From NCBI GenBank assembly GCA_965208835.1, contig OZ242358.1, positions 4,160,001 to 4,224,000 of the forward strand: a DNA stretch of 64,000 nt, written 5' to 3'. The stretch is from Candidatus Latescibacterota bacterium (GTDB lineage Bacteria; Latescibacterota; UBA2968; GCA-2709665). The notes beneath the pieces were generated by a model. It worked only from the letters and a program-made list of their open reading frames with translations, did no database searches and was not told where the DNA came from. Shown piece by piece: positions 1 through 64,000 of the stretch. The translations under genes and the position numbers were made by a program. The first letter of the stretch is position 1; each line of letters starts with the position of its first letter.

Positions 1-882
1 CGCGATGAACAGGGACGGCATCGGTTTGAACCCGTAGCTGTTCGCGATATCGGCGAATGCGAAATCGTGCCGACCCTCGCAATCGTCCCAAGACATGGTG
101 ACGAAGGGTGGAATCATATTGGCGGCGAACGGCTTGCGCGCGGTCCACACGATCGAACGCCAGAACAGATCGTCCATCCCGCGGGCATGGCCGTAGAACG
201 CATTCCGCCACACTCTGGAGTTCAACGTGAACTGCACCGCCCGCCCGTTCCCCCATTCCGTTGCGAATACCAGGGGATAGTTGCGCGGTTCGAACGCGCT
301 CCAGGGCGCGAGGTGCCGGATATAGATCAGCTGCTCCTTTCCCAGAATTCCGTCCGCGAGCGGAACCACGGAATCGCCCCATTTTTCGGCGGCGATTGCC
401 GTCACCATCCGGTCGAACGTGTGGAATTCTCCGGGCGACTGCAATTCCGTGATATAGTGATCCCGTTCCTGCATCCGCACGGTATCGGTCGCGTATGGAT
501 GCGGGTTGATCCGGTCGAAACCGAATATCTCCAGGAGGGGGCCCTTATATCCTCTCAGGTCGTAGTCGAAATTGACGAGCCCCGCGCCACTACGAACCGC
601 GTCCGCAATCAGACCCCCCTCGGAACGGGTCAACGACGCGCCCAGGCCGTTCTGCGCCAGCAGGATGCCGGCGCATTGGCCCAGAGACTCCGGCGTTGGC
701 CGTTCCCCGGCCAGATCCAGCAGGCGAAACGGCATACCGAAATGCGCCAGCGCCGCCAGGACCGTCTCATCCACAATCATCCGCTCCCAGTACGGCCCGT
801 CGCTGTCGATCACGACCAGCAACGCGCCGTTACCGGCACTGGTATGTTGTTCCCGCTGCACCCGTCCGCTGCCCGATGCCAT
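1..882 (-). CDS. Uncharacterised protein, partial (runs off left edge); Rossmann/class-I-GATase-like N-domain followed by a possible NodB/polysaccharide-deacetylase-like barrel
   Basis: Not in the ORF track (no stop in window). Hand translation from ATG at 882 (RBS AAGGAG) is open to base 1: MASGSGRVQ...LLVVIDSDGPYWE...GNGRAVQF...PPFVTMSWDDCEGRHDF. Fold assignment is inference. Confidence 0.75.
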   Translation of the reverse strand, partial: MASGSGRVQREQHTSAGNGALLVVIDSDGPYWERMIVDETVLAALAHFGMPFRLLDLAGERPTPESLGQCAGILLAQNGLGASLTRSEGGLIADAVRSGAGLVNFDYDLRGYKGPLLEIFGFDRINPHPYATDTVRMQERDHYITELQSPGEFHTFDRMVTAIAAEKWGDSVVPLADGILGKEQLIYIRHLAPWSAFEPRNYPLVFATEWGNGRAVQFTLNSRVWRNAFYGHARGMDDLFWRSIVWTARKPFAANMIPPFVTMSWDDCEGRHDFAFADIANSYGFKPMPSLFIA

Positions 883-883
883 G

Positions 884-1261
884 TCACTCTCCTTCTTCCG
901 GTTCCGACTCTGACGTTTGAAGTATATGACTCAAGTGCAACGTACACTCGCTGCGCAGAACCGGAACATCCCGCTCAATGATCGCCCAGACGATGGCGTC
1001 ATCCACGTTTGGATACTGATGTGTCAGTTGATTGCGAAAGTCCACGATTCGTCTAGCCCGTGTTATGCTGCCGAAGATCTCCTTCGACATCCTGTTGAGA
1101 GCTGCGAGAGCCTCCCCGATAATGATGAATTCACGCTCTACCGAGGATCGGACCAACCGGTTGCCCTCGTAATCTTGAAGATCGAGGCCCTGGACTGCGT
1201 TTATGATCGCATCACAGGCCTCGACTACGTCCGACAGGTAGGCTCGCGCGTCACGCGGCAT
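884..1261 (-). CDS. HepT-like (DUF86) HEPN ribonuclease toxin
   Basis: MPRDARAYLSDVVEAC...RSSVEREFIIIGEAL...FRNQLTHQY (RNxxxHxY motif). Start overlaps the stop of the upstream nucleotidyltransferase (ATGCCGCGTGA). Confidence 0.9.
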   Translation of the reverse strand: MPRDARAYLSDVVEACDAIINAVQGLDLQDYEGNRLVRSSVEREFIIIGEALAALNRMSKEIFGSITRARRIVDFRNQLTHQYPNVDDAIVWAIIERDVPVLRSECTLHLSHILQTSESEPEEGE

Positions 1262-1559
1262 ATAACAGCTCCTTGGTACGCGCAATCTCGCGTGCGATAT
1301 AGGGGTTCTTCACGGCGCCTGAAATGACCAGATCGACCTGCTCACCCAGGATGGCCCTCAGATCTTCAAGCAGGCCGAAATAGGCATCGACTCGAGCATA
1401 GGGTTCCATCGAGCCAAGTTCGACCAAGAGATCCACGTCGCTCCTGCCGGGCTGGAACTCGTCTCGAAGAGCCGATCCAAACGCATCCAACCGGATCACG
1501 CCGTGGCGTTCGCAGGCCTCCGTGATGGCGTCCAGCTTGTTTCGCAAAATCCCTGTCAT
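1251..1559 (-). CDS. MntA-like minimal nucleotidyltransferase antitoxin
   Basis: FGSALRDEFQPGRSDVDLLV (GS...DxD) and VDLV...KNPY. GGAGGT RBS before ATG 1559. Paired with the HEPN toxin. Confidence 0.9.
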   Translation of the reverse strand: MTGILRNKLDAITEACERHGVIRLDAFGSALRDEFQPGRSDVDLLVELGSMEPYARVDAYFGLLEDLRAILGEQVDLVISGAVKNPYIAREIARTKELLYAA

Positions 1560-1800
1560 CGGTACCTCCAATGCACTCGCCCCGCTCAGGCAAAGACCGG
1601 TCGGACGAACCCAAATGCAGAATATCTCACGACTGAACAAGCTCTCGACATTACAACACGGAGAACCGTTCAGTTAAGTCACTCATACAGGTACCAGCAG
1701 CTCAATTGGTGCGATGAGCTTCAGAAGCGAGATGCGACGTTTTCAGCACGACCCAGCGATTCTACTCGCGAGTACGTTGTACGATTTCTCAAGGTTGTCC

Positions 1801-1825
1801 CTTGTGTCTTTGTGTCTTTGTGTGA
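1801..1825. repeat. Short octamer tandem repeat (CTTTGTGT-like) in intergenic DNA
   Basis: cttgtgtctttgtgtctttgtgtg directly visible. Confidence 0.6.
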
Positions 1826-1841
1826 GAACAGGTTGTTCCAT

Positions 1842-2984
1842 CTAAACCTTGATCTCCCAGAGATATCCACTGCGGTAGGGACTGTCGTTTTCGCCCGCGT
1901 AGATCGTCCCGTCGGGAGTGACGGCTACGTCGTGCACCTGCCAGCAATCGGCGTCTCCGTCCGAAACCGGTCCCAGCAGGTCCCATGACTCCGAGTCAGC
2001 GTCGAACCGGATCACCTCACACTTCCCGTCCCGCCCGGTTACGCCGTAAGCCGCCCCGTCGGGGCCCGGCTGCATGGTTGTCAGCCGGCTGCGGCGGTCC
2101 GCAACGGGCGTGCCGAGATACGTGCCCATCCCGGTCTCCGTATCGATCCGGTATATCGACCCGTTCGCGCCGCTGGCGTACATCCGGCCCCCGCCCAAGT
2201 TGAAAATACCCTCCACACGCTCGTATCCGTAGCTGCCGTCCGGCTTGGGCAGACCGGCGTCGAAATACGCGATCCTGTCCGTTTCGGGGTCGAACTTGCA
2301 CAGCCGGTTGCGGTCCACGCCTGCGAAATTCTGCCACGCCCGCGTCACGCTCCAGCCGCACCACACACACCCTTCGTCGTCCAGCTCGACGTTCTCGCCC
2401 TGGGCCATCTCCATCCCGCTGCTGATCGGCCCCAGGTCGTCCGAGCGGCCGTCCGCGAGGTTGAACCGGAACATGCGTTCCGGCGTGAACGTCATGCCGT
2501 AGATCACGCCGCGCTCCTGGTCCAGGCAGATCGACTGGATGTACATATGCGGCATGGGAATCCCGACTTTCCTGATTTCTCCGGTCACGGGGTCGTATTT
2601 GACGATGGCCCCGCCTGGCGCCTCCCAGTACCGGTCGATATCGTGCAGGAGCGCGATTGCGCCGTAAAGACAGCCGTCTTTCTCCCACCTCACCAGCGAC
2701 CTGTGAAACTTGGCATCGAACGGATCGGCCACCTTCCCGTACCCCAGATCCTCGAACTCGCCGGTTGCGCGATCGTAGGCGCGGAATATATCGGCGTTGA
2801 AGGATGTAATCCCAAGGTAGATTCGGTCATCGTCCGCGTTGTGATACACGCTGTCCATGCTGATCCAGCCCTCGCGCCAGGACGAATCCGCCCTGAAGTC
2901 GTTATATTCCCAGCGGTCCTCGATCTCGTCGTCCCACTGGTTGCCGTAGTCCACGTCCTGCAATTTGAGCGCCCTGACCTGCAT
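1842..2984 (-). CDS. Beta-propeller protein of unknown function
   Basis: 380 aa ORF with AAAGGAG RBS. Repeated blade-like motifs (RIYLG, CLYGA, YDPVTG, GVIYG, PDGAAYG, PDGTIYAG). No signal peptide. Confidence 0.75.
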   Translation of the reverse strand: MQVRALKLQDVDYGNQWDDEIEDRWEYNDFRADSSWREGWISMDSVYHNADDDRIYLGITSFNADIFRAYDRATGEFEDLGYGKVADPFDAKFHRSLVRWEKDGCLYGAIALLHDIDRYWEAPGGAIVKYDPVTGEIRKVGIPMPHMYIQSICLDQERGVIYGMTFTPERMFRFNLADGRSDDLGPISSGMEMAQGENVELDDEGCVWCGWSVTRAWQNFAGVDRNRLCKFDPETDRIAYFDAGLPKPDGSYGYERVEGIFNLGGGRMYASGANGSIYRIDTETGMGTYLGTPVADRRSRLTTMQPGPDGAAYGVTGRDGKCEVIRFDADSESWDLLGPVSDGDADCWQVHDVAVTPDGTIYAGENDSPYRSGYLWEIKV

Positions 2985-3046
2985 CTGACTCTCCTTTCAT
3001 TTTCACGGCGGCGGCATCACAGAACTCCGCCTCCCGCTGACAGCGC

Positions 3047-4291
3047 CTATACCGCCTCGCTGATCTTGTTCAACGCCCGGAAAAATTCGTCGAATACCTC
3101 CACAATGTCTGCCGCGATCTCGTGCTCCGTGCCCGCTTCCCACTCGTCCGGCGTCAACCGGGCGAACGCCTTCGTGCCCTCCACCTCCGACGGAGACAGG
3201 AGATCTCCCTTCAGTTCGTCCAGAATCGTTACAGGATCGTCCACCGTCTCACCCGTCCTGATCTTCCAGAACGTCCGGAACGGCATCCGGAAGAAGCTGT
3301 TGCCAATCCTCCCCAGCTCGTTCTGAATCAGCCAGGTGGTATCGAAATGCGCCGGTGCGTGGCCGTAAAAGTGGAGGCGACCCTTCATCAGTCGCGAGAA
3401 CTTGGCGTTGTCGAAAATCACCAGCGCGGGGTCCAAAGGCACCTCCTGAAGCGCCGCTCTCCACGCGCCGATATCCGCGCCCGCCTCACCGGGGATCAGC
3501 GTCACTGCGTCCCTCAACCGTACCAGGATTTCCGCCAACGCCTCTTCCAGCGCGTCCTCCAGCGTGGTAAGGTGCGGCTCCTCGTACCACCTGGGTATCT
3601 CGTAGTGGGCGTGCAGAATCTCCCTGATCAGGTCCCAGCATCGCAGCCCGGGGAAATGCCGTTCCGCGATCTCGAACGCATCCAGCTTGCCGCAGATATT
3701 CTGTTTCTCGAGAACGCAGACGGCCGAGTGGACCGGCGGATTGAAATAGTGCATGATCCGGCTGTGCAGGGGATATTTGTTCTCGTGAACTCCCAGGTTG
3801 ATGGCGGGATCGATCGTGCGGTTGTATCGCCCGAAATACAGGCAGAACTTTTTCAGATGAAAATACTCGTCCTTCTCGTCCCAGGGTCTCCGGGCGAGGG
3901 TGTCCAGGGCCTCGCCGAGTCTCTTCTTGTCCTCGGTCAGATAGTACGTCCACTGGTGGTATTCCGGATAGTAGTTCCGCTCCGACGTGAGTTCGGACCA
4001 GGTCAGATTCACCCCGGGCAGGTGCTCGAAGTTCCGCGCCCAGCAGGGATATTTCTCGCACAGCCGCAGATGCGTCTCGCCCATGGTCGTGGACAACTCG
4101 CACCAGTCGTCCACCGTCATGCCGTCGTTCACGATAAAGCGGGTGTCGAAATCGCTCATGCCCGGCAGCAGGTCCCGGAACATCCACTTGCCCGCGATCG
4201 CCTCGATCTTGTCGCAGTGATACCGGCACGCCTCGTAGTACGTCCGGATATAATCCTCAAAGTCGTTCTCCGGCCTGGGTGCGAATTTCAT
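3047..4291 (-). CDS. Uncharacterised protein with Pol-beta-type nucleotidyltransferase-like N-terminal motif
   Basis: 414 aa with AGGAGG RBS. IEAIAGKWMFRDLLPGMSDFDTRFIV resembles hG[S]x9-13SDhD. Confidence 0.65.
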   Translation of the reverse strand: MKFAPRPENDFEDYIRTYYEACRYHCDKIEAIAGKWMFRDLLPGMSDFDTRFIVNDGMTVDDWCELSTTMGETHLRLCEKYPCWARNFEHLPGVNLTWSELTSERNYYPEYHQWTYYLTEDKKRLGEALDTLARRPWDEKDEYFHLKKFCLYFGRYNRTIDPAINLGVHENKYPLHSRIMHYFNPPVHSAVCVLEKQNICGKLDAFEIAERHFPGLRCWDLIREILHAHYEIPRWYEEPHLTTLEDALEEALAEILVRLRDAVTLIPGEAGADIGAWRAALQEVPLDPALVIFDNAKFSRLMKGRLHFYGHAPAHFDTTWLIQNELGRIGNSFFRMPFRTFWKIRTGETVDDPVTILDELKGDLLSPSEVEGTKAFARLTPDEWEAGTEHEIAADIVEVFDEFFRALNKISEAV

Positions 4292-4309
4292 CGCTCCTCC
4301 TTCTCGGTG

Positions 4310-6133
4310 TCAGGCCACCATTGCCAATTCGGCTTCCTGGTTCCGGTCAAGGGAAATCACGACCGCCGAACACCGGCGCCCCTCAACTTCGAGCGTCACG
4401 GGGGACTGCTCACGGCCGTCCAAAAGCACGCGCGAGACCTCCCCGCCTCGCTCCGCGATGATCGTCAGGCCCTCGATCGCCTCAATTGCCGTCAGCCTGG
4501 CAACCGCCCGTTCCGGGCAGGAACTCAGCAGTTCAACCCGCAACGCGTCCCGCGCCTGGACGAAGCGGGACCACTCCTGCAGGCTGCCGGTTTCGATGCC
4601 CATCGCCGCCAGGGACGCGTACACGATATTGGCCGCCTCGAACGTGCGTCGCAGGTCTCCTTTGGGCCGGATCAGATAACACGGGTGGAAGGTCCCGATG
4701 TGCGGCACGTGCCAGCGGTCGCGGGACTCCACGACCCAGCGGACTGCCGCCTCCGCGTACTCCACCTGGCTCAGTCCCAGCGTGCCGACGCCTGGCTCGG
4801 TGATGCTCTGCGAATCGTCGAAGGTGCAGGGCTGGAGAAACAGGTCCAGCAGCCCTTCGTCCGGGTCGAAGTAGCGCATGGGCATGGCCGACGCCAGCGA
4901 AAACGGTCCGAAGTCGTACCTGTTCATCCGCGGGTCGTGGCCGCAGAAGTGAAACGGCATTCGCCATCCGTGGTCCGTCAATATCTTCGCGGTCCCGGCC
5001 CCCGTCCACTGGCAACCGTGGATCACGATGTCGGTCACCGGTAGACCCACTTCGTCGGTAAATCGACGCGCCTGGACTTCCATTTCCGTGCGAATGCGTT
5101 CGTGGACCCCGTCGTCGAGTTCTTTCAATAGGCGGTTGTACGTAAGCGGAAATATATCCACTTCGATCGACATGAAGTGGCCCCGGTCCTGCCACTCGCG
5201 GATCAACTTCCCCTCGTACCGGCTCACCGGCGCCCTGAAGAAATTGTGCTTGTGCCCGTACTGCTCCGCCAGGTCCATCCCCACCGGAGCGCCCTCCTCC
5301 CCGCACCCGTCCGACTTGAAGAAGACGGCCACGCGCCGCGCATCGGGCATGTGCCAGACGCGTGGCACGATGCCGCCGCCGTGCAGGTCCAGCAGCAATT
5401 CCCGGAACAGGTCCTGGTGAATATCCGCCAGCGGATGCTGCCGGGAGTTCCGCTCCGCGATCCCGATCAGCCCGAAGATATGCCTCGGCCCTCGCAGCGG
5501 CAGCATTTGTGCCTGTTGATCCAGCGCCCAGGTTCCGTGTCTCAACCGCAGCACCGCCCCGACCACGTCGTAAGCCAGCACAAACGCCCTGCCCCGCTCG
5601 ATGCGTTTCCGGACAATGGCAGGACCGCTCCGCTTACCCAGGTTGTCGACCAACGCGGCCAGTTCCTCGCCGTCGCACGAGACACTGAGCCCGGTTTCCC
5701 GCGGGCAGTACAACGGCTCAGGCGGTACCGTAAGTCCGGCGGCGGGGTGAACGACAACCCGACCGTCCAAAACCGCCTGGTGCTCGTTTGCCAAAGGCTC
5801 GGAGGCCGTTTCCTTGTTCGGATCCACTTTCTGGGTCGACACCACAACCCGGCGCTTCACGCCCAGCCTTGCCGCCAGGTCGCCGCCCGACATCACCGCG
5901 AGCAGCCGCCCTCCGCCGCGCAGGTAGTCTAAGAGAATCCCGGAGGCCCGCCGTCCGAACGCCCCACGAAGCGTCAACACCACGGTCGCATTCTTCAGGC
6001 GAGTCGGATCCAACTCCTTCTGCGAGAGGACGTTAAAATGAAACAGCCCCTCGGCCTTCAGGATCTCCGTCGCGAAGTCGTGCTCGAGGTTCTCATCCGG
6101 CTTGACGATCAGAATCGACTTCATTGATTTCAT
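4310..6133 (-). CDS. Uncharacterised ~607 aa protein; GATase-like N-domain plus NodB/deacetylase-like barrel
   Basis: Long ORF in operon orientation. YLRGGGRLL, GRAFVLAYD, RVWHMPD...FKSDGCG, IHGCQW, GTFHP motifs. Start uncertain (6124/6133/6139). Confidence 0.65.
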   Translation of the reverse strand: MKSMKSILIVKPDENLEHDFATEILKAEGLFHFNVLSQKELDPTRLKNATVVLTLRGAFGRRASGILLDYLRGGGRLLAVMSGGDLAARLGVKRRVVVSTQKVDPNKETASEPLANEHQAVLDGRVVVHPAAGLTVPPEPLYCPRETGLSVSCDGEELAALVDNLGKRSGPAIVRKRIERGRAFVLAYDVVGAVLRLRHGTWALDQQAQMLPLRGPRHIFGLIGIAERNSRQHPLADIHQDLFRELLLDLHGGGIVPRVWHMPDARRVAVFFKSDGCGEEGAPVGMDLAEQYGHKHNFFRAPVSRYEGKLIREWQDRGHFMSIEVDIFPLTYNRLLKELDDGVHERIRTEMEVQARRFTDEVGLPVTDIVIHGCQWTGAGTAKILTDHGWRMPFHFCGHDPRMNRYDFGPFSLASAMPMRYFDPDEGLLDLFLQPCTFDDSQSITEPGVGTLGLSQVEYAEAAVRWVVESRDRWHVPHIGTFHPCYLIRPKGDLRRTFEAANIVYASLAAMGIETGSLQEWSRFVQARDALRVELLSSCPERAVARLTAIEAIEGLTIIAERGGEVSRVLLDGREQSPVTLEVEGRRCSAVVISLDRNQEAELAMVA

Positions 6134-6192
6134 CACCAAGTAATTGGTGGAACGGATACCGGTTCAAGGTTATACGGTGCGCTCGTGGAATA

Positions 6193-6440
6193 ATCGCCCC
6201 CCCACCGCATCAGCCGTCGCCGGCCCTTCGACACCCTTCGACAGGCTCAGGGCGAGTGCTCAGGGGACGGCTCGGCTTCTGCGACTCCCCCTCAAGGGGG
6301 GAGTAATGTTGATGGGCATTGCTTGAATGTATTTTACAAAACAACATTAAATGTAGCCTCCCTGGCATCCTCGGCGCAGCCGAGAATCGCTGATAGAAGC
6401 GTGGTCATTGAGCATGCCTGCATTGAGCTTGTCGAAATGC
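6193..6440. repeat. Nested small palindromic repeats (CCCTTCGACAGGCTCAGGG type inside a CCCCCCACCGCATCAGCC...ACTCCCCCTCAAGGGGGGAGT element)
   Basis: CCCTTCGACA|CCCTTCGACAGGCTCAGGGCGAGT|GCTCAGGGG at 6224-6266. Hairpin ACTCCCCC-TCAAG-GGGGGAGT at 6284-6304. Inverted partner TGAGCTTGTCGAA at 6424-6436. Confidence 0.7.
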
Positions 6441-6499
6441 CCGCGCTTCCCAGTCCTTCGCGGATCTGTGAATGTAGCAGGGTGAGAAACACGGCGACG

Positions 6500-7495
6500 T
6501 CAACCCAACACGACCTCGCGATTCTCCGTCGCGGAGCGATAGATCGCATCCAGCAGCGCATTGGTCTTCGCCGCTTCGCCGAACGGGCAGACCGGCTGGC
6601 GTCCATCCCGAACCGCATCGACGAAATCCTTCACGACCGGGCCGTGTACGTTGTCGTCGGGTGTCAGATCCAGCGTATCCACCTGCCGACCCACCGTTTT
6701 GACGACCTCGCCCGAATCGTAGGGATGCCAGTACACCTTCGCCTCGGACCCGACGATCTCAAACTCGTGCCGCCAGGTCTGCGAACTCCAGCTGAATGAC
6801 GCCGTGACCAATGCGCCGTTATCAAGTTTCATGACGATGCTCGCACAGTCCTCCACGTCCCACTTCTGCACCAGGTTCTCGCACCGGGCGTACACCGAAA
6901 CCGGCATCCCCAGGAGCCCGATCATCACATCGAACATGTGCGTGCCCATATCGCTGATAGGGCCGCCTCCGGACCGCTCCCGGAAGACGCGCCAGCGTTT
7001 CGGATCGTCATCCGCGGGGCTGAACCAGGAAAAGTAGACGATGCGTACGAGGAGGACCTGGCCGAATTCGCCGTTCCGGATCATCTCCTGCGCCTGGAGA
7101 TACGCCGGGAAAAGCCGCCGAAAATAGGAACACCCGGCCAGCCTGTCGCTGCGCCCGGCCGCCTCGATGGCGCTTGCACATTCCTCACCGGTCACGCCCA
7201 GGGGTTTTTCCACGAGCACGTGCTTGTCCGCTTCGAGGGCCTGAACCGCGTGGGGCACGTGCAGCCACACGGGCGTTGCGACGTAGACCGCGTCCGCCGA
7301 CGTCTTCTCCAGGGCCTCATCCAGATCGGCGTAGACCTCGGACAGGTCGTATTCGGAGGCCAGCGCCCGGGCGTTATCCTGTACCATATCGCATACCGCC
7401 ACCAGTTCCGAATTCGCGGCGCCCGCGAGGGCGGCGGCCACCCGCTTTCGGGCGATATCCCCGGCGCCAACCAGAAGCCACCTCACGTTGTCCAT
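6500..7495 (-). CDS. Gfo/Idh/MocA family oxidoreductase
   Basis: LVGAGDIA Rossmann motif, ATPVWLH, HVLVEKP, GGGPISDMGTH. GGAGG RBS before ATG 7495. Confidence 0.92.
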   Translation of the reverse strand: MDNVRWLLVGAGDIARKRVAAALAGAANSELVAVCDMVQDNARALASEYDLSEVYADLDEALEKTSADAVYVATPVWLHVPHAVQALEADKHVLVEKPLGVTGEECASAIEAAGRSDRLAGCSYFRRLFPAYLQAQEMIRNGEFGQVLLVRIVYFSWFSPADDDPKRWRVFRERSGGGPISDMGTHMFDVMIGLLGMPVSVYARCENLVQKWDVEDCASIVMKLDNGALVTASFSWSSQTWRHEFEIVGSEAKVYWHPYDSGEVVKTVGRQVDTLDLTPDDNVHGPVVKDFVDAVRDGRQPVCPFGEAAKTNALLDAIYRSATENREVVLG

Positions 7496-7518
7496 CTGCC
7501 CTCCCAGGCATTTATTAT

Positions 7519-7715
7519 GGGCGCCCACGAGGGACGCCCCTACAATACGAAAAATTCACGAATTGAACTCTCTTGGTTCCGCGCCGACGTTGCATTTGCA
7601 GGGGCAATCTTTGTGGTTGCCCAGATAATTGCGCTGACAAACGTGACCTGATTTCGCCTGGCCGTATCGTAAACCGGTTTTAGCTGACTGCTGATGGCTG
7701 AGAGCTGAAAGCTGT
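7519..7715. repeat. GTAG-type REP-like hairpin pair plus heptamer (GCTGANN) tract
   Basis: Reverse strand GTAGGGGCGTCCCTCGTGGGCGCCC (7519-7543). Degenerate opposite copy GCAGGGGCAATCTTTGTGGTTGCCC (7598-7622). GCTGACT-GCTGATG-GCTGAGA-GCTGAAA-GCTG at 7683-7714. Confidence 0.65.
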
Positions 7716-7739
7716 AATTCCGGTTTCTGGTAAAGAACG

Positions 7740-8909
7740 CTAACCCAGATCCGAAATCGTCTGCTTGATTGCCCACGCGATATATTCCAGGTCTTCCCCG
7801 GTCGTGCCCGGGAACACCGGCGTACTGACGACCTGTTCGCAGACCCTGGCCGCGACCGGACAGCCGTCGCCGTTGTACCCAAGCTCCTGAAGGGCGTCCC
7901 ATGTCCACAGCGGCGGGTAGTGCTTTGCGGTCCCCACCTGATATCGATCCTTCAGGTGAGCGACGAACGCGTCCGTGCTGAACCCCACGGCATCGGTATC
8001 CAGCCGGATCACGTGCAGATGGCTTCCGTGGTCGGGGCCGTGTCCGGCGGGTAGAATGACCTCGTCGACGCCGGCCAGCAGCGCATTGAGACGGACCATC
8101 CGTTCGCGGCGATCCTGGATCACGCGGTCTATCTTGGCCAACTGGGTAAGCCCGACCGCGTATTGGGGTTTGGTCATCCGGTAGTTGAATCCGACCCGCA
8201 CCACCCGTGTCCCGCTTCCCCCGTAAACGTACCCGAATGTTTTCAATTGCCGGACCTGTTCGGCGAAGTCCTCGTCGTCAGTCGTAACCGCGCCTCCCTC
8301 CCCCAGACACGTCATATTCTTGTTGCTCTGAAAACTGTAACACGAGGCCTTTCCCCGTCCGCCGACGGGTTCCCCCCGGAATCTGGTACCGACCGCGTGC
8401 GCCGCATCGTAAATCACCGGAACGCCCGTCTTCCCGGAAATCTGGTCGAATGCGTCCACGTCGCAGGCGAGGCCGGCAAAGTGCACCGGAATGATCGCCC
8501 GGGTGCGCTCCGTGATCTTCTCCCTTACCGTCCGGGGGTCCAGATTCAGACTCACCGGATCGATGTCGGCAAGCACCACCCGCGCGCCCCTGGCAATCGC
8601 GGTACCGGCCGTGCAGACAAAGGTGAGCGGGGTCGTGATCACCTCGTCGCCCGGGCCGACGTCCAGCGCCATCATGCAGCAGTCCAGGCCCGTTCCGCAG
8701 GAGTTGACCGCTATCGCCTTTCGGGCGCCCTCGTGCGCGGCGAACGCATTCTGAAAGTCGTTCTCTTCGGGGAGCGGAAAGAACGTGCCTTCCGACTCAG
8801 CAACGCCTGTAAGCATTCCGCTGACAGCATCGACGTCGTCCTGCTCATAGACCCCTCCCATGGATCCGAAGGGCACCTCTCGAATTTCCATGAAACCGGG
8901 CGCAAACAC
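7740..8909 (-). CDS. DegT/DnrJ/EryC1/StrS family PLP-dependent aminotransferase
   Basis: AVNSCGTGL, GDEVITTPLTF, IIPVHFAG, DAAHA, SFQSNKNMTCLGEGGAVTTDD, GFNYRM. Confidence 0.93.
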   Translation of the reverse strand: MFAPGFMEIREVPFGSMGGVYEQDDVDAVSGMLTGVAESEGTFFPLPEENDFQNAFAAHEGARKAIAVNSCGTGLDCCMMALDVGPGDEVITTPLTFVCTAGTAIARGARVVLADIDPVSLNLDPRTVREKITERTRAIIPVHFAGLACDVDAFDQISGKTGVPVIYDAAHAVGTRFRGEPVGGRGKASCYSFQSNKNMTCLGEGGAVTTDDEDFAEQVRQLKTFGYVYGGSGTRVVRVGFNYRMTKPQYAVGLTQLAKIDRVIQDRRERMVRLNALLAGVDEVILPAGHGPDHGSHLHVIRLDTDAVGFSTDAFVAHLKDRYQVGTAKHYPPLWTWDALQELGYNGDGCPVAARVCEQVVSTPVFPGTTGEDLEYIAWAIKQTISDLG

Positions 8910-9008
8910 CCCCTCTTTACGCGGGAGAAAAACGCGCCCTTCCTCCTTTCCGAATCGTCAATAACTCAAGCATTTCCCGTGCTTCATCGGTGTCCTTACT
9001 CGTTCTTC

Positions 9009-9036
9009 AAGTTAATATCCGGTCACCTCCTGTCAA
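9009..9036 (-). promoter_or_regulatory. Sigma70-like promoter upstream of the aminotransferase operon
   Basis: Minus strand TTGACA-N16-TAACTT about 100 bp upstream of the start at 8909. Confidence 0.55.
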
Positions 9037-9118
9037 GCGCAAAGACGTGAGACGACCGCTTCGGGAATGGGCCTATGTCAGCCCATCGAAAAAACCATCC
9101 GGGTTGCTATTCAGGGAA

Positions 9119-11098
9119 TCAATACCACTTGTGAACGACGTGCCCCCGATTCGGAAACCATATTGCGTCCACGACCATCCCCGCCGTCACGGCGAGGATG
9201 TATCCGACGAGCATCCCCAGGAAAAACGGCATCGACCGCCGGTAGAACGCCACCCCGCCCGTCTTCAGCATGATCAGCTTCACCAGCCACGCCACCAGGA
9301 GCGTGGACCCCATGCGGCGCGCCGCCGGGATGCCGGACAGCGCAAACCCGATCGGGTGTAACGGCCACCTGGCGAACCGGTAGCGCATCAGATTCACAAG
9401 GACCATCGCCACGGCGCCGATCAGCAGAAACCAGTAATCGATCGCCTGCATCCTCGCCGGGTTCAGGATCTCGTTTACGGTCATCCCGTACTGCCATTCG
9501 CCTTCGTGGATGATCAGCCAGTTGGGTCGGAAATTGTAGGCGCCCACGTGGTATCCCAGCCAGATCGTGTACAACGTCGAGCTGATCACACCCACGACAA
9601 ATGCCGCGAACACACCCCAGAATAGCCGGCGTTTGTCCGTTCCGACGAAATCGCCCAGGCGGTTGATCTGCGCGACCAGCGGCATGATGAAGCTCCTGGG
9701 ATGGCTGACGGTGAATGACAGCATGCCGAAGGTCGCGCGCGTGGACGCATTCAGGGCTCCCGCGCCGCCAACCAGCGCGCCCGAGAGTTCCCATGCGGAC
9801 GCGGGCGGCTGGATATAGATGATTCCCGAATCGGCCACGACCTTGGCCACGAAGAGATAGGCGATGAACATCGTCGGAATCAGCAGGGCGATCATCCCGG
9901 CCTCCACCCCTATCCGCCCCAGAAACGCCGCGATGTAAACGCAACTGCCCAGAAGGCCGATCAGCGCTGCCCGATAGGAGAGTAATTCCCGGCCGACGCC
10001 GGGCGAAGACCCGCGCGCGTGAAGCGCACCCCGGACGACTTCGCGCAGGTGGTGCCGGGAGATCCAGATCCACCAGAAAACCAGCGACACGAACGCTCCG
10101 GCCGCCTGCCACTTGTAGGTCGTGGTGGTATAGGGCCCGGCGCCGTAGTGCGGCGAGGTGGCGACGATTCCTATGCGATTCAACGCGCCCGCTTCGATCA
10201 TGTACACGAAGTCGAAGAACCAGATGCTGAAGAGCACGTCGAGGCTCGCGAAATAGGAAAAGCAGATGACGGGCGTGCTGAGAAAGATGAAAAACGGAGG
10301 ATATTCTTTGGGAAGGAGGTCCCAGATGAAGCGACCGGTTGCCGTGGGGAAGCTGGGTACCATCGGGTAGAACCAGGCGATCATGTTCCACCAGAAGACG
10401 ATCGACGTCAGCGCGAATCCGGCCCAGAACACCTTGCCCTTCATGAACTCCGGCAGCCACCTCTCTCCGGACCCGGCCCGCGATGCCATCTCCAGAACCG
10501 GAGCAAGCGCCGGGTACACCAGCTTTTCATGGTCGGCCCACTGGCGGTGCAGGAGAACGGAAATACAGATACATGTAAAGCCCAGTACAAAAACAAAAGA
10601 GAGCCACCAGATCAGCGGAAGCCCCCAGACGTCCCAGGGAATCGACGCTCGACCCGGCAGCCCTTCATAGAACCAGGACATCGCCCGGCTATCGTTTGTC
10701 GGGATCAGCCATCCAGGCAGGTGCGGGTGGAGGTACTCGGTCCACCGGTTCTCCGGCGTCGCGAAATAGTGCGGGGACGCCATCATGCCCACCAGGTAAC
10801 CGCTGACCCCGTAGTTGGGCCCGATGGCGCTGATGACTCCCATGCTGAAGACCGTGATCCATTCAGACGGCGACAGGACGAAAGCGGTCCCGAACCTTCT
10901 GGCGAGCAAGGCGCAGCCCAGAATCGACACAAGGCACAGCAGCAGCACGCCCATCGGAATCTGGGCGACCATCATGTACGACCCCTTCTGGATGTAGCGG
11001 GCCGTACAGGCCAGCACGCTCATGGCCATCGCAATGCACAGACCGATTACGATCGACCGAAGCGTCACACGCGCTTCCGGCTGTTTCTCGCCTCTCAC
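9119..11098 (-). CDS. DUF6785/DUF6784-like polytopic membrane protein (putative transporter), copy 1
   Basis: 659 aa with many TM segments. YFATPENRW, RQWADHEKLVYP, WPLHPIGF, PFFLG motifs. Confidence 0.8.
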   Translation of the reverse strand: MRGEKQPEARVTLRSIVIGLCIAMAMSVLACTARYIQKGSYMMVAQIPMGVLLLCLVSILGCALLARRFGTAFVLSPSEWITVFSMGVISAIGPNYGVSGYLVGMMASPHYFATPENRWTEYLHPHLPGWLIPTNDSRAMSWFYEGLPGRASIPWDVWGLPLIWWLSFVFVLGFTCICISVLLHRQWADHEKLVYPALAPVLEMASRAGSGERWLPEFMKGKVFWAGFALTSIVFWWNMIAWFYPMVPSFPTATGRFIWDLLPKEYPPFFIFLSTPVICFSYFASLDVLFSIWFFDFVYMIEAGALNRIGIVATSPHYGAGPYTTTTYKWQAAGAFVSLVFWWIWISRHHLREVVRGALHARGSSPGVGRELLSYRAALIGLLGSCVYIAAFLGRIGVEAGMIALLIPTMFIAYLFVAKVVADSGIIYIQPPASAWELSGALVGGAGALNASTRATFGMLSFTVSHPRSFIMPLVAQINRLGDFVGTDKRRLFWGVFAAFVVGVISSTLYTIWLGYHVGAYNFRPNWLIIHEGEWQYGMTVNEILNPARMQAIDYWFLLIGAVAMVLVNLMRYRFARWPLHPIGFALSGIPAARRMGSTLLVAWLVKLIMLKTGGVAFYRRSMPFFLGMLVGYILAVTAGMVVDAIWFPNRGHVVHKWY

Positions 11099-11104
11099 GA
11101 TACC

Positions 11105-12445
11105 TTACTCATGGTCTTCCTTTGCGGCCGCCAACGGATTGATCCAGACGACGGCCCTGGTCCCCCAATCCGTGGACATGACATCGTCGTAACCGTCACC
11201 GTCCAAATCCGCGAGACGGACGATATTCGGCCAGTTGAGGCCCGCGCCGTCGCCGAGACGCGTCGCCTCCCACATGGTTCCATCTCCCCTGACGTTCCGG
11301 AACACGTAGACCCCGTCTCCCCCGTCGGAGGGCACCACGATATCCAATCGCCCGTCCCTGTCCACGTCTCCGAGGTCGAAGGAATAGGCGTGGCCGAGGC
11401 CACCGGCAATCCTATGGAATTTCCACTCCATCCCGGGTCCCAGGCGCTCCCGCCATGCCAGATACCCGTTTCTGAGACTGGTCTCGACACAGTCCAGGTC
11501 CCCGTCCCCGTCGAGGTCCGCAAATCGCGCATGGACCTGGGAAAGGGGTTTGTCGGAAAAGCCTGCGACCCATCGCCGCACCGAATCGGGCGATTCCACG
11601 CGGATGGAATCCCGCTTCCACCCGGTCCCCTTTCCATCGGTATTGATCAGGAGAAACGGCCGGGACGCGTGTTCGGAGGCGCACACAAGGTCCAAATCCC
11701 CGTCCAGGTCCACGTCGCCCGCGTCCACGCCGATGATGGGAGGCAGGTCCACGCGAATCGGCATTTCTTCCCAGGGCTCCGATTCGCTGCTGTTCTGACG
11801 AAACCACCCCACTTTGTGGCCCGACTCCGAGATGGAGGTGACCACAACGTCGTCGAGGTCGTCTCCGTCGACGTCCGCAACCACGGCCCTGACCGGAAGC
11901 TCGAGCGCTTTCGACCTGAGACTGAGTTTTCTCCAACTCTCCCCATCGGAAGTCTCGTATATCACGGTCTCGCCCGACAGATAGCAGGGGACCACAACGG
12001 CCGCGTTCCCTCCGGCAGTGCGGCGTACGACAACGGCGTCTTTCGGCGTGACCTGCCGGTCGTCCAGTGGACGAATACGAAACGCCAATCCTGAATCCGG
12101 CGGAGGCGCTAGGTTCTCCAGCCAGTAGACCATGCCGTACTCACGGTCCTCGTCCGGGATCTTTTCCCCGCCCGATTGAAAGGCCACGACGAGGTCCAGG
12201 TCGCCGTCCCGGTCGAAATCGGCCGCGTTTATGCCGTAGGAATTGGTCCCCGCGAGCGTTCCGCCCTCGCCGTCACGCAGATCGACGGACTTCCATTTCG
12301 CGGCCGCGTCGGCGCCGAATCCCCTGATATCGGGGCTGAGGGCCAGAATCTCGCGAGGGACCTGGGCGGCGGCGGAAACGGCGACGGCGCAGGCAACGGC
12401 CGCGACGATTCCCGGCCACAACGCCCGGAAGTCGAAACGCGCCAT
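11105..12445 (-). CDS. Secreted FG-GAP/VCBS repeat protein
   Basis: Signal peptide MARFDFRALWPGIVAAVACAVAVSAAA. Repeated DxDxDGDLD motifs. TGATG coupling with the upstream gene, so the track's longer N-terminus is rejected. Confidence 0.85.
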   Translation of the reverse strand: MARFDFRALWPGIVAAVACAVAVSAAAQVPREILALSPDIRGFGADAAAKWKSVDLRDGEGGTLAGTNSYGINAADFDRDGDLDLVVAFQSGGEKIPDEDREYGMVYWLENLAPPPDSGLAFRIRPLDDRQVTPKDAVVVRRTAGGNAAVVVPCYLSGETVIYETSDGESWRKLSLRSKALELPVRAVVADVDGDDLDDVVVTSISESGHKVGWFRQNSSESEPWEEMPIRVDLPPIIGVDAGDVDLDGDLDLVCASEHASRPFLLINTDGKGTGWKRDSIRVESPDSVRRWVAGFSDKPLSQVHARFADLDGDGDLDCVETSLRNGYLAWRERLGPGMEWKFHRIAGGLGHAYSFDLGDVDRDGRLDIVVPSDGGDGVYVFRNVRGDGTMWEATRLGDGAGLNWPNIVRLADLDGDGYDDVMSTDWGTRAVVWINPLAAAKEDHE

Positions 12446-13665
12446 CACGGCCTCCCCGGCATCTTCGTCGTGTGGATGCGCCCCCCGATCCCGCCCAAGT
12501 CCGCCGGCATCTTTCCTGAAGGACGATCCGCTCCGGGCCGGAAGTCCGGGACCCTGACGACCCTGGACCCTTCCTCGATCGAATCCACGGCCAGCACCGC
12601 CGGAGCCATCGAGTCCATCACCCGGTACACGTCGTACTCGAGCGCCTCTCCCTTGAGGATGGCGTCTCTGAAATACATGTGCACGTAGTAGTCGGCGTCG
12701 CCGTGGCCGCTTCCCCGCGCCTCCGGGGGCGCGTCGGTCCGCCGGTACTGCCAGTCGACCTCCATCCAGTCGTTCATCTGCGTGTCCGCCAGCCACAGTT
12801 TCGGCTTTTCCTTTCCGGACCGCCGCCACTCCACGCTTCCCTTCGTGCCGATCATCTGCCACCAGTGGTGGTCGCCGTGCGGCCTGGGCTGGTTGAACCC
12901 GTTCAGCATCCGGATCAGCGTGTCGTTCTCCGTCTTCATCAGCGCCACCTGAATATCCGCGTTGAGCATCTCCGGCGTCGTATAACTGGGCGGCCTGGTG
13001 CTCATCGACGTTACCTCGATCACGCGGTCCTCCAGGATCTTCAGCAGTATGCTCAGATCGTACGAAGCGGAGATGATGTACGGCAGGTATTGCGGACTGG
13101 CGGGCTCGGCCTCAGGGTGGTCGGCAAGCGCCTCAACCGGGTAATTCTTGCCGGTATTGTAATCCTGGAACCACTGATGGGTGCCGTAGTAACCCAGGTA
13201 CTGACCTTCGGCATAGGTGATTTTTCCCAGCATTCCGTCGTCCACCAGCTTCTTCCACCCGTCCACGAACCCCCAGAACCTCGTCTGCTCCGCCAGGCTG
13301 TACACCAGCCCCGTCCGCTCCACGTTCGTGACGATACGCCAGCATTCCTCCATCGTATATGCCGCGGGCACCTCGGCGTTGACGTGCTTGCCCGCCTCAA
13401 GCGCCTCGGCGGCCATGGTTCCCTGCTCCAGCTGCCTCACCACCAGACCCACAGCGTCTATACCCTCGTACGCCAGAAAATCGTAGTAGTTGCTGAATAC
13501 CTTTACGTCGTCGCGATAGGCAATTTCTGCCAGCGCCCGCTCCTGGAGCGGCTCGATCCAGTCGTAGATGGCCGTGATCCGGTAACCCGGGGCGCTCTGA
13601 AGCAGCCGGATCCAGTGCAGCCCGCGGTGGCCCAGCCCGGCAACGCCTATTCTGATCTCATCCAT
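12445..13665 (-). CDS. Gfo/Idh/MocA oxidoreductase, GH109-like
   Basis: IGVAGLGHRG, HVNAEVPAA, EGQY, GSGHGDADY. GGAGG RBS. Confidence 0.88.
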   Translation of the reverse strand: MDEIRIGVAGLGHRGLHWIRLLQSAPGYRITAIYDWIEPLQERALAEIAYRDDVKVFSNYYDFLAYEGIDAVGLVVRQLEQGTMAAEALEAGKHVNAEVPAAYTMEECWRIVTNVERTGLVYSLAEQTRFWGFVDGWKKLVDDGMLGKITYAEGQYLGYYGTHQWFQDYNTGKNYPVEALADHPEAEPASPQYLPYIISASYDLSILLKILEDRVIEVTSMSTRPPSYTTPEMLNADIQVALMKTENDTLIRMLNGFNQPRPHGDHHWWQMIGTKGSVEWRRSGKEKPKLWLADTQMNDWMEVDWQYRRTDAPPEARGSGHGDADYYVHMYFRDAILKGEALEYDVYRVMDSMAPAVLAVDSIEEGSRVVRVPDFRPGADRPSGKMPADLGGIGGRIHTTKMPGRP

Positions 13666-13839
13666 CGATGCCTCCATTCAAGTTGGCGATTTCGCCCGTT
13701 GAAGCCTAGAACGTCGAATTCCTGCAGACGCGCGCCGCCAGCCAACGCTTCGTGCAGGATAACTGATGCCCGGGATCGTTCCGGATTGCACCGGCGTACC
13801 ATTGGTACTCCGGTCGCGTACACATGATCCGCCTGCTGG

Positions 13840-14757
13840 TCACACGGGATTGCGCTCGCAGCCCAGCGCCTGCGCTATCGCCCGGATGTGCGAGGGGCCC
13901 GCGCCGCAGCACGCGCCGATGAAGTTGATGCCCTCGGCCCTGGCCTTCAACGCGTATTGGGCCATCTCGCTGCCCGAGACGATCATCGACTCGCGAATGA
14001 CTGAATTGTTGGGGCCTGCATTGCGATACCCCTGCGGCTGATATGCGATGGGGATGTCCACGGCTTCCCGCATCGCCAGGACCCCCGGCCACATGGTCAT
14101 TGAATCGCCGGAGCAGACGAGGCCGACGATATCCGCACCTTCGTCCGCCAGGACCTTCGCGCACTCCGCCGGCGTGGCGCCGTCGTGCGTCCGGCTGCTC
14201 GAGCCCATCAGTACCATCGCGGGCACGTCGGTTTTCTTACAGCGCGACAGGCACAGCCGGGCTTCGTCCAGCCGGGCGAACGTCTCCGGCACGAGCAGGC
14301 CGGCGCCCGCGTCCACCATCCAGGAAATGTGCTCGTCCCACTCCGCGCATGCCCGCTCGCGCGCCTGCGCATTGTCCGGCCGGTATATGTGCGGCCCCGT
14401 CCAGGACCCCGCGGCTGTCTGGTTCAGGCAGCCGGCGACCAGGGCTTCGCCGCCGGACGCCTCGATGGCCAGCCGGATTGCCGTGCGGGAAATCTCCTCC
14501 AGACGCGCGGCCTCCCCGCTCGGGCCGGCGCCCTGTTCGTAGCGGCGTTCGAGTTGCGACCGGCTGGTCCACCAGGTCTGCGCCTGCAGCACATGGGATC
14601 CGGCCCGAAAGAAATCCTGGTGGATCTGGCGCAGCGCGTCAGGATCTTCAAGGATCATGGCCGGGGTATCGTAACCCCGCCACCTCGCCTCGATGATCAT
14701 TCCGCCGTCGCTCAGAACGACGCCCTCCTCCAGCATCTTCAATATGTCCATGCCCAT
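13840..14757 (-). CDS. Homocysteine S-methyltransferase family protein (BHMT-like), paralog 1
   Basis: SDGGMIIEARWRGY, LQAQTW, PETF, GLVC, FIGACCGAGPSHI (three Zn Cys). Confidence 0.9.
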   Translation of the reverse strand: MGMDILKMLEEGVVLSDGGMIIEARWRGYDTPAMILEDPDALRQIHQDFFRAGSHVLQAQTWWTSRSQLERRYEQGAGPSGEAARLEEISRTAIRLAIEASGGEALVAGCLNQTAAGSWTGPHIYRPDNAQARERACAEWDEHISWMVDAGAGLLVPETFARLDEARLCLSRCKKTDVPAMVLMGSSSRTHDGATPAECAKVLADEGADIVGLVCSGDSMTMWPGVLAMREAVDIPIAYQPQGYRNAGPNNSVIRESMIVSGSEMAQYALKARAEGINFIGACCGAGPSHIRAIAQALGCERNPV

Positions 14758-14836
14758 CCTGGCCCTCCTACAAAAATCATGTCCGAGTTCCAATATAGAG
14801 TTCGGCGACTGCTGGCCTCAACCCCCTCGTTTCTCG

Positions 14837-15772
14837 TTATCGCGGACGGAGTTCGATGTGTTTCCGCTCGCAGTCCAGCGCCTGCGCCATTGAGCGCAGG
14901 AGCCGGATCACCACCCCGTCCGATCCACCCACGAAGCGGATATCGTGGGCGACCGCCTTCAACGCATACTGCCCCATTTCAATCCCGTAGACGTGCATGG
15001 CTTCCCGCATGGTCTTCCAGTGGCCCCGGCACGTGCGGTACCCATTCGGCAGAAAGGCGATCGGCGCGTCCACCGCGTCACGCATTTCCAGCACCACGGG
15101 CCACAGGTCCTCCGGTTCCCGCATGCCGCCCGCACCCACGACGTCCGCGCCGTCGCCTGCCAGAACGCGCGCGCACTCGGCAGGCGCGGCGCCGTCGGCG
15201 GTCATTTCATCCTCGCCAAGCGCCGGTTTGTTCAATCTTCCCTCGGGCAATGCGATGTCCACCGTCACCACAACCGGCAACCCGCTGCCCTTGCAGCACG
15301 CCAGCGCCAGTTGCGCCTCGTCGAGCCGGCCGAATGACTCGCAGACGAGCAGATCCACGCCCGCGTCCGCCAATATGCCGGCCTGTTCCTCCCACTCCGT
15401 CCGGGCGCGGTCCGCGGAACCCGCGTCATCAGCCTGAAAGGCCCCCGTTGGCGCCAGTGTTCCAGCCACGAGCGCCTCCCCTCCTGCCGCACCCTTCGCC
15501 AGCGCAACGGCCGTCCGGTTCATTTCGTCGATCCGGTCGGCCGCATTTCCGTTCTCCCCTGCGCCGAGCCCGGTTCGGGTGCACCGACCCGTCAGGGCTC
15601 TGATAACGCCGGCCCCGGCCCTGAAAAAATCCTGGTGAACCAGGCGCGCGGCATCCGGGAAGTGCTCGAGCGCCGACCGCGCCGAATATCCCCGGAGGCG
15701 CAACTCCTCCACGTTTCCCCCGTCGGCCAGCACGAATCCTTTCTCAAGCTCCTTAAGAATGGACTCCGGCAT
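14837..15772 (-). CDS. Homocysteine S-methyltransferase-fold protein lacking Zn cysteines, paralog 2
   Basis: ADGGNVEELRLRGY, CESF, GADVVGAGG (no Cys), FVGGSDGV in place of GxCCG. AAAGGAG RBS. Confidence 0.85.
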   Translation of the reverse strand: MPESILKELEKGFVLADGGNVEELRLRGYSARSALEHFPDAARLVHQDFFRAGAGVIRALTGRCTRTGLGAGENGNAADRIDEMNRTAVALAKGAAGGEALVAGTLAPTGAFQADDAGSADRARTEWEEQAGILADAGVDLLVCESFGRLDEAQLALACCKGSGLPVVVTVDIALPEGRLNKPALGEDEMTADGAAPAECARVLAGDGADVVGAGGMREPEDLWPVVLEMRDAVDAPIAFLPNGYRTCRGHWKTMREAMHVYGIEMGQYALKAVAHDIRFVGGSDGVVIRLLRSMAQALDCERKHIELRPR

Positions 15773-15837
15773 AAAATGACTCCTTTCCTGATATAATCTC
15801 GCGGCAATCTGCACAGATGGTTAATTTGCAGTCTCTA

Positions 15838-16041
15838 AATTCGGTGAGAGGGGAGACGGTAGACGGGAGAAGAAATGCGGGTAGAGGTAAGACGGTAGAG
15901 GGTAGAGATTTCCTGCCTTGTGAAGCTTCTCTTCCTGCCGAAGGCAAGGAGGGATAAATTAGCCGGCGAGGATATCTTCTACCGTCTTACGTCTCCCGTC
16001 TACCCGGTTTTCTCCCCCTCTCCCGGCTTACGTCTTACCGC
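15838..16041. repeat. 77-bp dyad element with heptamer arms, copy A (core 15904-15980, reversed orientation)
   Basis: Core matches 11 other copies. Purine heptamers (GGTAGAC/GGGAGAC) on the left, pyrimidine heptamers (GTCTTAC/GTCTACC) on the right. Confidence 0.9.
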
Positions 16042-18045
16042 TTAGTGCCAGCTGTGTACCCTGTGACCCGAATGCGGGAACCAGATGGCGTCCACGACCG
16101 TGCCTGCGATCACCGCAATGATATATGCCGTCAGAATCCCGATGAAAAAGGGCAGCGAACGCCGGTAAAACGCCGTGCCGCCGATCCTGAGCATGAGGAA
16201 CTTGATCAGCCACGCGACCAGAAGCGTAAGGCTTTCCAGCCTGGCGAATATCGTACCCGAAAGTGCGAACCCTACCGGGTGCAGGCGCCACCTGGGCAGC
16301 CGGTACCGCATGACGTTCAGGGCAGTCATGATAACGACTCCCGCGAGAAACAGCCAGTATTCCACCGCCAGGATCGGCCGGGGGTTGCGCAACGCGTCCA
16401 CCGCCAGGCCGTAGTTCCATTCACCCTCGTGAAGAATCAGCCAGTTCGGCTGAAAATTGTACCCGCCCATGGTGTAGGCCAGCCAGACCGTATGGAGCGT
16501 CGAAACCACCGTACCGACCATGAACGCCCCGAAGATTCCCCAGAAAAAGCGCCGCTTGCCTTCGGGTATGAAGTCTCCCAGACGGTTCACCTGCGCGATC
16601 ATAGGCAACGCGAAACTCCTGGGGTGGTTGACCGTGAACGGCAGCAGGCTGGAGGCGGCGTTCGTCGACGGGTTCAGCCTGTGCGCACCGCCCAGCGCAA
16701 ACAGCGCATAGTCCCAGGCCACCGCAGGAGGATCGACGTACACCAGCCCCGAGTCGGCGACCACCTTCGCCACGCCCACGTACGCGATGAACATGGCCGG
16801 CGTCAGAACCAGGATCATTCCCGGTTCGATGCCTATCCGCGATAGCCAGGCCACAATGTAGACGATGCAGACGACCAGCCCGAGAACGGCCGTACGATAG
16901 GATATCCACTCCCTGCTGTCATCCAGGGCGGAACCACCGGGGCGGAATGCCTTCCGGAAGACCTCGCGCAGGTGCCCGCGGGAGATCCAGAGCCACCAGA
17001 CAACCAGCGCCGCGAAGGCGCCCGCCGTCTGGAACTTGTAGCTCGTGAGGTTGTACGGGCCGGAACCGTAGTGCGGGGACGTCGCCACCACGCCGAGTCG
17101 ATTCAGAAGGCCGGCTTCAATCATATAGAGGACGTCGAAGAACCAGATGCTGAAGAGTACTTCCAGGTTGGCGAAATAGGAAAAACAGATGACGAAGACG
17201 CTCAGATAGATGCAGAACGGGGGATACTGTTTGGGCAGGAGATCCCAGATATAGCTCATGCGGGTGTTCATCACCTTCGGAAAGGTGGGATAGAACCAGT
17301 GCACCATATTCAGCCAGAAGACCGCCGACGTGAGTCCGAATCCCGCCCAGAACGCCTTTCCCTTCATGAATTCCGGAAGGACGCGCGCCCCGGTCCCGCT
17401 CCGGTTCGCCATCTCCAGGACGGGCGTCAGCGCGGGATAGACCAGTTTTTCGTGGTCCGCCCACTGGCGATGCAGAATCACCGACACGCAGACACAGGCG
17501 AACCCCAGAACGGCGATAAAGACGAACCACCAGAGCAGCGGCCCCCACCAGTCGTGCCAGGGAATGGACATCCCGTTCGGGAGCCCTTCGAAGAACATGG
17601 TGATGGACCGTTGTTCGTCCGTCGAGATCAGCCAGCCGGGAAGGTGCGGGTGCAGAAACTCCGACCACCGGTTCTCGGGCGTGGCGAAGTAGTACGGAGC
17701 CACCATCTGGCTCACCAGATACCCGCTGATCCCATAGGTGGGGCCCATCGCGCTGATCAGGCCCATACCGAAAATCGTGATCCATTCCGCGGGCGCCAGC
17801 ACGAAACGGCCGCCGAACCACCGGGCAAGCGCCGCGAAGATCAGGATGGAAACCAGAAAGAGGAGAAGGTCGCCCATCGGGATCAGGCTGATGGCCATGT
17901 ACGACCCGTGCTGGACGTAACGCATCGTATTGGCGAGAAGATTGACGGCTACGGACAGCCCGAGCCCGAATATGACAGCGCGGGTCGTTACGCCCTGGCG
18001 CACGGGATGCTGTTTCCGCGTTTCCGCCGTGCTGGCGATGGCCAT
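16042..18045 (-). CDS. DUF6785/DUF6784-like polytopic membrane protein (putative transporter), copy 2
   Basis: 667 aa, full-length paralog of 9119-11098 with the same motifs. Confidence 0.8.
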   Translation of the reverse strand: MAIASTAETRKQHPVRQGVTTRAVIFGLGLSVAVNLLANTMRYVQHGSYMAISLIPMGDLLLFLVSILIFAALARWFGGRFVLAPAEWITIFGMGLISAMGPTYGISGYLVSQMVAPYYFATPENRWSEFLHPHLPGWLISTDEQRSITMFFEGLPNGMSIPWHDWWGPLLWWFVFIAVLGFACVCVSVILHRQWADHEKLVYPALTPVLEMANRSGTGARVLPEFMKGKAFWAGFGLTSAVFWLNMVHWFYPTFPKVMNTRMSYIWDLLPKQYPPFCIYLSVFVICFSYFANLEVLFSIWFFDVLYMIEAGLLNRLGVVATSPHYGSGPYNLTSYKFQTAGAFAALVVWWLWISRGHLREVFRKAFRPGGSALDDSREWISYRTAVLGLVVCIVYIVAWLSRIGIEPGMILVLTPAMFIAYVGVAKVVADSGLVYVDPPAVAWDYALFALGGAHRLNPSTNAASSLLPFTVNHPRSFALPMIAQVNRLGDFIPEGKRRFFWGIFGAFMVGTVVSTLHTVWLAYTMGGYNFQPNWLILHEGEWNYGLAVDALRNPRPILAVEYWLFLAGVVIMTALNVMRYRLPRWRLHPVGFALSGTIFARLESLTLLVAWLIKFLMLRIGGTAFYRRSLPFFIGILTAYIIAVIAGTVVDAIWFPHSGHRVHSWH

Positions 18046-18049
18046 GGGT

Positions 18050-19246
18050 CTACTCTCCGCGCAACCCCACGCCGCCCGGGTCCGCCGGAAGCTCGCCTTC
18101 CGCCCGGTCCCGGTTCGGGCGAAAGTCGGGAACCCGCATCAGCCGGCTTCCCTCCTCGATCGAGTCTATGGCCCGTACTGCCGCGGCAACCGTATCCATG
18201 GCCCGGTACACGTCGAATTCCAGCGGCTTCCCCTCGAGAACCGCGTCGCGAAAGTGCATGTGCACATAGGAATCCGCGTCGCCGTGGCCGCTGCCGCGCG
18301 CCTCAGGCGGCGCGTCGGTACGTTCGAATCCCCAATCCACCTCCGTCCAGTCGTTCATCTGCGCGTCCGCGAACCAGACTTTCGGCATCTCACGGCGTGA
18401 CCGCCGCCACTCCAGGCTGCCCTTTGTGCCAATCATCTGCCACCAGTGGTGGTCTCCGTGCGGGCGCGGCTGCGTGTGGCCGTCCAGCATGCGAATCAAT
18501 GTATCCTTTTCGGTCTTCATCAGCGCCACCTGTACATCCGGCTTTTGAATTTGAGGATGCGCATAGCTTGGTCTCTTCGTGCTCATCGCCGTCACTTCCG
18601 TCACCCGGTCGTCGAGGATCTTCAGCAGGATGCTCAGATCGTAGGAGGAAGCGATAATCGGCGGGGTATCGTGGGGAAACGTGGGTCTGGCCTCGGGATG
18701 GTCCGGCAACTCCTCTATCGCATATTGTTCCCCTGTACTGTAGTCCTGAAAGAACTGGTGCGTACCGTAATACCCCACGTACTGACCCTCGGCATAGGTG
18801 ATCCTGCCCAGGCGCCCATCGTCCACAAGGCGTTTCCACCCGTCCACGAACCCCCAGAACCGCGTCTGCTCCGCCAGGCTGTAGACCAGCCCGGTCCGTT
18901 CCACGTTCGTAACGATGCGCCAGCACTCCTCCATCCTGTACGCCCCCGGCACCTCGCTGTTCACGTGCATGCCCGCTTCCAGCGCTTCCGCCGCCATCCG
19001 CCCGACCTCACGCTGCCTCACCACGAGGCCCACCGCGTCCATTCCGCCGTATGAAAGGAAATCCCCGTAGTCGGCGAATGCCGCCACGTCGTCGCGATAC
19101 GAAATTTCGGCGAGGGCCCGTTCCTGAAGCGGTTCGATCCAGTCGTAGACGGCCGTAATGCGGAAGCCCGGGATACTCTGCAGCAGCCGGATCCAGTGAA
19201 GGCCGCGGTTGCCGAGTCCCGCGATCCCAATGCGAATTTCGTCCAT
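18050..19246 (-). CDS. Gfo/Idh/MocA oxidoreductase, GH109-like; close paralog of 12445-13665
   Basis: IGIAGLGNRG, HVNSEVPGA, GSGHGDADS. Long identical stretches with 12445-13665. Confidence 0.88.
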   Translation of the reverse strand: MDEIRIGIAGLGNRGLHWIRLLQSIPGFRITAVYDWIEPLQERALAEISYRDDVAAFADYGDFLSYGGMDAVGLVVRQREVGRMAAEALEAGMHVNSEVPGAYRMEECWRIVTNVERTGLVYSLAEQTRFWGFVDGWKRLVDDGRLGRITYAEGQYVGYYGTHQFFQDYSTGEQYAIEELPDHPEARPTFPHDTPPIIASSYDLSILLKILDDRVTEVTAMSTKRPSYAHPQIQKPDVQVALMKTEKDTLIRMLDGHTQPRPHGDHHWWQMIGTKGSLEWRRSRREMPKVWFADAQMNDWTEVDWGFERTDAPPEARGSGHGDADSYVHMHFRDAVLEGKPLEFDVYRAMDTVAAAVRAIDSIEEGSRLMRVPDFRPNRDRAEGELPADPGGVGLRGE

Positions 19247-19276
19247 GCACGCCCCTCCGGTATTGATGTGCAGACT

Positions 19277-19987
19277 TCAGTCGAGTTGAAAACGAATGTA
19301 GATGAACATCCGCACTTCAACGGCCTCCTGGTTCTGGTACCCGGGGAGATACCGGAAACCCGAGAGGGCGTCCAGCGATGCACGGTGAAACAACTCGTGC
19401 CCCTTGAGGACAACGCTGTCTTTGACCCGGCCGTCCCTTCCAACGGTAAATTCCATCAGGACGACGCCCTCCAGGCCGGCCTGCCGCGCTTCGTCCGGGT
19501 ACGCAGGTTCCACCTGTTCGAGGAGCCGCGGCTTCCGTTCCACAAGGCGGGCGGGGAGGACGACTTCGCCATCCACCTCCTCGTCCGTGCCGGGTGCCGA
19601 AAAGAGCGTATCCGACGGCACTGAGAGACGTATGGACACCGCGTCGAATTCGAGTTCGGCGGTCGCGTCAACGGATATCTCCTCGGGCAGCAGGTCGCGG
19701 CTATCCGTTTCGAGGGGCACGGTCGGCCGTACCGGAATCGGCAGCTTTATGCCCTGTCTGGTCTCCGGCACCTCTGTTAACTGGATGAGAATCGGATGTC
19801 TTGCGGAAGTTTGGGTGCGGAGCCTGAAGGACGGGAAAGTGAACGCAACGGCCGCGTGCAGGGCGAGCGAGATCCCGATGCACAGGGGGAAGACCTTCCG
19901 GTACTGCGCCTTCAAGTCCGCTTCGGGACGCCTGGTCCGGATTATTTTTCCGGTAATCCAGGGTCTGGGAGGCAGCCGTTGTGGCAT
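19277..19987 (-). CDS. tonB: Energy transducer TonB
   Basis: N-terminal TM with SLALH. C-terminal PAYPDEARQAGLEGVVLMEFTVGRDGRV...IRFQL. Confidence 0.88.
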   Translation of the reverse strand: MPQRLPPRPWITGKIIRTRRPEADLKAQYRKVFPLCIGISLALHAAVAFTFPSFRLRTQTSARHPILIQLTEVPETRQGIKLPIPVRPTVPLETDSRDLLPEEISVDATAELEFDAVSIRLSVPSDTLFSAPGTDEEVDGEVVLPARLVERKPRLLEQVEPAYPDEARQAGLEGVVLMEFTVGRDGRVKDSVVLKGHELFHRASLDALSGFRYLPGYQNQEAVEVRMFIYIRFQLD

Positions 19988-20093
19988 CGTACACTCCACG
20001 CTGCCTGCAAGGCCGGCGTGCATGGGATCAACACGCGTTCATGGCGCGCGGCGACCATCCGTCAACGATAGGAGACCATTCCGAAAAACCGGC

Positions 20094-20969
20094 TCAAACG
20101 GCATCGGGCGCGCGTCCCAATGCCCGCGCCATCGCCCTGATCGTGTTCGGGCCCGCCCCGCAGCATGCGCCGATGAGATTGATCCCCTCCGCCTTCGCCT
20201 TTACCGCGAAGCCGGCCATCACGTCCAGGGATACACGCGTATCCTTTCCGCCCGGTCCGAATCCGTTAGGCTGCCAGGCAACGGGCACATCCACCGCATG
20301 ACGCATCTCGGTGACGAGATTCAACATCCCCTCTGGCGTCCCGTTGCATACCAGACCCACCACATCGGCCCCCTCTCCCGCGAGAACGCGGGCGCACTCG
20401 CCAGCCGTGGCGCCGTCCTCCGTCGTCCGGCTTATCCCCATGAATACCATGGTCGGAACGCTCGTTTTCTTGCAGCACTCGAGGCAGACAAGCACCTCGT
20501 CGAGGCGATGAAACGTCTCCGGAATGAGGAAATCCGCACCGGCGTCCACCAGAACGGCGATCTGTTCGTTCCATTCCGCCTTCGCCCGGTCCCTGGAAGA
20601 GGGGTCTTCCGGATCGAATATCGGATCGCCCTCCCACGACCCGGTCCGCGTGGAGACCAGGCATCCGCCCACCGGCGCCGTCCCGGAAGACGCTTCTTTC
20701 GCAAGCTGCACGCCAATCCGGTTCACTTCGTCCAGCCGGCCGCCCCATCCGAAATGACGATCCAGCTGGGATCGCGACGTAAACCAGGTCACCGCTTCGA
20801 GTACCTGTGAACCGGCGTTCAGGAAATCCCGATGGATCTGCCGGATGGCGTCTGGATGTTCCAAAATCGCCGCCGGCGTGTCGTATCCGCGCCACCTGGC
20901 TTCCAGAATCATGCCGCCGTCGCACAAGACGACGTCCTCGCCGAACATTTTCATCACGTCTTCCGCCAT
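20094..20969 (-). CDS. Homocysteine S-methyltransferase family protein, paralog 3
   Basis: CDGGMILEARWRGY, PETF, GLVC, LIGACCGAGP. Confidence 0.9.
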   Translation of the reverse strand: MAEDVMKMFGEDVVLCDGGMILEARWRGYDTPAAILEHPDAIRQIHRDFLNAGSQVLEAVTWFTSRSQLDRHFGWGGRLDEVNRIGVQLAKEASSGTAPVGGCLVSTRTGSWEGDPIFDPEDPSSRDRAKAEWNEQIAVLVDAGADFLIPETFHRLDEVLVCLECCKKTSVPTMVFMGISRTTEDGATAGECARVLAGEGADVVGLVCNGTPEGMLNLVTEMRHAVDVPVAWQPNGFGPGGKDTRVSLDVMAGFAVKAKAEGINLIGACCGAGPNTIRAMARALGRAPDAV

Positions 20970-21025
20970 CTCGCCGTCTTCCTACGTTGTGTCCTGTCAT
21001 TCGGTTACTTCGGACGTTTTTTTAT

Positions 21026-23800
21026 TTACTGCGTTGCTTCCCTGACCCAGAAGCGGCCTTCCTTGGTTGCCCGCTGCCCGCTGTTCATGTCCTTTACGGT
21101 CATCCTGACCCTGCGGCGCCCGGCGGCGGTCTCTCCGATGTCCAGCGCCACGTAGTCTGAGACCGACGCCTCGGTTCCGGTCTGTTCGTAGCGTACGGTC
21201 ACCGCCGATTCCGACCGCCCCAGAACTCTTGTCGAGAGTCGCGAGAGGCTGGTGCCGCTCTCGTCGGTGCTGTAGACCTCATAAACCACCTCGTAGCGCG
21301 TCGCCCCGAATTCGTCCGGCGTGAGATTGTAGATTTCGAAGAAGACGAACACGTGCTGCCCCGCGTCGAAAACATGCGAGGGCAGCGGCGTGACGTTCCA
21401 TTTGCCGCGGACGAACTTCGGGTCGGACCCGGGCATCACGGCCGTCACCTGCCGCGCCACGAACAGATCGCTCAGCTTCAGATCCTCTCCGGAGTAATCT
21501 TCCACGGAGAGCTTCTGCGAATACGCCTGCAGCCGTTTCGTGTTGTGCCGCTGCACCTGCAGTGCCAGTTCGTAGTCCCCCGGCAGCACATCCAGGAGAT
21601 CCACCCGATCCAGAAGCGCCCTGTCGCGCCGCCGCCCCGAAACCGGCACCTCCAGGTCCTGCTGCAGCGCCAGCACCTTCGTGTACCGGACGTCCATCAG
21701 CGCGACGCGCCGATTCACCATCACGTCGTCTTCCGAATCCCCGGGCAGTGCGACGTGCTCAATGGGGATGCCCACGTTGACCTGGATCTCCGTTCCGCCG
21801 TTTTTTCCCCGGAAAGTGACCACGTCGTAGCTGAAATCGAGCGCCTCGAAACCCGACACGCTGTAGTACTCCGGCTCTTCCCGCGACACGGACGCAACAC
21901 GGGTTGAAGGCGCCAGTTCCGTCAGCCGCTGCATGAGCCGCACATAGGCCATCTGTCCCACGTGGGGGTCTTCATCCAGGTTCTTGAGATCCTGGCTGCT
22001 TACGCCGGGGACCGGCGCATAGTCGTATACGCCGGAGTTCTGTTCATCCGTGAAGGCGACTTCCAGCCCCTTTCCCACGCCCGCATAGACCCAGACCTCC
22101 CAGGGCACCGACGCCCAGTTGTGCCCCGTCGTTACCGGCTTCCATCCGCTCAGCCCGATCGCGAATTCGGGGTCCAGGTCGATTCCGGCCTCTATGGGAG
22201 AGTCTTCGAGATCGATCAGTTGCTGCGGTGACGCGGCGGGATTGCCCTCGGCGCCCGGTTCGGCCTGATCGGGCGCAAACACGGCCAGATCGAGCTCCTC
22301 GATTACAGCAGCCTGCAGGTCGCGCCGAATGTCCTCGCTGGGCTCCAGAAAGGAACCCAGATCGGTTCGGATGGGAAAGACAGGCCCCACGAAGCTGATG
22401 CCCAGCCCCTGCGCGCCGTACAGCTGGTAGGCGATATTGTCCTGTACGCGTTCGACCGCCGGAGGCACCTTCGGATTCGGCTGGATCGAGGAGGAGCGGT
22501 AGTCCGGCGCGCCGTAGCGGATATAAACCTCGCCGCGTCGGTCCCAGGGCCACTTCAACGTTCCATACTTCGTTCGGGCGTACCAGACCCGCCGGTGGTG
22601 CTCGGCGCGACGCATGGCGCCACGGGAGGCTTTGAACGGGTCGTGACGGAGCCAGAACCGCTGCAGGAACGCCGCACGCTTCTCCGGAGGGGTGGCGCGC
22701 CAGGCTTCGATCTCATGAGGCAGCCCGACCAGCGACACGTCCCGGTAAAGCGCCTGCTCTTCGGGGTCCAGGCTTTCGATATAGATCTTGAACGCACGAA
22801 GCGCTCCCTCGAAGTCGCCCCGCGCCATCAGCGCCTGCGCCAGCAGCGGCAGCGCGAGGTCGTTGGTCATCAGTGTGGTAAGGGTCTCGACTTCCTCGAA
22901 TTTCTCTTCTTCCAGCAACTCATTGGCAAATGCCAGCGCCGCCGCCTGGTCCGCCGGCTTCAGTTCCAGGTATTTTTCGAAGTAGACCATCGCGCCATGA
23001 AGGTTGCCCTCCTCGCGGTGCAATTCAGCCAGCAGCAGGTGGGCGGGCGCGATCCGTGAGTCGAACTCGAGCGCCCGGTCCGCAGCCTGCCTTACACCGG
23101 GGCGCCCGGTTTCCTGGTAGGCCCTGGCAAGCAGATAGTGCGATTCGGCATGGGTCGAATCGGCGCCAATTGCGGCTTCCAGATGCGTCAGCGCCCGTGC
23201 CGGGTCTGCCTCATGTTCGAGCGCCAGCCTCCCCAGTCCGGAATGCGCATCAGTCAGATTCGGATTGAATTCAATTGCGCGAACGAATGCAGAGCGCGCA
23301 CTGTCCACGGCGCCGACCGTCAGACGCCGGCGCCCGACCTGGGCAAGAGCCCGCGCCAGGTACGTGTGCGTCCAGGTATACGTGGAATCGGCCCTCAACG
23401 CCGCTTCCAGATGCGGCAGCGCGCCCGCCGCGTCCCCTTCGAGTTCGAGAGCCACCCTTCCCAGCCCGCAGTGCGCCGTGGCCAGCGCGGGATCGAATCC
23501 CACAGCGCGCTCAAATGCCGACCGCGCGTCGCGAGCCCTTCCCACCCGCAGATACAGCATGCCCACCCGGTTCAGGACGAGTCCGGCATGGTCGGGATGA
23601 TCGTCGACCGATCGCGCCAACATTTTTGCCGCCGCAACGACCGTCGGAACGTCGCCGGCTTTCAAGCCGCGTGCGTAAACGGCATCCAGCTCCGACAACG
23701 TCATTCCGGCAGCCGGCGCGTGATCCGGCCAGAAACCGGCGGCGGCGATCAGCACGCCAACCGGCAGTGCGCGCATACGCGACCACCGAGGACGTTCCAT
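21026..23800 (-). CDS. GWxTD-domain protein with N-terminal TPR repeats
   Basis: Signal peptide and TPRs, then FLQRFWLRHDP...EHHRRVWYA...WDRRGEVYIRYGAPD, WEVWVY, and a C-terminal beta domain. Confidence 0.85.
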   Translation of the reverse strand: MERPRWSRMRALPVGVLIAAAGFWPDHAPAAGMTLSELDAVYARGLKAGDVPTVVAAAKMLARSVDDHPDHAGLVLNRVGMLYLRVGRARDARSAFERAVGFDPALATAHCGLGRVALELEGDAAGALPHLEAALRADSTYTWTHTYLARALAQVGRRRLTVGAVDSARSAFVRAIEFNPNLTDAHSGLGRLALEHEADPARALTHLEAAIGADSTHAESHYLLARAYQETGRPGVRQAADRALEFDSRIAPAHLLLAELHREEGNLHGAMVYFEKYLELKPADQAAALAFANELLEEEKFEEVETLTTLMTNDLALPLLAQALMARGDFEGALRAFKIYIESLDPEEQALYRDVSLVGLPHEIEAWRATPPEKRAAFLQRFWLRHDPFKASRGAMRRAEHHRRVWYARTKYGTLKWPWDRRGEVYIRYGAPDYRSSSIQPNPKVPPAVERVQDNIAYQLYGAQGLGISFVGPVFPIRTDLGSFLEPSEDIRRDLQAAVIEELDLAVFAPDQAEPGAEGNPAASPQQLIDLEDSPIEAGIDLDPEFAIGLSGWKPVTTGHNWASVPWEVWVYAGVGKGLEVAFTDEQNSGVYDYAPVPGVSSQDLKNLDEDPHVGQMAYVRLMQRLTELAPSTRVASVSREEPEYYSVSGFEALDFSYDVVTFRGKNGGTEIQVNVGIPIEHVALPGDSEDDVMVNRRVALMDVRYTKVLALQQDLEVPVSGRRRDRALLDRVDLLDVLPGDYELALQVQRHNTKRLQAYSQKLSVEDYSGEDLKLSDLFVARQVTAVMPGSDPKFVRGKWNVTPLPSHVFDAGQHVFVFFEIYNLTPDEFGATRYEVVYEVYSTDESGTSLSRLSTRVLGRSESAVTVRYEQTGTEASVSDYVALDIGETAAGRRRVRMTVKDMNSGQRATKEGRFWVREATQ

Positions 23801-23820
23801 CTGCCGACATCTCCCGCATA

Positions 23821-23860
23821 AACAGATAGGCGGCCCTCTCGCTTTCAGAAGCCGCCTATC
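23821..23860 (-). terminator. Intrinsic terminator/hairpin after the PorV-like gene
   Basis: Perfect 10-bp stem GATAGGCGGC/GCCGCCTATC (23825-23834/23851-23860), followed by TGTTTAT on the minus strand. Confidence 0.6.
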
Positions 23861-23889
23861 GGGTTCACTTCAGTTGCGCTTCCCCGCGA

Positions 23890-24864
23890 TCAGAACGATC
23901 CGGTCACCGAGAACCGCAGGGTCCCGCCGTTGTCGGGGAAATTGTCGAACTTCACGTAGGCGATATCCGCCTGCACGTGATGAATGCCGCGCTGAATCCG
24001 GACGCCCGCCCCGGCGGTAACGTCCTGCGCGTCGTAACCCAGCTTGTAACCGGCCCGAAGCGCGACGATGTTCCGCAGCCAGAGTTCGGCGCCCACGTGC
24101 ATCCGCCGTTCGACGCTGACGCTGTAGAGCGCCTCGACCGCGCCGGTCAGCGAGACGTCTTCCCCGCGTTCCCCGTAGACCTCAGCCGCGGTTGCCATGC
24201 TGAAGAAAACCGGCATCTTGCCCTTGATGGCTTCGTCCGTGAGGAGTACGAGGTCCTTCCCGAAGTTGCGCAGCGACATGCCGATGCGCAGGCTCCGGTA
24301 TCCGGTATGGTAGAACGTGCCGACCGCCAGGTCGAAAACGCGGTAATCGTAACCCGTGTCGAGCTTTTCCTCGATCACCCGCGCCTGGAATCCCACCGAG
24401 AAGCGCTCGGTAAACTGCCTGGCATAGACCCCGCCCACCGCCCAGCTTCCGGTGTCCAGGATCCGGCCGGTTCCCTCCGGATTGAAAATGGTGGTTTCTT
24501 CGATATCGCCCGTATTGAACGCCACCAGACTCAGGGCGAGGGCGCCGTAGTCCGTATTGACGCCGATCGCCGCGGAGTTCAACTGGGACTCCAGGAGCCA
24601 CCTGGTGTTCGTGAATGCGAACTGGAGCCGATTCGGCGTCATGGCCGTGAGCCCTGCGGGATTCCAGAACACGGAATTGATGTCGTCCGCCACGGCCACG
24701 TACGCGTCGCCCATCCCGGCGGCGCGCGCGCTCTGGGAAATTTCCAGGAAGGCCGCGTAGGTCTCGCCCACCGGGGTCTGGTTGGAGATGTCGGCCAACG
24801 CCGGGGCGCCCAGCAAGAGGACGCCGACAAGTGCCGCAAAGCCGATCCGATATATGCGCCTCAT
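23890..24864 (-). CDS. PorV/PorQ-family outer-membrane barrel
   Basis: Signal peptide. AAFLEISQSARAAGMGDAYVAVADDINSVFWNPAGL, IEETT, GAE.W...LRAGY, terminal Phe. Confidence 0.88.
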   Translation of the reverse strand: MRRIYRIGFAALVGVLLLGAPALADISNQTPVGETYAAFLEISQSARAAGMGDAYVAVADDINSVFWNPAGLTAMTPNRLQFAFTNTRWLLESQLNSAAIGVNTDYGALALSLVAFNTGDIEETTIFNPEGTGRILDTGSWAVGGVYARQFTERFSVGFQARVIEEKLDTGYDYRVFDLAVGTFYHTGYRSLRIGMSLRNFGKDLVLLTDEAIKGKMPVFFSMATAAEVYGERGEDVSLTGAVEALYSVSVERRMHVGAELWLRNIVALRAGYKLGYDAQDVTAGAGVRIQRGIHHVQADIAYVKFDNFPDNGGTLRFSVTGSF

Positions 24865-24874
24865 GGCGACCTCC

Positions 24875-27403
24875 TTAGCGAATGATGACCAGCTTGGCGC
24901 CCTTCACCTGTCCCTGGGATTCCGACACCAGGGACTCGACGGTGACGAAGTACACGCCGAAGGTCAACTGCGTGATGTGCGTTCTGTTGAACTGGAAGAA
25001 GGCTGCTTCGCCCTCTGTCTGCGAATCGTGGTCGACTTCGCCCACCAGGTCGCCGGCTACCGAGAAGATCCTGATCTTGGCCTTCCTGGGGACATTCAGG
25101 ATGCGGATCTTGGTTGAGCCCTCGTAGGTGTGCGGCGACTCGGGGATGTACGGATTCGGCACAATGAGGATATCCTTTTCCAGCCGGTCCGCGCTGGCCG
25201 TGGGCACCTGCACGGGGCTGTCGGGCGCCGCTCCCGAGGGGGGCAGATAGTACGTGGAAACGTCTCCGATTCCGGATTCGTAGGCCCGGACACCGCCCTC
25301 CACCGTGGCGCCCGTAACCCGGCTGGCGAATCCGGAATTGGCGCTGCCCTGGTAGGAGCGCACGGCATAGTAATACTGGAATCCCGCGAGCGACTCCGTG
25401 TCTTCGTACGCGTATTCCGCGGAGCCGTTCGCCGGTACGTCCTGGATCATCTTCCAGAGGCCCGGCTGGGTCTCGGACTGGTAGACGCGGTAGCCCGCCA
25501 CGTCGGATTGCCCGGTATCCGGATTGATCGACTTCTCCGGGTCGCCCTTCCAGGTAATCAGGTTGCGGGCGTTCTCGGACGAGGACACCGTCGCGTCCAC
25601 GTCGGGAGGCTGGTTGGGCAGGTCGTAACCCAGCGCATAGGCCTCCTTGGCTTTATTGAGGTGGTTGAGCAGATTGGTGAACGCGGCGCCGTTCTCTTCC
25701 TTCTTGAGTTCGCTGGTGTCTCCCGACTTCTGGTAAGCCCGGAAGTTCTCCGTAACCGGTGCGGCCGCCACGTAGGCAAACACGAACTTCACCTTCTGGC
25801 CGGGCACCAGGTCATAGGGGCCGTATGTCTCCAACGGGGTGTAGCCCGCGGCGATGCCGTGCCGCCCCTCCCACTCCCAGGTGGGGATGGGCATATACGG
25901 CATTGGACCTGACGGAACCGCCGGAATCGGGAGCAGCGGCACGCCCAGGTTGGGATTTCCCGAACCCCTGCTCGGGCGTTCCAGAAGCGGTTCGTTGAAA
26001 TAGGACGGTTCCGGCGTGCTGATCAGCATCTGGTAGAGCGTCTCGTGGTTCATCTCATTCGGGTTCGGTTCGTCCGTGAGTAACCCGACGGCGGCCGCCG
26101 CGCTGGACGGATACCGGTACAGAAAATGGAAGAAGTTGTACGAGAACGGCTGCTCAGGAACCTTCGGCGCCTCGTAGGTCTCCGGATCGCCCACGAACCC
26201 GTCCGTGGGATCCACGTCGATCGGGGCCTTGCCGATCCATGCCGGGGACGTGATGTCCCCGACGCCGATAAGACTTGGGAACGTGCACTGCGCGCACCTG
26301 TGTTCGGAGCGGTACGGATCGCCGATATCGTCCGCCAGCGGCCCTGTCAGGCAGAAGTTGTCCCAGTCGTACTGGTACGTCAGCCGGAGGCCGCGCGCGG
26401 ATGCCGGACCGTCGTAATTGGGCGCCTCCGTATACTTGATCTTGTCGTCCTGGGAATTGTCCAGGGGTCCGAAATTGCTGCTGCACCCGTCTCCCGTGCC
26501 GTAGTCGGAATAGTACGCCCTGTAACTGACCCGGGAGACGCCCGCGGATGACGGCAGGAACCGGTGATGGAAGGAAAAATAGACGTTCGTGAGATTGTGC
26601 CCGCCGCCGGCGAGGTCGGCCGCGCGATCGCCGTCGGTATCCCCGGTGTTCTCGAATACCCACTCGGTGATCACGAAATCGTCGTAGTCCGGGTGGTTCC
26701 ACGCAAAGGCCGCCTTCTCACCCGTAATGCCCAGCCCGGTGGTCCACTTGCTCAGAACGATGTCTTCAGGAAAATTGTCGGTGGAAACGTCGTTGTACTG
26801 GCCGATGCGGTAATTCAGGATTTCCCTGGGTTCCAGCGCATCCAACTCCACCCCGGTGCCGGGCCACCAGTTGGCCATCGATCGCCCCGAATTGGGGCTG
26901 ACCACGTCGCTGCCCAGCCCCGCGTACTTGCCCCTGAAGTCCACGCTGGGATCCACCGCCATCGCCACGACGTCTTCGCTTTCTTCCATCGCCGATATGA
27001 GGGGGTTGGCCCAGCTCACCGCGGCCTCGCCGTTCACTCTGGTGGCGATCCACCATCCGTGGCCGCGGCCGTTGTGCGACGTCAGATCCACGTGCATGCT
27101 CCCGGCGCTGCGCTGTTCCCCGTAGTAGGCGGAAAAGTCGTTCGTTCCGCCGCCGCCCCAGCTGATCAGCGCGAACCCCGGATAGGCCAGATCCAGATAG
27201 AGGCCGGCATAGTTCCCTTCCACCGGCCGAGCCCCTTCGGCGCCCGTGCTGAGAAAGCTGTGCCAGAGGGTGCCGCGCGCGAGGTGCCGGGGCGTTAGCG
27301 ATTCACCGGCCAGGTTGGAGATGGTCGCCCGCTGGGCCTCGGCCGGACGCCAGAACGCGCCTGCGATCAGGAGTGCGCCTGTAATGATGGTTATGCGTCT
27401 CAT
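24875..27403 (-). CDS. Secreted surface protein with FN3-like domain and T9SS-type C-terminal domain
   Basis: Signal peptide from ATG 27403. YGPYDL.PG, GYRVY...YYYAVRSY, and C-terminal IVPNPY...IRIFSVAGDLV...GVYFV...KLVIIR. Confidence 0.8.
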   Translation of the reverse strand: MRRITIITGALLIAGAFWRPAEAQRATISNLAGESLTPRHLARGTLWHSFLSTGAEGARPVEGNYAGLYLDLAYPGFALISWGGGGTNDFSAYYGEQRSAGSMHVDLTSHNGRGHGWWIATRVNGEAAVSWANPLISAMEESEDVVAMAVDPSVDFRGKYAGLGSDVVSPNSGRSMANWWPGTGVELDALEPREILNYRIGQYNDVSTDNFPEDIVLSKWTTGLGITGEKAAFAWNHPDYDDFVITEWVFENTGDTDGDRAADLAGGGHNLTNVYFSFHHRFLPSSAGVSRVSYRAYYSDYGTGDGCSSNFGPLDNSQDDKIKYTEAPNYDGPASARGLRLTYQYDWDNFCLTGPLADDIGDPYRSEHRCAQCTFPSLIGVGDITSPAWIGKAPIDVDPTDGFVGDPETYEAPKVPEQPFSYNFFHFLYRYPSSAAAAVGLLTDEPNPNEMNHETLYQMLISTPEPSYFNEPLLERPSRGSGNPNLGVPLLPIPAVPSGPMPYMPIPTWEWEGRHGIAAGYTPLETYGPYDLVPGQKVKFVFAYVAAAPVTENFRAYQKSGDTSELKKEENGAAFTNLLNHLNKAKEAYALGYDLPNQPPDVDATVSSSENARNLITWKGDPEKSINPDTGQSDVAGYRVYQSETQPGLWKMIQDVPANGSAEYAYEDTESLAGFQYYYAVRSYQGSANSGFASRVTGATVEGGVRAYESGIGDVSTYYLPPSGAAPDSPVQVPTASADRLEKDILIVPNPYIPESPHTYEGSTKIRILNVPRKAKIRIFSVAGDLVGEVDHDSQTEGEAAFFQFNRTHITQLTFGVYFVTVESLVSESQGQVKGAKLVIIR

Positions 27404-27425
27404 TGATTTTCTCCCCGCCTGTTTG

Positions 27426-27452
27426 CGCCGGGGCAGCCGCGCCGCCCCGGCG
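27426..27452. other. GC-rich intergenic hairpin after the TonB-dependent receptor
   Basis: CGCCGGGGC...GCCCCGGCG 9-bp stem without a U-tract; possibly mRNA-stabilising. Confidence 0.5.
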
Positions 27453-27464
27453 TCAGATACATAC

Positions 27465-30400
27465 CTAGAAACCGATCCGCACGCCCGCATTCACGTACCT
27501 CGGCGTTCCGCCGCGCCTGAAATTCGAGTCGCCGTACTTCAGGTAATTGGTGTCGTTCGGCGTGGGCTTCTTCAGGCCCCAGCGCACATAGTTGGAGCCG
27601 GAGGAGCCGTCGTAGAAGGTATTGAACAGGTTGAACACCTCCGCGTACAACGTGGGGGTGGTTTCCCCGATCCTGAACGACTTCTGGAAGTTGAGGTCGG
27701 TCCGGACGAAAATCGGACGGTTGCGGACGGTCTGCACGCTCGTCCCGGGAAGCGTGATCTGGAACTGCCGCCCGTTGTCCAGCCGCCAGACCACGTTGGC
27801 CTGGATGCCGCCCAGGATTTTGGCGCCGCCGATTTCTTCGCCCGGCCCCCAGTCCATCGGCGTGGACCAGAGGAACTGGAAGGAGGCATTCGTGGTGGGC
27901 GGCTGCCCCCGGAACGCGTCCACCTGGCGCCAGACGTCCTCGAACCAGAGGTTCTGCATTTCCTGCTTCTCTGATTCGCTCAGGCCGGGATATTCGCTCC
28001 AGGGACGTATCGCATCGAGCCGGTTCGTGCCCCACCCCCCGACGAAAGTCGTCCCGTCCGCCTGTTTCTTGCGGATCGCCTCGTTCGCCCTGTGGCCGAT
28101 CGTCCGGATTTCATCGTCGGTCAGACGAACAATTTCGTCATTCGCATCGACCGTGAAGTATTTCGAACTGGCAATGAAGTTGGAGTCCGGAAACGTCGTA
28201 ACCTGAAGCTGTGAACCGCCCGACCAGTTGAAGAGCACCCAACTCACGTCCAGGCCCACCCGGAATGAGAAGTTGTTGGAAAATGCCTTCGTGAAACCCA
28301 TCTCGATACCCTTGGTTTCCAGGCGGGCGTTGGGACCGCGGTGACCCACGTAGGTCAGGGTCTGCACCGGATCCGAGAACCGATGCACCCCGCCCGAACC
28401 AACCCGTTCGGTCCGGCGGTAGTAGGTGGAAAGCTCCATCACGAAGTCGCTGACGAAGTTCCACTCCCCGGTCACCTCGAACTCGGCGGTACTCGGCAAC
28501 CCCCCCGGGTTCTGATAGCCGCCGTCGAGGCGCCACTGCCCGCCCCCGATCCAGTTCAGATCGAACCAGACGTCGTCCAGTTCGGGGTGGTTCTGGGCGT
28601 CGGACGTGGTCCAGGGCTCCAGCCACAGCAGGGAGAATTGCGGAGGTTTGTAGTACACGCCGTATGAGTACCGAACGGTGGACCGTTCGGTAATTGGATG
28701 TGACAGACCGATCCGCGGCGACAGGCTCGTCATCGGCCGCGTCTTCGCCAGCGGCACCCGCCCCGTGCGCCAGGCCTTGTAGGTCCTCCAGCCCGGCAGT
28801 GCCTTCATAAAGCCGGACAGAGTCCGCTCGGGCCCGCCCCAGAAGCTGTCGAAGCGAAGGCCTGCGTGCAGCACGAGGCCCTGGAACTCCAGCTTTTCGT
28901 CCACGTACGCGGCCAGCCGGTTCACCGTATACCGCTTGCCGGGCTCGCTGTTGCCGGCCATGATCTTGAGCGTGGCGTTGGTCGCGCTGGACCGGTTGTA
29001 GTCCCAGTTGAGATTGCTCATGTTCTGAAACACGAAACCGGCCTTGAAGAGATTCCGCCGGGTGAGCTGACCGGTGAAGTCGTACCGCAAGCTGTACCTG
29101 TTGTTGTCTTCCACGACGATGCGCCTTCGCTCCCGATCTATATTGAATTGGCCCAGCTTGTCTCTTCGCCATGAGGTTGTCGTGGCGTCCACGTCTTCAC
29201 CCGGGTCCGTCTTCGTACCGTAGTACCCCACCTGGAATTCGTGGAACATCCGGGGGTTGATGCTCTGGGTGCCCGTTACGTAGAAGATCCGGTTGACCCG
29301 GTTCTGCTGGTAACCGGTCGTGCCGTTGATGAGGAAGAGGTTGCCCCCCACCGAACGGTTGGCGTCGCCGAAGAACGTGGGCTCGTTGGACTGATTGAAG
29401 CCCACCTTGACCTTGAGGTTCGGCGACGGGGTGAAGCTGATTTTCCCGAAGATGCTGTGCTGCCGCAGCCCCGTCAGCGTGGGCGCGGGCAGATTGATCT
29501 TGGCGCGGCTGGTTTTGCCGCTCACCACGAACGTGGCGTTCTCGCCCAGAGGACCGCTGACCCATCCCTCCACGAAATGTCCGACCGAACTCTCGTAGTC
29601 CTGCTTGACGTGGATCTGCTGTCCGGTTTCCGGATCCTGTTCGTTCACCCATTCGGGGTTGTTCCACTGCAGCCTGTCGCGCCAGTACCCGTTCGCCCCG
29701 CCGCGCTGCCCCGGCGTGGCGTCGTATATGTTGGCGCCGCGGTGCCGCTTGCCGGGCAATTCCACCCGGAGGTCGAGGCCGCCGCGGTAAATCCGCGTAC
29801 CCTCCCTGCTGATGATGTTCACCACGCCAGCGGGCGACGAGGCCTGTGAGGCGTCCGCCCCGCCCCTGACCAGCCCCATCTCCCCGACGGCGGTTACCGG
29901 CAGGTTCGTGTATTGCCGGACACCCGTCTGCTGCGAGGTGTCCAGGTTCATCAACTCGATGCCGTCGAAGGTCCAGGTCTGCGCCGCGCGCATCGAATAA
30001 TAGCTCATATGCCGGATGCGCACGCCGTTGCCGGGACTGTCGTTCACGTTCGTACCCACGGCGTACTGAAGGTGCTCCCTGACGCCTCTGATGATGGGGA
30101 CCTGTTCGATCTCCTGCGAGGATATCTTCGCCTCGCTGGACGTCCGGTCCACCTCCACCAGGGGCCGCTCGGCCCTCACCACGATTTCCGCGGCCTCCAG
30201 CGCCGATTCCCGGAGCGTGAAATCGGACACCGTCGTCAGGCCCGCGGCCACCTTGACCCGTTCCCGAATCACCGCCTCGTAACCGACAATCGATGCCTTC
30301 AGGGTGTATAGCCCGGGCTCGACACCGATAATGACGTAATACCCTTCGCTGTCGGACGTCGCTCCGAAGCGCGTCCCTTCCACCACGACGTTGGCTCCGG

Positions 30401-30527
30401 GCAGGGTCTCGCCGTCCGCGTCGGTCACCTGTCCGGTAATCTTGCCGTAGAAGGTCTGGGACTGCGCCGGCTCCGCCAGCAGGCATAGCGCCGTAATGAT
30501 GCCCAAAACCAAAAATCCACGCCTCAT
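27465..30527 (-). CDS. TonB-dependent receptor with carboxypeptidase-regulatory-like N-domain
   Basis: AAGGAG RBS and ATG 30527, signal peptide, GKITGQVTD..GETLPGANVVVEGT, plug GVVNIISREG, GLRFD, SPRIGLSHPIT, VFNLFN, terminal PRYVNAGVRIGF. Confidence 0.93.
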   Translation of the reverse strand: MRRGFLVLGIITALCLLAEPAQSQTFYGKITGQVTDADGETLPGANVVVEGTRFGATSDSEGYYVIIGVEPGLYTLKASIVGYEAVIRERVKVAAGLTTVSDFTLRESALEAAEIVVRAERPLVEVDRTSSEAKISSQEIEQVPIIRGVREHLQYAVGTNVNDSPGNGVRIRHMSYYSMRAAQTWTFDGIELMNLDTSQQTGVRQYTNLPVTAVGEMGLVRGGADASQASSPAGVVNIISREGTRIYRGGLDLRVELPGKRHRGANIYDATPGQRGGANGYWRDRLQWNNPEWVNEQDPETGQQIHVKQDYESSVGHFVEGWVSGPLGENATFVVSGKTSRAKINLPAPTLTGLRQHSIFGKISFTPSPNLKVKVGFNQSNEPTFFGDANRSVGGNLFLINGTTGYQQNRVNRIFYVTGTQSINPRMFHEFQVGYYGTKTDPGEDVDATTTSWRRDKLGQFNIDRERRRIVVEDNNRYSLRYDFTGQLTRRNLFKAGFVFQNMSNLNWDYNRSSATNATLKIMAGNSEPGKRYTVNRLAAYVDEKLEFQGLVLHAGLRFDSFWGGPERTLSGFMKALPGWRTYKAWRTGRVPLAKTRPMTSLSPRIGLSHPITERSTVRYSYGVYYKPPQFSLLWLEPWTTSDAQNHPELDDVWFDLNWIGGGQWRLDGGYQNPGGLPSTAEFEVTGEWNFVSDFVMELSTYYRRTERVGSGGVHRFSDPVQTLTYVGHRGPNARLETKGIEMGFTKAFSNNFSFRVGLDVSWVLFNWSGGSQLQVTTFPDSNFIASSKYFTVDANDEIVRLTDDEIRTIGHRANEAIRKKQADGTTFVGGWGTNRLDAIRPWSEYPGLSESEKQEMQNLWFEDVWRQVDAFRGQPPTTNASFQFLWSTPMDWGPGEEIGGAKILGGIQANVVWRLDNGRQFQITLPGTSVQTVRNRPIFVRTDLNFQKSFRIGETTPTLYAEVFNLFNTFYDGSSGSNYVRWGLKKPTPNDTNYLKYGDSNFRRGGTPRYVNAGVRIGF

Positions 30528-30673
30528 ACGCCAACTCCTTAGCTGATAGATCCGTGTAAGATCCGACCGTCGTACTCTCCTTGCCTTGCGATCCTCTCCA
30601 TAGGCGGTGCTCCCTGTTGACAAACCGGTTGAAGTGGATTCAAACAGTCTTAAGCGGAGCTCCGGAGAGGGGT

Positions 30674-31339
30674 TCATTCGCCCGCGCCGAAGTCCCCCGC
30701 GAAGCTGACAAAGTCCAGGAAGTTGATGGTGTCGTCTCCGTTCAGGTCGAAAACCGGATTGAATTCCGGGTCGCCCCGGCTCCTTCCGAATGCCGCTGCG
30801 AAACTCTCGAAGTCTGAATAGTCGACCTTCCCGTCCGCGTTGAAGTCCGACCGGTGACGCGAAGTCACGGGAATGCTGCTGAAGACTCCGGGATTGCTCA
30901 ACGACAGGATCCGTCCCGGCGCCGGGTCGCCGACCCGCCATGCGCCTGTCGGATCGCCGAGTTCCATGCCGTTCGTGAATCCGTCCCTGTCGGAGTCGAG
31001 CAACGCCAGGCTTGGCCCCCACACCACGTTTCCGGAATACCCGGCCTGGGACAGAAACCCGCTCTTTATCGTCACACCGAAGGCGTTCAGAGGGCCCCCG
31101 CCGCCCGTGTACGTGTGGCAACTGGCGCAGATCGCGTCGCCTTCGTCTACGGCTTCATGCGTCAACTCGGATAGCGGGATGTCCAGCCTTGTCGTTGTCC
31201 TGCCCCTGTCGACGTGGCAGGTGCGGCACCGGGCCGCGTTGGCGTTGGGGACCTGAAAAACCCTTTTGGGCCGCGCCTCGGTTTCCGGGCGGACCAGGAA
31301 TACGAGTATGAGCACAAACGCTGCGGTCCGGGCGCTCAT
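30674..31339 (-). CDS. Small secreted protein: two CxxCH motifs, temptin-like segment, dockerin/EF-hand tail
   Basis: Signal peptide. CRTCH and CASCH; GGGPLNAFG...W...LDSDRDGFTNGMELGDP; DFNADGKVDYSDF and DLNGDDTINFLDF. Confidence 0.8.
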   Translation of the reverse strand: MSARTAAFVLILVFLVRPETEARPKRVFQVPNANAARCRTCHVDRGRTTTRLDIPLSELTHEAVDEGDAICASCHTYTGGGGPLNAFGVTIKSGFLSQAGYSGNVVWGPSLALLDSDRDGFTNGMELGDPTGAWRVGDPAPGRILSLSNPGVFSSIPVTSRHRSDFNADGKVDYSDFESFAAAFGRSRGDPEFNPVFDLNGDDTINFLDFVSFAGDFGAGE

Positions 31340-32077
31340 TTATCGCATGAAGTACTTGACGCCGACCATCAGGTTGAAACTGAAAATCGGAAACGTCTTC
31401 TTCAGTTCCCAGTCTTCGTAGGGCCTCAATTCGCCCATGGATACGTTCCAGCGGACCCTGAAATCCACGAGAAACTGATCGGACGTGCGCCGGTAGAAGC
31501 CCAGCCCGGTGTTGATGGACAGCGCAACGTCCTCGTCCACCGTGGTTTCCACCATGCCCTGTGCATCCGTCCGGATCTGTTCACCCACCTGCCCCGGCCA
31601 GATCAGACCCGATACCTCGTGGGTATACCTTAAAAACCCGATGCCGGCCGCAATGTACGGAACGCTCTGCCCGACTTGGTCGGGCTTGAGACTGCGCAAT
31701 CCGTTGACCACGATGCCGCCGATCCACATATTTGCCTCGGCGCCGGGACTCTTTATCCTGGATCCGTTCGCGGCCCCGAGACCGTTGTGCCAGGTGAACT
31801 GCCGGTCGGACAGACCGGCGTCCGTCAGCGGCGAGTATGTCAATTCCACTTCCGTCATCGTTCTGTCGGACACCTGGTACGTCAACTGCCCGACAAACGC
31901 CGGCGAAATATTGTACCAGCCCTTGAGCGGCCCGGCGGGCCTCAGCATGGATCCGTGGACGCCAAGCGCGTAGCGCATCTCCTGAGCATGCGTGGCGGAC
32001 GTGATGCCGAGTCCGAACAGAATAAACGCGCCCAGTACCGGGACGAGCGCCAATCTGAGAATGTCCGTTGCCTTCAT
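31340..32077 (-). CDS. Outer-membrane beta-barrel protein (OmpW/OmpA-like)
   Basis: Signal peptide, PYIAAGIG, alternating beta pattern, ends GVKYF. GGAGG RBS. Confidence 0.8.
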   Translation of the reverse strand: MKATDILRLALVPVLGAFILFGLGITSATHAQEMRYALGVHGSMLRPAGPLKGWYNISPAFVGQLTYQVSDRTMTEVELTYSPLTDAGLSDRQFTWHNGLGAANGSRIKSPGAEANMWIGGIVVNGLRSLKPDQVGQSVPYIAAGIGFLRYTHEVSGLIWPGQVGEQIRTDAQGMVETTVDEDVALSINTGLGFYRRTSDQFLVDFRVRWNVSMGELRPYEDWELKKTFPIFSFNLMVGVKYFMR

Positions 32078-32765
32078 AACTTCGGACCTCCTTTCGAACT
32101 ACGGCCGTATGTTGACCTGTTTACTTGCATGTAAGGATGGATTCCGTCAATCGGCAAGGCGCCTCAGGAATCCCTCGCCGGCCATCCCTGAAGCATCTCA
32201 CCGATACTGAATATAAGCCGGGATTAACATAAAACAAAGAGAAAATCGACTGCTTATTATAGTTCGGATTAATTTAACTGAACGAAGATCTGCATTGGCA
32301 GCTGACCGGGACAAAGTGACCGGTGGAACAAAAAACGACACACCCGCGGTAGGTCATCAGGAAGTCGCGATTGCCTTTCCCGGGAGCGAGGGCATCCCTG
32401 CCCTCGACGGCGAATTCGCGAGGCCTATGAGCTATAATTCCAGATGTGGTTGCGGATGGAAGGGAAGCCATAGGCCCTTGATATGGAGATTCGGTCGGTT
32501 GCTGGAAGTTCGAGGGCAGGGATGCCCTCGCTCCGGATACTTGCAAATCAGGGACTGATACAGGGCAGGATCGCCCTGGTGCCAGGGATGTCATATCAGT
32601 TATCGCGTGGACTCAAGCATACTGCTGATAAGATGCAAGGAGGCAATAGGCCCTCGATGCGGGTATGGTTTTTGTCTGTGCCTGTTCGAGGTCCTGACGT
32701 ATCTTTTGCTGCGTCAGAACACGAAGCAGGTCCCAAGTCGTCAAAAGTGGAAGAGGACGGATCTC

Positions 32766-34250
32766 ATGGAGCGGGTTGACGGGCACGTTCTAAGGGCGCC
32801 TCTGTTTCTTGCGATCGTCTTCGCCGCAACGCTGTTCCCGGACGCGACAGGCGCGGCAACAGGAATGTCGTCGGCCGCGCGGCGGGCGCTGGAGGCCGGG
32901 CTGGAACTCGCCGGTGCGGGAAGGCTGGAAGACGCGTCTCGCGAAATGGCGCGCGCGGCGGAACTGGCGCCCCGGTCTGCTGAGGTCTGGCACAATTTCG
33001 GCATCCTTCGCGCGCAGATGGGCCGGCTGGAAGCGGCCGCGGAAATGCTGGAACGCGCGGCCCGTCTGGAGCCGGATTACCGGCACACCCACGTGGTGCT
33101 CGGCGCCGTCTACCAGCGTATGGGGCGGCTTCAGGATGCGGGACGCGCATACCGTCGCGCGGCGGACCTTGCTCCGGACCTGCCGGACGCGCACCGGGCC
33201 CTCGGCATTCTCGCGGTTGAGCGAAACGACCTCGCTGAGGCGGCGGCCGCATTCAGGCGAGCTGTGACACTGGCGCCCCGCAGCGCAGAGCTTCAATACC
33301 GGCTGGGCGCGGTCGAATTAAAGCTCGGCAACGGCACGGATGGCGAATCGGCCCTGAAGCGGGCCGTCGTCCTGAAACCCGACCTGCTGCCGGCCTGGCT
33401 GGAACTGGCAGCTCACTACAAACGCCGGCGCGACCTGGGCAAAGCGCTGGAGGCGTACGACCGTGCTGCGGTTCTCGACCCCGCCTCGGCGGCCGCGTGG
33501 CTCGGGGTGGGGGACATTGAAGCCGCCAATGACAACGCTTCCCGTGCCGCCGACGCCTTCCGGAAGGCGGAAAGAGCGGACCCGTCGAAACCCGAGGCTC
33601 CCTTCCTGCTCGGCCGTTCGCTGATGGTTCTGGGTCGGACCGCTGAGGCCGTTCCGGCGTTCAAGCGGGCAATCCGGCTGGCGGGCGACTTCGCAGATGC
33701 GCGATCGGCCCTTGCCGAGGCATACGCCGCTCTCGGGGAGGACAGGAGAGCCGTCGATTCGTACCGTGAGGCCGTCCGGTACGCGCCGTCACACGCGGGC
33801 GCCTGGTTCGGGATGGGTGACGTTCTGCTGAGGATGGGCAGGCTTACCGAAGCGGAAGCGGCATTCCGGCGGGCGATCGCGCTGGACCCGGATCACGCAC
33901 GCGCCCGCTACTGCCTGGGGCGCGCATTCATGCTTCAGGGACGTCACGAGGAAGGGAAACGGGAACTGGCGGAATTCGAGCGGCTGTCCCGGGAAGCGCA
34001 CACGCTGGACGTACTGGAGCGGGCGGCCCTGCGCCATCCCGAAAACCCCGAACTGCACGATCGCCTCGGTCGGGTCTACGCTTCCCGGGGGCGGAACAGG
34101 GATGCCGCCGCCGCGTTCGGCCGGGCCGCCGCACTCTATGAACGGGCGGGACGACTGGATGCGGCGCGGCGGGCGCTGAAGCGCGTCCTGGCGCTGGACC
34201 CGTCGGACGAAGTCGCCCGCGCGGAACTGTCCCGACTCCGAAGGAACTGA
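32766..34250 (+). CDS. Secreted tetratricopeptide repeat protein
   Basis: Signal-like N-terminus followed by about 12 TPR units (A...F..A..L.P). GAGGA RBS before ATG 32766. Confidence 0.85.
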   Translation: MERVDGHVLRAPLFLAIVFAATLFPDATGAATGMSSAARRALEAGLELAGAGRLEDASREMARAAELAPRSAEVWHNFGILRAQMGRLEAAAEMLERAARLEPDYRHTHVVLGAVYQRMGRLQDAGRAYRRAADLAPDLPDAHRALGILAVERNDLAEAAAAFRRAVTLAPRSAELQYRLGAVELKLGNGTDGESALKRAVVLKPDLLPAWLELAAHYKRRRDLGKALEAYDRAAVLDPASAAAWLGVGDIEAANDNASRAADAFRKAERADPSKPEAPFLLGRSLMVLGRTAEAVPAFKRAIRLAGDFADARSALAEAYAALGEDRRAVDSYREAVRYAPSHAGAWFGMGDVLLRMGRLTEAEAAFRRAIALDPDHARARYCLGRAFMLQGRHEEGKRELAEFERLSREAHTLDVLERAALRHPENPELHDRLGRVYASRGRNRDAAAAFGRAAALYERAGRLDAARRALKRVLALDPSDEVARAELSRLRRN

Positions 34251-34302
34251 CCGATGCGGCGGTCGCGTCAGGCGTCCGATCCCGGAATCCGCTGCAGGCT
34301 TC

Positions 34303-35577
34303 TTAAGTGCACGGTGTCAATCGTCCGTAGAACACTTCGTTGCTGTTCTGCTCGATAGGCCCCGTCCAGTAGCAGTCTATAAAGGGCGCATGGGTTCCGC
34401 CGGCACGCATTGTGTTGGTAAAAAAGTGCCACAGCCGGGATGGCATTTCCAGCTGAACCGGTTCGCTGATCCGGTCCCACCGACCGTCTTCGCCCGTTGC
34501 GTACCAGACCCCCTCCGCGTTGCCTCTGCCCCCTCGCGTCAGGAAGTAGTGGAACCGGCCGTCCGGCGCCTGGTAGATCCGCCCTCCGTTGAAGTTGCCC
34601 ATACAGAAGTGTTCGAACGGCCCGCCCGGTTCGCCGACCGCGTGGTAGAGCCGGCTGTTTCCCGGGTCCTGCCCCCGCCCTGCCCAGACCGTGGTGGCCG
34701 GCTGCCGGTTTTCGTAGTACGTCAGGTGTACACGCCCCGGCATATCCATCATCAGGTCCTGATGATCGGTCGTGCCCCTGGCGCGCCCGTCGAACGTATC
34801 GGACACGTCGCTGATAACCGTCATCCGCCAGTCTTCGGGGGCCTCGAACACGTCCGGGCAGTAGTAATAATAGGCCTTCAGGACAGGGTAGATGCCGTGG
34901 GGCGTTTCAATCATCCTGACCTCGCCGGTCTCCCGGTCCCTCAGCTTCACGGTCTGGTTGGGATACTGGTCGCCCGCCAGAAAGTAGTCGTCGCTGGAAA
35001 TCGAATGCGCCTCCGAGCCGTTCAGCATCACGAAGTTGTAACCGCGGTTCTGCTCGTGTGTCACGCTGCCCGACGCCGCCGGACGATAGCCTGTTTCCGG
35101 GTCCAGCACGTACCAGGCCATGGTTGGAAGCCCGCCGGCGACGAAGATCCGGCCTGCGGCGTCGATCGACGCGCCGAAGCGGCTTTCGGCGGTGGCGTAT
35201 TCCTGAATTGTAAACCTGGCGACCTGGCCGGGCGGGTCGAAGATGGCGTGGTAGCTGGCGTTCTCGCCCGCGATCACGTGCAGCCGACCGGTGCCGTCCA
35301 CAAGCAGGTTGCCGTTCTGCGGCACCGGCGGCAGGGGATCGCTTGCCTCCCATCGCCCGTCGTCGACGCGCATGAACACCACAAGCGTCATGTCGTCCCG
35401 CCAGCTCAGCGCATAGACGTCCTCGCCCGCGCGGACGATGTTGGACTGGTTGTACCCCCAGCAGCTCGCGCCGCTGCCTCCGGTCTGCAGGTGGCCCGCG
35501 GTGTCCGTAATCATCTCCACTTCGAAACACGGCGACGCCGGCTGCGCATACGTCACGTGGACCCGTTCCGGACTCAT
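34303..35577 (-). CDS. Uncharacterised beta-propeller/BNR-like protein
   Basis: ATGA overlap with the upstream ABC gene, GGAGG RBS, repeated DxxGRhH blades. Confidence 0.7.
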   Translation of the reverse strand: MSPERVHVTYAQPASPCFEVEMITDTAGHLQTGGSGASCWGYNQSNIVRAGEDVYALSWRDDMTLVVFMRVDDGRWEASDPLPPVPQNGNLLVDGTGRLHVIAGENASYHAIFDPPGQVARFTIQEYATAESRFGASIDAAGRIFVAGGLPTMAWYVLDPETGYRPAASGSVTHEQNRGYNFVMLNGSEAHSISSDDYFLAGDQYPNQTVKLRDRETGEVRMIETPHGIYPVLKAYYYYCPDVFEAPEDWRMTVISDVSDTFDGRARGTTDHQDLMMDMPGRVHLTYYENRQPATTVWAGRGQDPGNSRLYHAVGEPGGPFEHFCMGNFNGGRIYQAPDGRFHYFLTRGGRGNAEGVWYATGEDGRWDRISEPVQLEMPSRLWHFFTNTMRAGGTHAPFIDCYWTGPIEQNSNEVFYGRLTPCT

Positions 35578-36533
35578 TCGTTTCCTCCTTCCGTGAGAAA
35601 GCACGCGGCCTGATGTCCCGGCTCGACCTGCATCAGTTGCGGCGTCTCCTGACTGCACCGGTCCATGCGATAAGGGCACCTCGGATGAAAAGCACAGCCC
35701 GTCGGGGGATCGATCGGGCTCGGTACCTCCCCCTCCAGGATGATCCGCTCCGACTGGACATCCGGGTCGAGACGCGGAGCCGACGACAGCAGAATCCGCG
35801 TATACGGATGGTGTGCCCCGCCATACAGCGCTTCCGTCGGCCCGATCTCCACGAGCTTTCCGAGGTACATGACTCCCACGACGTCCGAGAGATGCTCGAC
35901 GACTTTCAGATCGTGAGAAATGAACAGGTACGCCAGACCGAAGCGTTCCTGAAGGGATTCCAGAAGGTTCAGAATCTGCGCCTGGATGGAAAGATCCAGC
36001 GAGGAGACGGGCTCGTCGCAGATCACGAACTGGGGTTGCAATGCCAGCGCGCGGGCGATGGCGACGCGCTGCTGCTGCCCGCCGGAGAACTCGTGCGGAA
36101 ACGCGTCCGCGAACCGCCTCCCCACGCCGACGAGGTCCAGCAACCGTCCGACCGATTGCTCCCGTTCCTGCTTTGTGCCCACCCTGTGGATCTTCAGGGC
36201 GTCCCCCACAATGTCGCCCACGCTCATCATCGGGTTCAGAGACGCCAGAGGGTCCTGAAACACAATCTGCATTTCCCTCCGAAGCGCGCGCAGTTCGCGG
36301 CCGGATAGCGCGCTCACGTCCCGCCCCTCGAAATACACGCTTCCCGCGGTGGGCTCGTGCAGTCTCAGGACCGCGCGGGCGAGGGTCGACTTGCCGCAGC
36401 CGCTTTCTCCGACCAGTCCGAAGGTCTGGTTCCGGTGGATCTGAAACGTCACCCCGTCCACGGCCTTCACCACGTCCCGGCCCTGGTGGAAATGCATCTT
36501 CAGGTCCACAACCCGCAACATCGGTTCCGACAT
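35574..36533 (-). CDS. oppF: Oligopeptide/dipeptide ABC transporter ATP-binding subunit (OppF/DppF type)
   Basis: GESGCGKST, FSGGQQQR, CDEPVSSLD, HPYT, CAFHPRC. Confidence 0.93.
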   Translation of the reverse strand: MSEPMLRVVDLKMHFHQGRDVVKAVDGVTFQIHRNQTFGLVGESGCGKSTLARAVLRLHEPTAGSVYFEGRDVSALSGRELRALRREMQIVFQDPLASLNPMMSVGDIVGDALKIHRVGTKQEREQSVGRLLDLVGVGRRFADAFPHEFSGGQQQRVAIARALALQPQFVICDEPVSSLDLSIQAQILNLLESLQERFGLAYLFISHDLKVVEHLSDVVGVMYLGKLVEIGPTEALYGGAHHPYTRILLSSAPRLDPDVQSERIILEGEVPSPIDPPTGCAFHPRCPYRMDRCSQETPQLMQVEPGHQAACFLTEGGNE

Positions 36534-36575
36534 AGCGTCGTCCGTTAACCTCGATTCAAAATGAGACAACAGTCA

Positions 36576-36810
36576 AATTGGCCACAAAGAGCCTGAATGC
36601 GGGTAGACGCAGACCAAAAGCGGTGAGACGTAAGCCGGGAGAGGTTAGAGATGTCCTGCCTCGTGAGGATTCTTTTCGTGCCGAAGGCAGCGAGGAATTA
36701 AATATCGGGCGAGGATACCATCTACCGTCTACCCTCTCACCTCTACCCGCCTTTCTTCTACCGTCTTACGTCTCCCGCCTACCCGGTTTTCTCCCCGTCT
36801 ACCGGCTCCC
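36576..36810. repeat. 77-bp dyad element with heptamer arms, copy B (core 36647-36723, reversed orientation)
   Basis: Core matches the family. Left flank AATTGGCCACAAAnAGCCTGARTGCGGGTAGACG is shared with copy J. Confidence 0.9.
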
Positions 36811-37058
36811 CTCTTACCAGGTTGCGGGCCGGGGTGTGGAGATCGGGAATAGGGTTTGAAACCCGAATAAACGCGACGTATATTGGAACGGCAACTTCAT
36901 GCGTTTCAATTTGTTCCCGGCATCCCCGGCACGACGCCGAAAAGTAGGTCCGGGTACCCTCGGATGCAAGCACAATCATGGCCTCCTAACGCTGCTGACG
37001 CCCCGGGGAACGACGTGACTGGGTTCACACAACGAACCGACACTGAAAGGATCGTCTC

Positions 37059-39386
37059 ATGGCCGTAGATATCACGCTGGCGAACGAAATCCGGGTGCCG
37101 CGCCGCGGAGAGTGGCTGTGCAGGGGACTCCCGTTCCCGGAGGGATCTCTGACGGATTCCGCGAGGCTGACCCTGAAGGACGAGACGGGCCAGGTCCTGC
37201 CTCTCGCATCGGAAGTGTTGGCACGATGGCCTGACGGGTCCCTGAAGTGGGTGCTGCTTCAGTTTCCGGTACACTTTGACCGCAATGGACGGAAGCACTA
37301 TGCGCTGACGTGGGCGGAGGACTCCCGGGAACCCGATACGGGACCCGGGATTTCGGTTTCGGAGACAGAGGCGGGAATCGAGGTCGACAACGGCGTTCTG
37401 CGATTTGTACTTCCTGCTTCCGGAAAGGCGTTCCTGGTCGGGTGCAGCAGGAAAGACCGGGCGTGTATCCGAACGGTCAGCGCACAGATCGAAGACGAAT
37501 CCGGCGTCGTATACTCGAGCCGGCTCGAGGGAGAACCCCGTATTGAGAGGTCCACCGGCAAGATGCTGGTTGTGAGCAGGAAGGGCACGCACCGTGACGA
37601 GGCCGGTCGAAAGCTGTTTTCGCTCGTCTTCCGGGTAACGGTATTCGCGGGCGCCGAGGACCTGGAGGTGGAGTACCAGTTCATCCACGATGAGCCCTAC
37701 CGGGACGTTCCGGAACGCCTGAAACTGGCCCAGGGTATCGGTACCCCGAGCGTGGACCTGGAAAGTCCGCGTCTGCGGCAGCTGCGGGCGGTGCGGCTTG
37801 TCGTGGAACACGCCATCGGCGGCGCCGACGAATTCACAACCTGTCCCATCGCCACGGTCGGGAACCAGGGACTGATCACGTCGGCCCGACCGATTCGGGG
37901 TTTGTTGACCGAGGCCCCGCGTACGGCCATGTACGACGCCATGATCGACGCCGACGTGAACGACGGCGAAACGCAGGTTGGCCGGTCGCACGGGTGGGTT
38001 TCCGCAGGGGACGGCGAGGGCGGGGTCGCGGCCTCGGTCCGGAAGTTCGTCCAGCAGTGGCCCAAGGGGTTTTCCGCGGACGCCAACAAGATTGTTCTGG
38101 ATCTCTGGCCCGAAGCCGCGGGGCCGCTCGCGATCTTCCAGGGGCAGGCCAAGTCGCATCAGGTCAAGCTGCGCGCCTACACGGGCGACGCCGCCCAGGC
38201 GCGACTGGCGGACTGGCACTTCGCGTATCAGTTTCCCGTGGTCTTTTCTTCTCCGGACTGGTTTATCGACTCCGGCGCGGTCGGGCCCGTTTTCCGCTAT
38301 CAGCCTGGGAAATACAAGGGCATCGAACAGAAGTTCCGCCTGGAATTCGAGCAATTCCTGGGATACGACCGGCGCCTGGGGATGATGGACTACGGCGACT
38401 ACGAGCAGTTGATGAGTGCTTCGTGGGGACGCCTGGATTTCATGGCCAATTGTGAACACGACTTCGGCCAGACCGTGTACCTCCAGCTTGTACGCACCGG
38501 CAATTACCTCTATCTCGACGCCTTCGAATCCGCGATCCGGCACGTGATGGATCTGGACATCATACACTTCGACGATCACTTCGACGAGCAGGGCGGATGG
38601 ACCGCACATGGCGCTTTTCACGTCGGGGCGGACGGGAAGCCGAACTGCCACCTCTCGCACATGTGGGCGGAGGGATTTCTGTCTTACTACTATTATTCCG
38701 GGTATACTCCGGCGCTGGAGTCCGCGCGCGGCGTGGCGGATCTGATCTGCAGGAAGGTGGCGGGGGGCGGCGGGCGGCGCGGCGCGAGGGACCGGGGGTG
38801 GCCGTTGATCGCGCTGTGCAGCGTGTACCGGGCAACCGGGGAAGAGCGGTACGCGGAGGTTGCGGAGACGATTGCGGCTTCTTTTACTGAGGGACCGGAC
38901 CCGCTGGAACCCAACGGCGGCTGCAGCGGCGGCTGGGGCCCCATCCCCTACCAGCAGGCGGTGATGGGCAGCATCGCCGCCACCGGGCTGGCGTACCACT
39001 TCCAGACCTTCGGAAATCCCGTCAGCAGGGAATCGTTCCTGAGGTTGTGCGACTTTCTGGCAAGCGAGGACGTTCGCACGCCTGAAGGGCTCTATCTGTC
39101 CATGCCCGGAAACGAGACGCCGATGAGCTACATCGGTTTTTCCGCCCTCCGGGAGAGTATCGGCTACGCATGGGAAATCACCGGCGACGAAAAGTACGTG
39201 CACGCCGGCCTGCGGGACATCGAAATGAACATGATTTCGACCTTCACGTCCGTAGGGCATCTCGAGAAGACGAGATTCGGGTGCGAGGTCGTCCGCGCGA
39301 CTGGCGACTCCATCAGCGTCATCTGGCGCGATCTGCTTCGATTTTTCGATTACGCGGACCGCGCCGGGCTGCTGCGGGATTTTTAG
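37059..39386 (+). CDS. PcRGLX/YetA-like (PL26 exo-rhamnogalacturonan lyase-like) protein
   Basis: GLPFPEG...LARWPDGSLKW N-domain, then GMMDYGD, NCEHD, HVMDLD, SHMWAEG, RDRGW in an alpha/alpha toroid region. No signal peptide. Confidence 0.75.
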   Translation: MAVDITLANEIRVPRRGEWLCRGLPFPEGSLTDSARLTLKDETGQVLPLASEVLARWPDGSLKWVLLQFPVHFDRNGRKHYALTWAEDSREPDTGPGISVSETEAGIEVDNGVLRFVLPASGKAFLVGCSRKDRACIRTVSAQIEDESGVVYSSRLEGEPRIERSTGKMLVVSRKGTHRDEAGRKLFSLVFRVTVFAGAEDLEVEYQFIHDEPYRDVPERLKLAQGIGTPSVDLESPRLRQLRAVRLVVEHAIGGADEFTTCPIATVGNQGLITSARPIRGLLTEAPRTAMYDAMIDADVNDGETQVGRSHGWVSAGDGEGGVAASVRKFVQQWPKGFSADANKIVLDLWPEAAGPLAIFQGQAKSHQVKLRAYTGDAAQARLADWHFAYQFPVVFSSPDWFIDSGAVGPVFRYQPGKYKGIEQKFRLEFEQFLGYDRRLGMMDYGDYEQLMSASWGRLDFMANCEHDFGQTVYLQLVRTGNYLYLDAFESAIRHVMDLDIIHFDDHFDEQGGWTAHGAFHVGADGKPNCHLSHMWAEGFLSYYYYSGYTPALESARGVADLICRKVAGGGGRRGARDRGWPLIALCSVYRATGEERYAEVAETIAASFTEGPDPLEPNGGCSGGWGPIPYQQAVMGSIAATGLAYHFQTFGNPVSRESFLRLCDFLASEDVRTPEGLYLSMPGNETPMSYIGFSALRESIGYAWEITGDEKYVHAGLRDIEMNMISTFTSVGHLEKTRFGCEVVRATGDSISVIWRDLLRFFDYADRAGLLRDF

Positions 39387-39403
39387 CTGCGGGAGATCCG
39401 ACC

Positions 39404-40360
39404 TTACCCTTCGTGGTGCCAGCAGTAGACGGCGTGGTCGTCCGATATCCGGGTCATTCCCGGGTGCTCCTCACGGCACACGTCCGTCGCGTGCGGGCAG
39501 CGCGGATGGAAGCGGCAACCGGAAGGCGGTCGGGTCATGTCAGGCGGTTGCCCGGGGATGGTGTCCAGACGCCCCCGGACCATCTTCGCGTTTTCCAGCA
39601 GCCCGATGGAGTACGGGTGCCTTGGGGAATTCAGGAATTCACGGGTGGGCGCGATCTCGGCAACCCTGCCGGCGTACATCACGACGATTCTGTCGCTGAA
39701 CTCCACGGCCAGACCGAAATCGTGCGTAATCAGCACGGTGGACATGCCGTACGACGCCTTCATCCTGTTCAACAGATCCATGATTTGAGCCTGCGTGGTG
39801 ACGTCCAGCGCCGTGGTGGGTTCGTCGGCAATCATCAGCTTCGGCTCGCAGCTCAACGCCATTGCGATCATCACGCGCTGCTTCATCCCACCCGACAGTT
39901 CGAACGGGTAGTTCCGGTAACGCGACGCCGGCGCGGGAATGCCCACCTCATCCAGCAGCGACACCGCGCGCTCGAAGGATCGCTTCCGGTCGGCGCGACC
40001 GTGCCACAATAAGGGTTCCGCGATCTGCGGGCCGCTGCGCATCGTCGGGTTCAGGGAAGTCTGGGGGTTCTGAAAGATGAACCCGATGTCGCTGCCGCGG
40101 ATTTCCTGAAGCGCCCTTTCATCCAGTTCGAGCAGATTTCGTCCCCCGAAGTCCACCTCGCCGGCTTCGATCTTTCCGCTTCCGCCAATCAGTCTCACAA
40201 CGGACAGCATGCTCACGCTCTTGCCGCTGCCGCTTTCCCCGACGATCCCCACGCTCTCCCTTTCCCCAACCTCGTACGAAATCCCGTCCACCGCTCTCAC
40301 CACGCCGTCGCGGCGGTAGAAGTACGTCTTCAGATTACGGATCTCGAGTAGAGCGGACAC
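39404..40360 (-). CDS. oppD: Oligopeptide/dipeptide ABC transporter ATP-binding subunit (OppD/DppD type)
   Basis: GESGSGKS, LSGGMKQR, ADEPTTALDVT, CRFHPRC. Confidence 0.93.
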   Translation of the reverse strand: MSALLEIRNLKTYFYRRDGVVRAVDGISYEVGERESVGIVGESGSGKSVSMLSVVRLIGGSGKIEAGEVDFGGRNLLELDERALQEIRGSDIGFIFQNPQTSLNPTMRSGPQIAEPLLWHGRADRKRSFERAVSLLDEVGIPAPASRYRNYPFELSGGMKQRVMIAMALSCEPKLMIADEPTTALDVTTQAQIMDLLNRMKASYGMSTVLITHDFGLAVEFSDRIVVMYAGRVAEIAPTREFLNSPRHPYSIGLLENAKMVRGRLDTIPGQPPDMTRPPSGCRFHPRCPHATDVCREEHPGMTRISDDHAVYCWHHEG

Positions 40361-40387
40361 GAACCTGCCTCGCACAGAGGGAAGGAC

Positions 40388-41287
40388 TTACTCTTTGGGA
40401 TTGAACGCGTCGTTCAGCCCGTCGCCCAGATACGTAAATGACAGCAGCGCGAGCGCGAACGTGGCGGCCGGCCACGTGAGCTGATAGGGAAAGGCCCTGA
40501 AATTCAGGCTCCCCACCTGGATCAGTACCCCCCAGCTCGGCCGGGGAGGCATCACCCCCAGGCCGAGCAGGCTCAGCGCCGACTCCGTCATCATCAGGCC
40601 GGGGACCATGAAGGCGATCGCGACGATCAGCGGGCCGAATGAGTTCGGGAGCACGTAACGCCGGATCGCGTATCGGTGGGTTGCCCCGAGCGCCCGCGCC
40701 GACTCCACGTATTCGAGGTTCTTGATGGACAGGACCTGGGCGCGCATCAGCCGGGCGAACCCCACCCAGCCGGTGGCCGCGATGGCAATGAAAATAGTCA
40801 CGATGCCCCGGCCCAGGACGGACACCAGGATAATGCTGAACAGGAATCCGGGGAACGCGTACATCACATCGGTAAACCGCATCAGCACGTTGTCCACGAC
40901 ACCGCCCGCGTAGCCCGCGACCGCGCCGATGAGGCCGCCGATCGCCACCGAAATCACCGTGGCCCCGAATGCGACCGCCAGGGCGGTCTGAAGGCTGAAG
41001 ATCAGGCGGCTGAAAATGTCCCGCCCCACCTCGTCCGTCCCCGCGATGTGCCGCCAGGACGGCGGCTGGTACGCGTTGTCCAGGTCGATCTGGTTATACC
41101 CGTACGGCGCGATGGTGTCCGCCAGGGCTGCTGCCAGAACCATCGCGATCACAAACCCCAGGCTCAGCACCGCCAGACGGTTCGAGGCGAATCGCTGCCA
41201 GACGGCGCCCCAGTACGAAATCCGCGGCGGAGGCGACGACTCATCCGCATCGGACTGCAAACGCCCAGAGGGATTCAATGCAGCCAC
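40388..41287 (-). CDS. oppC: Oligopeptide ABC transporter permease (OppC type)
   Basis: GTDEVGRD, EYVESARALGA, ESALSLLGLG, GDGLNDAFNP. Confidence 0.92.
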   Translation of the reverse strand: MAALNPSGRLQSDADESSPPPRISYWGAVWQRFASNRLAVLSLGFVIAMVLAAALADTIAPYGYNQIDLDNAYQPPSWRHIAGTDEVGRDIFSRLIFSLQTALAVAFGATVISVAIGGLIGAVAGYAGGVVDNVLMRFTDVMYAFPGFLFSIILVSVLGRGIVTIFIAIAATGWVGFARLMRAQVLSIKNLEYVESARALGATHRYAIRRYVLPNSFGPLIVAIAFMVPGLMMTESALSLLGLGVMPPRPSWGVLIQVGSLNFRAFPYQLTWPAATFALALLSFTYLGDGLNDAFNPKE

Positions 41288-41309
41288 GGGTTATCTCCTT
41301 ATTAGAAGG

Positions 41310-42287
41310 TCATCCTCTGTCTTGCCTATAACTCGCCCGGATGCGCGGATCGATCAGCGCGTACCCGATATCCACCAGGAGGTTCATCAGCATGATCAGG
41401 AATCCGAAGAACAGGGTGGACGTGATGATCATGGGATAGTCGCGGGTTCCGGCGGCGGCCACGAACAGCTTGCCCAGGCCGGGGATATTGAAGATTTCCT
41501 CGATAAACGCCGTGCTCACCATGAGATTGGCGAACTGCGGTCCGGTGATGGTCAGCAGGGGGATCAGCGAATTCCGCAACGCATGGCGAAAAACCGCCTT
41601 GTTCCGGTTTCCCCCTTTCGAGAAGACCGTTCGCACGTAGTCTTCGCCCAGTTCTTTGATCAGGCTCACCCGGACGTACCTGGCGATGCCGGCAACGGGC
41701 TGGAAGACCATCGCCATGACCGGTAGCACCGCGTACTCCCACGTCCCCCAACCGGACGTGGGGAACAGCTGAAGCGACACGGCGAAGAAGACGATCACCA
41801 CCAGGGCGATGACGTACGACGGGATGCAGATGCCCAGCATGGAAACGAACATGGTCGCGCGGTCAATCCACGTATTCCGGTACAGTGCCGCCCCGATCCC
41901 CATGGGAATGCCGACCAGGAGGGCAAGGAGCATCGGCGAGAAGGCCAGGACGAACGTCCGCGGAAAGGCCCTGGTCATCATCTCCTGGATGGTCGTGTCC
42001 GGGTAGCGGAACGAGGGTCCGAAGTCCAGAACGGCCGCGTGCCTCAGATAGATCAGGATCTGCTCCCAGACGGGCGTATTCTCGCCGTAGCGTTCCTCCC
42101 AGAGCATGAGCGTCTGGCTCTTCTCCTCGAACTGGCTCAGCCGGCTGCCCGTTATCTGCTGGTTCATCAGCCGTTCGATATTGAAGAAGTCGCCCGGCGC
42201 GGCGTGCATCAGGTAGAACGTGATGATCAGAATCGCGATCAGGCTCACGAAGATCTGACCGACCCGGCGGAAGAAGAACATCACCAT
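41310..42287 (-). CDS. oppB: Oligopeptide ABC transporter permease (OppB type)
   Basis: DFGPSF, EDYVRTV..KG, HALRNSLIP, EEIFNIPGLG, DPRIR. Confidence 0.92.
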   Translation of the reverse strand: MVMFFFRRVGQIFVSLIAILIITFYLMHAAPGDFFNIERLMNQQITGSRLSQFEEKSQTLMLWEERYGENTPVWEQILIYLRHAAVLDFGPSFRYPDTTIQEMMTRAFPRTFVLAFSPMLLALLVGIPMGIGAALYRNTWIDRATMFVSMLGICIPSYVIALVVIVFFAVSLQLFPTSGWGTWEYAVLPVMAMVFQPVAGIARYVRVSLIKELGEDYVRTVFSKGGNRNKAVFRHALRNSLIPLLTITGPQFANLMVSTAFIEEIFNIPGLGKLFVAAAGTRDYPMIITSTLFFGFLIMLMNLLVDIGYALIDPRIRASYRQDRG

Positions 42288-42353
42288 AACGTCTCTCCAG
42301 TTCGGGATCGCGCCGTTACGCACCGATGACGTCTGTGCCTATTGTGGCTAATT

Positions 42354-44363
42354 TTACGGTTGTCTTTTTTTTAGCTGAGGCTGGTCGACGGCCGGACGCC
42401 GTGCTGCTGTCGTTCCGTTCTCGTCAATATCGATCCATTTCAGATACATGGGGTTGGCCCACCAGTAGGCACAGAATTTCAGCCCCTTCACGTATGGCTT
42501 GACGAGCGCCGTGGCATTGGCGACGTGGAGCGGGAAATCCCAGCTGAATTCCTGCACCAGGCGGTGTACTTCGCGGTTGATCTCCGCCCGGCGGGACGGG
42601 TCCCTCGCGTGGTGCGCTTCCTGGCGCATCTCCTCCAGCCGCCAGCGAAGGTCGCTGGTGTTCGACCACTGGAAATGGTATTGACGGGCCTGGAGAAGCG
42701 TGACTTTGAGCGCCTTCCAGCACCATTCCAGGTCCGCATCCGGTTCGCCCGCCGTCCGCAGGATCTCGTCCGCGGTCTGCTGCCAACCGCTCATCGCCTC
42801 CTCCGCCTGCCTGCGCAGGTGCGGACCGTGCCTGCCGTTTGCAAAGAGCGACATCACCGAGTCCGCGTATGCCCCGATCCGCCGGCGGACCGGCTTGAAA
42901 TCGGAGAGGTTCTCCCCGCCTTCGAGTCTGATCATGCCCGATCGGACCTGCAGGATTCGCCGCTGCCCCTCCCACCAGGCCCCGTAGACACCGGGATCGT
43001 CCGTCCACTGGACGTTTTCGATCCATATCGTGCCGTAGATGGGATTCGGCCACGGCGCTCCCGAGGCCGCAAAGCAGATTCCCGCATAATGCGATGGATT
43101 CAGGGAAACCCGTTTGTCGGCGTACACTCCCAGTTCCTGATTGTCGATCCTGAACCGGATGCCCAGGTTTTCTTCGAGCATGGCGGCGATCACCACAAAC
43201 TGCGACACCATCTCGGGAGCCAGGTACGACGGGATCAGAATCACCGACTCGGGAATGCCCTTCCCGCCCGGATATCCGGCTTCGGACAACAGGCGCCGGG
43301 CTTCTTCCACGTGGAATCTCATCCCGAACCCGGGATCCCAATCCGGCATCGCGGGCGTGGAGAGCATGTGCATCGGCGTCTCCCTCCCGAGAAAGATCGA
43401 CTCCACGATCCGGCGCTTGTCGAATCCGAGGGCAATCGCCCGTCGAACGCGGGCGTCCCAGTAGACCGGGTGCTTCGAGAACAGAAATTTAACGAAGGAG
43501 AGTCCGCTCGTGGGCGTCAGGACCAGTTCGTCGCTTAGTTCGGGATGGTGTCTGGCGTAGTAGATATCGGCGATCGACGGCAGCAGCGCAAAGTCGATCT
43601 CGCCGCTCTGGTAACCTTCCAGCGGTCTGCCCGCAAACCGGCTGTTTATCCGCTCCAGATTGCCCCGGGGCAGATTGTACTTCGGATTCTTCTCCAGGAT
43701 AATATGGGAATTGAGTTCCCACTCCACGATCCTGTACGGTCCGTTCCCCTGGTAGTTGGGCAGCTTGTGCCACGCGTCTCCATGCTTCTCCAGGGAGGCG
43801 CGGTGGATCGGAAACATGCTTCCCGTCACCATCGCGTTCATGAAAGCGGGATACGGCCTCGCGAGACGGAAGCGCAGCGTGAAGTCGTCCAGCACCTCCA
43901 CACCCACCTCGTCCTCCCGCGCCGCGCCGTTTCTGAAATCCATCGCCTTGACCACGTACTGCAGCGGCGTATCCCAGAGCCACTTGCTTTCGCGCCCGGG
44001 TTCCATCTGATAGATGAAGGCGGCCCTGTAGTCCCGCGCGGTTACCGTCGTGCCGTCGTACCAGCGGTTGTCCCGCCGCAGAAAAAACGTATACGTCAGC
44101 CTGTCTTCGGAGATTTCCCATCGTTCGGCCTGCCCCGGAATGAGCCCACCTTCCGGCCCGAGTTGAACCAGGCCCTCCTTCGTGCCCAGCGTGATCTGCG
44201 CGTACATCCCCCCCGTATACAGATAGCTGTTCAACGTGCTCACCGGCGGCCCGATGTACCGGATCTCCCGGGGCCGGCCGGCATGCGCCGGTACACAGGA
44301 AAGCGCCACCGCAATCACTGCGAAAATGACGCCCGTTCGCCAATCCGTGCTCCGGAGAATCAT
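42354..44363 (-). CDS. oppA: Peptide-family ABC transporter substrate-binding protein (OppA-like) with C-terminal helical insertion
   Basis: Signal peptide from ATG 44363 (ATGA overlap). PGQAERWEISED.LTYTFFLR, GNGPY, VRRAIAL, ARRLLSEAGY. Confidence 0.88.
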   Translation of the reverse strand: MILRSTDWRTGVIFAVIAVALSCVPAHAGRPREIRYIGPPVSTLNSYLYTGGMYAQITLGTKEGLVQLGPEGGLIPGQAERWEISEDRLTYTFFLRRDNRWYDGTTVTARDYRAAFIYQMEPGRESKWLWDTPLQYVVKAMDFRNGAAREDEVGVEVLDDFTLRFRLARPYPAFMNAMVTGSMFPIHRASLEKHGDAWHKLPNYQGNGPYRIVEWELNSHIILEKNPKYNLPRGNLERINSRFAGRPLEGYQSGEIDFALLPSIADIYYARHHPELSDELVLTPTSGLSFVKFLFSKHPVYWDARVRRAIALGFDKRRIVESIFLGRETPMHMLSTPAMPDWDPGFGMRFHVEEARRLLSEAGYPGGKGIPESVILIPSYLAPEMVSQFVVIAAMLEENLGIRFRIDNQELGVYADKRVSLNPSHYAGICFAASGAPWPNPIYGTIWIENVQWTDDPGVYGAWWEGQRRILQVRSGMIRLEGGENLSDFKPVRRRIGAYADSVMSLFANGRHGPHLRRQAEEAMSGWQQTADEILRTAGEPDADLEWCWKALKVTLLQARQYHFQWSNTSDLRWRLEEMRQEAHHARDPSRRAEINREVHRLVQEFSWDFPLHVANATALVKPYVKGLKFCAYWWANPMYLKWIDIDENGTTAARRPAVDQPQLKKRQP

Positions 44364-46081
44364 GGACCCGCTTCCCCTTCCTCTATGACAAGCTCCCGAT
44401 CGACCGAAATGCTCCCCAACCGGTCCACCGTGCCGCCCGGCCACCGGACCGTGACCGAATCGGCGGCTGCGTGCTTGCCGAGTCCGAAATGCAGACGGAA
44501 GTCGTTCTGCGACAGATAGCTCGATCCGCTGCGGACCTCGCGGCTCTGCCGGCCGCCGCCGGCCCAGACCGTCACGCGGGCGCCAATGCCGTTGCGGTTG
44601 GACACGCGTCCGGCGGCGCCTGGATGCTGCCGATCCCCGCGAGCTGCTCCCACCAGCTTTATCCTCAGCCAGCGGTTCCGGTTGCCCACCTCGTTTCTCA
44701 GGAGCCGCGCCGTACCGTTCACTGCCAGGATGAATACGTCCACGTCGCCGTCGTTGTCGTAGTCCCCGAAGGCGGCGCCCCGGCCGGGAACCGGTATGGA
44801 CAGATCGTCCTTCACTTCGCGCGTGACGTCGATGAAGCGGCCGTCGCCCCTGTTTCGCATCAGGATGCCGGGCTGGTGGTAGACACTCCCCACCCGGTCG
44901 GCGTTGTCCAGCACGTGGCCGTGCACCATCAGAAGATCGGCCCAGCCATCGTTGTCGTAGTCCAGAAATCCGGTTCCCCATCCCACGTGGGGAAACGTGG
45001 GGGTCCTGATCCCTGAAATCGACGAAATATCCGTAAACAGCGCCCCGCCCTCGTTGCGGAAGAGCCCGGCGCCCTGCAGCCTGAAGTTGGTGACTGCCAG
45101 GTCCAGGCGGCCGTCCCGGTTGAAGTCGCCGAAGTCCGCGCCCATGCTGGACTGAAGCTCGCCGGACCCGCTGTAGGCCACGCCCGACAGAAGTCCCTTC
45201 TCCACAAAACGCCCGTCGCCCTGGTTAAGAAAGAGAAAATTGGGCGTCATATCGTTGGCCACGAAGACGTCCACGAATCCATTCCCGTCGACGTCGGCGC
45301 ACGCCATCCCCATCCCCTTGCCGCCGGGATTGAAGACACCCGCCGGTTCCGTGACATCCTTAAACGTCCCGTCGCCGTTGTTGCGATACAGGCGGTCCGC
45401 CGCCCCCTTGAAATTGTCGGGATGCGGATAGAACCGACCTTCCTCCGAGAGACTTGCGGCACGGGAAACGTAGGGCCTCAGGCCTGTTTCCCGGGAGGCG
45501 GTCGAGTAGTCCACGTAGTTGGCCACGTAGAGGTCGAGGAATCCATCCGCGTCGTAGTCCAGGAAGGCGCACCCCACGCTCCACACGGCATCGCCGGCCA
45601 CGCCGGCCTCGGCCGCGACGTTTCTGAACGTCCCGTCGCCGTTGTTCCGGAATAGGCTGTTGGGCCCGTAGCACGTCACGTAGAGGTCATCGTGCCCGTC
45701 GTTGTCGACGTCACCCGCGCAGACGCCCATGCCGTAGGCCGTTTCGCCCACGCCCGCGAACCGCGTCACGTCCGAGAAGCGACCCCCGCCGGCGTTCCGG
45801 TAGAGCCGGTTTCTCGGGGGAGGTCCGGCATAGCCGGGCAGCGTCCCGCCGTTGACGGCGAATACGTCCAGCCGGCCGTCGCTGTTGTAGTCCAGGAACG
45901 CGACGCCCGCCCCCATCGTCTCCACGAAATACTTCTCCCCCGTCCCGCCGTGGACGTGCCGGAAGTCGATGCCCGAAGATGCCGTCACGTCCACGAAACG
46001 CGGCGTTTCCGCGTACAGCGCACCGGCATGAAGAATCAGAAGGAAGAAGGAAAAAGGAAGAAGGAAGGAAAACTTTCCCAT
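44360..46081 (-). CDS. CRTAC1-family protein (FG-GAP repeats plus ASPIC/UnbV domain)
   Basis: ETMGAGVAFLDYNSDG, repeated DxDNDG, RGAAFGDYDNDGDVD, SSYLSQND.RLHFGLG...WPGG. Confidence 0.92.
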   Translation of the reverse strand: MGKFSFLLPFSFFLLILHAGALYAETPRFVDVTASSGIDFRHVHGGTGEKYFVETMGAGVAFLDYNSDGRLDVFAVNGGTLPGYAGPPPRNRLYRNAGGGRFSDVTRFAGVGETAYGMGVCAGDVDNDGHDDLYVTCYGPNSLFRNNGDGTFRNVAAEAGVAGDAVWSVGCAFLDYDADGFLDLYVANYVDYSTASRETGLRPYVSRAASLSEEGRFYPHPDNFKGAADRLYRNNGDGTFKDVTEPAGVFNPGGKGMGMACADVDGNGFVDVFVANDMTPNFLFLNQGDGRFVEKGLLSGVAYSGSGELQSSMGADFGDFNRDGRLDLAVTNFRLQGAGLFRNEGGALFTDISSISGIRTPTFPHVGWGTGFLDYDNDGWADLLMVHGHVLDNADRVGSVYHQPGILMRNRGDGRFIDVTREVKDDLSIPVPGRGAAFGDYDNDGDVDVFILAVNGTARLLRNEVGNRNRWLRIKLVGAARGDRQHPGAAGRVSNRNGIGARVTVWAGGGRQSREVRSGSSYLSQNDFRLHFGLGKHAAADSVTVRWPGGTVDRLGSISVDRELVIEEGEAGP

Positions 46082-46147
46082 ATAACACGCTCGAAGCCGG
46101 ACTCTCGTTAACGGTTAAACAGAAATGGTTCACGAAAGAGCGCGCGA

Positions 46148-46284
46148 AAAAGCGGGGAGACGGTAGAGGTGAGACGGGAGAAGAAGCCCTTGCCGATTTG
46201 TTCCTCCGACTTGCCTGCGGCATGAGAAGAAACCCTTTGCGGCATACGATCTCTCCCCTCTCACGGCTTACGTCTTCCCGCTTT
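46148..46284. repeat. Dyad element with heptamer arms, copy C (76-bp core 46179-46254, most diverged)
   Basis: Core alignable to the family. Right arm ends on the TAA stop of the adjacent gene. Confidence 0.85.
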
Positions 46285-47551
46285 AAGGAAACTGCGGAAC
46301 CGTTACCCGTTCCCCTCGCGCGGCGGCAAGCTCGCCGCAGATCGCGGGAGCGCACGAACGCGCGGCCTGGACCGCGTCGATGAGCGGGCGGCGGTCGCGG
46401 ACGATGGCGTCGAAGAAGTCCAGCATCATATCGAATTCCGCCCCCTGGTGTCCGGGTCCGGATCCCGTTATCAGGGGCAGTTCCATCCATCCATCGCCCG
46501 ATTCCACGGTATTCAGAAACCGGTGGGGAAGGTGAACGTATCCGGAACCGACCTCGTTGCGCCGTTCGCCTTCGTAACATCCCAGCGTTCCGTAAAGCGC
46601 GAGATAGTTCAGGTGAGGGCGGCGGAATCCGTAGCTCTGCAGCGCTTTGACGATCACGCCGCTCTCGCTCTTCATCAGCGCCGCCGCGCTGTCGAAGCCG
46701 TCGCCGGTATTCGCGCCGAAACCCTCCTCCGGGCTGCCTTCGACGAAGCTCGTACCGCGCATCCCGAATGCTTCCACTTCCACAATCTGCTCGTCACCCA
46801 GCAGCCAGCGCGACGTGTCGAACGTGGTATGCACGGCCGCGTTCAGCGGCGGCTCGATGCCCCCTTCACACCCCCGGTCGGCCGGCATCCCCACCTCGCG
46901 CTCACGGTCCACCCAGTACCGCTTCCTCCGCCGGTAGTCGCAGTTGTACTCCGCCTCCACGTACTGCACCTTGCCAAACTCCCCCTCCACGCACAGCTTC
47001 TTCAGGGCTTCGTACCGGTTATACCACCGCAACTGGTTGCCCATCTGCACCTTGAGTCCGGTTGCCTCGCTCAGATCCACGATGGCCCTGCATTCCTCCA
47101 GGGTGACGGCAAGGGGCATTTCCACGAAGACGTGCTTGCCCGCCTGCAACGCCTGGATTGCATGCTCCCCGTGCCGGTCCGTGCCCGTCTCCACCACGAC
47201 CACGCGGACCTCGTCGTCCTTCAGCATGTCTTCGTACCGCCGGTACGATCTGGGGACGTCCAACTCGCCGGCGACGTATTCCGCCAGGTCCGGGACCTCG
47301 TCGCATACAGCCACGGTCCGACTCCGGTCCAGGAGGTTGCACAATCCCGCCATGAACCGGCCCCGTCCCAGGCCGACCACCCCCACGTTCAAGACACGGG
47401 CGCCCCGGTCGGGACCGGCAACCCGCATGGGCGGCCTCTCCTGGCGCGCCATCCATTCCAGGTATCGCTCCATCCTGGCCTGTCTCGCCTTTTCCGAATA
47501 CCAGTCTCGAGACAGGTACCTTTCAAGAATGTCGCGTCTGTTCGGGTCCAT
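46283..47551 (-). CDS. Gfo/Idh/MocA oxidoreductase (GH109-like) with ~50 aa N-terminal extension
   Basis: VGVVGLGRG, HVFVEMPLA, EAEY, GPGHQGAEF. Confidence 0.88.
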   Translation of the reverse strand: MDPNRRDILERYLSRDWYSEKARQARMERYLEWMARQERPPMRVAGPDRGARVLNVGVVGLGRGRFMAGLCNLLDRSRTVAVCDEVPDLAEYVAGELDVPRSYRRYEDMLKDDEVRVVVVETGTDRHGEHAIQALQAGKHVFVEMPLAVTLEECRAIVDLSEATGLKVQMGNQLRWYNRYEALKKLCVEGEFGKVQYVEAEYNCDYRRRKRYWVDREREVGMPADRGCEGGIEPPLNAAVHTTFDTSRWLLGDEQIVEVEAFGMRGTSFVEGSPEEGFGANTGDGFDSAAALMKSESGVIVKALQSYGFRRPHLNYLALYGTLGCYEGERRNEVGSGYVHLPHRFLNTVESGDGWMELPLITGSGPGHQGAEFDMMLDFFDAIVRDRRPLIDAVQAARSCAPAICGELAAARGERVTVPQFP

Positions 47552-47579
47552 AATTGACTCCGGTGGTCACACGAATTCA

Positions 47580-47777
47580 GTTGGGGCGACCGGCCGGTCG
47601 CCTGAATGCGGTGAGACGTTAGAAGGAAGACGGTAGATGAAATCCTTGCCAAATGAGATATCCCTCCTTGCCTCCGGCAGGAGAAGAAACCTGACAAGGC
47701 AGGCAATCTCTCCCGTCTCCCGGCTCACGTCTACCCGCTTTTGGCTTCTTCCTTCTTCCTTTTTCCTTCTTCCTTTT
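47580..47777. repeat. REP-like hairpin, 77-bp dyad element copy D (core 47635-47711) and CTTCCTT tract
   Basis: GGGGCGACCGGCCGGTCGCC palindrome, then arms and core, then a pyrimidine heptamer tract at 47745-47777. Confidence 0.9.
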
Positions 47778-48906
47778 ATTCGCTGTTCAGCAGCGTATGG
47801 ACCGCCCGTTTGAACACGTGGATCGCGCGTTTGGCGGCGCCGTGCGGACCCGCCGTGGCGACGTTGATCTCATAGAATACGCTGGGGATGCCAAGCCTCC
47901 GGGCCATCTGATAGCACATCGTATTCTCACGATGCACGTTGGCCTTGCCGTGCGTGGACAGGCCGTCGGTCTCCAGGCGCATCGTGTCGCATAGGGCCTG
48001 GTACAGCCGGGCGCGATCGGTATTCTCAAAGATGGGATCGACCACCTCGTACCATCCATCGTAAGGGTATTCTCCGTTTTCCCGCCAGCCCACGAACGCA
48101 TGGATATTCATCCACATCGCCGGCCGGACTTTCACGAGCCTTTCCCATAGCAAGCGGCTCTCGTGGGCTTCGGGCGCCTCCGCTTCCGGGTCGTCGCCGA
48201 AGGACCGGTACATGTCGAACCCCTCGGCGTTGAACGCGTTCCTGCCTGCAACGTTTCCATCGGGATTGACCGCCGGCAGGACCTCCACCTGTATCCGCTC
48301 CCGGAGAGCGACGGCATCCGGCACGAGAGACGTGATGTAATCCGCAATGCCCAGCATCCCCCACGTGCCCGAGAACTCGACCGCGTGCTGTCCGGCCACG
48401 CACAGAATCCGCGGCTTGCCGGGCGCGCCGGTCCGGATTCCGGTGATGTCCCGCCCCTGCACCGATTTGCCAATGGTAAATGCCTCGCAGCGGTCCCCGC
48501 GTTCATCCGCCAGCCTTCGGAGCGCGTCTTGCGTATCGCTGTAGCGCGCGGGCCATGCGTTCGTTACCCGAATCGTCTCGTTTGCCTTCAGATTCAGGCG
48601 GATCAACAGCGGTTCCTCCGTATTCCGGACCCGCTCGCGGTCGAGCGGCTTGAATCGACCGTCGCTCCGGGATGCGACCCACACCGTGGTCGGCAGGCTG
48701 ACCACGAATCCCTCCGGGCCGAATCGCGAGTCCGGCCACACTTCAACGGTTACCGTCGATGCAGGCCCGTCATTCCGGACGTCGAAGCAGAAGTAGTAAC
48801 AATAAGTCGGCTTGTCTCCAATGACCTCGAGCCGGAACCGGTCGATTGCGATCTGCCGGATATGCTTCGCGTTTCCGCATTCGAAATCAGCCGCGATTGA
48901 AATCAT
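47776..48906 (-). CDS. M14-family zinc carboxypeptidase/deacylase-like protein
   Basis: ADFECGN N-domain, IGKSVQGRDI, QHAVE (HxxE), VNPDG, NIH, FYE. Confidence 0.85.
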   Translation of the reverse strand: MISIAADFECGNAKHIRQIAIDRFRLEVIGDKPTYCYYFCFDVRNDGPASTVTVEVWPDSRFGPEGFVVSLPTTVWVASRSDGRFKPLDRERVRNTEEPLLIRLNLKANETIRVTNAWPARYSDTQDALRRLADERGDRCEAFTIGKSVQGRDITGIRTGAPGKPRILCVAGQHAVEFSGTWGMLGIADYITSLVPDAVALRERIQVEVLPAVNPDGNVAGRNAFNAEGFDMYRSFGDDPEAEAPEAHESRLLWERLVKVRPAMWMNIHAFVGWRENGEYPYDGWYEVVDPIFENTDRARLYQALCDTMRLETDGLSTHGKANVHRENTMCYQMARRLGIPSVFYEINVATAGPHGAAKRAIHVFKRAVHTLLNSE

Positions 48907-48960
48907 CCCAACTTTCCCCCGTAGGCACGTGGACGACGCGCGCTCGCGTGATGGATGGTA

Positions 48961-50088
48961 TCAGTGGTAACCGGTTCCCTCGGGCGGCCGGGCGTACGCC
49001 ACCGCGATCCGGCTGGGAACGCCGGTTCGTTTCATCGAATTCACGCCCCTGCATGACAGCGACTGCACCCCCTCCCGCATCGGCCAGTCGAAACGTTCGC
49101 CGCACCGCTGCCAGACCCCGTCGTCGAAGCGGATCTCGTAGTGGTCGAAGAACGGCATACAGTGCGAAAGCGTTACCGCCAGCCTTGCCCCCTCCTCATC
49201 CCAGGACGGATGCGTGGAGATGCGCACCAGATTCACTGTCCAATATACATCCGGGAGACTGGAGGTCAATCGAGCGGGGCCAAGCGGTTTGAAGTTACTC
49301 ACGAACGTGGGCAGGCACCTCCTGTCCACCCATTCCAGGGTGCGGCGGTCCGTCAGAACCCGGACCCGGGCGTAGTAGTCCATCACCCTGTTTCGCAGGA
49401 ACCTCGCGAACAAATGGCGGTTGACCTCCTCGTCATAGTCCTTCCGGCAGGTGGGGTCCCGGAGCGCGAGACGGACGTGCCTGGCATCGGGAATGACGAA
49501 TTCCGGCTGATCCTGCACCATTTCGACCTCATCCGTATTGCTGTCCAGCCAGGCTTTCCGGATCTCCAGCGCGTTCAACGGCGTACCGTCCCGCTCGTAG
49601 TGGACGTTGATATCGGGATCCATCATCACCCACTTCCGGTATTCGTTGGACCAGACCTCCGCAACCGCGTGTCCGACGTTCCACATAGCGTAGTCCCGGG
49701 GCGCCTCGCAATCTTCGATGGAGACCGCCACCCTCCGCGCCGGCCAGCCGAGTGCGGTTGCCGCATCCACGAATACCCGGGCGTAGGAACCGCAGAAGAA
49801 GCGTTCCCCCCTGCTCACGGCCTCCAGAATCCCCAGGCCGTCGTCGACTTCCGGGCGGTTGTACCAGAGCCCGTGGTCCCACTGTCCGCGGACCCATCGC
49901 TTCAGGGCCAGAAACCCCTCGAATTCCGTCCCGCAGCCCGCCACGACGTCTTCCAGACTGTATTCTTCCCTGAGGCGCACGATTCTCGGCGCATGCGGGT
50001 CCCCGTAATCGTGGCACCTATAGTCCCCGCTGAAGTCCGGGACGTTATAGGAGACGACTCGGAATTCACCAGGACACATCAGGCTCAT
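48961..50088 (-). CDS. Transglutaminase-like (papain-fold) domain protein
   Basis: FFCGSYA (Cys), GHAVAEVWS (His), WVMMDP (Asp). GGGAGG RBS. Confidence 0.82.
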   Translation of the reverse strand: MSLMCPGEFRVVSYNVPDFSGDYRCHDYGDPHAPRIVRLREEYSLEDVVAGCGTEFEGFLALKRWVRGQWDHGLWYNRPEVDDGLGILEAVSRGERFFCGSYARVFVDAATALGWPARRVAVSIEDCEAPRDYAMWNVGHAVAEVWSNEYRKWVMMDPDINVHYERDGTPLNALEIRKAWLDSNTDEVEMVQDQPEFVIPDARHVRLALRDPTCRKDYDEEVNRHLFARFLRNRVMDYYARVRVLTDRRTLEWVDRRCLPTFVSNFKPLGPARLTSSLPDVYWTVNLVRISTHPSWDEEGARLAVTLSHCMPFFDHYEIRFDDGVWQRCGERFDWPMREGVQSLSCRGVNSMKRTGVPSRIAVAYARPPEGTGYH

Positions 50089-50104
50089 GGGATCCTCCCG
50101 AGAA

Positions 50105-51019
50105 CTACCCGGCTCGCACCGGCTTCCCCAGCGCCTCGGCCATCGCACGGATGTGGGATGGTCCCGCGCCGCAGCAGCACCCCACGAAGTTGATCCCTTC
50201 CGCCCTCGCCTTCAGCGCGAACGCCGCCATCTCGTCGGGCGTGACGCCATTGCTGTGACGGTGGACGGCGTAGCCGACGTCTTCGGTATCCGTCATTTGC
50301 CTGAATCCCTTCGGCTGGCAGGCGATCGGCACGTCCACCGCTTCCCGCATCTCGAGCGCCGTCGGCAGCATCTGGTCCGGATCCCCGATACAGACGGTCC
50401 CCACGATATCCGCTCCGTCGTCCGCGAGGACGCGGGCGCATTCCGCCGCACTGGCGCCGTCCTGCGTCTGTGTGTCGCTTCCGATGCCCACAAGCGCCAT
50501 CGTCGGCAGGCCGGTCTTCTTGCAGCTTTCCACGCACAGCCGCATCTCGTCCAGACGGAAAAACGTCTCCGGGATCAGGAAGTCCGCACCGGCGTCGACG
50601 AGAATCGCGATCTGCTCTTCCCATTCGGCCTGCGCGCGTGCGCCCGACGAAGGATCCTCCGGATTGTAAACCCGGTCTCCCAGCCGGGAGCCGGTCATCG
50701 TGGAGACGAGACATCCGCCCACCGGCGCCTCCCAACCGGACGCCTCTTTCGCCGCGCGAATCCCGGTCCGGTTGATTTCGTCAACGCGGCCTCCCCATCC
50801 GTATTTCTCCTCCAGCTGAGCGCCCGAGGTAAACCACGTCAGCGCCTGGAGCACCTCCGATCCTGAATTATAAAAGTCCCGATGGATCTGCTGAAGCGCT
50901 TCCGGATGGGAGCCGATGATGCCGGGGACATCGTAACCTCTCCAGTTCGCCTCCAGGTACATCCCGCCGTCACCCAGAACGATCCCTTCATTGAGCATTT
51001 CCATAAGATTCCCGGCCAT
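50105..51019 (-). CDS. Homocysteine S-methyltransferase family protein, paralog 4
   Basis: GDGGMYLEANWRGY, LQALTW, PETF, GTVC, FVGCCCGAGPSHI. Confidence 0.9.
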   Translation of the reverse strand: MAGNLMEMLNEGIVLGDGGMYLEANWRGYDVPGIIGSHPEALQQIHRDFYNSGSEVLQALTWFTSGAQLEEKYGWGGRVDEINRTGIRAAKEASGWEAPVGGCLVSTMTGSRLGDRVYNPEDPSSGARAQAEWEEQIAILVDAGADFLIPETFFRLDEMRLCVESCKKTGLPTMALVGIGSDTQTQDGASAAECARVLADDGADIVGTVCIGDPDQMLPTALEMREAVDVPIACQPKGFRQMTDTEDVGYAVHRHSNGVTPDEMAAFALKARAEGINFVGCCCGAGPSHIRAMAEALGKPVRAG

Positions 51020-51059
51020 ATCTCAATTCTCCTATCGACAGTGATTAAATCGCCCCGCC

Positions 51060-51662
51060 CCCACACGTCCACCCCCCTCGACGTGGGGAGAGGGTAGAGG
51101 TGAGACGGGAGAAGATATCCATGCCAGGTATGTTATTCCTCCCCGCCTCCGGCACGAGAAGAATCCTCACAAGGCAGGTGATCTCTACCCTCTTACGTCT
51201 TACGTCTACCCGCCTTTACAGTAGTTGAATTCCCCCACACCCAGACGTCCCCATTCCCTTGATGTGGGTAGAGGTGAGAGGGTAGACGGGAGAAGAAATC
51301 CTCGCCCGGTATGTCATTCCACCTTGCCTTCGGCTCGAAAAGAATCCTCACAAGGCAGGCAATCTCTCCCGGCTAACGTCTTCCTTCTCACCAGGTGGTG
51401 GGCTGGGGTGTGGTCCTCTACCCTCTTCCGGCTTACGTCTTCCCGCTCTTACTGCAGTTGACTTCCCCCACACTCAGACGTCCCCTATTCCCCTGATGTG
51501 GTGAGAGGTGAGAAAATCGGGTAGACGGAAGACGTTAGACGGTAGATGAAATCCTTGCCAGATGAGATATTCCTCCCAGCCTTTGGCACGAGAAGAAACC
51601 TCACGGGGCAGGCAATCTCTCCCGGCTTACGTCTCACGTCTTACCGCCTTTACAGTAGTTAA
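51060..51662. repeat. Tandem array of three 77-bp dyad elements with arms (cores E 51110-51186, F 51291-51367, G 51544-51620)
   Basis: Three alignable cores. Units end in TTACAGTAGTT or TTACTGCAGTT and begin with CCCCACAC...GAYGTGG. Confidence 0.92.
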
Positions 51663-51679
51663 TGAGGTCCTCCCGAGAT

Positions 51680-52594
51680 TTACCCGGTTCGCACCGGCTT
51701 CCCCAGCGCCTCGGCCATCGCACGGATGTGGGATGGTCCCGCGCCGCAGCAGCACCCCACGAAGTTGATCCCTTCCGCCATCGCCTTCAGCGCGAACGCC
51801 GCCATCTCGTCCGGCGTGACGCCGTTGCGGTGACGGCGGACGGCATAGCTGACGCCTTCGGTATCCGCCGCTTGCCTGAATCCCTTGGGCTGGCAGGCGA
51901 CCGGCACGTCCACCGCTTCCCGCATCTCAAGCGCCGTCGGCAGCATCTGGTCCGGGTCCCCGATGCAGACGGTCCCCACGATATCCGCGCCGTCGTCCAC
52001 GAGAGTGCGGGCGCATTCCGCCGCATTGGCGCCGTCCCGTGTCTGCTTGTTGCTTCCGATGCCCACAAGCACCATCGTCGGCAGGCCGGTCTTCTTGCAG
52101 CTTTCCACGCACAGCCGCATCTCGTCCAGACGGGAAAACGTCTCCGGAATCAGAAAGTCGGCGCCCGCGTCCACCAGAATCGCGATCTGCTCTTCCCATT
52201 CGGCCTGCGCGCGGACGCGCGACGAAGGATCCTCCGGATTGTAACCCTTGTCTCCCAACCGGGAGCCCTTCATCGTGGTGACGAGACAGCCGCCGACCGG
52301 CGCCTCCCAGCCGGACGCCTCTTTCGCCGCGCGAATCCCGGTCCGGTTGATTTCGTCCACGCGGCCTCCCCATCCATATTTCTCCTCCAGTTGTGCCCCC
52401 GAGGTAAACCATGTCAGCGCCTGGAGCACTTCCGAACCCGAATTGTAAAAGTCCCGATGGATCTGCTGAAGCGCATCCGGGTGGGAGCCGATGATGCCGG
52501 GTACATCGTAACCTCTCCAGTTCGCCTCCAGGAACATCCCGCCGTCACCCAGAACGATCCCCTCCTTGAGCATTTCCATAAGATTCCCGGCCAT
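51680..52594 (-). CDS. Homocysteine S-methyltransferase family protein, paralog 5 (tandem duplicate of paralog 4)
   Basis: 304 aa; about 26 substitutions versus 50105-51019 by manual count. Confidence 0.9.
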   Translation of the reverse strand: MAGNLMEMLKEGIVLGDGGMFLEANWRGYDVPGIIGSHPDALQQIHRDFYNSGSEVLQALTWFTSGAQLEEKYGWGGRVDEINRTGIRAAKEASGWEAPVGGCLVTTMKGSRLGDKGYNPEDPSSRVRAQAEWEEQIAILVDAGADFLIPETFSRLDEMRLCVESCKKTGLPTMVLVGIGSNKQTRDGANAAECARTLVDDGADIVGTVCIGDPDQMLPTALEMREAVDVPVACQPKGFRQAADTEGVSYAVRRHRNGVTPDEMAAFALKAMAEGINFVGCCCGAGPSHIRAMAEALGKPVRTG

Positions 52595-52634
52595 ATCTCA
52601 ATTCTCCTATCGACAATGATTAAATCGCCCCGCC

Positions 52635-53013
52635 CCACACGTCCACCCCCCTCGATGTGGGGAGAGGGTAGAGGTGAGAGAATCGGGTAGACGGAAGACG
52701 TAAGACGGTAGATGAAATCCTTGCCAGATGAGAAATTCCTCCTTGCCTTTGGCACGTGAAGAATCGTCACGAGGCAGGCAATCTCTCCCCTCTAACGTCT
52801 TCCTTCTCACCAGGTGGTGGGGCGGGGTGTGGTCCTCTTCCGTCTTCCCGATTTTACAGTAGTTGAATTCCCCTGATGTGGGTAGAGGTGAGAGGGTAGA
52901 CGGGAGAAGAAATCCTCGCCTCGTATGTTTTCCCTCCTTGCCTCCGGCACGTGAAGAATCGTCACGAGGCAGGCAATCTCTCCCGGCTAACGTCTCCCCT
53001 CTCACCGCCTTTA
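52635..53013. repeat. Two tandem 77-bp dyad elements with arms (cores H 52710-52786, I 52905-52981)
   Basis: Alignable cores. Right end overlaps the stop codon of paralog 6. Confidence 0.92.
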
Positions 53014-53946
53014 CAGTAGTTGATACGGACCCGGCTGATCCGGCATCGACGTCGGTTTTCCGATCGCCTCCGCCATCGCCCGGATGTGATACGGCAGGGC
53101 ACCGCAACATGCGCCGATGAGACCGACGCCCATATCCCAGGCATCCCTCGCGTAGTCGGCCATCTCACGCCGGGGCTGGTGGCGGAGCTCGAAATGCACG
53201 CTGGATCCCGAGGCGATCTCCCGGGTATACTCCGCGCCGTTCTCCAGCACGTACGCCAGGGGTTGGGCGCAGACGGGTACGGACACGGCGTCCATCATCT
53301 TCCGCATGATATCCCGGTACAGGTGCCACGGCCGCCCGCAATTCACGCCCACGACGTCGGCGCCCGCGTCCACGAGCCGTTTCGCGACTTCATCCGGAAG
53401 ATGCCGGTCGGCGGTATACTCCCCCGACTTATAGGTGAACGCCACCACGGCTGGCACGCCTGCGGCTTTAATGGGGGCTAAGCCCAACAACGCCTCTTCC
53501 ACCGAGTAGAAGGTCTCCACGATGAACAGGTCCACGCCAGCCGCCGTCTGCTGTCCCACCCGCCGCTCGAAGAACGCCTGCGCCTCGCTCTTTTCCTGCG
53601 CGGAAAGGGGTGACCGCCTCCGGTACGATCCGATTCCGGAGGGGCTGAGCGTACCCGCCACGAACCGGTCCGGGCCGGCGGCCTCGCGTGCAAGCTCGAC
53701 CGCGGTGCGGTGCAGCTCTTCATCCCGTTCCATCCTGCCCACGCCCCAGGTCATGGCCTGCAGCACCTCGGCGCCCGCGAGCGCGAATTCCCTGTGCAAT
53801 TGGAGCAGGCCCTCAGGGTGGTCCAATACGGCCCAGGGTACGCCTTTGGCGAAACTCCCCAGGCACCGCCGTTCAAGCTCCAGAAAGTAGCCACCGTCGC
53901 AAAGTACCGGTCCGTCCTTAAGGCGATCCATAAATCCCGATGCCAT
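53011..53946 (-). CDS. Homocysteine S-methyltransferase family protein, paralog 6 (most BHMT-like)
   Basis: CDGGYFLELERR, LHREFALAGAEVLQAMT, VETF, GVNC, LIGACCGALPYHIRAMAEAIG. GGAGG RBS. Confidence 0.92.
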   Translation of the reverse strand: MASGFMDRLKDGPVLCDGGYFLELERRCLGSFAKGVPWAVLDHPEGLLQLHREFALAGAEVLQAMTWGVGRMERDEELHRTAVELAREAAGPDRFVAGTLSPSGIGSYRRRSPLSAQEKSEAQAFFERRVGQQTAAGVDLFIVETFYSVEEALLGLAPIKAAGVPAVVAFTYKSGEYTADRHLPDEVAKRLVDAGADVVGVNCGRPWHLYRDIMRKMMDAVSVPVCAQPLAYVLENGAEYTREIASGSSVHFELRHQPRREMADYARDAWDMGVGLIGACCGALPYHIRAMAEAIGKPTSMPDQPGPYQLL

Positions 53947-53998
53947 GGTAATACCTCCTGCTGGTCTTTAGCCTTAATCGGAATAAAGATAACGGATG

Positions 53999-54155
53999 AA
54001 TTGGCCACAAATAGCCTGAGTGCGGGTAGACGGTAGAGGTAAGACGGGAGAGGAAACCCTTGCCCGATCCTTTTTTCCTCTTTGCCTTAGGCACGATAAG
54101 AATCTCCACGCGGCAGGCAATCTCTCCCCTCTACCGTCTTGCGTCTCCCCGACTT
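53999..54155. repeat. 77-bp dyad element with heptamer arms, copy J (core 54049-54125)
   Basis: Core alignable to the family; left flank shared with copy B. Confidence 0.88.
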
Positions 54156-54204
54156 CTATCAGCACGTCTATTTTCATAACTTACTGCGTCAGAAGGCGAA
54201 CTGA

Positions 54205-55407
54205 CTAAACTGGATAATTGCCAGCCTTCCTTTTTTCCGAGGGCCTGAAATCCGGAACCTCCAGACACGCGTTCCCCTGCTCCACGGACTGCACGGCCAC
54301 AATGGCCGGCGCCGTCAGATCCGCCGACCGGTACACGTTCAGCGGCGGGTCCGAATCGTCCAGGATGGCGTCCAGAAACGAGGAAAGCGCGAAGTAGTCC
54401 ATATTTCCGTGCCCGCTGCCCCGGGCCTCCTCGGGAAGGTCTTCCGGAGAATATTTCCATTCCGCCTCACGCATCGATTCCTCTCCGGCGCTCTCCAGCC
54501 AGATCTTCGGCGTGTCCACGCCGCCGGCGCTGCCGTATATCTCCGCGGAGCGGGCGGTCTCCACCTTTCCCCTGGTCCCTTCCAGGTGCCACCAGTGATG
54601 GTCCCTGGGCGTCGCATACGTAAACCCGGCCGCCATCCGGACGATCGTATCCTTTTCCGTTTGCATCAGCGCCAACTGGATATCCGACGCCGGGATGCCT
54701 TCGTAATAATAACTTTCCGGACGCGTCGTCATGCAGGTCACCCGCGTCACCCGGTCCTGCAGCACCGTCAGGATGGGGCCCAGGTCGGTGGCCATGTACA
54801 GAATCGGATGGGGAAACCAGTTCCACATTCTGCTCTTCGCGGCCCTCGGATGATTCGACGCGTCGTCCAGATGGATGCGTTCGCCCGTTGCTGAATCGAC
54901 CCAGAACCGGTCCGGCGTCATCCAGTGAAGATACTGCCCCTGGGCGAAGATGACGTGGCCGAGTTCGCCCTCCACGACCAGTTTCCGCCAGGCTCTTACA
55001 AACGGGTGGTACATCACCTGCTCGGCCATCTGAAACTTCAGCCCGCTGCGCTCCACGGCCACCACCACCCGCCATAAGTCATCCATATCATACGTCAGCG
55101 ACACTTCGCAGGACGCGTGTTTCCCCGCCTCCATCGCCCGGCAGATCAGGTCCGGCTGATCGTGCGGCGCCGTTACGATCGCCACCGCGTCGATGTCCGC
55201 CTTAGCCAGCATCTCGCCATAGTCGGTAAAACACGCGATATCCGGATCGCCGGCTTCGCGGTACGCCTGCCCGACAAGCGCCTCCACCCTGTCGCAGAGC
55301 GCCGTCACACGGCAGGACTTGATCCGCCGCAGGTTCTTCATCCACGACAGCCTGCCCCGCGGCCCCAACCCCACGATCCCGATCTTTACCTGCTTCTGTT
55401 TGGGCAT
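54205..55407 (-). CDS. Gfo/Idh/MocA oxidoreductase, GH109-like
   Basis: IGIVGLGPRG, HASCEVSL, GQYLH, ILYMATDLGPI, GSGHGNMDY. Confidence 0.88.
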   Translation of the reverse strand: MPKQKQVKIGIVGLGPRGRLSWMKNLRRIKSCRVTALCDRVEALVGQAYREAGDPDIACFTDYGEMLAKADIDAVAIVTAPHDQPDLICRAMEAGKHASCEVSLTYDMDDLWRVVVAVERSGLKFQMAEQVMYHPFVRAWRKLVVEGELGHVIFAQGQYLHWMTPDRFWVDSATGERIHLDDASNHPRAAKSRMWNWFPHPILYMATDLGPILTVLQDRVTRVTCMTTRPESYYYEGIPASDIQLALMQTEKDTIVRMAAGFTYATPRDHHWWHLEGTRGKVETARSAEIYGSAGGVDTPKIWLESAGEESMREAEWKYSPEDLPEEARGSGHGNMDYFALSSFLDAILDDSDPPLNVYRSADLTAPAIVAVQSVEQGNACLEVPDFRPSEKRKAGNYPV

Positions 55408-55456
55408 AAGATGCTTCTTTCAAAGGTTACAATACTGAAGATGAGGCGTTGCTATT

Positions 55457-55975
55457 GTAGGGGCGACCGGCCGGTCGCCTAAATGCGGTGAGACGTGAGA
55501 GGGTAGACGGTAGAAGAAATCTTCGCCCGATATGATATTCCTCCTTGCCTCCGGCACGAGACGAAGCCCGACAAGGCAGGTTATCTCTCACCTCTCCCGG
55601 CATACGTCTTCCCGCTTCTAAGACCTTTCCCCTAACCCCCTTCCTGAAGGAAGGGAGAACCGGGGCTCCACGGCGTCTTGTCCAAGAGAAAAAACGGAGA
55701 TGACGTTCTCCCCTCAATCAAAGTGTCTACAGATGACCGGCAAGGCGACTTAGTGCTTTGCACCCCCTTTCCTTTAGGAGAGGGGGCCGGGGGGAGAGGT
55801 CGCCTAAATACGGTGAGAAGTGAGAGGGAAGACGCGAGAAGAAATCTTCGCCGGATATAATATTCCTCCTTGCCTCCGGCACGAGAAGAAACCTCACAAG
55901 GCGGGTGATCTCTCCCCTCTCCCGGCTTACGTCTACCCGCTCTTTGCTGACTGCTGAGAGCTGATGGCTGACAGC
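55457..55975. repeat. Composite repeat block: GTAG REP-like hairpin, dyad cores K (55512-55588) and L (55837-55913), CCCCT...AGGGG inverted repeat, GCTGANN tract
   Basis: GTAGGGGCGACCGGCCGGTCGCC at 55457. GACCTTTCCCCTAACCCCCTTCC (55622) pairs imperfectly with GGAGAGGGGGCCGGGGGGAGAGGTC (55777-55801). Heptamers at 55946-55975. Confidence 0.88.
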
Positions 55976-56193
55976 TTCTTTTGCTGCTTCTCGAGACAAC
56001 CGGTCACACCCGGTTCTGGCGTTCAAAGTCGATGTCAGCAGCACAAGATGAAACCGAAACAGAAACGGCAGCCGAATATCAGGCTGCCAGGTAGTCAACG
56101 TGCCTGGAAGAGTCGGTTAAGTTTTCTTATGTGGTTCCTCATTCTGTCACCGCAATACTCTCCCTGACCCCCGCACACGAGCGCCCATGCCCT

Positions 56194-56595
56194 TCAGTTA
56201 CAGTCTACTTCGACGGCCAACGCCTGACGGACAAACTGAAGGATATCACCGGCAAAACGCAGTCCCTGTTCGCTCTGAAGCGCGCCGTAGTGTTCATAGG
56301 CAGCCCCGTCAGCATGCGACCTGGGACTGCGTGTCGGCAGATAGTAACTGTCGAGCACCCGACCTTTTTCGACCAGGAGCTCCGGTGGTGCATCCGAAAG
56401 CTCCATGAGAAGGCGCGCAACAATGTGGCCCTTTTTCCTCTGTCCACCAGCAACATGGATTGCCTTGACGGCCTTTTCCGCCGCCTGGTGCGAGGCGAAG
56501 CAGGCCCAGGCGTGACGCCCACCGTTCTTTGAGGCAACAGCCTGCTCCAGATCGTGCTCCGCCTGGTCAAGCCAATCTCTCCATCGTTGCGTCAT
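56194..56595 (-). CDS. HEPN domain protein
   Basis: WLDQAEHDLEQA...WACFASHQAAEKAVKA...GHIVARLL...LDSYYLPTR. No adjacent nucleotidyltransferase. Confidence 0.85.
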   Translation of the reverse strand: MTQRWRDWLDQAEHDLEQAVASKNGGRHAWACFASHQAAEKAVKAIHVAGGQRKKGHIVARLLMELSDAPPELLVEKGRVLDSYYLPTRSPRSHADGAAYEHYGALQSEQGLRFAGDILQFVRQALAVEVDCN

Positions 56596-56826
56596 CCTGT
56601 TACTCCAGCTCTGTTAATTTCCAGACGCCGAGACCGCTAAATCCCCGGTTCATTTCGCTCCGAATTTCGGTACTTTCGTAGGCCACGTCGCTGAAAAGTT
56701 AAAATATCCCTAATTCTGAACTTAAGCAAGGGGAAATGACCGTCAATTGCCGTTTATCGAAGCATGAACTTGCGCTGACTCTACCGGCTCTCTGGCCCGG
56801 CATGGCGTTTTTCGACAGATAAAGCA

Positions 56827-56855
56827 TTGACGGCGGGTAGACCAATACATACCTT
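56827..56855 (+). promoter_or_regulatory. Sigma70-like promoter upstream of the DUF433 gene
   Basis: TTGACG-N17-TACCTT. Confidence 0.5.
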
Positions 56856-56948
56856 ATTCTCAAGGTTTAGAATGGACTCCAGGCTCACCGGACTCCGTGC
56901 GCCGCCAGCTTGCGGGCAGAGGCCATAGAAAACGCGAAGAGAGAGGTC

Positions 56949-57173
56949 ATGAAGTCATTCGAGAGGATCACCATCGATCCCGCGGTCATGGGCGGAAAGG
57001 CATGCATTCGCGGCCTGCGCGTCACGGTTGGAACCGTCGTAGGACTGCTGGCGGCCGGACGCACGCATTTCGAAATCCTCAAGGCATATCCCTACCTTGA
57101 AAAAGAGGACATCGACCAATCCCTGGCCTACGCCGCGTCGAAGCTGGAGGGAATTGACGCGAGACAAACCTGA
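56949..57173 (+). CDS. DUF433 domain protein (antitoxin-like)
   Basis: RITIDPAVMGGKACIRGLRVTV..VVGLLAAG....EILKAYPYLEKEDI. GAGG RBS. Confidence 0.9.
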   Translation: MKSFERITIDPAVMGGKACIRGLRVTVGTVVGLLAAGRTHFEILKAYPYLEKEDIDQSLAYAASKLEGIDARQT

Positions 57174-57262
57174 ATCCATCTTTTTGGAGCGCATCAGAGC
57201 AGTTGAATCTGCAAGGTCTCGAATCAACAAGCAAATGAAAGCGGACGCGAAAAGGCAACAGC

Positions 57263-58906
57263 ATGACCGGCAAACTGCCCATCAACATTGACCACCTGCT
57301 TCGCCAGCGCCCCATCGAAGGCGAACGCGTCGAGTACAGGACTGGCTGGAATCCGCAGAGGGTGCTGCACACGATCTGCGCCTTCGCCAACGACTTCCAC
57401 AATCTGGGCGGCGGATACGTGGTCCTGGGCGTCGAGGAACATAAGGGCCGGCCGATTTTGCCGCCCAAGGGAATCATGCCCGATACCATCGATACGATAC
57501 AGAAGGAACTACTCAATCTGGGGCATTCCGCGATTCAACCACATTACCATCCCCTCGCCGCTACCTATAACGTCGATGGCCAGACCATCCTCGTCCTCTG
57601 GGCGCCTGGCGGCGAAACCCGTCCCTACAAGGCCAAAGTGAATTTAAGTGGGGAGCGCAATGATTGGGCGTACTACATCCGCAGACACAGCAGCACTGTT
57701 CGCGCCAGGGCGCAGGACGAGCGTGAGCTGCTCAGTCTGGCGGCCACAGTGCCTTTCGATGACCGGTATCGCCAGACGGCTTCGCTTGACGACCTGTCCC
57801 ATCGGCTGATCCGTGAGTTTCTCGGAGAAATCGGCAGCGAACTGGCATCGGACGCAGTGGGCATGTCTGTCGAGGACATTGGCAAGCGCCTGAACATCGT
57901 CGGAGGCCCTCCAGAAGCGATGTTCCCCAAGAACGTAGGTCTGCTTTTCTTCAACGACCGCCCGCACGACTTTTTTCCGGCAACCCAGATCGATGTCGTG
58001 TGGTTTCCCGATGGACCGGGCGGCGATCAGTTCGAGGAGAAGGAGTTCCGCGGGCCGTTGTCCATCATTCTCAGCGAGGCGATCGGCTACATTGAGCGGA
58101 ACTACCTGAAGGAAACCGTCGTCAAGTATCCCCACAAGCCGGAGGCCGAGCGATTCTGGAATTTCCCGATTGGCGCTATCGAAGAAGCGCTGGTGAACGC
58201 CATCTACCATCGCTCATACGAGGAGAGGGAGCCGGTTGAAGTTCGGATCACCCACGAAGAGTTGCTGGTCTTGAGTTATCCCGGTGCGGATCGCTCCATC
58301 CGTATGGATGACTTCAAGAAGGGGCAGGCCGTGAGCAGGCGCTACCGCAACCGGCGTATTGGTGAGTTTCTGAAGGAACTCGACCTCGCCGAGGCCCGCT
58401 CAACCGGGGTGCCGAAGATTTTCCGGGCCATGCGGCAGAACGGATCACCGGAACCCATCTTCGAAAGCGACGAGGATCGGACCTGGTTTCGAGTGCGCCT
58501 GCCAGTGAATGAACGGGCTTTACTCGCCGCGACGGAACAAGATACAGGACAAGATACAGGACAAGATACAGGACAAGATAAGTCATTGAAAATTATTGGG
58601 AAAGGTCACGACACCCCACAAGATACCCAACAAGACACCCCACAAGATACAGAACAGGTCACAGACCAAATCCAGCAACTGTTGGTTGTGCTCACGGGAG
58701 AGATGAGCCGCGCCAGTATCCAGGCGGGATTGGAACTCAAAGGCCGACACCATTTCATCGAATCGTACCTGAATCCTGCCCTGGAGGCCGGATTGATTGA
58801 AATGACTCTCCCGGAAAAACCCACGAGCCGCCACCAGCGCTACCGCCGCACTCCTAGAGGCGAGGCGTTCCTGGAACAGATTAAGGGAAAGAACGACGCG
58901 AAATGA
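57263..58906 (+). CDS. AlbA_2/Schlafen-domain protein with RecG-C (HATPase_c_4)-like and C-terminal HTH domains
   Basis: EGERVEY, ICAFAN...GGYVVLGV, EEALVNAIYHRSY, RYRNRRIGEFLKEL, YLNPALEAGLIEMTLPEKPTSRHQRYR. Confidence 0.88.
   Translation: MTGKLPINIDHLLRQRPIEGERVEYRTGWNPQRVLHTICAFANDFHNLGGGYVVLGVEEHKGRPILPPKGIMPDTIDTIQKELLNLGHSAIQPHYHPLAATYNVDGQTILVLWAPGGETRPYKAKVNLSGERNDWAYYIRRHSSTVRARAQDERELLSLAATVPFDDRYRQTASLDDLSHRLIREFLGEIGSELASDAVGMSVEDIGKRLNIVGGPPEAMFPKNVGLLFFNDRPHDFFPATQIDVVWFPDGPGGDQFEEKEFRGPLSIILSEAIGYIERNYLKETVVKYPHKPEAERFWNFPIGAIEEALVNAIYHRSYEEREPVEVRITHEELLVLSYPGADRSIRMDDFKKGQAVSRRYRNRRIGEFLKELDLAEARSTGVPKIFRAMRQNGSPEPIFESDEDRTWFRVRLPVNERALLAATEQDTGQDTGQDTGQDKSLKIIGKGHDTPQDTQQDTPQDTEQVTDQIQQLLVVLTGEMSRASIQAGLELKGRHHFIESYLNPALEAGLIEMTLPEKPTSRHQRYRRTPRGEAFLEQIKGKNDAK
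58537..58650 (+). repeat. Two in-frame 12-bp tandem repeats (QDTG x3; DTPQ/DTQQ x3)
   Basis: ACAAGATACAGG x3 plus a partial copy at 58537-58580. GAYACCCMACAA x3 at 58610-58645. Confidence 0.9.
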
Positions 58907-59101
58907 AGACCTCGTCCATCGCATTCAAAGTAAGGAAGAAGGATGAAAAACGTCGAAGGAAGAAGGAAAAAGGAGGAAGGAAGAATTGCGGTATCTTTGA
59001 ATTGGCAGGCCTTGAGAGTGGCATGTAATTCGAGATCCATATCGAAGCCGTACGCTGGTACGTACGTCGTAACTATCATCCTCCGGGTCTGAGGCGGCAG
59101 G

Positions 59102-59710
59102 TTAATTGGAGTGGGCAAAATGGCCGCGCCTACGCGCGTCCCACTGGATACCATTCTGCCGTCTACTGTTTGACTTGAGGCTGGCCCGAAGTTCTTCATA
59201 AGCCTTGTCGACTGATGTCACTTCATCACGTCGCCATCCGTCCCAGACGTCCTTTAACGCTAATCCAACACCGGCGGCTCCCAAAGCACCGACACCGTAG
59301 CCTATATGCTCTGATGTGTTGCTCTGCAATTTTCTTACCCGGTCAAAGTCCGGAGTCTCGAAAACTGCCCTCCAGTCGTAATACCGGCCGAGTTCGTGTA
59401 ACCACAATCCGCCTTCCATTAACCCAATCCCAGTGAGAAATTGCATAGTGAGGCGAAACTTCTTCACGGGTTTATGTGCCTTAGGGGGCGTATCCCTGTC
59501 ACGATCCAAGATACTCTTGACGGATATAGCTGTGATCATAGCGCCGGCCATACCCAATAAATACGCTTTGTTTTCGCCGTTGTTCGAGTCCACGTACCAG
59601 TCAAGCCGTTCCCATTGGTGGATGTAAATCTTTTCATCCACATCGTGATGAACAAATCCACCCCAGAACATACCGGTTCCAAGTAGAATACCGAAAATTG
59701 AAAGTTTCAT
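59102..59710 (-). CDS. Hypothetical membrane protein, lower GC
   Basis: GAGGAG RBS and ATG 59710. Four hydrophobic segments arranged as two similar halves. Confidence 0.6.
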   Translation of the reverse strand: MKLSIFGILLGTGMFWGGFVHHDVDEKIYIHQWERLDWYVDSNNGENKAYLLGMAGAMITAISVKSILDRDRDTPPKAHKPVKKFRLTMQFLTGIGLMEGGLWLHELGRYYDWRAVFETPDFDRVRKLQSNTSEHIGYGVGALGAAGVGLALKDVWDGWRRDEVTSVDKAYEELRASLKSNSRRQNGIQWDARRRGHFAHSN

Positions 59711-59907
59711 ATCCGAACTCCTCTCGACGTGTTCCCGGACTCGGATAATGTACCGGATTTCCAATATCGGAACAAGCCTCAGAGGATTCCATATTTACTC
59801 CAAATCCAAGCGACAGACCACGCGATTATCCTGCCTTTATTTCTTCCTTTTTCCTTCTTCATTTTTCTTTTCTCTCGCGGTTGCCCTCGTCCTGATTGGA
59901 GGAAGTC

Positions 59908-60144
59908 TTGCCCAAACTCAACGCCAAGCGACAGATCACGCTACCGGCTGATCAATGCCGTTTAGCTGGCATCGAGCCGGGCGACGAGTGCCTGAGTTTC
60001 GTGGCCGATGGCCGCATCACCATCGTCCGCCAGCAGCCCGGCAGCGCCTGGGGATGCCTGGCGCATCTTGAAGGAGACCCGTCGGTTTCAGACGAGGAAT
60101 CGCGCCAGGACGCCATTGGAAGAAAGCAAGGCCAATCGCCGTGA
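59908..60144 (+). CDS. AbrB/MazE/SpoVT-family antitoxin
   Basis: GGAGG RBS and TTG start. KLNAKRQITLP......GIEPGD....V.DGRITI. Confidence 0.88.
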   Translation: MPKLNAKRQITLPADQCRLAGIEPGDECLSFVADGRITIVRQQPGSAWGCLAHLEGDPSVSDEESRQDAIGRKQGQSP

Positions 60145-60541
60145 TCGCAATTGATACCAATGTCCCGCTGGGGATCTCTTGAGAGACGACGAAGCACAGG
60201 CTGAACGGGCGCGTCGCATTGTTGAAGGCGGTGAGCGCGTTCTCATTTCGGACGTGGTTCTGGCGGAAACGACGTGGACTCTAGCCGGCCGCCGGTATCG
60301 GGCGACCCGGGCCGACCTGATCGATCTGGTCAACAACCTGCTGCAGGATTCCAACGTGCGCTTCGAGGATGATGAGGTGGTCTGGAGCGCGTTGCAGGCG
60401 TTTCGCAGAACGGAGGCGGACTTCGCAGACGCCCTGACCATGAGCAAGGCCAGAAAAACGGCCGCCGACGGAGACGAGTTCGGCGCGTTTTACACGTTCG
60501 ATGATGCTGCATTGCTACTGCCTGACACCGCGGAGCCGTAG
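60141..60541 (+). pseudogene. vapC: Frameshifted VapC (PIN) toxin
   Basis: GTG at 60141 gives MIAIDTNVPLGIS*. The remainder (LRDDEAQ...VVLAETTW...ADFADAL...YTFD) lies in another frame; about a 1-nt loss near 60170-60175. Confidence 0.82.
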
Positions 60542-60704
60542 CGGCTTCGGGAAGGAGGAAGTGAGAGTTGCGAGGTTGTGTCCAAGGCTTGTTGTGAACC
60601 ATCCATCTTGGAGAAACGTGGGTGGTTTTTCTTGAATTTTTTTTCCTGTCCCCTATCATCGGTGCGTACGCATCGATTGTAATAGCACACGGGAGGAGAA
60701 ATTT

Positions 60705-61007
60705 ATGGATGTCGATCAAGTTCGCGAGCTCATAGAGGATGCATTTCCATAATTGGTTTCTTCACAACGCAATAATCCAGACGGTTGGGCGTTTTTTTAT
60801 CAGCGTATTGAACATGGTCGTCGCATTGCTCGCGTCTTGGAATATAACAGAGGTGTTGAATTCAAGTTTGCGGTTTCTGCTCGAATTAATGAGCGTGAGG
60901 GATCATCCTTAGAGGGCACTGAAGTCATGATAAATGGACAGGAAGAAAAGCTCTGTGGTTGGATTCGTAAAGAGATAGCACGTTGGATTATTAATTATGG
61001 GGATTGA
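60705..61007 (+). pseudogene. Small low-GC hypothetical gene with an in-frame nonsense codon
   Basis: GGAGGAG RBS and ATG 60705 give MDVDQVRELIEDAFP, then TAA at 60750-60752; the same frame continues 84 codons. Confidence 0.65.
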
Positions 61008-61173
61008 AATGCCCTCTTGCCTCTCGCCTTTTTCCTTCCGCCTTCTTCCTTATTCCTTGTCCCTCTCGCGGTTCCCCTCCCCTTAGCGCGCATCTAGCCG
61101 TTTGACTTCGCCACGAAGTAGCGTTATCCGGTTTTAGCTGACGGCTGCGTGCTACACCTGATGCGTGACAGAT

Positions 61174-61206
61174 GACCCCGATGAACGATCTCATCGGGGT
61201 CTTTTC
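61174..61206 (+). terminator. Intrinsic terminator
   Basis: GACCCCGATGA-ACGATC-TCATCGGGGTC 11-bp perfect stem followed by TTTTCT. Confidence 0.7.
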
Positions 61207-61815
61207 TGTGTCGCAAAACGCGCCGATAGCGTCGCAAAATGCGTCACTTTTTGTTGTGGCCTGATTGAAGATTTCCATATATTGCGGGTTTTATGGGATA
61301 ACACATGTAGTTCGATGGAATTGTGCGAATCAGCGAAATAGGACGTTCGCATTGACTGACAATTACTGAACTCCGGAACAAAAGGCGCGCGACACGATCG
61401 ACGCGACCCGAAAACCCGTTCGCGGGAGATATTCAACCTCCCTCGAACGGAAACCATACTGGCATGGAACGCAAATGACGACTCGCTACACGTCAGGCCT
61501 CGGCCTTTTCCATTTCTCAAATGGGTCGTTCCCCGCTTTGCACGTTCGAGGCCTGCTCGACGCTCACCCGCGTTCCCGCGCTCGTGTACGCTGAAATGCT
61601 CTCAGCGACCCTTTGGCCACGAGGGGGCTTCAGACCTTGTCGTTACCTCCATGATCCGCCCTGGCTGCTACAAACTGGAGCGTCTGTAGTTGGACGCGTT
61701 TCGCATCGTTGGAAGTAGGCTACGTTCCCAAGCGCACTTTGAAAACGCGAGCTCGAAAATATGTTAGAGTCACACAAGGGATACGAGGAAACGGAAGCGT
61801 GAGAGAGGACAGAAA

Positions 61816-64000
61816 GTGAAACGAGAGAAAATCACGCTCGCCCAACTCGAATCCTTCCTCCTGAAGGCAGCCGACATCCTGCGCGGCAAGATGGATGCCT
61901 CGGAATTCAAGGAATTTATCTTCGGCATGCTGTTCCTGAAGCGGTTGTCCGACGAGTTCGACCGCAAACGCGAGCAGCTCCGCAAGGAGACCTACGCACA
62001 CCTCAAAGACCAGCCGGATCTCGTCGCCGAGTTGCTCGAAGACAAGACGTCCTACGGCGAGACTCTCTTTGTTCCCGTCAGAGCCCGCTGGCACGAGCCC
62101 TGGAAAGACGATAGCGGCGATCTCGTGCCGGCCCTGAAGGACCTCAAGTACGACATCGGCAACATGCTCAACAAGGCCATCGCAGCCATCGAGGACGACA
62201 ACCATACGCTCACCAATGTACTGAAGAACAACATCGACTTCAACGCGGTGAAGGGCAGGACCAAGATCCCCGACCAGAAGTGGAAAGACCTGCTCGACCA
62301 CTTCAGCCAGCCCGGGTTCGTCCTCGTCAACGACAACTTCGAGTTCCCTGATTTGCTCGGCGCCGCCTACGAATACCTCATCAAGTTCTTCGCCGACAGC
62401 GCCGGCAAGAAGGGTGGTGAGTTCTACACCCCGGGCGAGGTCGTCCGCCTCCTCGTCCAGCTCACACAGCCGGAGGCCGGCAACACTATTTACGACCCTA
62501 CGGTCGGTTCCGGCGGCTTCCTCATTCAATCCCACCAGTACGTGGAAGAGCAGGGTCAAAACGCCGACGACCTCGCCCTATACGGCCAGGACGCCAATGG
62601 CACGGTCTGGTCGATCTGCATCATGAACATGATCCTCCACAACATCACCAAATCCACCATCGAGAACGGGGACACGCTGGAGGATCCGCTCATCCTCGAC
62701 AACGGACAGATCCGCAAGTTCGACCGGGTGCTCGCCAACCCGCCGTTCTCGCAGAACTACAGCCGCGCGAGCATGAAGTTTACCAACCGCTTCCGAGAGT
62801 GGTGCCCGGAGACCGGCAAGAAGGCCGACCTCATGTTCGTGCAGCACATGCTCGCCAGCCTCAAGCCCGACGGCAGGATGGCGACGATCATGCCGCACGG
62901 GGTCCTGTTCCGCGGTGGTAAGGAAAAGCTTATCCGCGAGCTTTTCATCAATGACGACTGTATCGAGGCCATCGTCAGCCTGCCGCCCGGCCTGTTCTAC
63001 GGTACCGGCATCCCCGCCTGCGTGCTGGTATGCAACAAGACCAAGCCCGACGCGCTCAAGGATAAGGTCCACTTCATCAATGCCGATCGCGAATTTGCAG
63101 AGGGCAAGAATCAGAACCGGCTTCGCCCCGAGGACATCGAAAAGATCGATTTCGTCTTCACCCACAAGCGCGACCTGTCCAAGTACTCGCGCCTCGTGAC
63201 CAAGTCCGAGATCGTGGACACCCACGACTACAACCTCAACATCCGGCGCTACGTGGACAACACGCCCGACCCGGAGCCGGAGGATGTCCAGGCGCACCTC
63301 ATCGGTGGCATCCCTGAGGCGGAGGTCGCTGCGCTCGCGGACGACTTCGCCAAGTTCGGCGTTAGCCCGGATTCACTCTTCGAGCCGGAACGTCCCGCTT
63401 ACCTCGCCTTTCGCGAGTCCATCGACGCCAAGTCCGCCATCAGGGCAGTGCTCGAAGCGGATCCGGCCCTGCTACGAACCCTCACCCTGCACCACGACGT
63501 GCTCGAAGCCTGGTGGGCCGTCGCCAGGGACGACTTTGTCCAGCTAAAGGAGGCTAGCAACGGCGGGAAGAAGATGCCCGAGGTCCGCCATGAGCTCCTT
63601 ACCAGCCTCAAGGCCAAGCTCGTGCCGCTGGGCGTGCTCGACGAGTTCAAGAGTGCCGGCGTCTTTGTCAACTGGTGGCAGCAGATCCGCTACGACCTCA
63701 AGACCATCGTCTCCACGGGTTGGCACCACACGCTCATCCCGGATGAATACCTCACCGCCGAGTACTTCCAAGTCGAGGCCGACGCCATCGAGGCGCTTGA
63801 AGCAACCATCGCTGAAGCCCAAGGTGAGTTGGCCGAGGCCGTCGAGACTGCCCAGGACGTAAACGGCTACGAGCCCGACGAGGACGAGAAGGTCACCGCA
63901 GCCGCCATCAAGAGGGCTCTCAAGGCGCTCATCGACGACCTGAAGGGTACCACCGGCGCCTCTGCGAGAAAGGAACTCAAGGACCTCACGGACCAAGACA
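61816..64000 (+). CDS. hsdM: Type I restriction-modification methyltransferase subunit M, partial (runs off right edge)
   Basis: Not in the ORF track. GAGGA RBS and GTG 61816: [79 protein letters not shown]. Confidence 0.95.

Follow-up and report, generated by a model that had tools for sequence, protein, structure and literature searches.

A dispersed, recombining family of non-coding hairpin repeats in the intergenic DNA of a Candidatus Latescibacterota genome

The 64,000-nucleotide stretch of Candidatus Latescibacterota DNA analysed here (the window) contains twelve copies of a hairpin-forming element, which we assign, with a probability of about 0.6, to an undescribed and genus-specific family of non-coding intergenic repeats of the REP/BIME-, MITE- or IVS-like kind. 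It is highly likely that this family does not form a cassette system but consists of non-coding repeats that are dispersed, copied and recombined. Its copies are gained and lost between close species, and the neighbouring genes stay put.

Results

Architecture of the element

The initial annotation had described twelve cores of nearly invariant length, and all of them were recovered where it had placed them. Eleven are 77 nt long and one (starting at 46179) is 76 nt long, with a single gap of one base in the alignment. Ten run in the orientation used in that annotation (+), and two, with cores at 15904 and 36647, run the other way (-). The four boxes of three letters (columns 14-16, 36-38, 42-44 and 64-66) were found in 12/12 window copies as reported, and 107 of the 128 full-length copies of the genome have the complete set; the boxes are spaced two helical turns (22 bp) apart, the symmetry period being two turns. 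Likewise, the GNA triloop read on the other strand is present in 9/12 window copies and in 99/128 full-length genome copies, and its final loop letter is A in 12/12 and 123/128, respectively. The proposed folding into one long imperfect hairpin also held for the whole unit, with 14 examples folded as RNA giving -41 to -69 kcal/mol. The extent of the element needed revision: 77 nt is indeed the length of the core, but the conserved unit measures ~135 nt, with sharp limits at -30 and +106 in its information profile.

This unit consists of 3-4 degenerate heptamers, the length-fixed 77-nt core and the inverse heptamers, with a short T run beyond the outermost stem on both sides and no regular G-triplet. 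Core lengths in the genome are 77 nt (128 copies), 76 nt (36), 78 nt (8) and 75 nt (8), and four cores are truncated. The copies with a 77-nt core contain no ORF, and their terminal inverted repeats are mirror-symmetric. Conservation is uneven, 51 of 141 columns being at least 95% conserved and 49 less than 80%, and the mean pairwise identity of the cores is 0.774. The right ends of the 128 copies fall into one type (59), a second type (31) and other forms (38). Furthermore, a second outer tier of arms is seen in some copies (for example 15841-16041); such extra tiers, together with linker modules, make the family a BIME-like mosaic.

Copies in the window

Two of the window copies are two-tiered and lie on the minus strand, namely 15841..16041, whose core (15904-15980) sits between inner and outer arms, and 36611..36818 (core 36647-36723). 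The other ten, all on the plus strand, fall within 46-56 kb, where they flank four single genes (starts at 46283, 51680, 53011 and 54205), in agreement with the initial annotation. The copy with the 76-nt core, 46152..46283 (core 46179-46254), and the copy 47608..47740 (core 47635-47711) are the left and right parents, respectively, of a hybrid found in the relative G002. Three copies share one spacer: 51083..51215 (core 51110-51186), 51264..51396 (core 51291-51367) and 51517..51649 (core 51544-51620), with a coreless right-arm array on the plus strand (51416..51450; an outer tier or a solo arm) between two of them. They are followed by 52683..52815 (core 52710-52786), which has the best score in the window, 52878..53010 (core 52905-52981), 54022..54154 (core 54049-54125; with another repeated module in front), 55485..55617 (core 55512-55588) and 55810..55942 (core 55837-55913). 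After the last copy, an array of another heptamer family occupies ~55944-55990.

The contact of three copies with stop codons was also borne out, their outer arm ends adjoining minus-strand reading frames. ORF 16042-18045 has its stop codon where the outer arm of 15841..16041 ends, the GFO_IDH_MocA gene 46283-47551 stops next to the right arm of 46152..46283, and the S-methyltransferase gene 53011-53946 stops at the right end of 52878..53010.

Distribution in the genome and the genus

An nhmmer search (E <= 0.001) revealed 184 copies in the 5.18-Mb genome, of which 167 lie outside ORF calls made with our own crude gene caller. The initial annotation had stated that hundreds of scattered intergenic copies with no link to gene gain or loss would point to an ordinary dispersed repeat, and the observed picture, with 184 copies scattered between genes, is largely of this kind. 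Of the 170 spacers (or ORF calls) that contain a copy, 158 contain just one, and the copies cluster where the GC skew of the chromosome is noisy. Their orientations on the two replichores are 41:59 and 40:44; relative to the 3' end of the adjacent gene, 85 have the same and 67 the opposite orientation, with no significant bias (p = 0.17). The median distance to a stop codon is 55 nt, compared with 119.5 nt to a start codon; of the copy ends, 23/152 are no more than 10 nt away from a stop and 6/182 from a start. A copy is present in 17/448 convergent spacers versus 32/448 divergent ones.

Relatives, which are kin and not independent samples, were searched with the window copy 52683-52815. The family was present in 14/14 same-genus genomes searched; cores were found in 0/7 genomes from other genera of the same family, and in the sister family arms alone occurred in 2/19 genomes and cores in none. 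No Rfam model matched in the window at its gathering score, and at E <= 1 the sole match within 51000-53100 was cobalamin (17.1 bits versus a gathering score of 31.5). The view of the family as undescribed and non-coding is supported.

Heptamer arrays and PF05635 loci

The mirrored heptamer arms that had been noticed round the cores proved to be real: the genome contains 433 arrays of at least three units, compared with 6 in a reversed-sequence control. Most of them (363/433) are no more than 40 nt away from a core, and they comprise three units (247), four (177), five (8) or seven (1). Among the 147 convergent neighbouring arm pairs, 145 enclose a core. Arrays with a period of 7 (155) outnumber those with periods of 6 (19) and 8 (38). 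In the genus, genes of PF05635, the protein family of 23S rRNA intervening sequences (IVS), are flanked on both sides by period-7 arrays in 23/29 loci versus 2/3000 random intervals, and two PF05635 genes of the genome itself (4.933 and 5.107 Mb) share the arm type of the element. Neither copy of a 2.6-kb near-identical repeat, presumed to belong to the rRNA operon, contains an arm array; an element is situated a few kb away from one of them.

Gain of copies at new loci

The earlier suggestion that the element is mobile, or at least copied, was confirmed by near-identical copies at unrelated loci and by empty sites in relatives. In 29 pairs, the copies match at 93% or better over 141 nt, pointing to recent copying, and their flanks are mostly ~25% alike. 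In these near-identical blocks, the shared part stops inside the outer arms, the ends are ragged and the outer modules differ. Two lineage-specific gain loci could be aligned with empty sites. The locus at 429.8 kb measures ~285 bp here versus 43-80 bp in four relatives, and one of its boundaries has microhomology to an arm only, with no resident array. At 22.7 kb, no copy is present in G002, G005 and G011; all four genomes aligned have a solo arm at this locus, and the gained copy adjoins it. A donor-like copy at 804 kb is common to G009, G011 and G002. Target duplication was seen at 0/2 of these sites, a small sample, and one of the two gains displaced ~50 bp of native sequence.

These observations lead us to propose, tentatively, that the arms guide the copying by which the family spreads, with no transposase involved. 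Such spread would be homology-guided (gene conversion or template switching) and not transposase cut-and-paste with target duplication. The two gain sites and the end positions of the identical blocks are what this mechanism rests on; similar traces would also be expected from a transposase that has escaped recognition and makes no target duplication.

Base pairing and conservation of the letters

No compensatory change was detected over 50 pairs in the 128 copies of the genome, where a fraction of 0.812 is paired versus 0.823 +- 0.002 in shuffles, nor in a set of 88 copies drawn from several genomes (80.8% of cells paired versus 81.5 +- 0.3 in shuffles; 46-54% in slid registers). The covariation term of RNAalifold was -0.02. 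The hairpin arises from conserved mirror-symmetric letters, without pair covariation. These data bear on the possibility that the element is kept for service at the RNA level, as an IVS-like RNase III target, a two-way terminator or an mRNA stabiliser. Such a role would fit the position of the copies nearer to stop than to start codons, the T runs flanking the outermost stem, and the terminal stem, heptamers and RNase III cuts of the Coxiella IVS, as given in the available part of PMC4990558. In addition, the reverse strand folds more stably as RNA in 89/128 copies, which together with the conserved loop letters may point to a function as single strand or RNA, superfluous to the main model. 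However, the 50 pairs lack compensatory change, convergent spacers are not enriched in copies, and a consensus terminator scan of 46-56.2 kb gave 9 sites versus 7.8 expected, none of them a whole element. Overall, we consider an RNA-level service unlikely, at roughly one chance in five by our judgement of these points.

Orthologous copies differ by 0.048 per site in conserved columns and by 0.19 in variable columns, compared with 0.111 at four-fold sites in the genes beside them (chi-square p = 1.7e-8). This pattern fits either in-place selection or conversion from other copies. We infer that the invariant letters are kept because a protein reads them as sequence, not for the base pairs that they form; the predicted protein may read them in double-stranded or folded DNA, or in RNA. 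A more specific version, in which the element is a host architectural site on double-stranded DNA and a predicted multimeric protein reads the boxes at their 22-bp spacing together with the heptamers, three of which span 21 bp, much as IHF and gyrase act on BIMEs, is improbable in our view. It agrees with the alternation of invariant and freely varying letters without pair covariation, with the fixed length and two-turn symmetry period, and with the conserved columns changing more slowly than four-fold sites. On the other hand, individual sites are dispensable, and conversion among copies could mimic in-place selection.

Search for a cognate enzyme

The RAYT/Y1 (HUH) transposase model PF01797 gave 0 matches in the genome (97.8% complete), and a control search with it gave matches in 6/14 named genomes. 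The best match to the integron integrase model TIGR02249 reached 90.5 bits versus a cut-off of 265, and the sub-threshold matches are two frames of ordinary tyrosine-recombinase length. A search for a parent insertion sequence by comparing the genome with itself yielded few long repeats. The sole multi-copy insertion sequence checked is IS3-type (transposase HTH plus integrase-core; two full and two partial copies), and its ends are unlike those of the repeat. Element matches in viral contigs, plasmids and phages were likewise absent.

These results weigh against a classical MITE, which would descend by deletion from an insertion sequence and be mobilised in trans by the transposase of that parent via the terminal inverted repeats that this enzyme recognises. 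The terminal-inverted-repeat structure with sharp ends, the numerous intergenic copies, the insertion polymorphism and the near-identical copies at unrelated loci would all suit such an origin. However, target duplication is missing from both gain sites and one gain replaced native sequence, the recent blocks end raggedly within the arms with no fixed terminus, the IS3-type ends are unrelated, and viral contigs, plasmids and phages hold no match; the chance of this origin appears slim.

Recombination among copies and stability of the neighbouring genes

Between 44 and 58 kb, 4/4 relatives compared have the genes in the same order, with 8, 5, 4 and 1 cores in this region versus 10 in the window. 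G009 retains a single core among the same genes, and individual sites are therefore dispensable. Comparison of individual copies showed that G011 and G009 have retained 47608..47740 at the site orthologous to it, which in G006 is taken by a different core subtype. Only 51083..51215, among the three copies of its spacer, is common to G011 and G006; 51264..51396 belongs to a local tandem expansion (copy plus spacer) that is absent from both, and the extra copies at 51.3-51.6 kb are a tandem duplication of copy and spacer, with no gene involved. The spacer of 54022..54154 has unrelated sequence in the four relatives aligned.

The copies thus recombine with each other, through tandem expansion, core swapping and one gene deletion. 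This deletion was found in G002, which is without gene 46283-47551 and has an in-register hybrid of both flanking copies exactly there. Across 15 genus genomes, our own included, the gene is present in 8 and absent at the locus in 6, with G004 left out of the count, its flanks lying on two contigs. In G008, G012 and G014 the gene is present without the copy on the 47.6-kb side, and in G001, G003 and G007 it is absent from a clean spacer of 50-70 bp holding no copy.

The initial annotation had read the element as a possible recombination site or mobile family that shuffles genes; mobility, recombination and the loss of one bracketed gene in G002 stand, and the cassette or integron picture does not. 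That the copies are folded single-strand recombination sites (attC-like or HUH targets) which bracket, shuffle and amplify single-gene cassettes is very improbable: the ten same-orientation copies round four single genes, the G002 hybrid, the patchiness of gene 46283-47551 and the stable triloop conserved on the reverse strand in most copies speak for it, but gene order is unchanged in relatives with far fewer cores, that gene occurs without its 47.6-kb copy and is missing where no copy exists, most occupied spacers hold one copy, copies face either way relative to the adjacent gene, the duplication at 51.3-51.6 kb took in no gene, and the genome has neither a Y1 transposase nor an integron integrase above the cut-off. 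An integron-like cassette system in particular is largely refuted by the conserved synteny, the mixed orientation and the lack of an integrase.

Discussion

REP, BIME and REPIN elements are short non-coding imperfect palindromes with hundreds of intergenic copies, often near stops; they are lineage-specific mosaics of linkers and motifs and act as recombination substrates. A REP is defined as a palindrome of 20-40 nt with a conserved 5' tetranucleotide, and BIMEs are bound by the host proteins IHF, gyrase and Pol I. The present family resembles enterobacterial REP/BIME and Pseudomonas REPINs as a set of dispersed non-coding palindromes that form mosaics, lie near stops and recombine, and its near-identical inner blocks with different outer modules are BIME-like. 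In contrast to a REP of 20-40 nt, however, its unit of ~135 nt has tandem heptamers round a 77-nt core, the letters corresponding to the 5' tetranucleotide are variable columns within the heptamers, and no RAYT (PF01797) was found in this genome.

Bacterial MITEs such as Correia/NEMIS and ERIC are non-coding, insertion-polymorphic elements of 100-300 nt with terminal inverted repeats. The family described here shares with them the size class, the terminal inverted repeats, the non-coding nature, the presence/absence polymorphism between close relatives and the occasional supply of a stop codon to a neighbouring gene. It differs from them in its two gains without target duplication, in that no parent insertion sequence emerged from the self-comparison of the genome, and in its old, divergent copies, which nevertheless keep the invariant columns.

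The IVS of 23S rRNA is inserted in helix 25 or 45 and excised by RNase III. In Coxiella burnetii, according to the part of PMC4990558 available to us, it has a terminal stem with variable-number tandem heptamers and RNase III cuts in the stem; the long terminal-inverted-repeat stem with tandem heptamers is thus a shared feature, and the position of the PF05635 genes of the genus between period-7 arrays recalls the S23p/PF05635 IVS. In contrast to an IVS, the twelve window copies lie between protein genes and not in rRNA, and they hold no S23p/PF05635 ORF.

Heptamer repeat pairs of the Xanthomonas/Nostoc type are characterised by four G-tracts that can build a quadruplex. The G-rich heptamers of Xanthomonas and Nostoc, in the available text of Rehm et al. 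2015 (PMC4692102), form arrays of mostly 3-4 units at ~180 sites per genome; these arrays are over-represented in intergenic DNA, and the convergent pairs in which they often occur can form stem-loops. Our arrays are similar in having 3-4 units, convergent intergenic pairs and a comparable number of sites. Their heptamer is different and lacks regular G-triplets, and nearly all convergent pairs here enclose a 77-nt core, of which that text of PMC4692102 describes no counterpart. Integron attC sites are also imperfect palindromes of similar length, and the copies at 46-56 kb resemble them in their single orientation downstream of single genes; in contrast to attC sites, the family has no integrase, is dispersed in both orientations and brackets genes that are syntenic in relatives.

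In the arm-guided copying that we propose, the heptamer arrays may serve as landing pads, and as such they would allow cores, or in other cassettes a PF05635 gene, to move between arrays. Overall, the behaviour of the element is that of a selfish or partly domesticated repeat, not that of a gene-cassette boundary.

Structure of the element and its copies in the genome

Extraction recovered all 12 cores of the initial annotation in place, 11 of them 77 nt long and one 76 nt, with ten in one orientation and two (15904 and 36647; copies are named by the start of the core) reversed. A repeat finder run on the window returned the core plus right arm ten times and the left arm 11 times at the same positions. 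The four trinucleotide boxes (columns 14-16, 36-38, 42-44, and 64-66) are kept in 12/12 window cores, while the C(GNA)G triloop of the other strand occurs in 9/12 and its last letter in 12/12. Using a profile built from these cores, we found 184 copies in the 5.18-Mb single-contig genome, with cores of 77 nt (128 copies), 76 nt (36), 78 nt (8), or 75 nt (8), or truncated (4). When the full-length copies (n = 128) were stacked, conservation spanned about -30 to +106 with the core as reference, which defines a unit of ~135 nt with sharp mirror-image ends.

The arms are tandem heptamers. Period-7 tandem arrays number 155 in the genome, compared with 19 of period 6 and 38 of period 8. Arm arrays of at least three units occur 433 times (vs 6 in a reversed-sequence control), 363 of them no more than 40 nt from a core, and of the 147 convergent arm pairs, 145 have a core between them. 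A second outer tier of arms, together with one of at least two alternative linkers, is present in about a quarter of the copies. A coding role for the core was considered and set aside, as a start codon is present in some copies but unconserved and both orientations of the copies occur. The right end of the element is often in direct contact with a second heptamer family (window 55944-55990; spacers L133, L136, and L164 of the same-genus genomes G009, G006, and G014), and in relatives several other palindromic repeat families fill the same spacers.

Placement was counted against gene calls from our own rough ORF caller, by which 167/184 copies lie outside ORFs. Their spacers are co-directional in 118 cases (68 copies with the gene orientation, 50 opposite), divergent in 32, and convergent in 17, against a background of 2623, 448, and 448 spacers, respectively. 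Relative to the 3' end of the adjacent gene, 85 copies have the same and 67 the opposite orientation (p = 0.17), and the orientations on the two replichores are 41:59 and 40:44. The median distance of a copy is 55 nt to a stop codon vs 119.5 nt to a start codon; the outer arm ends of copies 15904, 46179, and 52905 abut stop codons of minus-strand ORFs, in agreement with the initial annotation. Every gene at 44-56 kb of the window is on the minus strand, and these encode an FG-GAP/ASPIC protein, two GFO_IDH_MocA oxidoreductases, an M14 peptidase, a transglutaminase-like protein, and three PF02574 S-methyltransferases. S-methyltransferase-like segments recur in the window at 14, 15, 20, 50, 52, and 53 kb; paralogous gene clusters (9100-21000), 66-82% identical at the DNA level, follow one another at intervals of 6923 and 5581 bp, and a 12-nt tandem repeat forms two short runs with seven copies in total (58512-58669).

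The copies cluster, with neighbours less than 2 kb apart in 41/183 cases vs 12.5 expected. They are concentrated in 0-2 Mb and 4-5.18 Mb, where the cumulative GC skew is flat and noisy, and few lie in 2-4 Mb, where both the skew and the strand bias of the genes are clean. The skew itself is clean over ~1.2-4.2 Mb, with the terminus near 2.64 Mb, and noisy in the element-rich, origin-proximal 40% of the genome.

Taxonomic range of the element

Queried with one window copy, 14/14 same-genus genomes contained the element, and no match was found in seven genomes from other genera of the family. In the sister family, 2/19 genomes matched, through the arm part only, as long tandem arrays without the core. 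The exact-pattern matches listed came from Candidatus Latescibacterota MAGs, some labelled Gemmatimonadota or uncultured, plus one Spiribacter, which we take as chance. The viral contigs, plasmids, and phages searched gave no match, and nothing in the window reached an Rfam gathering score. A sub-threshold cobalamin riboswitch match (51590-51774, minus strand; 17.1 bits vs a gathering score of 31.5, E = 0.14) overlaps one element and the end of an S-methyltransferase gene, and is probably due to chance. Our literature searches found no description of the family or of any Latescibacterota repeats; the earlier proposal of an undescribed, non-autonomous, recombining repeat is borne out.

Recent copying and gain of elements

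Pairwise comparison of the 128 full-length copies gave 29 pairs with at least 93% identity over 141 nt, most of them with flanks only ~25% alike. The identical block stops within the outer arms, and one and the same inner block is joined to different outer modules. Copies at 22.7, 429.8, and 804.3 kb of the genome are 97-98% alike, and the 804-kb copy is common to G009, G011, and G002.

The other two are sites of gain. At 429.8 kb, ~285 bp in this genome corresponds to 43-80 bp in G011, G006, G005, and G002; the last codons of the upstream gene and the spacer were replaced, and alignment with the relatives' empty sites revealed no target duplication. In the extracted locus (L167, ~1450-1460), the arm took the place of the last two codons and the stop, leaving a new five-residue tail and a stop codon within the heptamer. 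The arms can thus supply stop codons and short protein tails, which calls for caution among annotators. The 22.7 kb copy is missing in three relatives, of which G002 has a spacer of 26 bp, G005 one of 69 bp, and G011 a different palindromic repeat; a solo arm by the start of the downstream gene is shared by 4/4 aligned genomes and forms the outer boundary of the copy. No target duplications were seen by eye in 90 flanks or at the two gain sites. From the ends of the identical blocks and the traces at these two sites, we tentatively infer that copies spread by copying guided by arm homology.

Fold and letter conservation

Single copies fold as a long hairpin. We aligned 88 copies, namely the 12 of the window and those at 76 of the relatives' 80 loci; 80.8% of the cells pair in this alignment vs 46-54% when the partner is slid by 1-3 columns, so the pairing register is real. 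Shuffling the 3' letters within columns, however, gave 81.5 ± 0.3% paired, with 497/500 shuffles equal to or above the observed value, and the covariation score was 0.078 vs 0.084 ± 0.004 in shuffles. RNAalifold returned -4.27 kcal/mol with a covariation term of -0.02. The 128 full-length copies of the genome behaved likewise (0.812 paired vs 0.823 in shuffles, 56 copies of other lengths being left out), and RNAalifold yielded almost no consensus structure for them. In a scan of all column pairs, the top mutual-information pairs were rejected as base pairs, being markers of right-end subfamilies. Because shuffled pairing equals or exceeds the observed pairing, the symmetry of the element resides in its conserved letters, and at the variable heptamer positions each arm changes independently of the other. 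Mirror letters kept in this way, without compensatory change, point to recognition of the sequence rather than to selection on its fold. As RNA, the reverse strand is the more stable in 89/128 copies (mean -56.2 vs -52.8 kcal/mol) and has the conserved triloop in 99/128. A canonical terminator scan, blind to 60-pair stems, reported 9 sites vs 7.8 expected, none of them a whole element.

Mean pairwise core identity is 0.774, and 51/141 columns are at least 95% conserved, several of them invariant in 128/128 copies beside almost random columns. Seven orthologous pairs were compared (window vs G011, six; vs G002, one), four further pairs being left out to curb double counting. The differences in conserved, middle, and variable columns were 17, 23, and 65 vs 38.0, 30.5, and 36.5 expected (p = 1.7e-8), that is, 0.048 per site in conserved columns vs 0.19 in variable ones; the neighbouring genes differ by 0.111 at their four-fold degenerate sites (139/1255). 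On this comparison, the conserved letters would be either selected in place or kept alike by overwriting of orthologous copies from other copies.

Turnover of copies around stable genes

The genes at 44-58 kb are collinear in G011, G006, G009, and G002, while the cores over this interval number 10 in this genome and 8, 4, 1, and 5, respectively, in these relatives, whose spacers carry other repeat families instead. At 51.1-51.6 kb, where this genome has three copies, G011 and G006 have one; the two additional copies arose through tandem duplication of a copy together with its spacer. Copy 47635 is kept in G011 and G009; in G006 it bears the core subtype of copy 46179.

The initial annotation had read the copies as cassette-like gene boundaries, and the GFO_IDH_MocA gene at 46283-47551, bracketed by two copies in the window, is missing in G002. 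At that site, G002 has a single in-register copy whose left flank, left arm, and core are as in copy 46179 and whose right arm (3/4 diagnostic letters) and right flank are as in copy 47635. This hybrid is a footprint of recombination between two direct repeats. Across the genus, the gene is accessory at this locus, present in eight genomes and absent in six (G004, with its flanks on two contigs, stands outside the count). G008, G012, and G014 have the gene, with a spacer on its 47.6 kb side that is 26-57 bp long and lacks a copy; G001, G003, and G007 have neither the gene nor any copy, and their spacer is a clean 50-70 bp. The patchiness of the gene is independent of the element. The cassette reading fails: copy number varies from 10 to 1 while the genes stay collinear in four relatives, and the bracketed gene comes and goes independently of the copies.

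Search for a cognate enzyme

No match to PF01797 (Y1 transposase/RAYT) was found in this genome, and the best match to the integron integrase model scored 90.5 bits vs a cut-off of 265. Long repeats are few, and the one insertion sequence identified is of the IS3 type, encodes transposase HTH and integrase-core domains, and has ends unlike those of the element. A tyrosine recombinase lies beside copies at 4.952 Mb and was given no weight, since the whole region is copy-rich (33 copies in 250 kb).

Heptamer arms around PF05635 genes

PF05635 is a four-helix-bundle protein, the 'S23p' of 23S rRNA intervening sequences (IVS). The genome has four such genes; those at 4.933 and 5.107 Mb lie between arms of the element's type, and those at 0.607 and 1.520 Mb between arrays of other heptamers. 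Over ~49 nt, mostly arm, the 4.933 and 5.107 Mb cassettes align with the element at the left end; at the right end, they do not align with it. Genus-wide, PF05635 has 31 matches in 13/15 genomes, of which 29 loci were tested (one duplicate-adjacent locus and one match without a locus were left out) against 3000 random 315-nt intervals of this genome. Both sides had period-7 arrays within 300 nt in 23/29 loci vs 2/3000 intervals, and at least one side did in 27/29 vs 117/3000; these loci include orthologues and are not independent, and the contrast with random is large. A 77-nt core lay within 500 nt of 7/29 loci vs 149/3000 intervals. The arrays around the genus PF05635 genes (including loci L184-L209) are of several different heptamer types. 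Under a strict lag-7 criterion (17 of 21), only 1/4 of the PF05635 genes of this genome had arrays on both sides; because the heptamers are degenerate, this criterion misses arrays, and the looser one with the random control was used for the counts. At the syntenic edge matching the HEPN and Schlafen-AlbA_2 genes of the window, G009, G006, and G002 have a PF05635-like gene. In the window, the HEPN-domain gene (56194-56595) adjoins the repeat-rich stretch, as does the Schlafen-AlbA_2/HATPase_c_4/Fic-like_C gene (57263-58906).

Similar arrangements are described in two studies. The Coxiella IVS has a stem of terminal inverted repeats, within which RNase III cuts, and variable-number tandem heptamers before the S23p ORF; an older idea cited there is that the IVS ORF served mobility (PMC4990558). 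Xanthomonas genomes each have ~185 heptamer arrays, mostly of four units, 70-75 of them as convergent pairs (PMC4692102). A wider, and in our judgement rather unlikely, proposal is that the 77-nt-core elements and the PF05635 carriers would be the ORF-less and ORF-bearing members of one class of mobile hairpins with mirrored heptamer arms. The IVS, the Xanthomonas and cyanobacterial heptamer pairs, and the present repeats would then be one phenomenon, with PF05635 as a mobility or maintenance factor and the heptamer arrays as sites of cargo exchange. The arms around PF05635 genes offer a testable handle on the origin and movement of rRNA IVS and bacterial heptamer repeats.

Overall, the element is best read as a mosaic palindrome of REP/BIME-, MITE-, and IVS-like character that would spread by copying guided by its arms. 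It may also be of use to its host, by binding a protein or as a site of RNA processing. On its own, the family is a further lineage-specific set of intergenic repeats, here from an uncultured bacterium associated with a sponge, and of modest value; within the genus, this family accounts for the turnover of spacers while the genes stay put.
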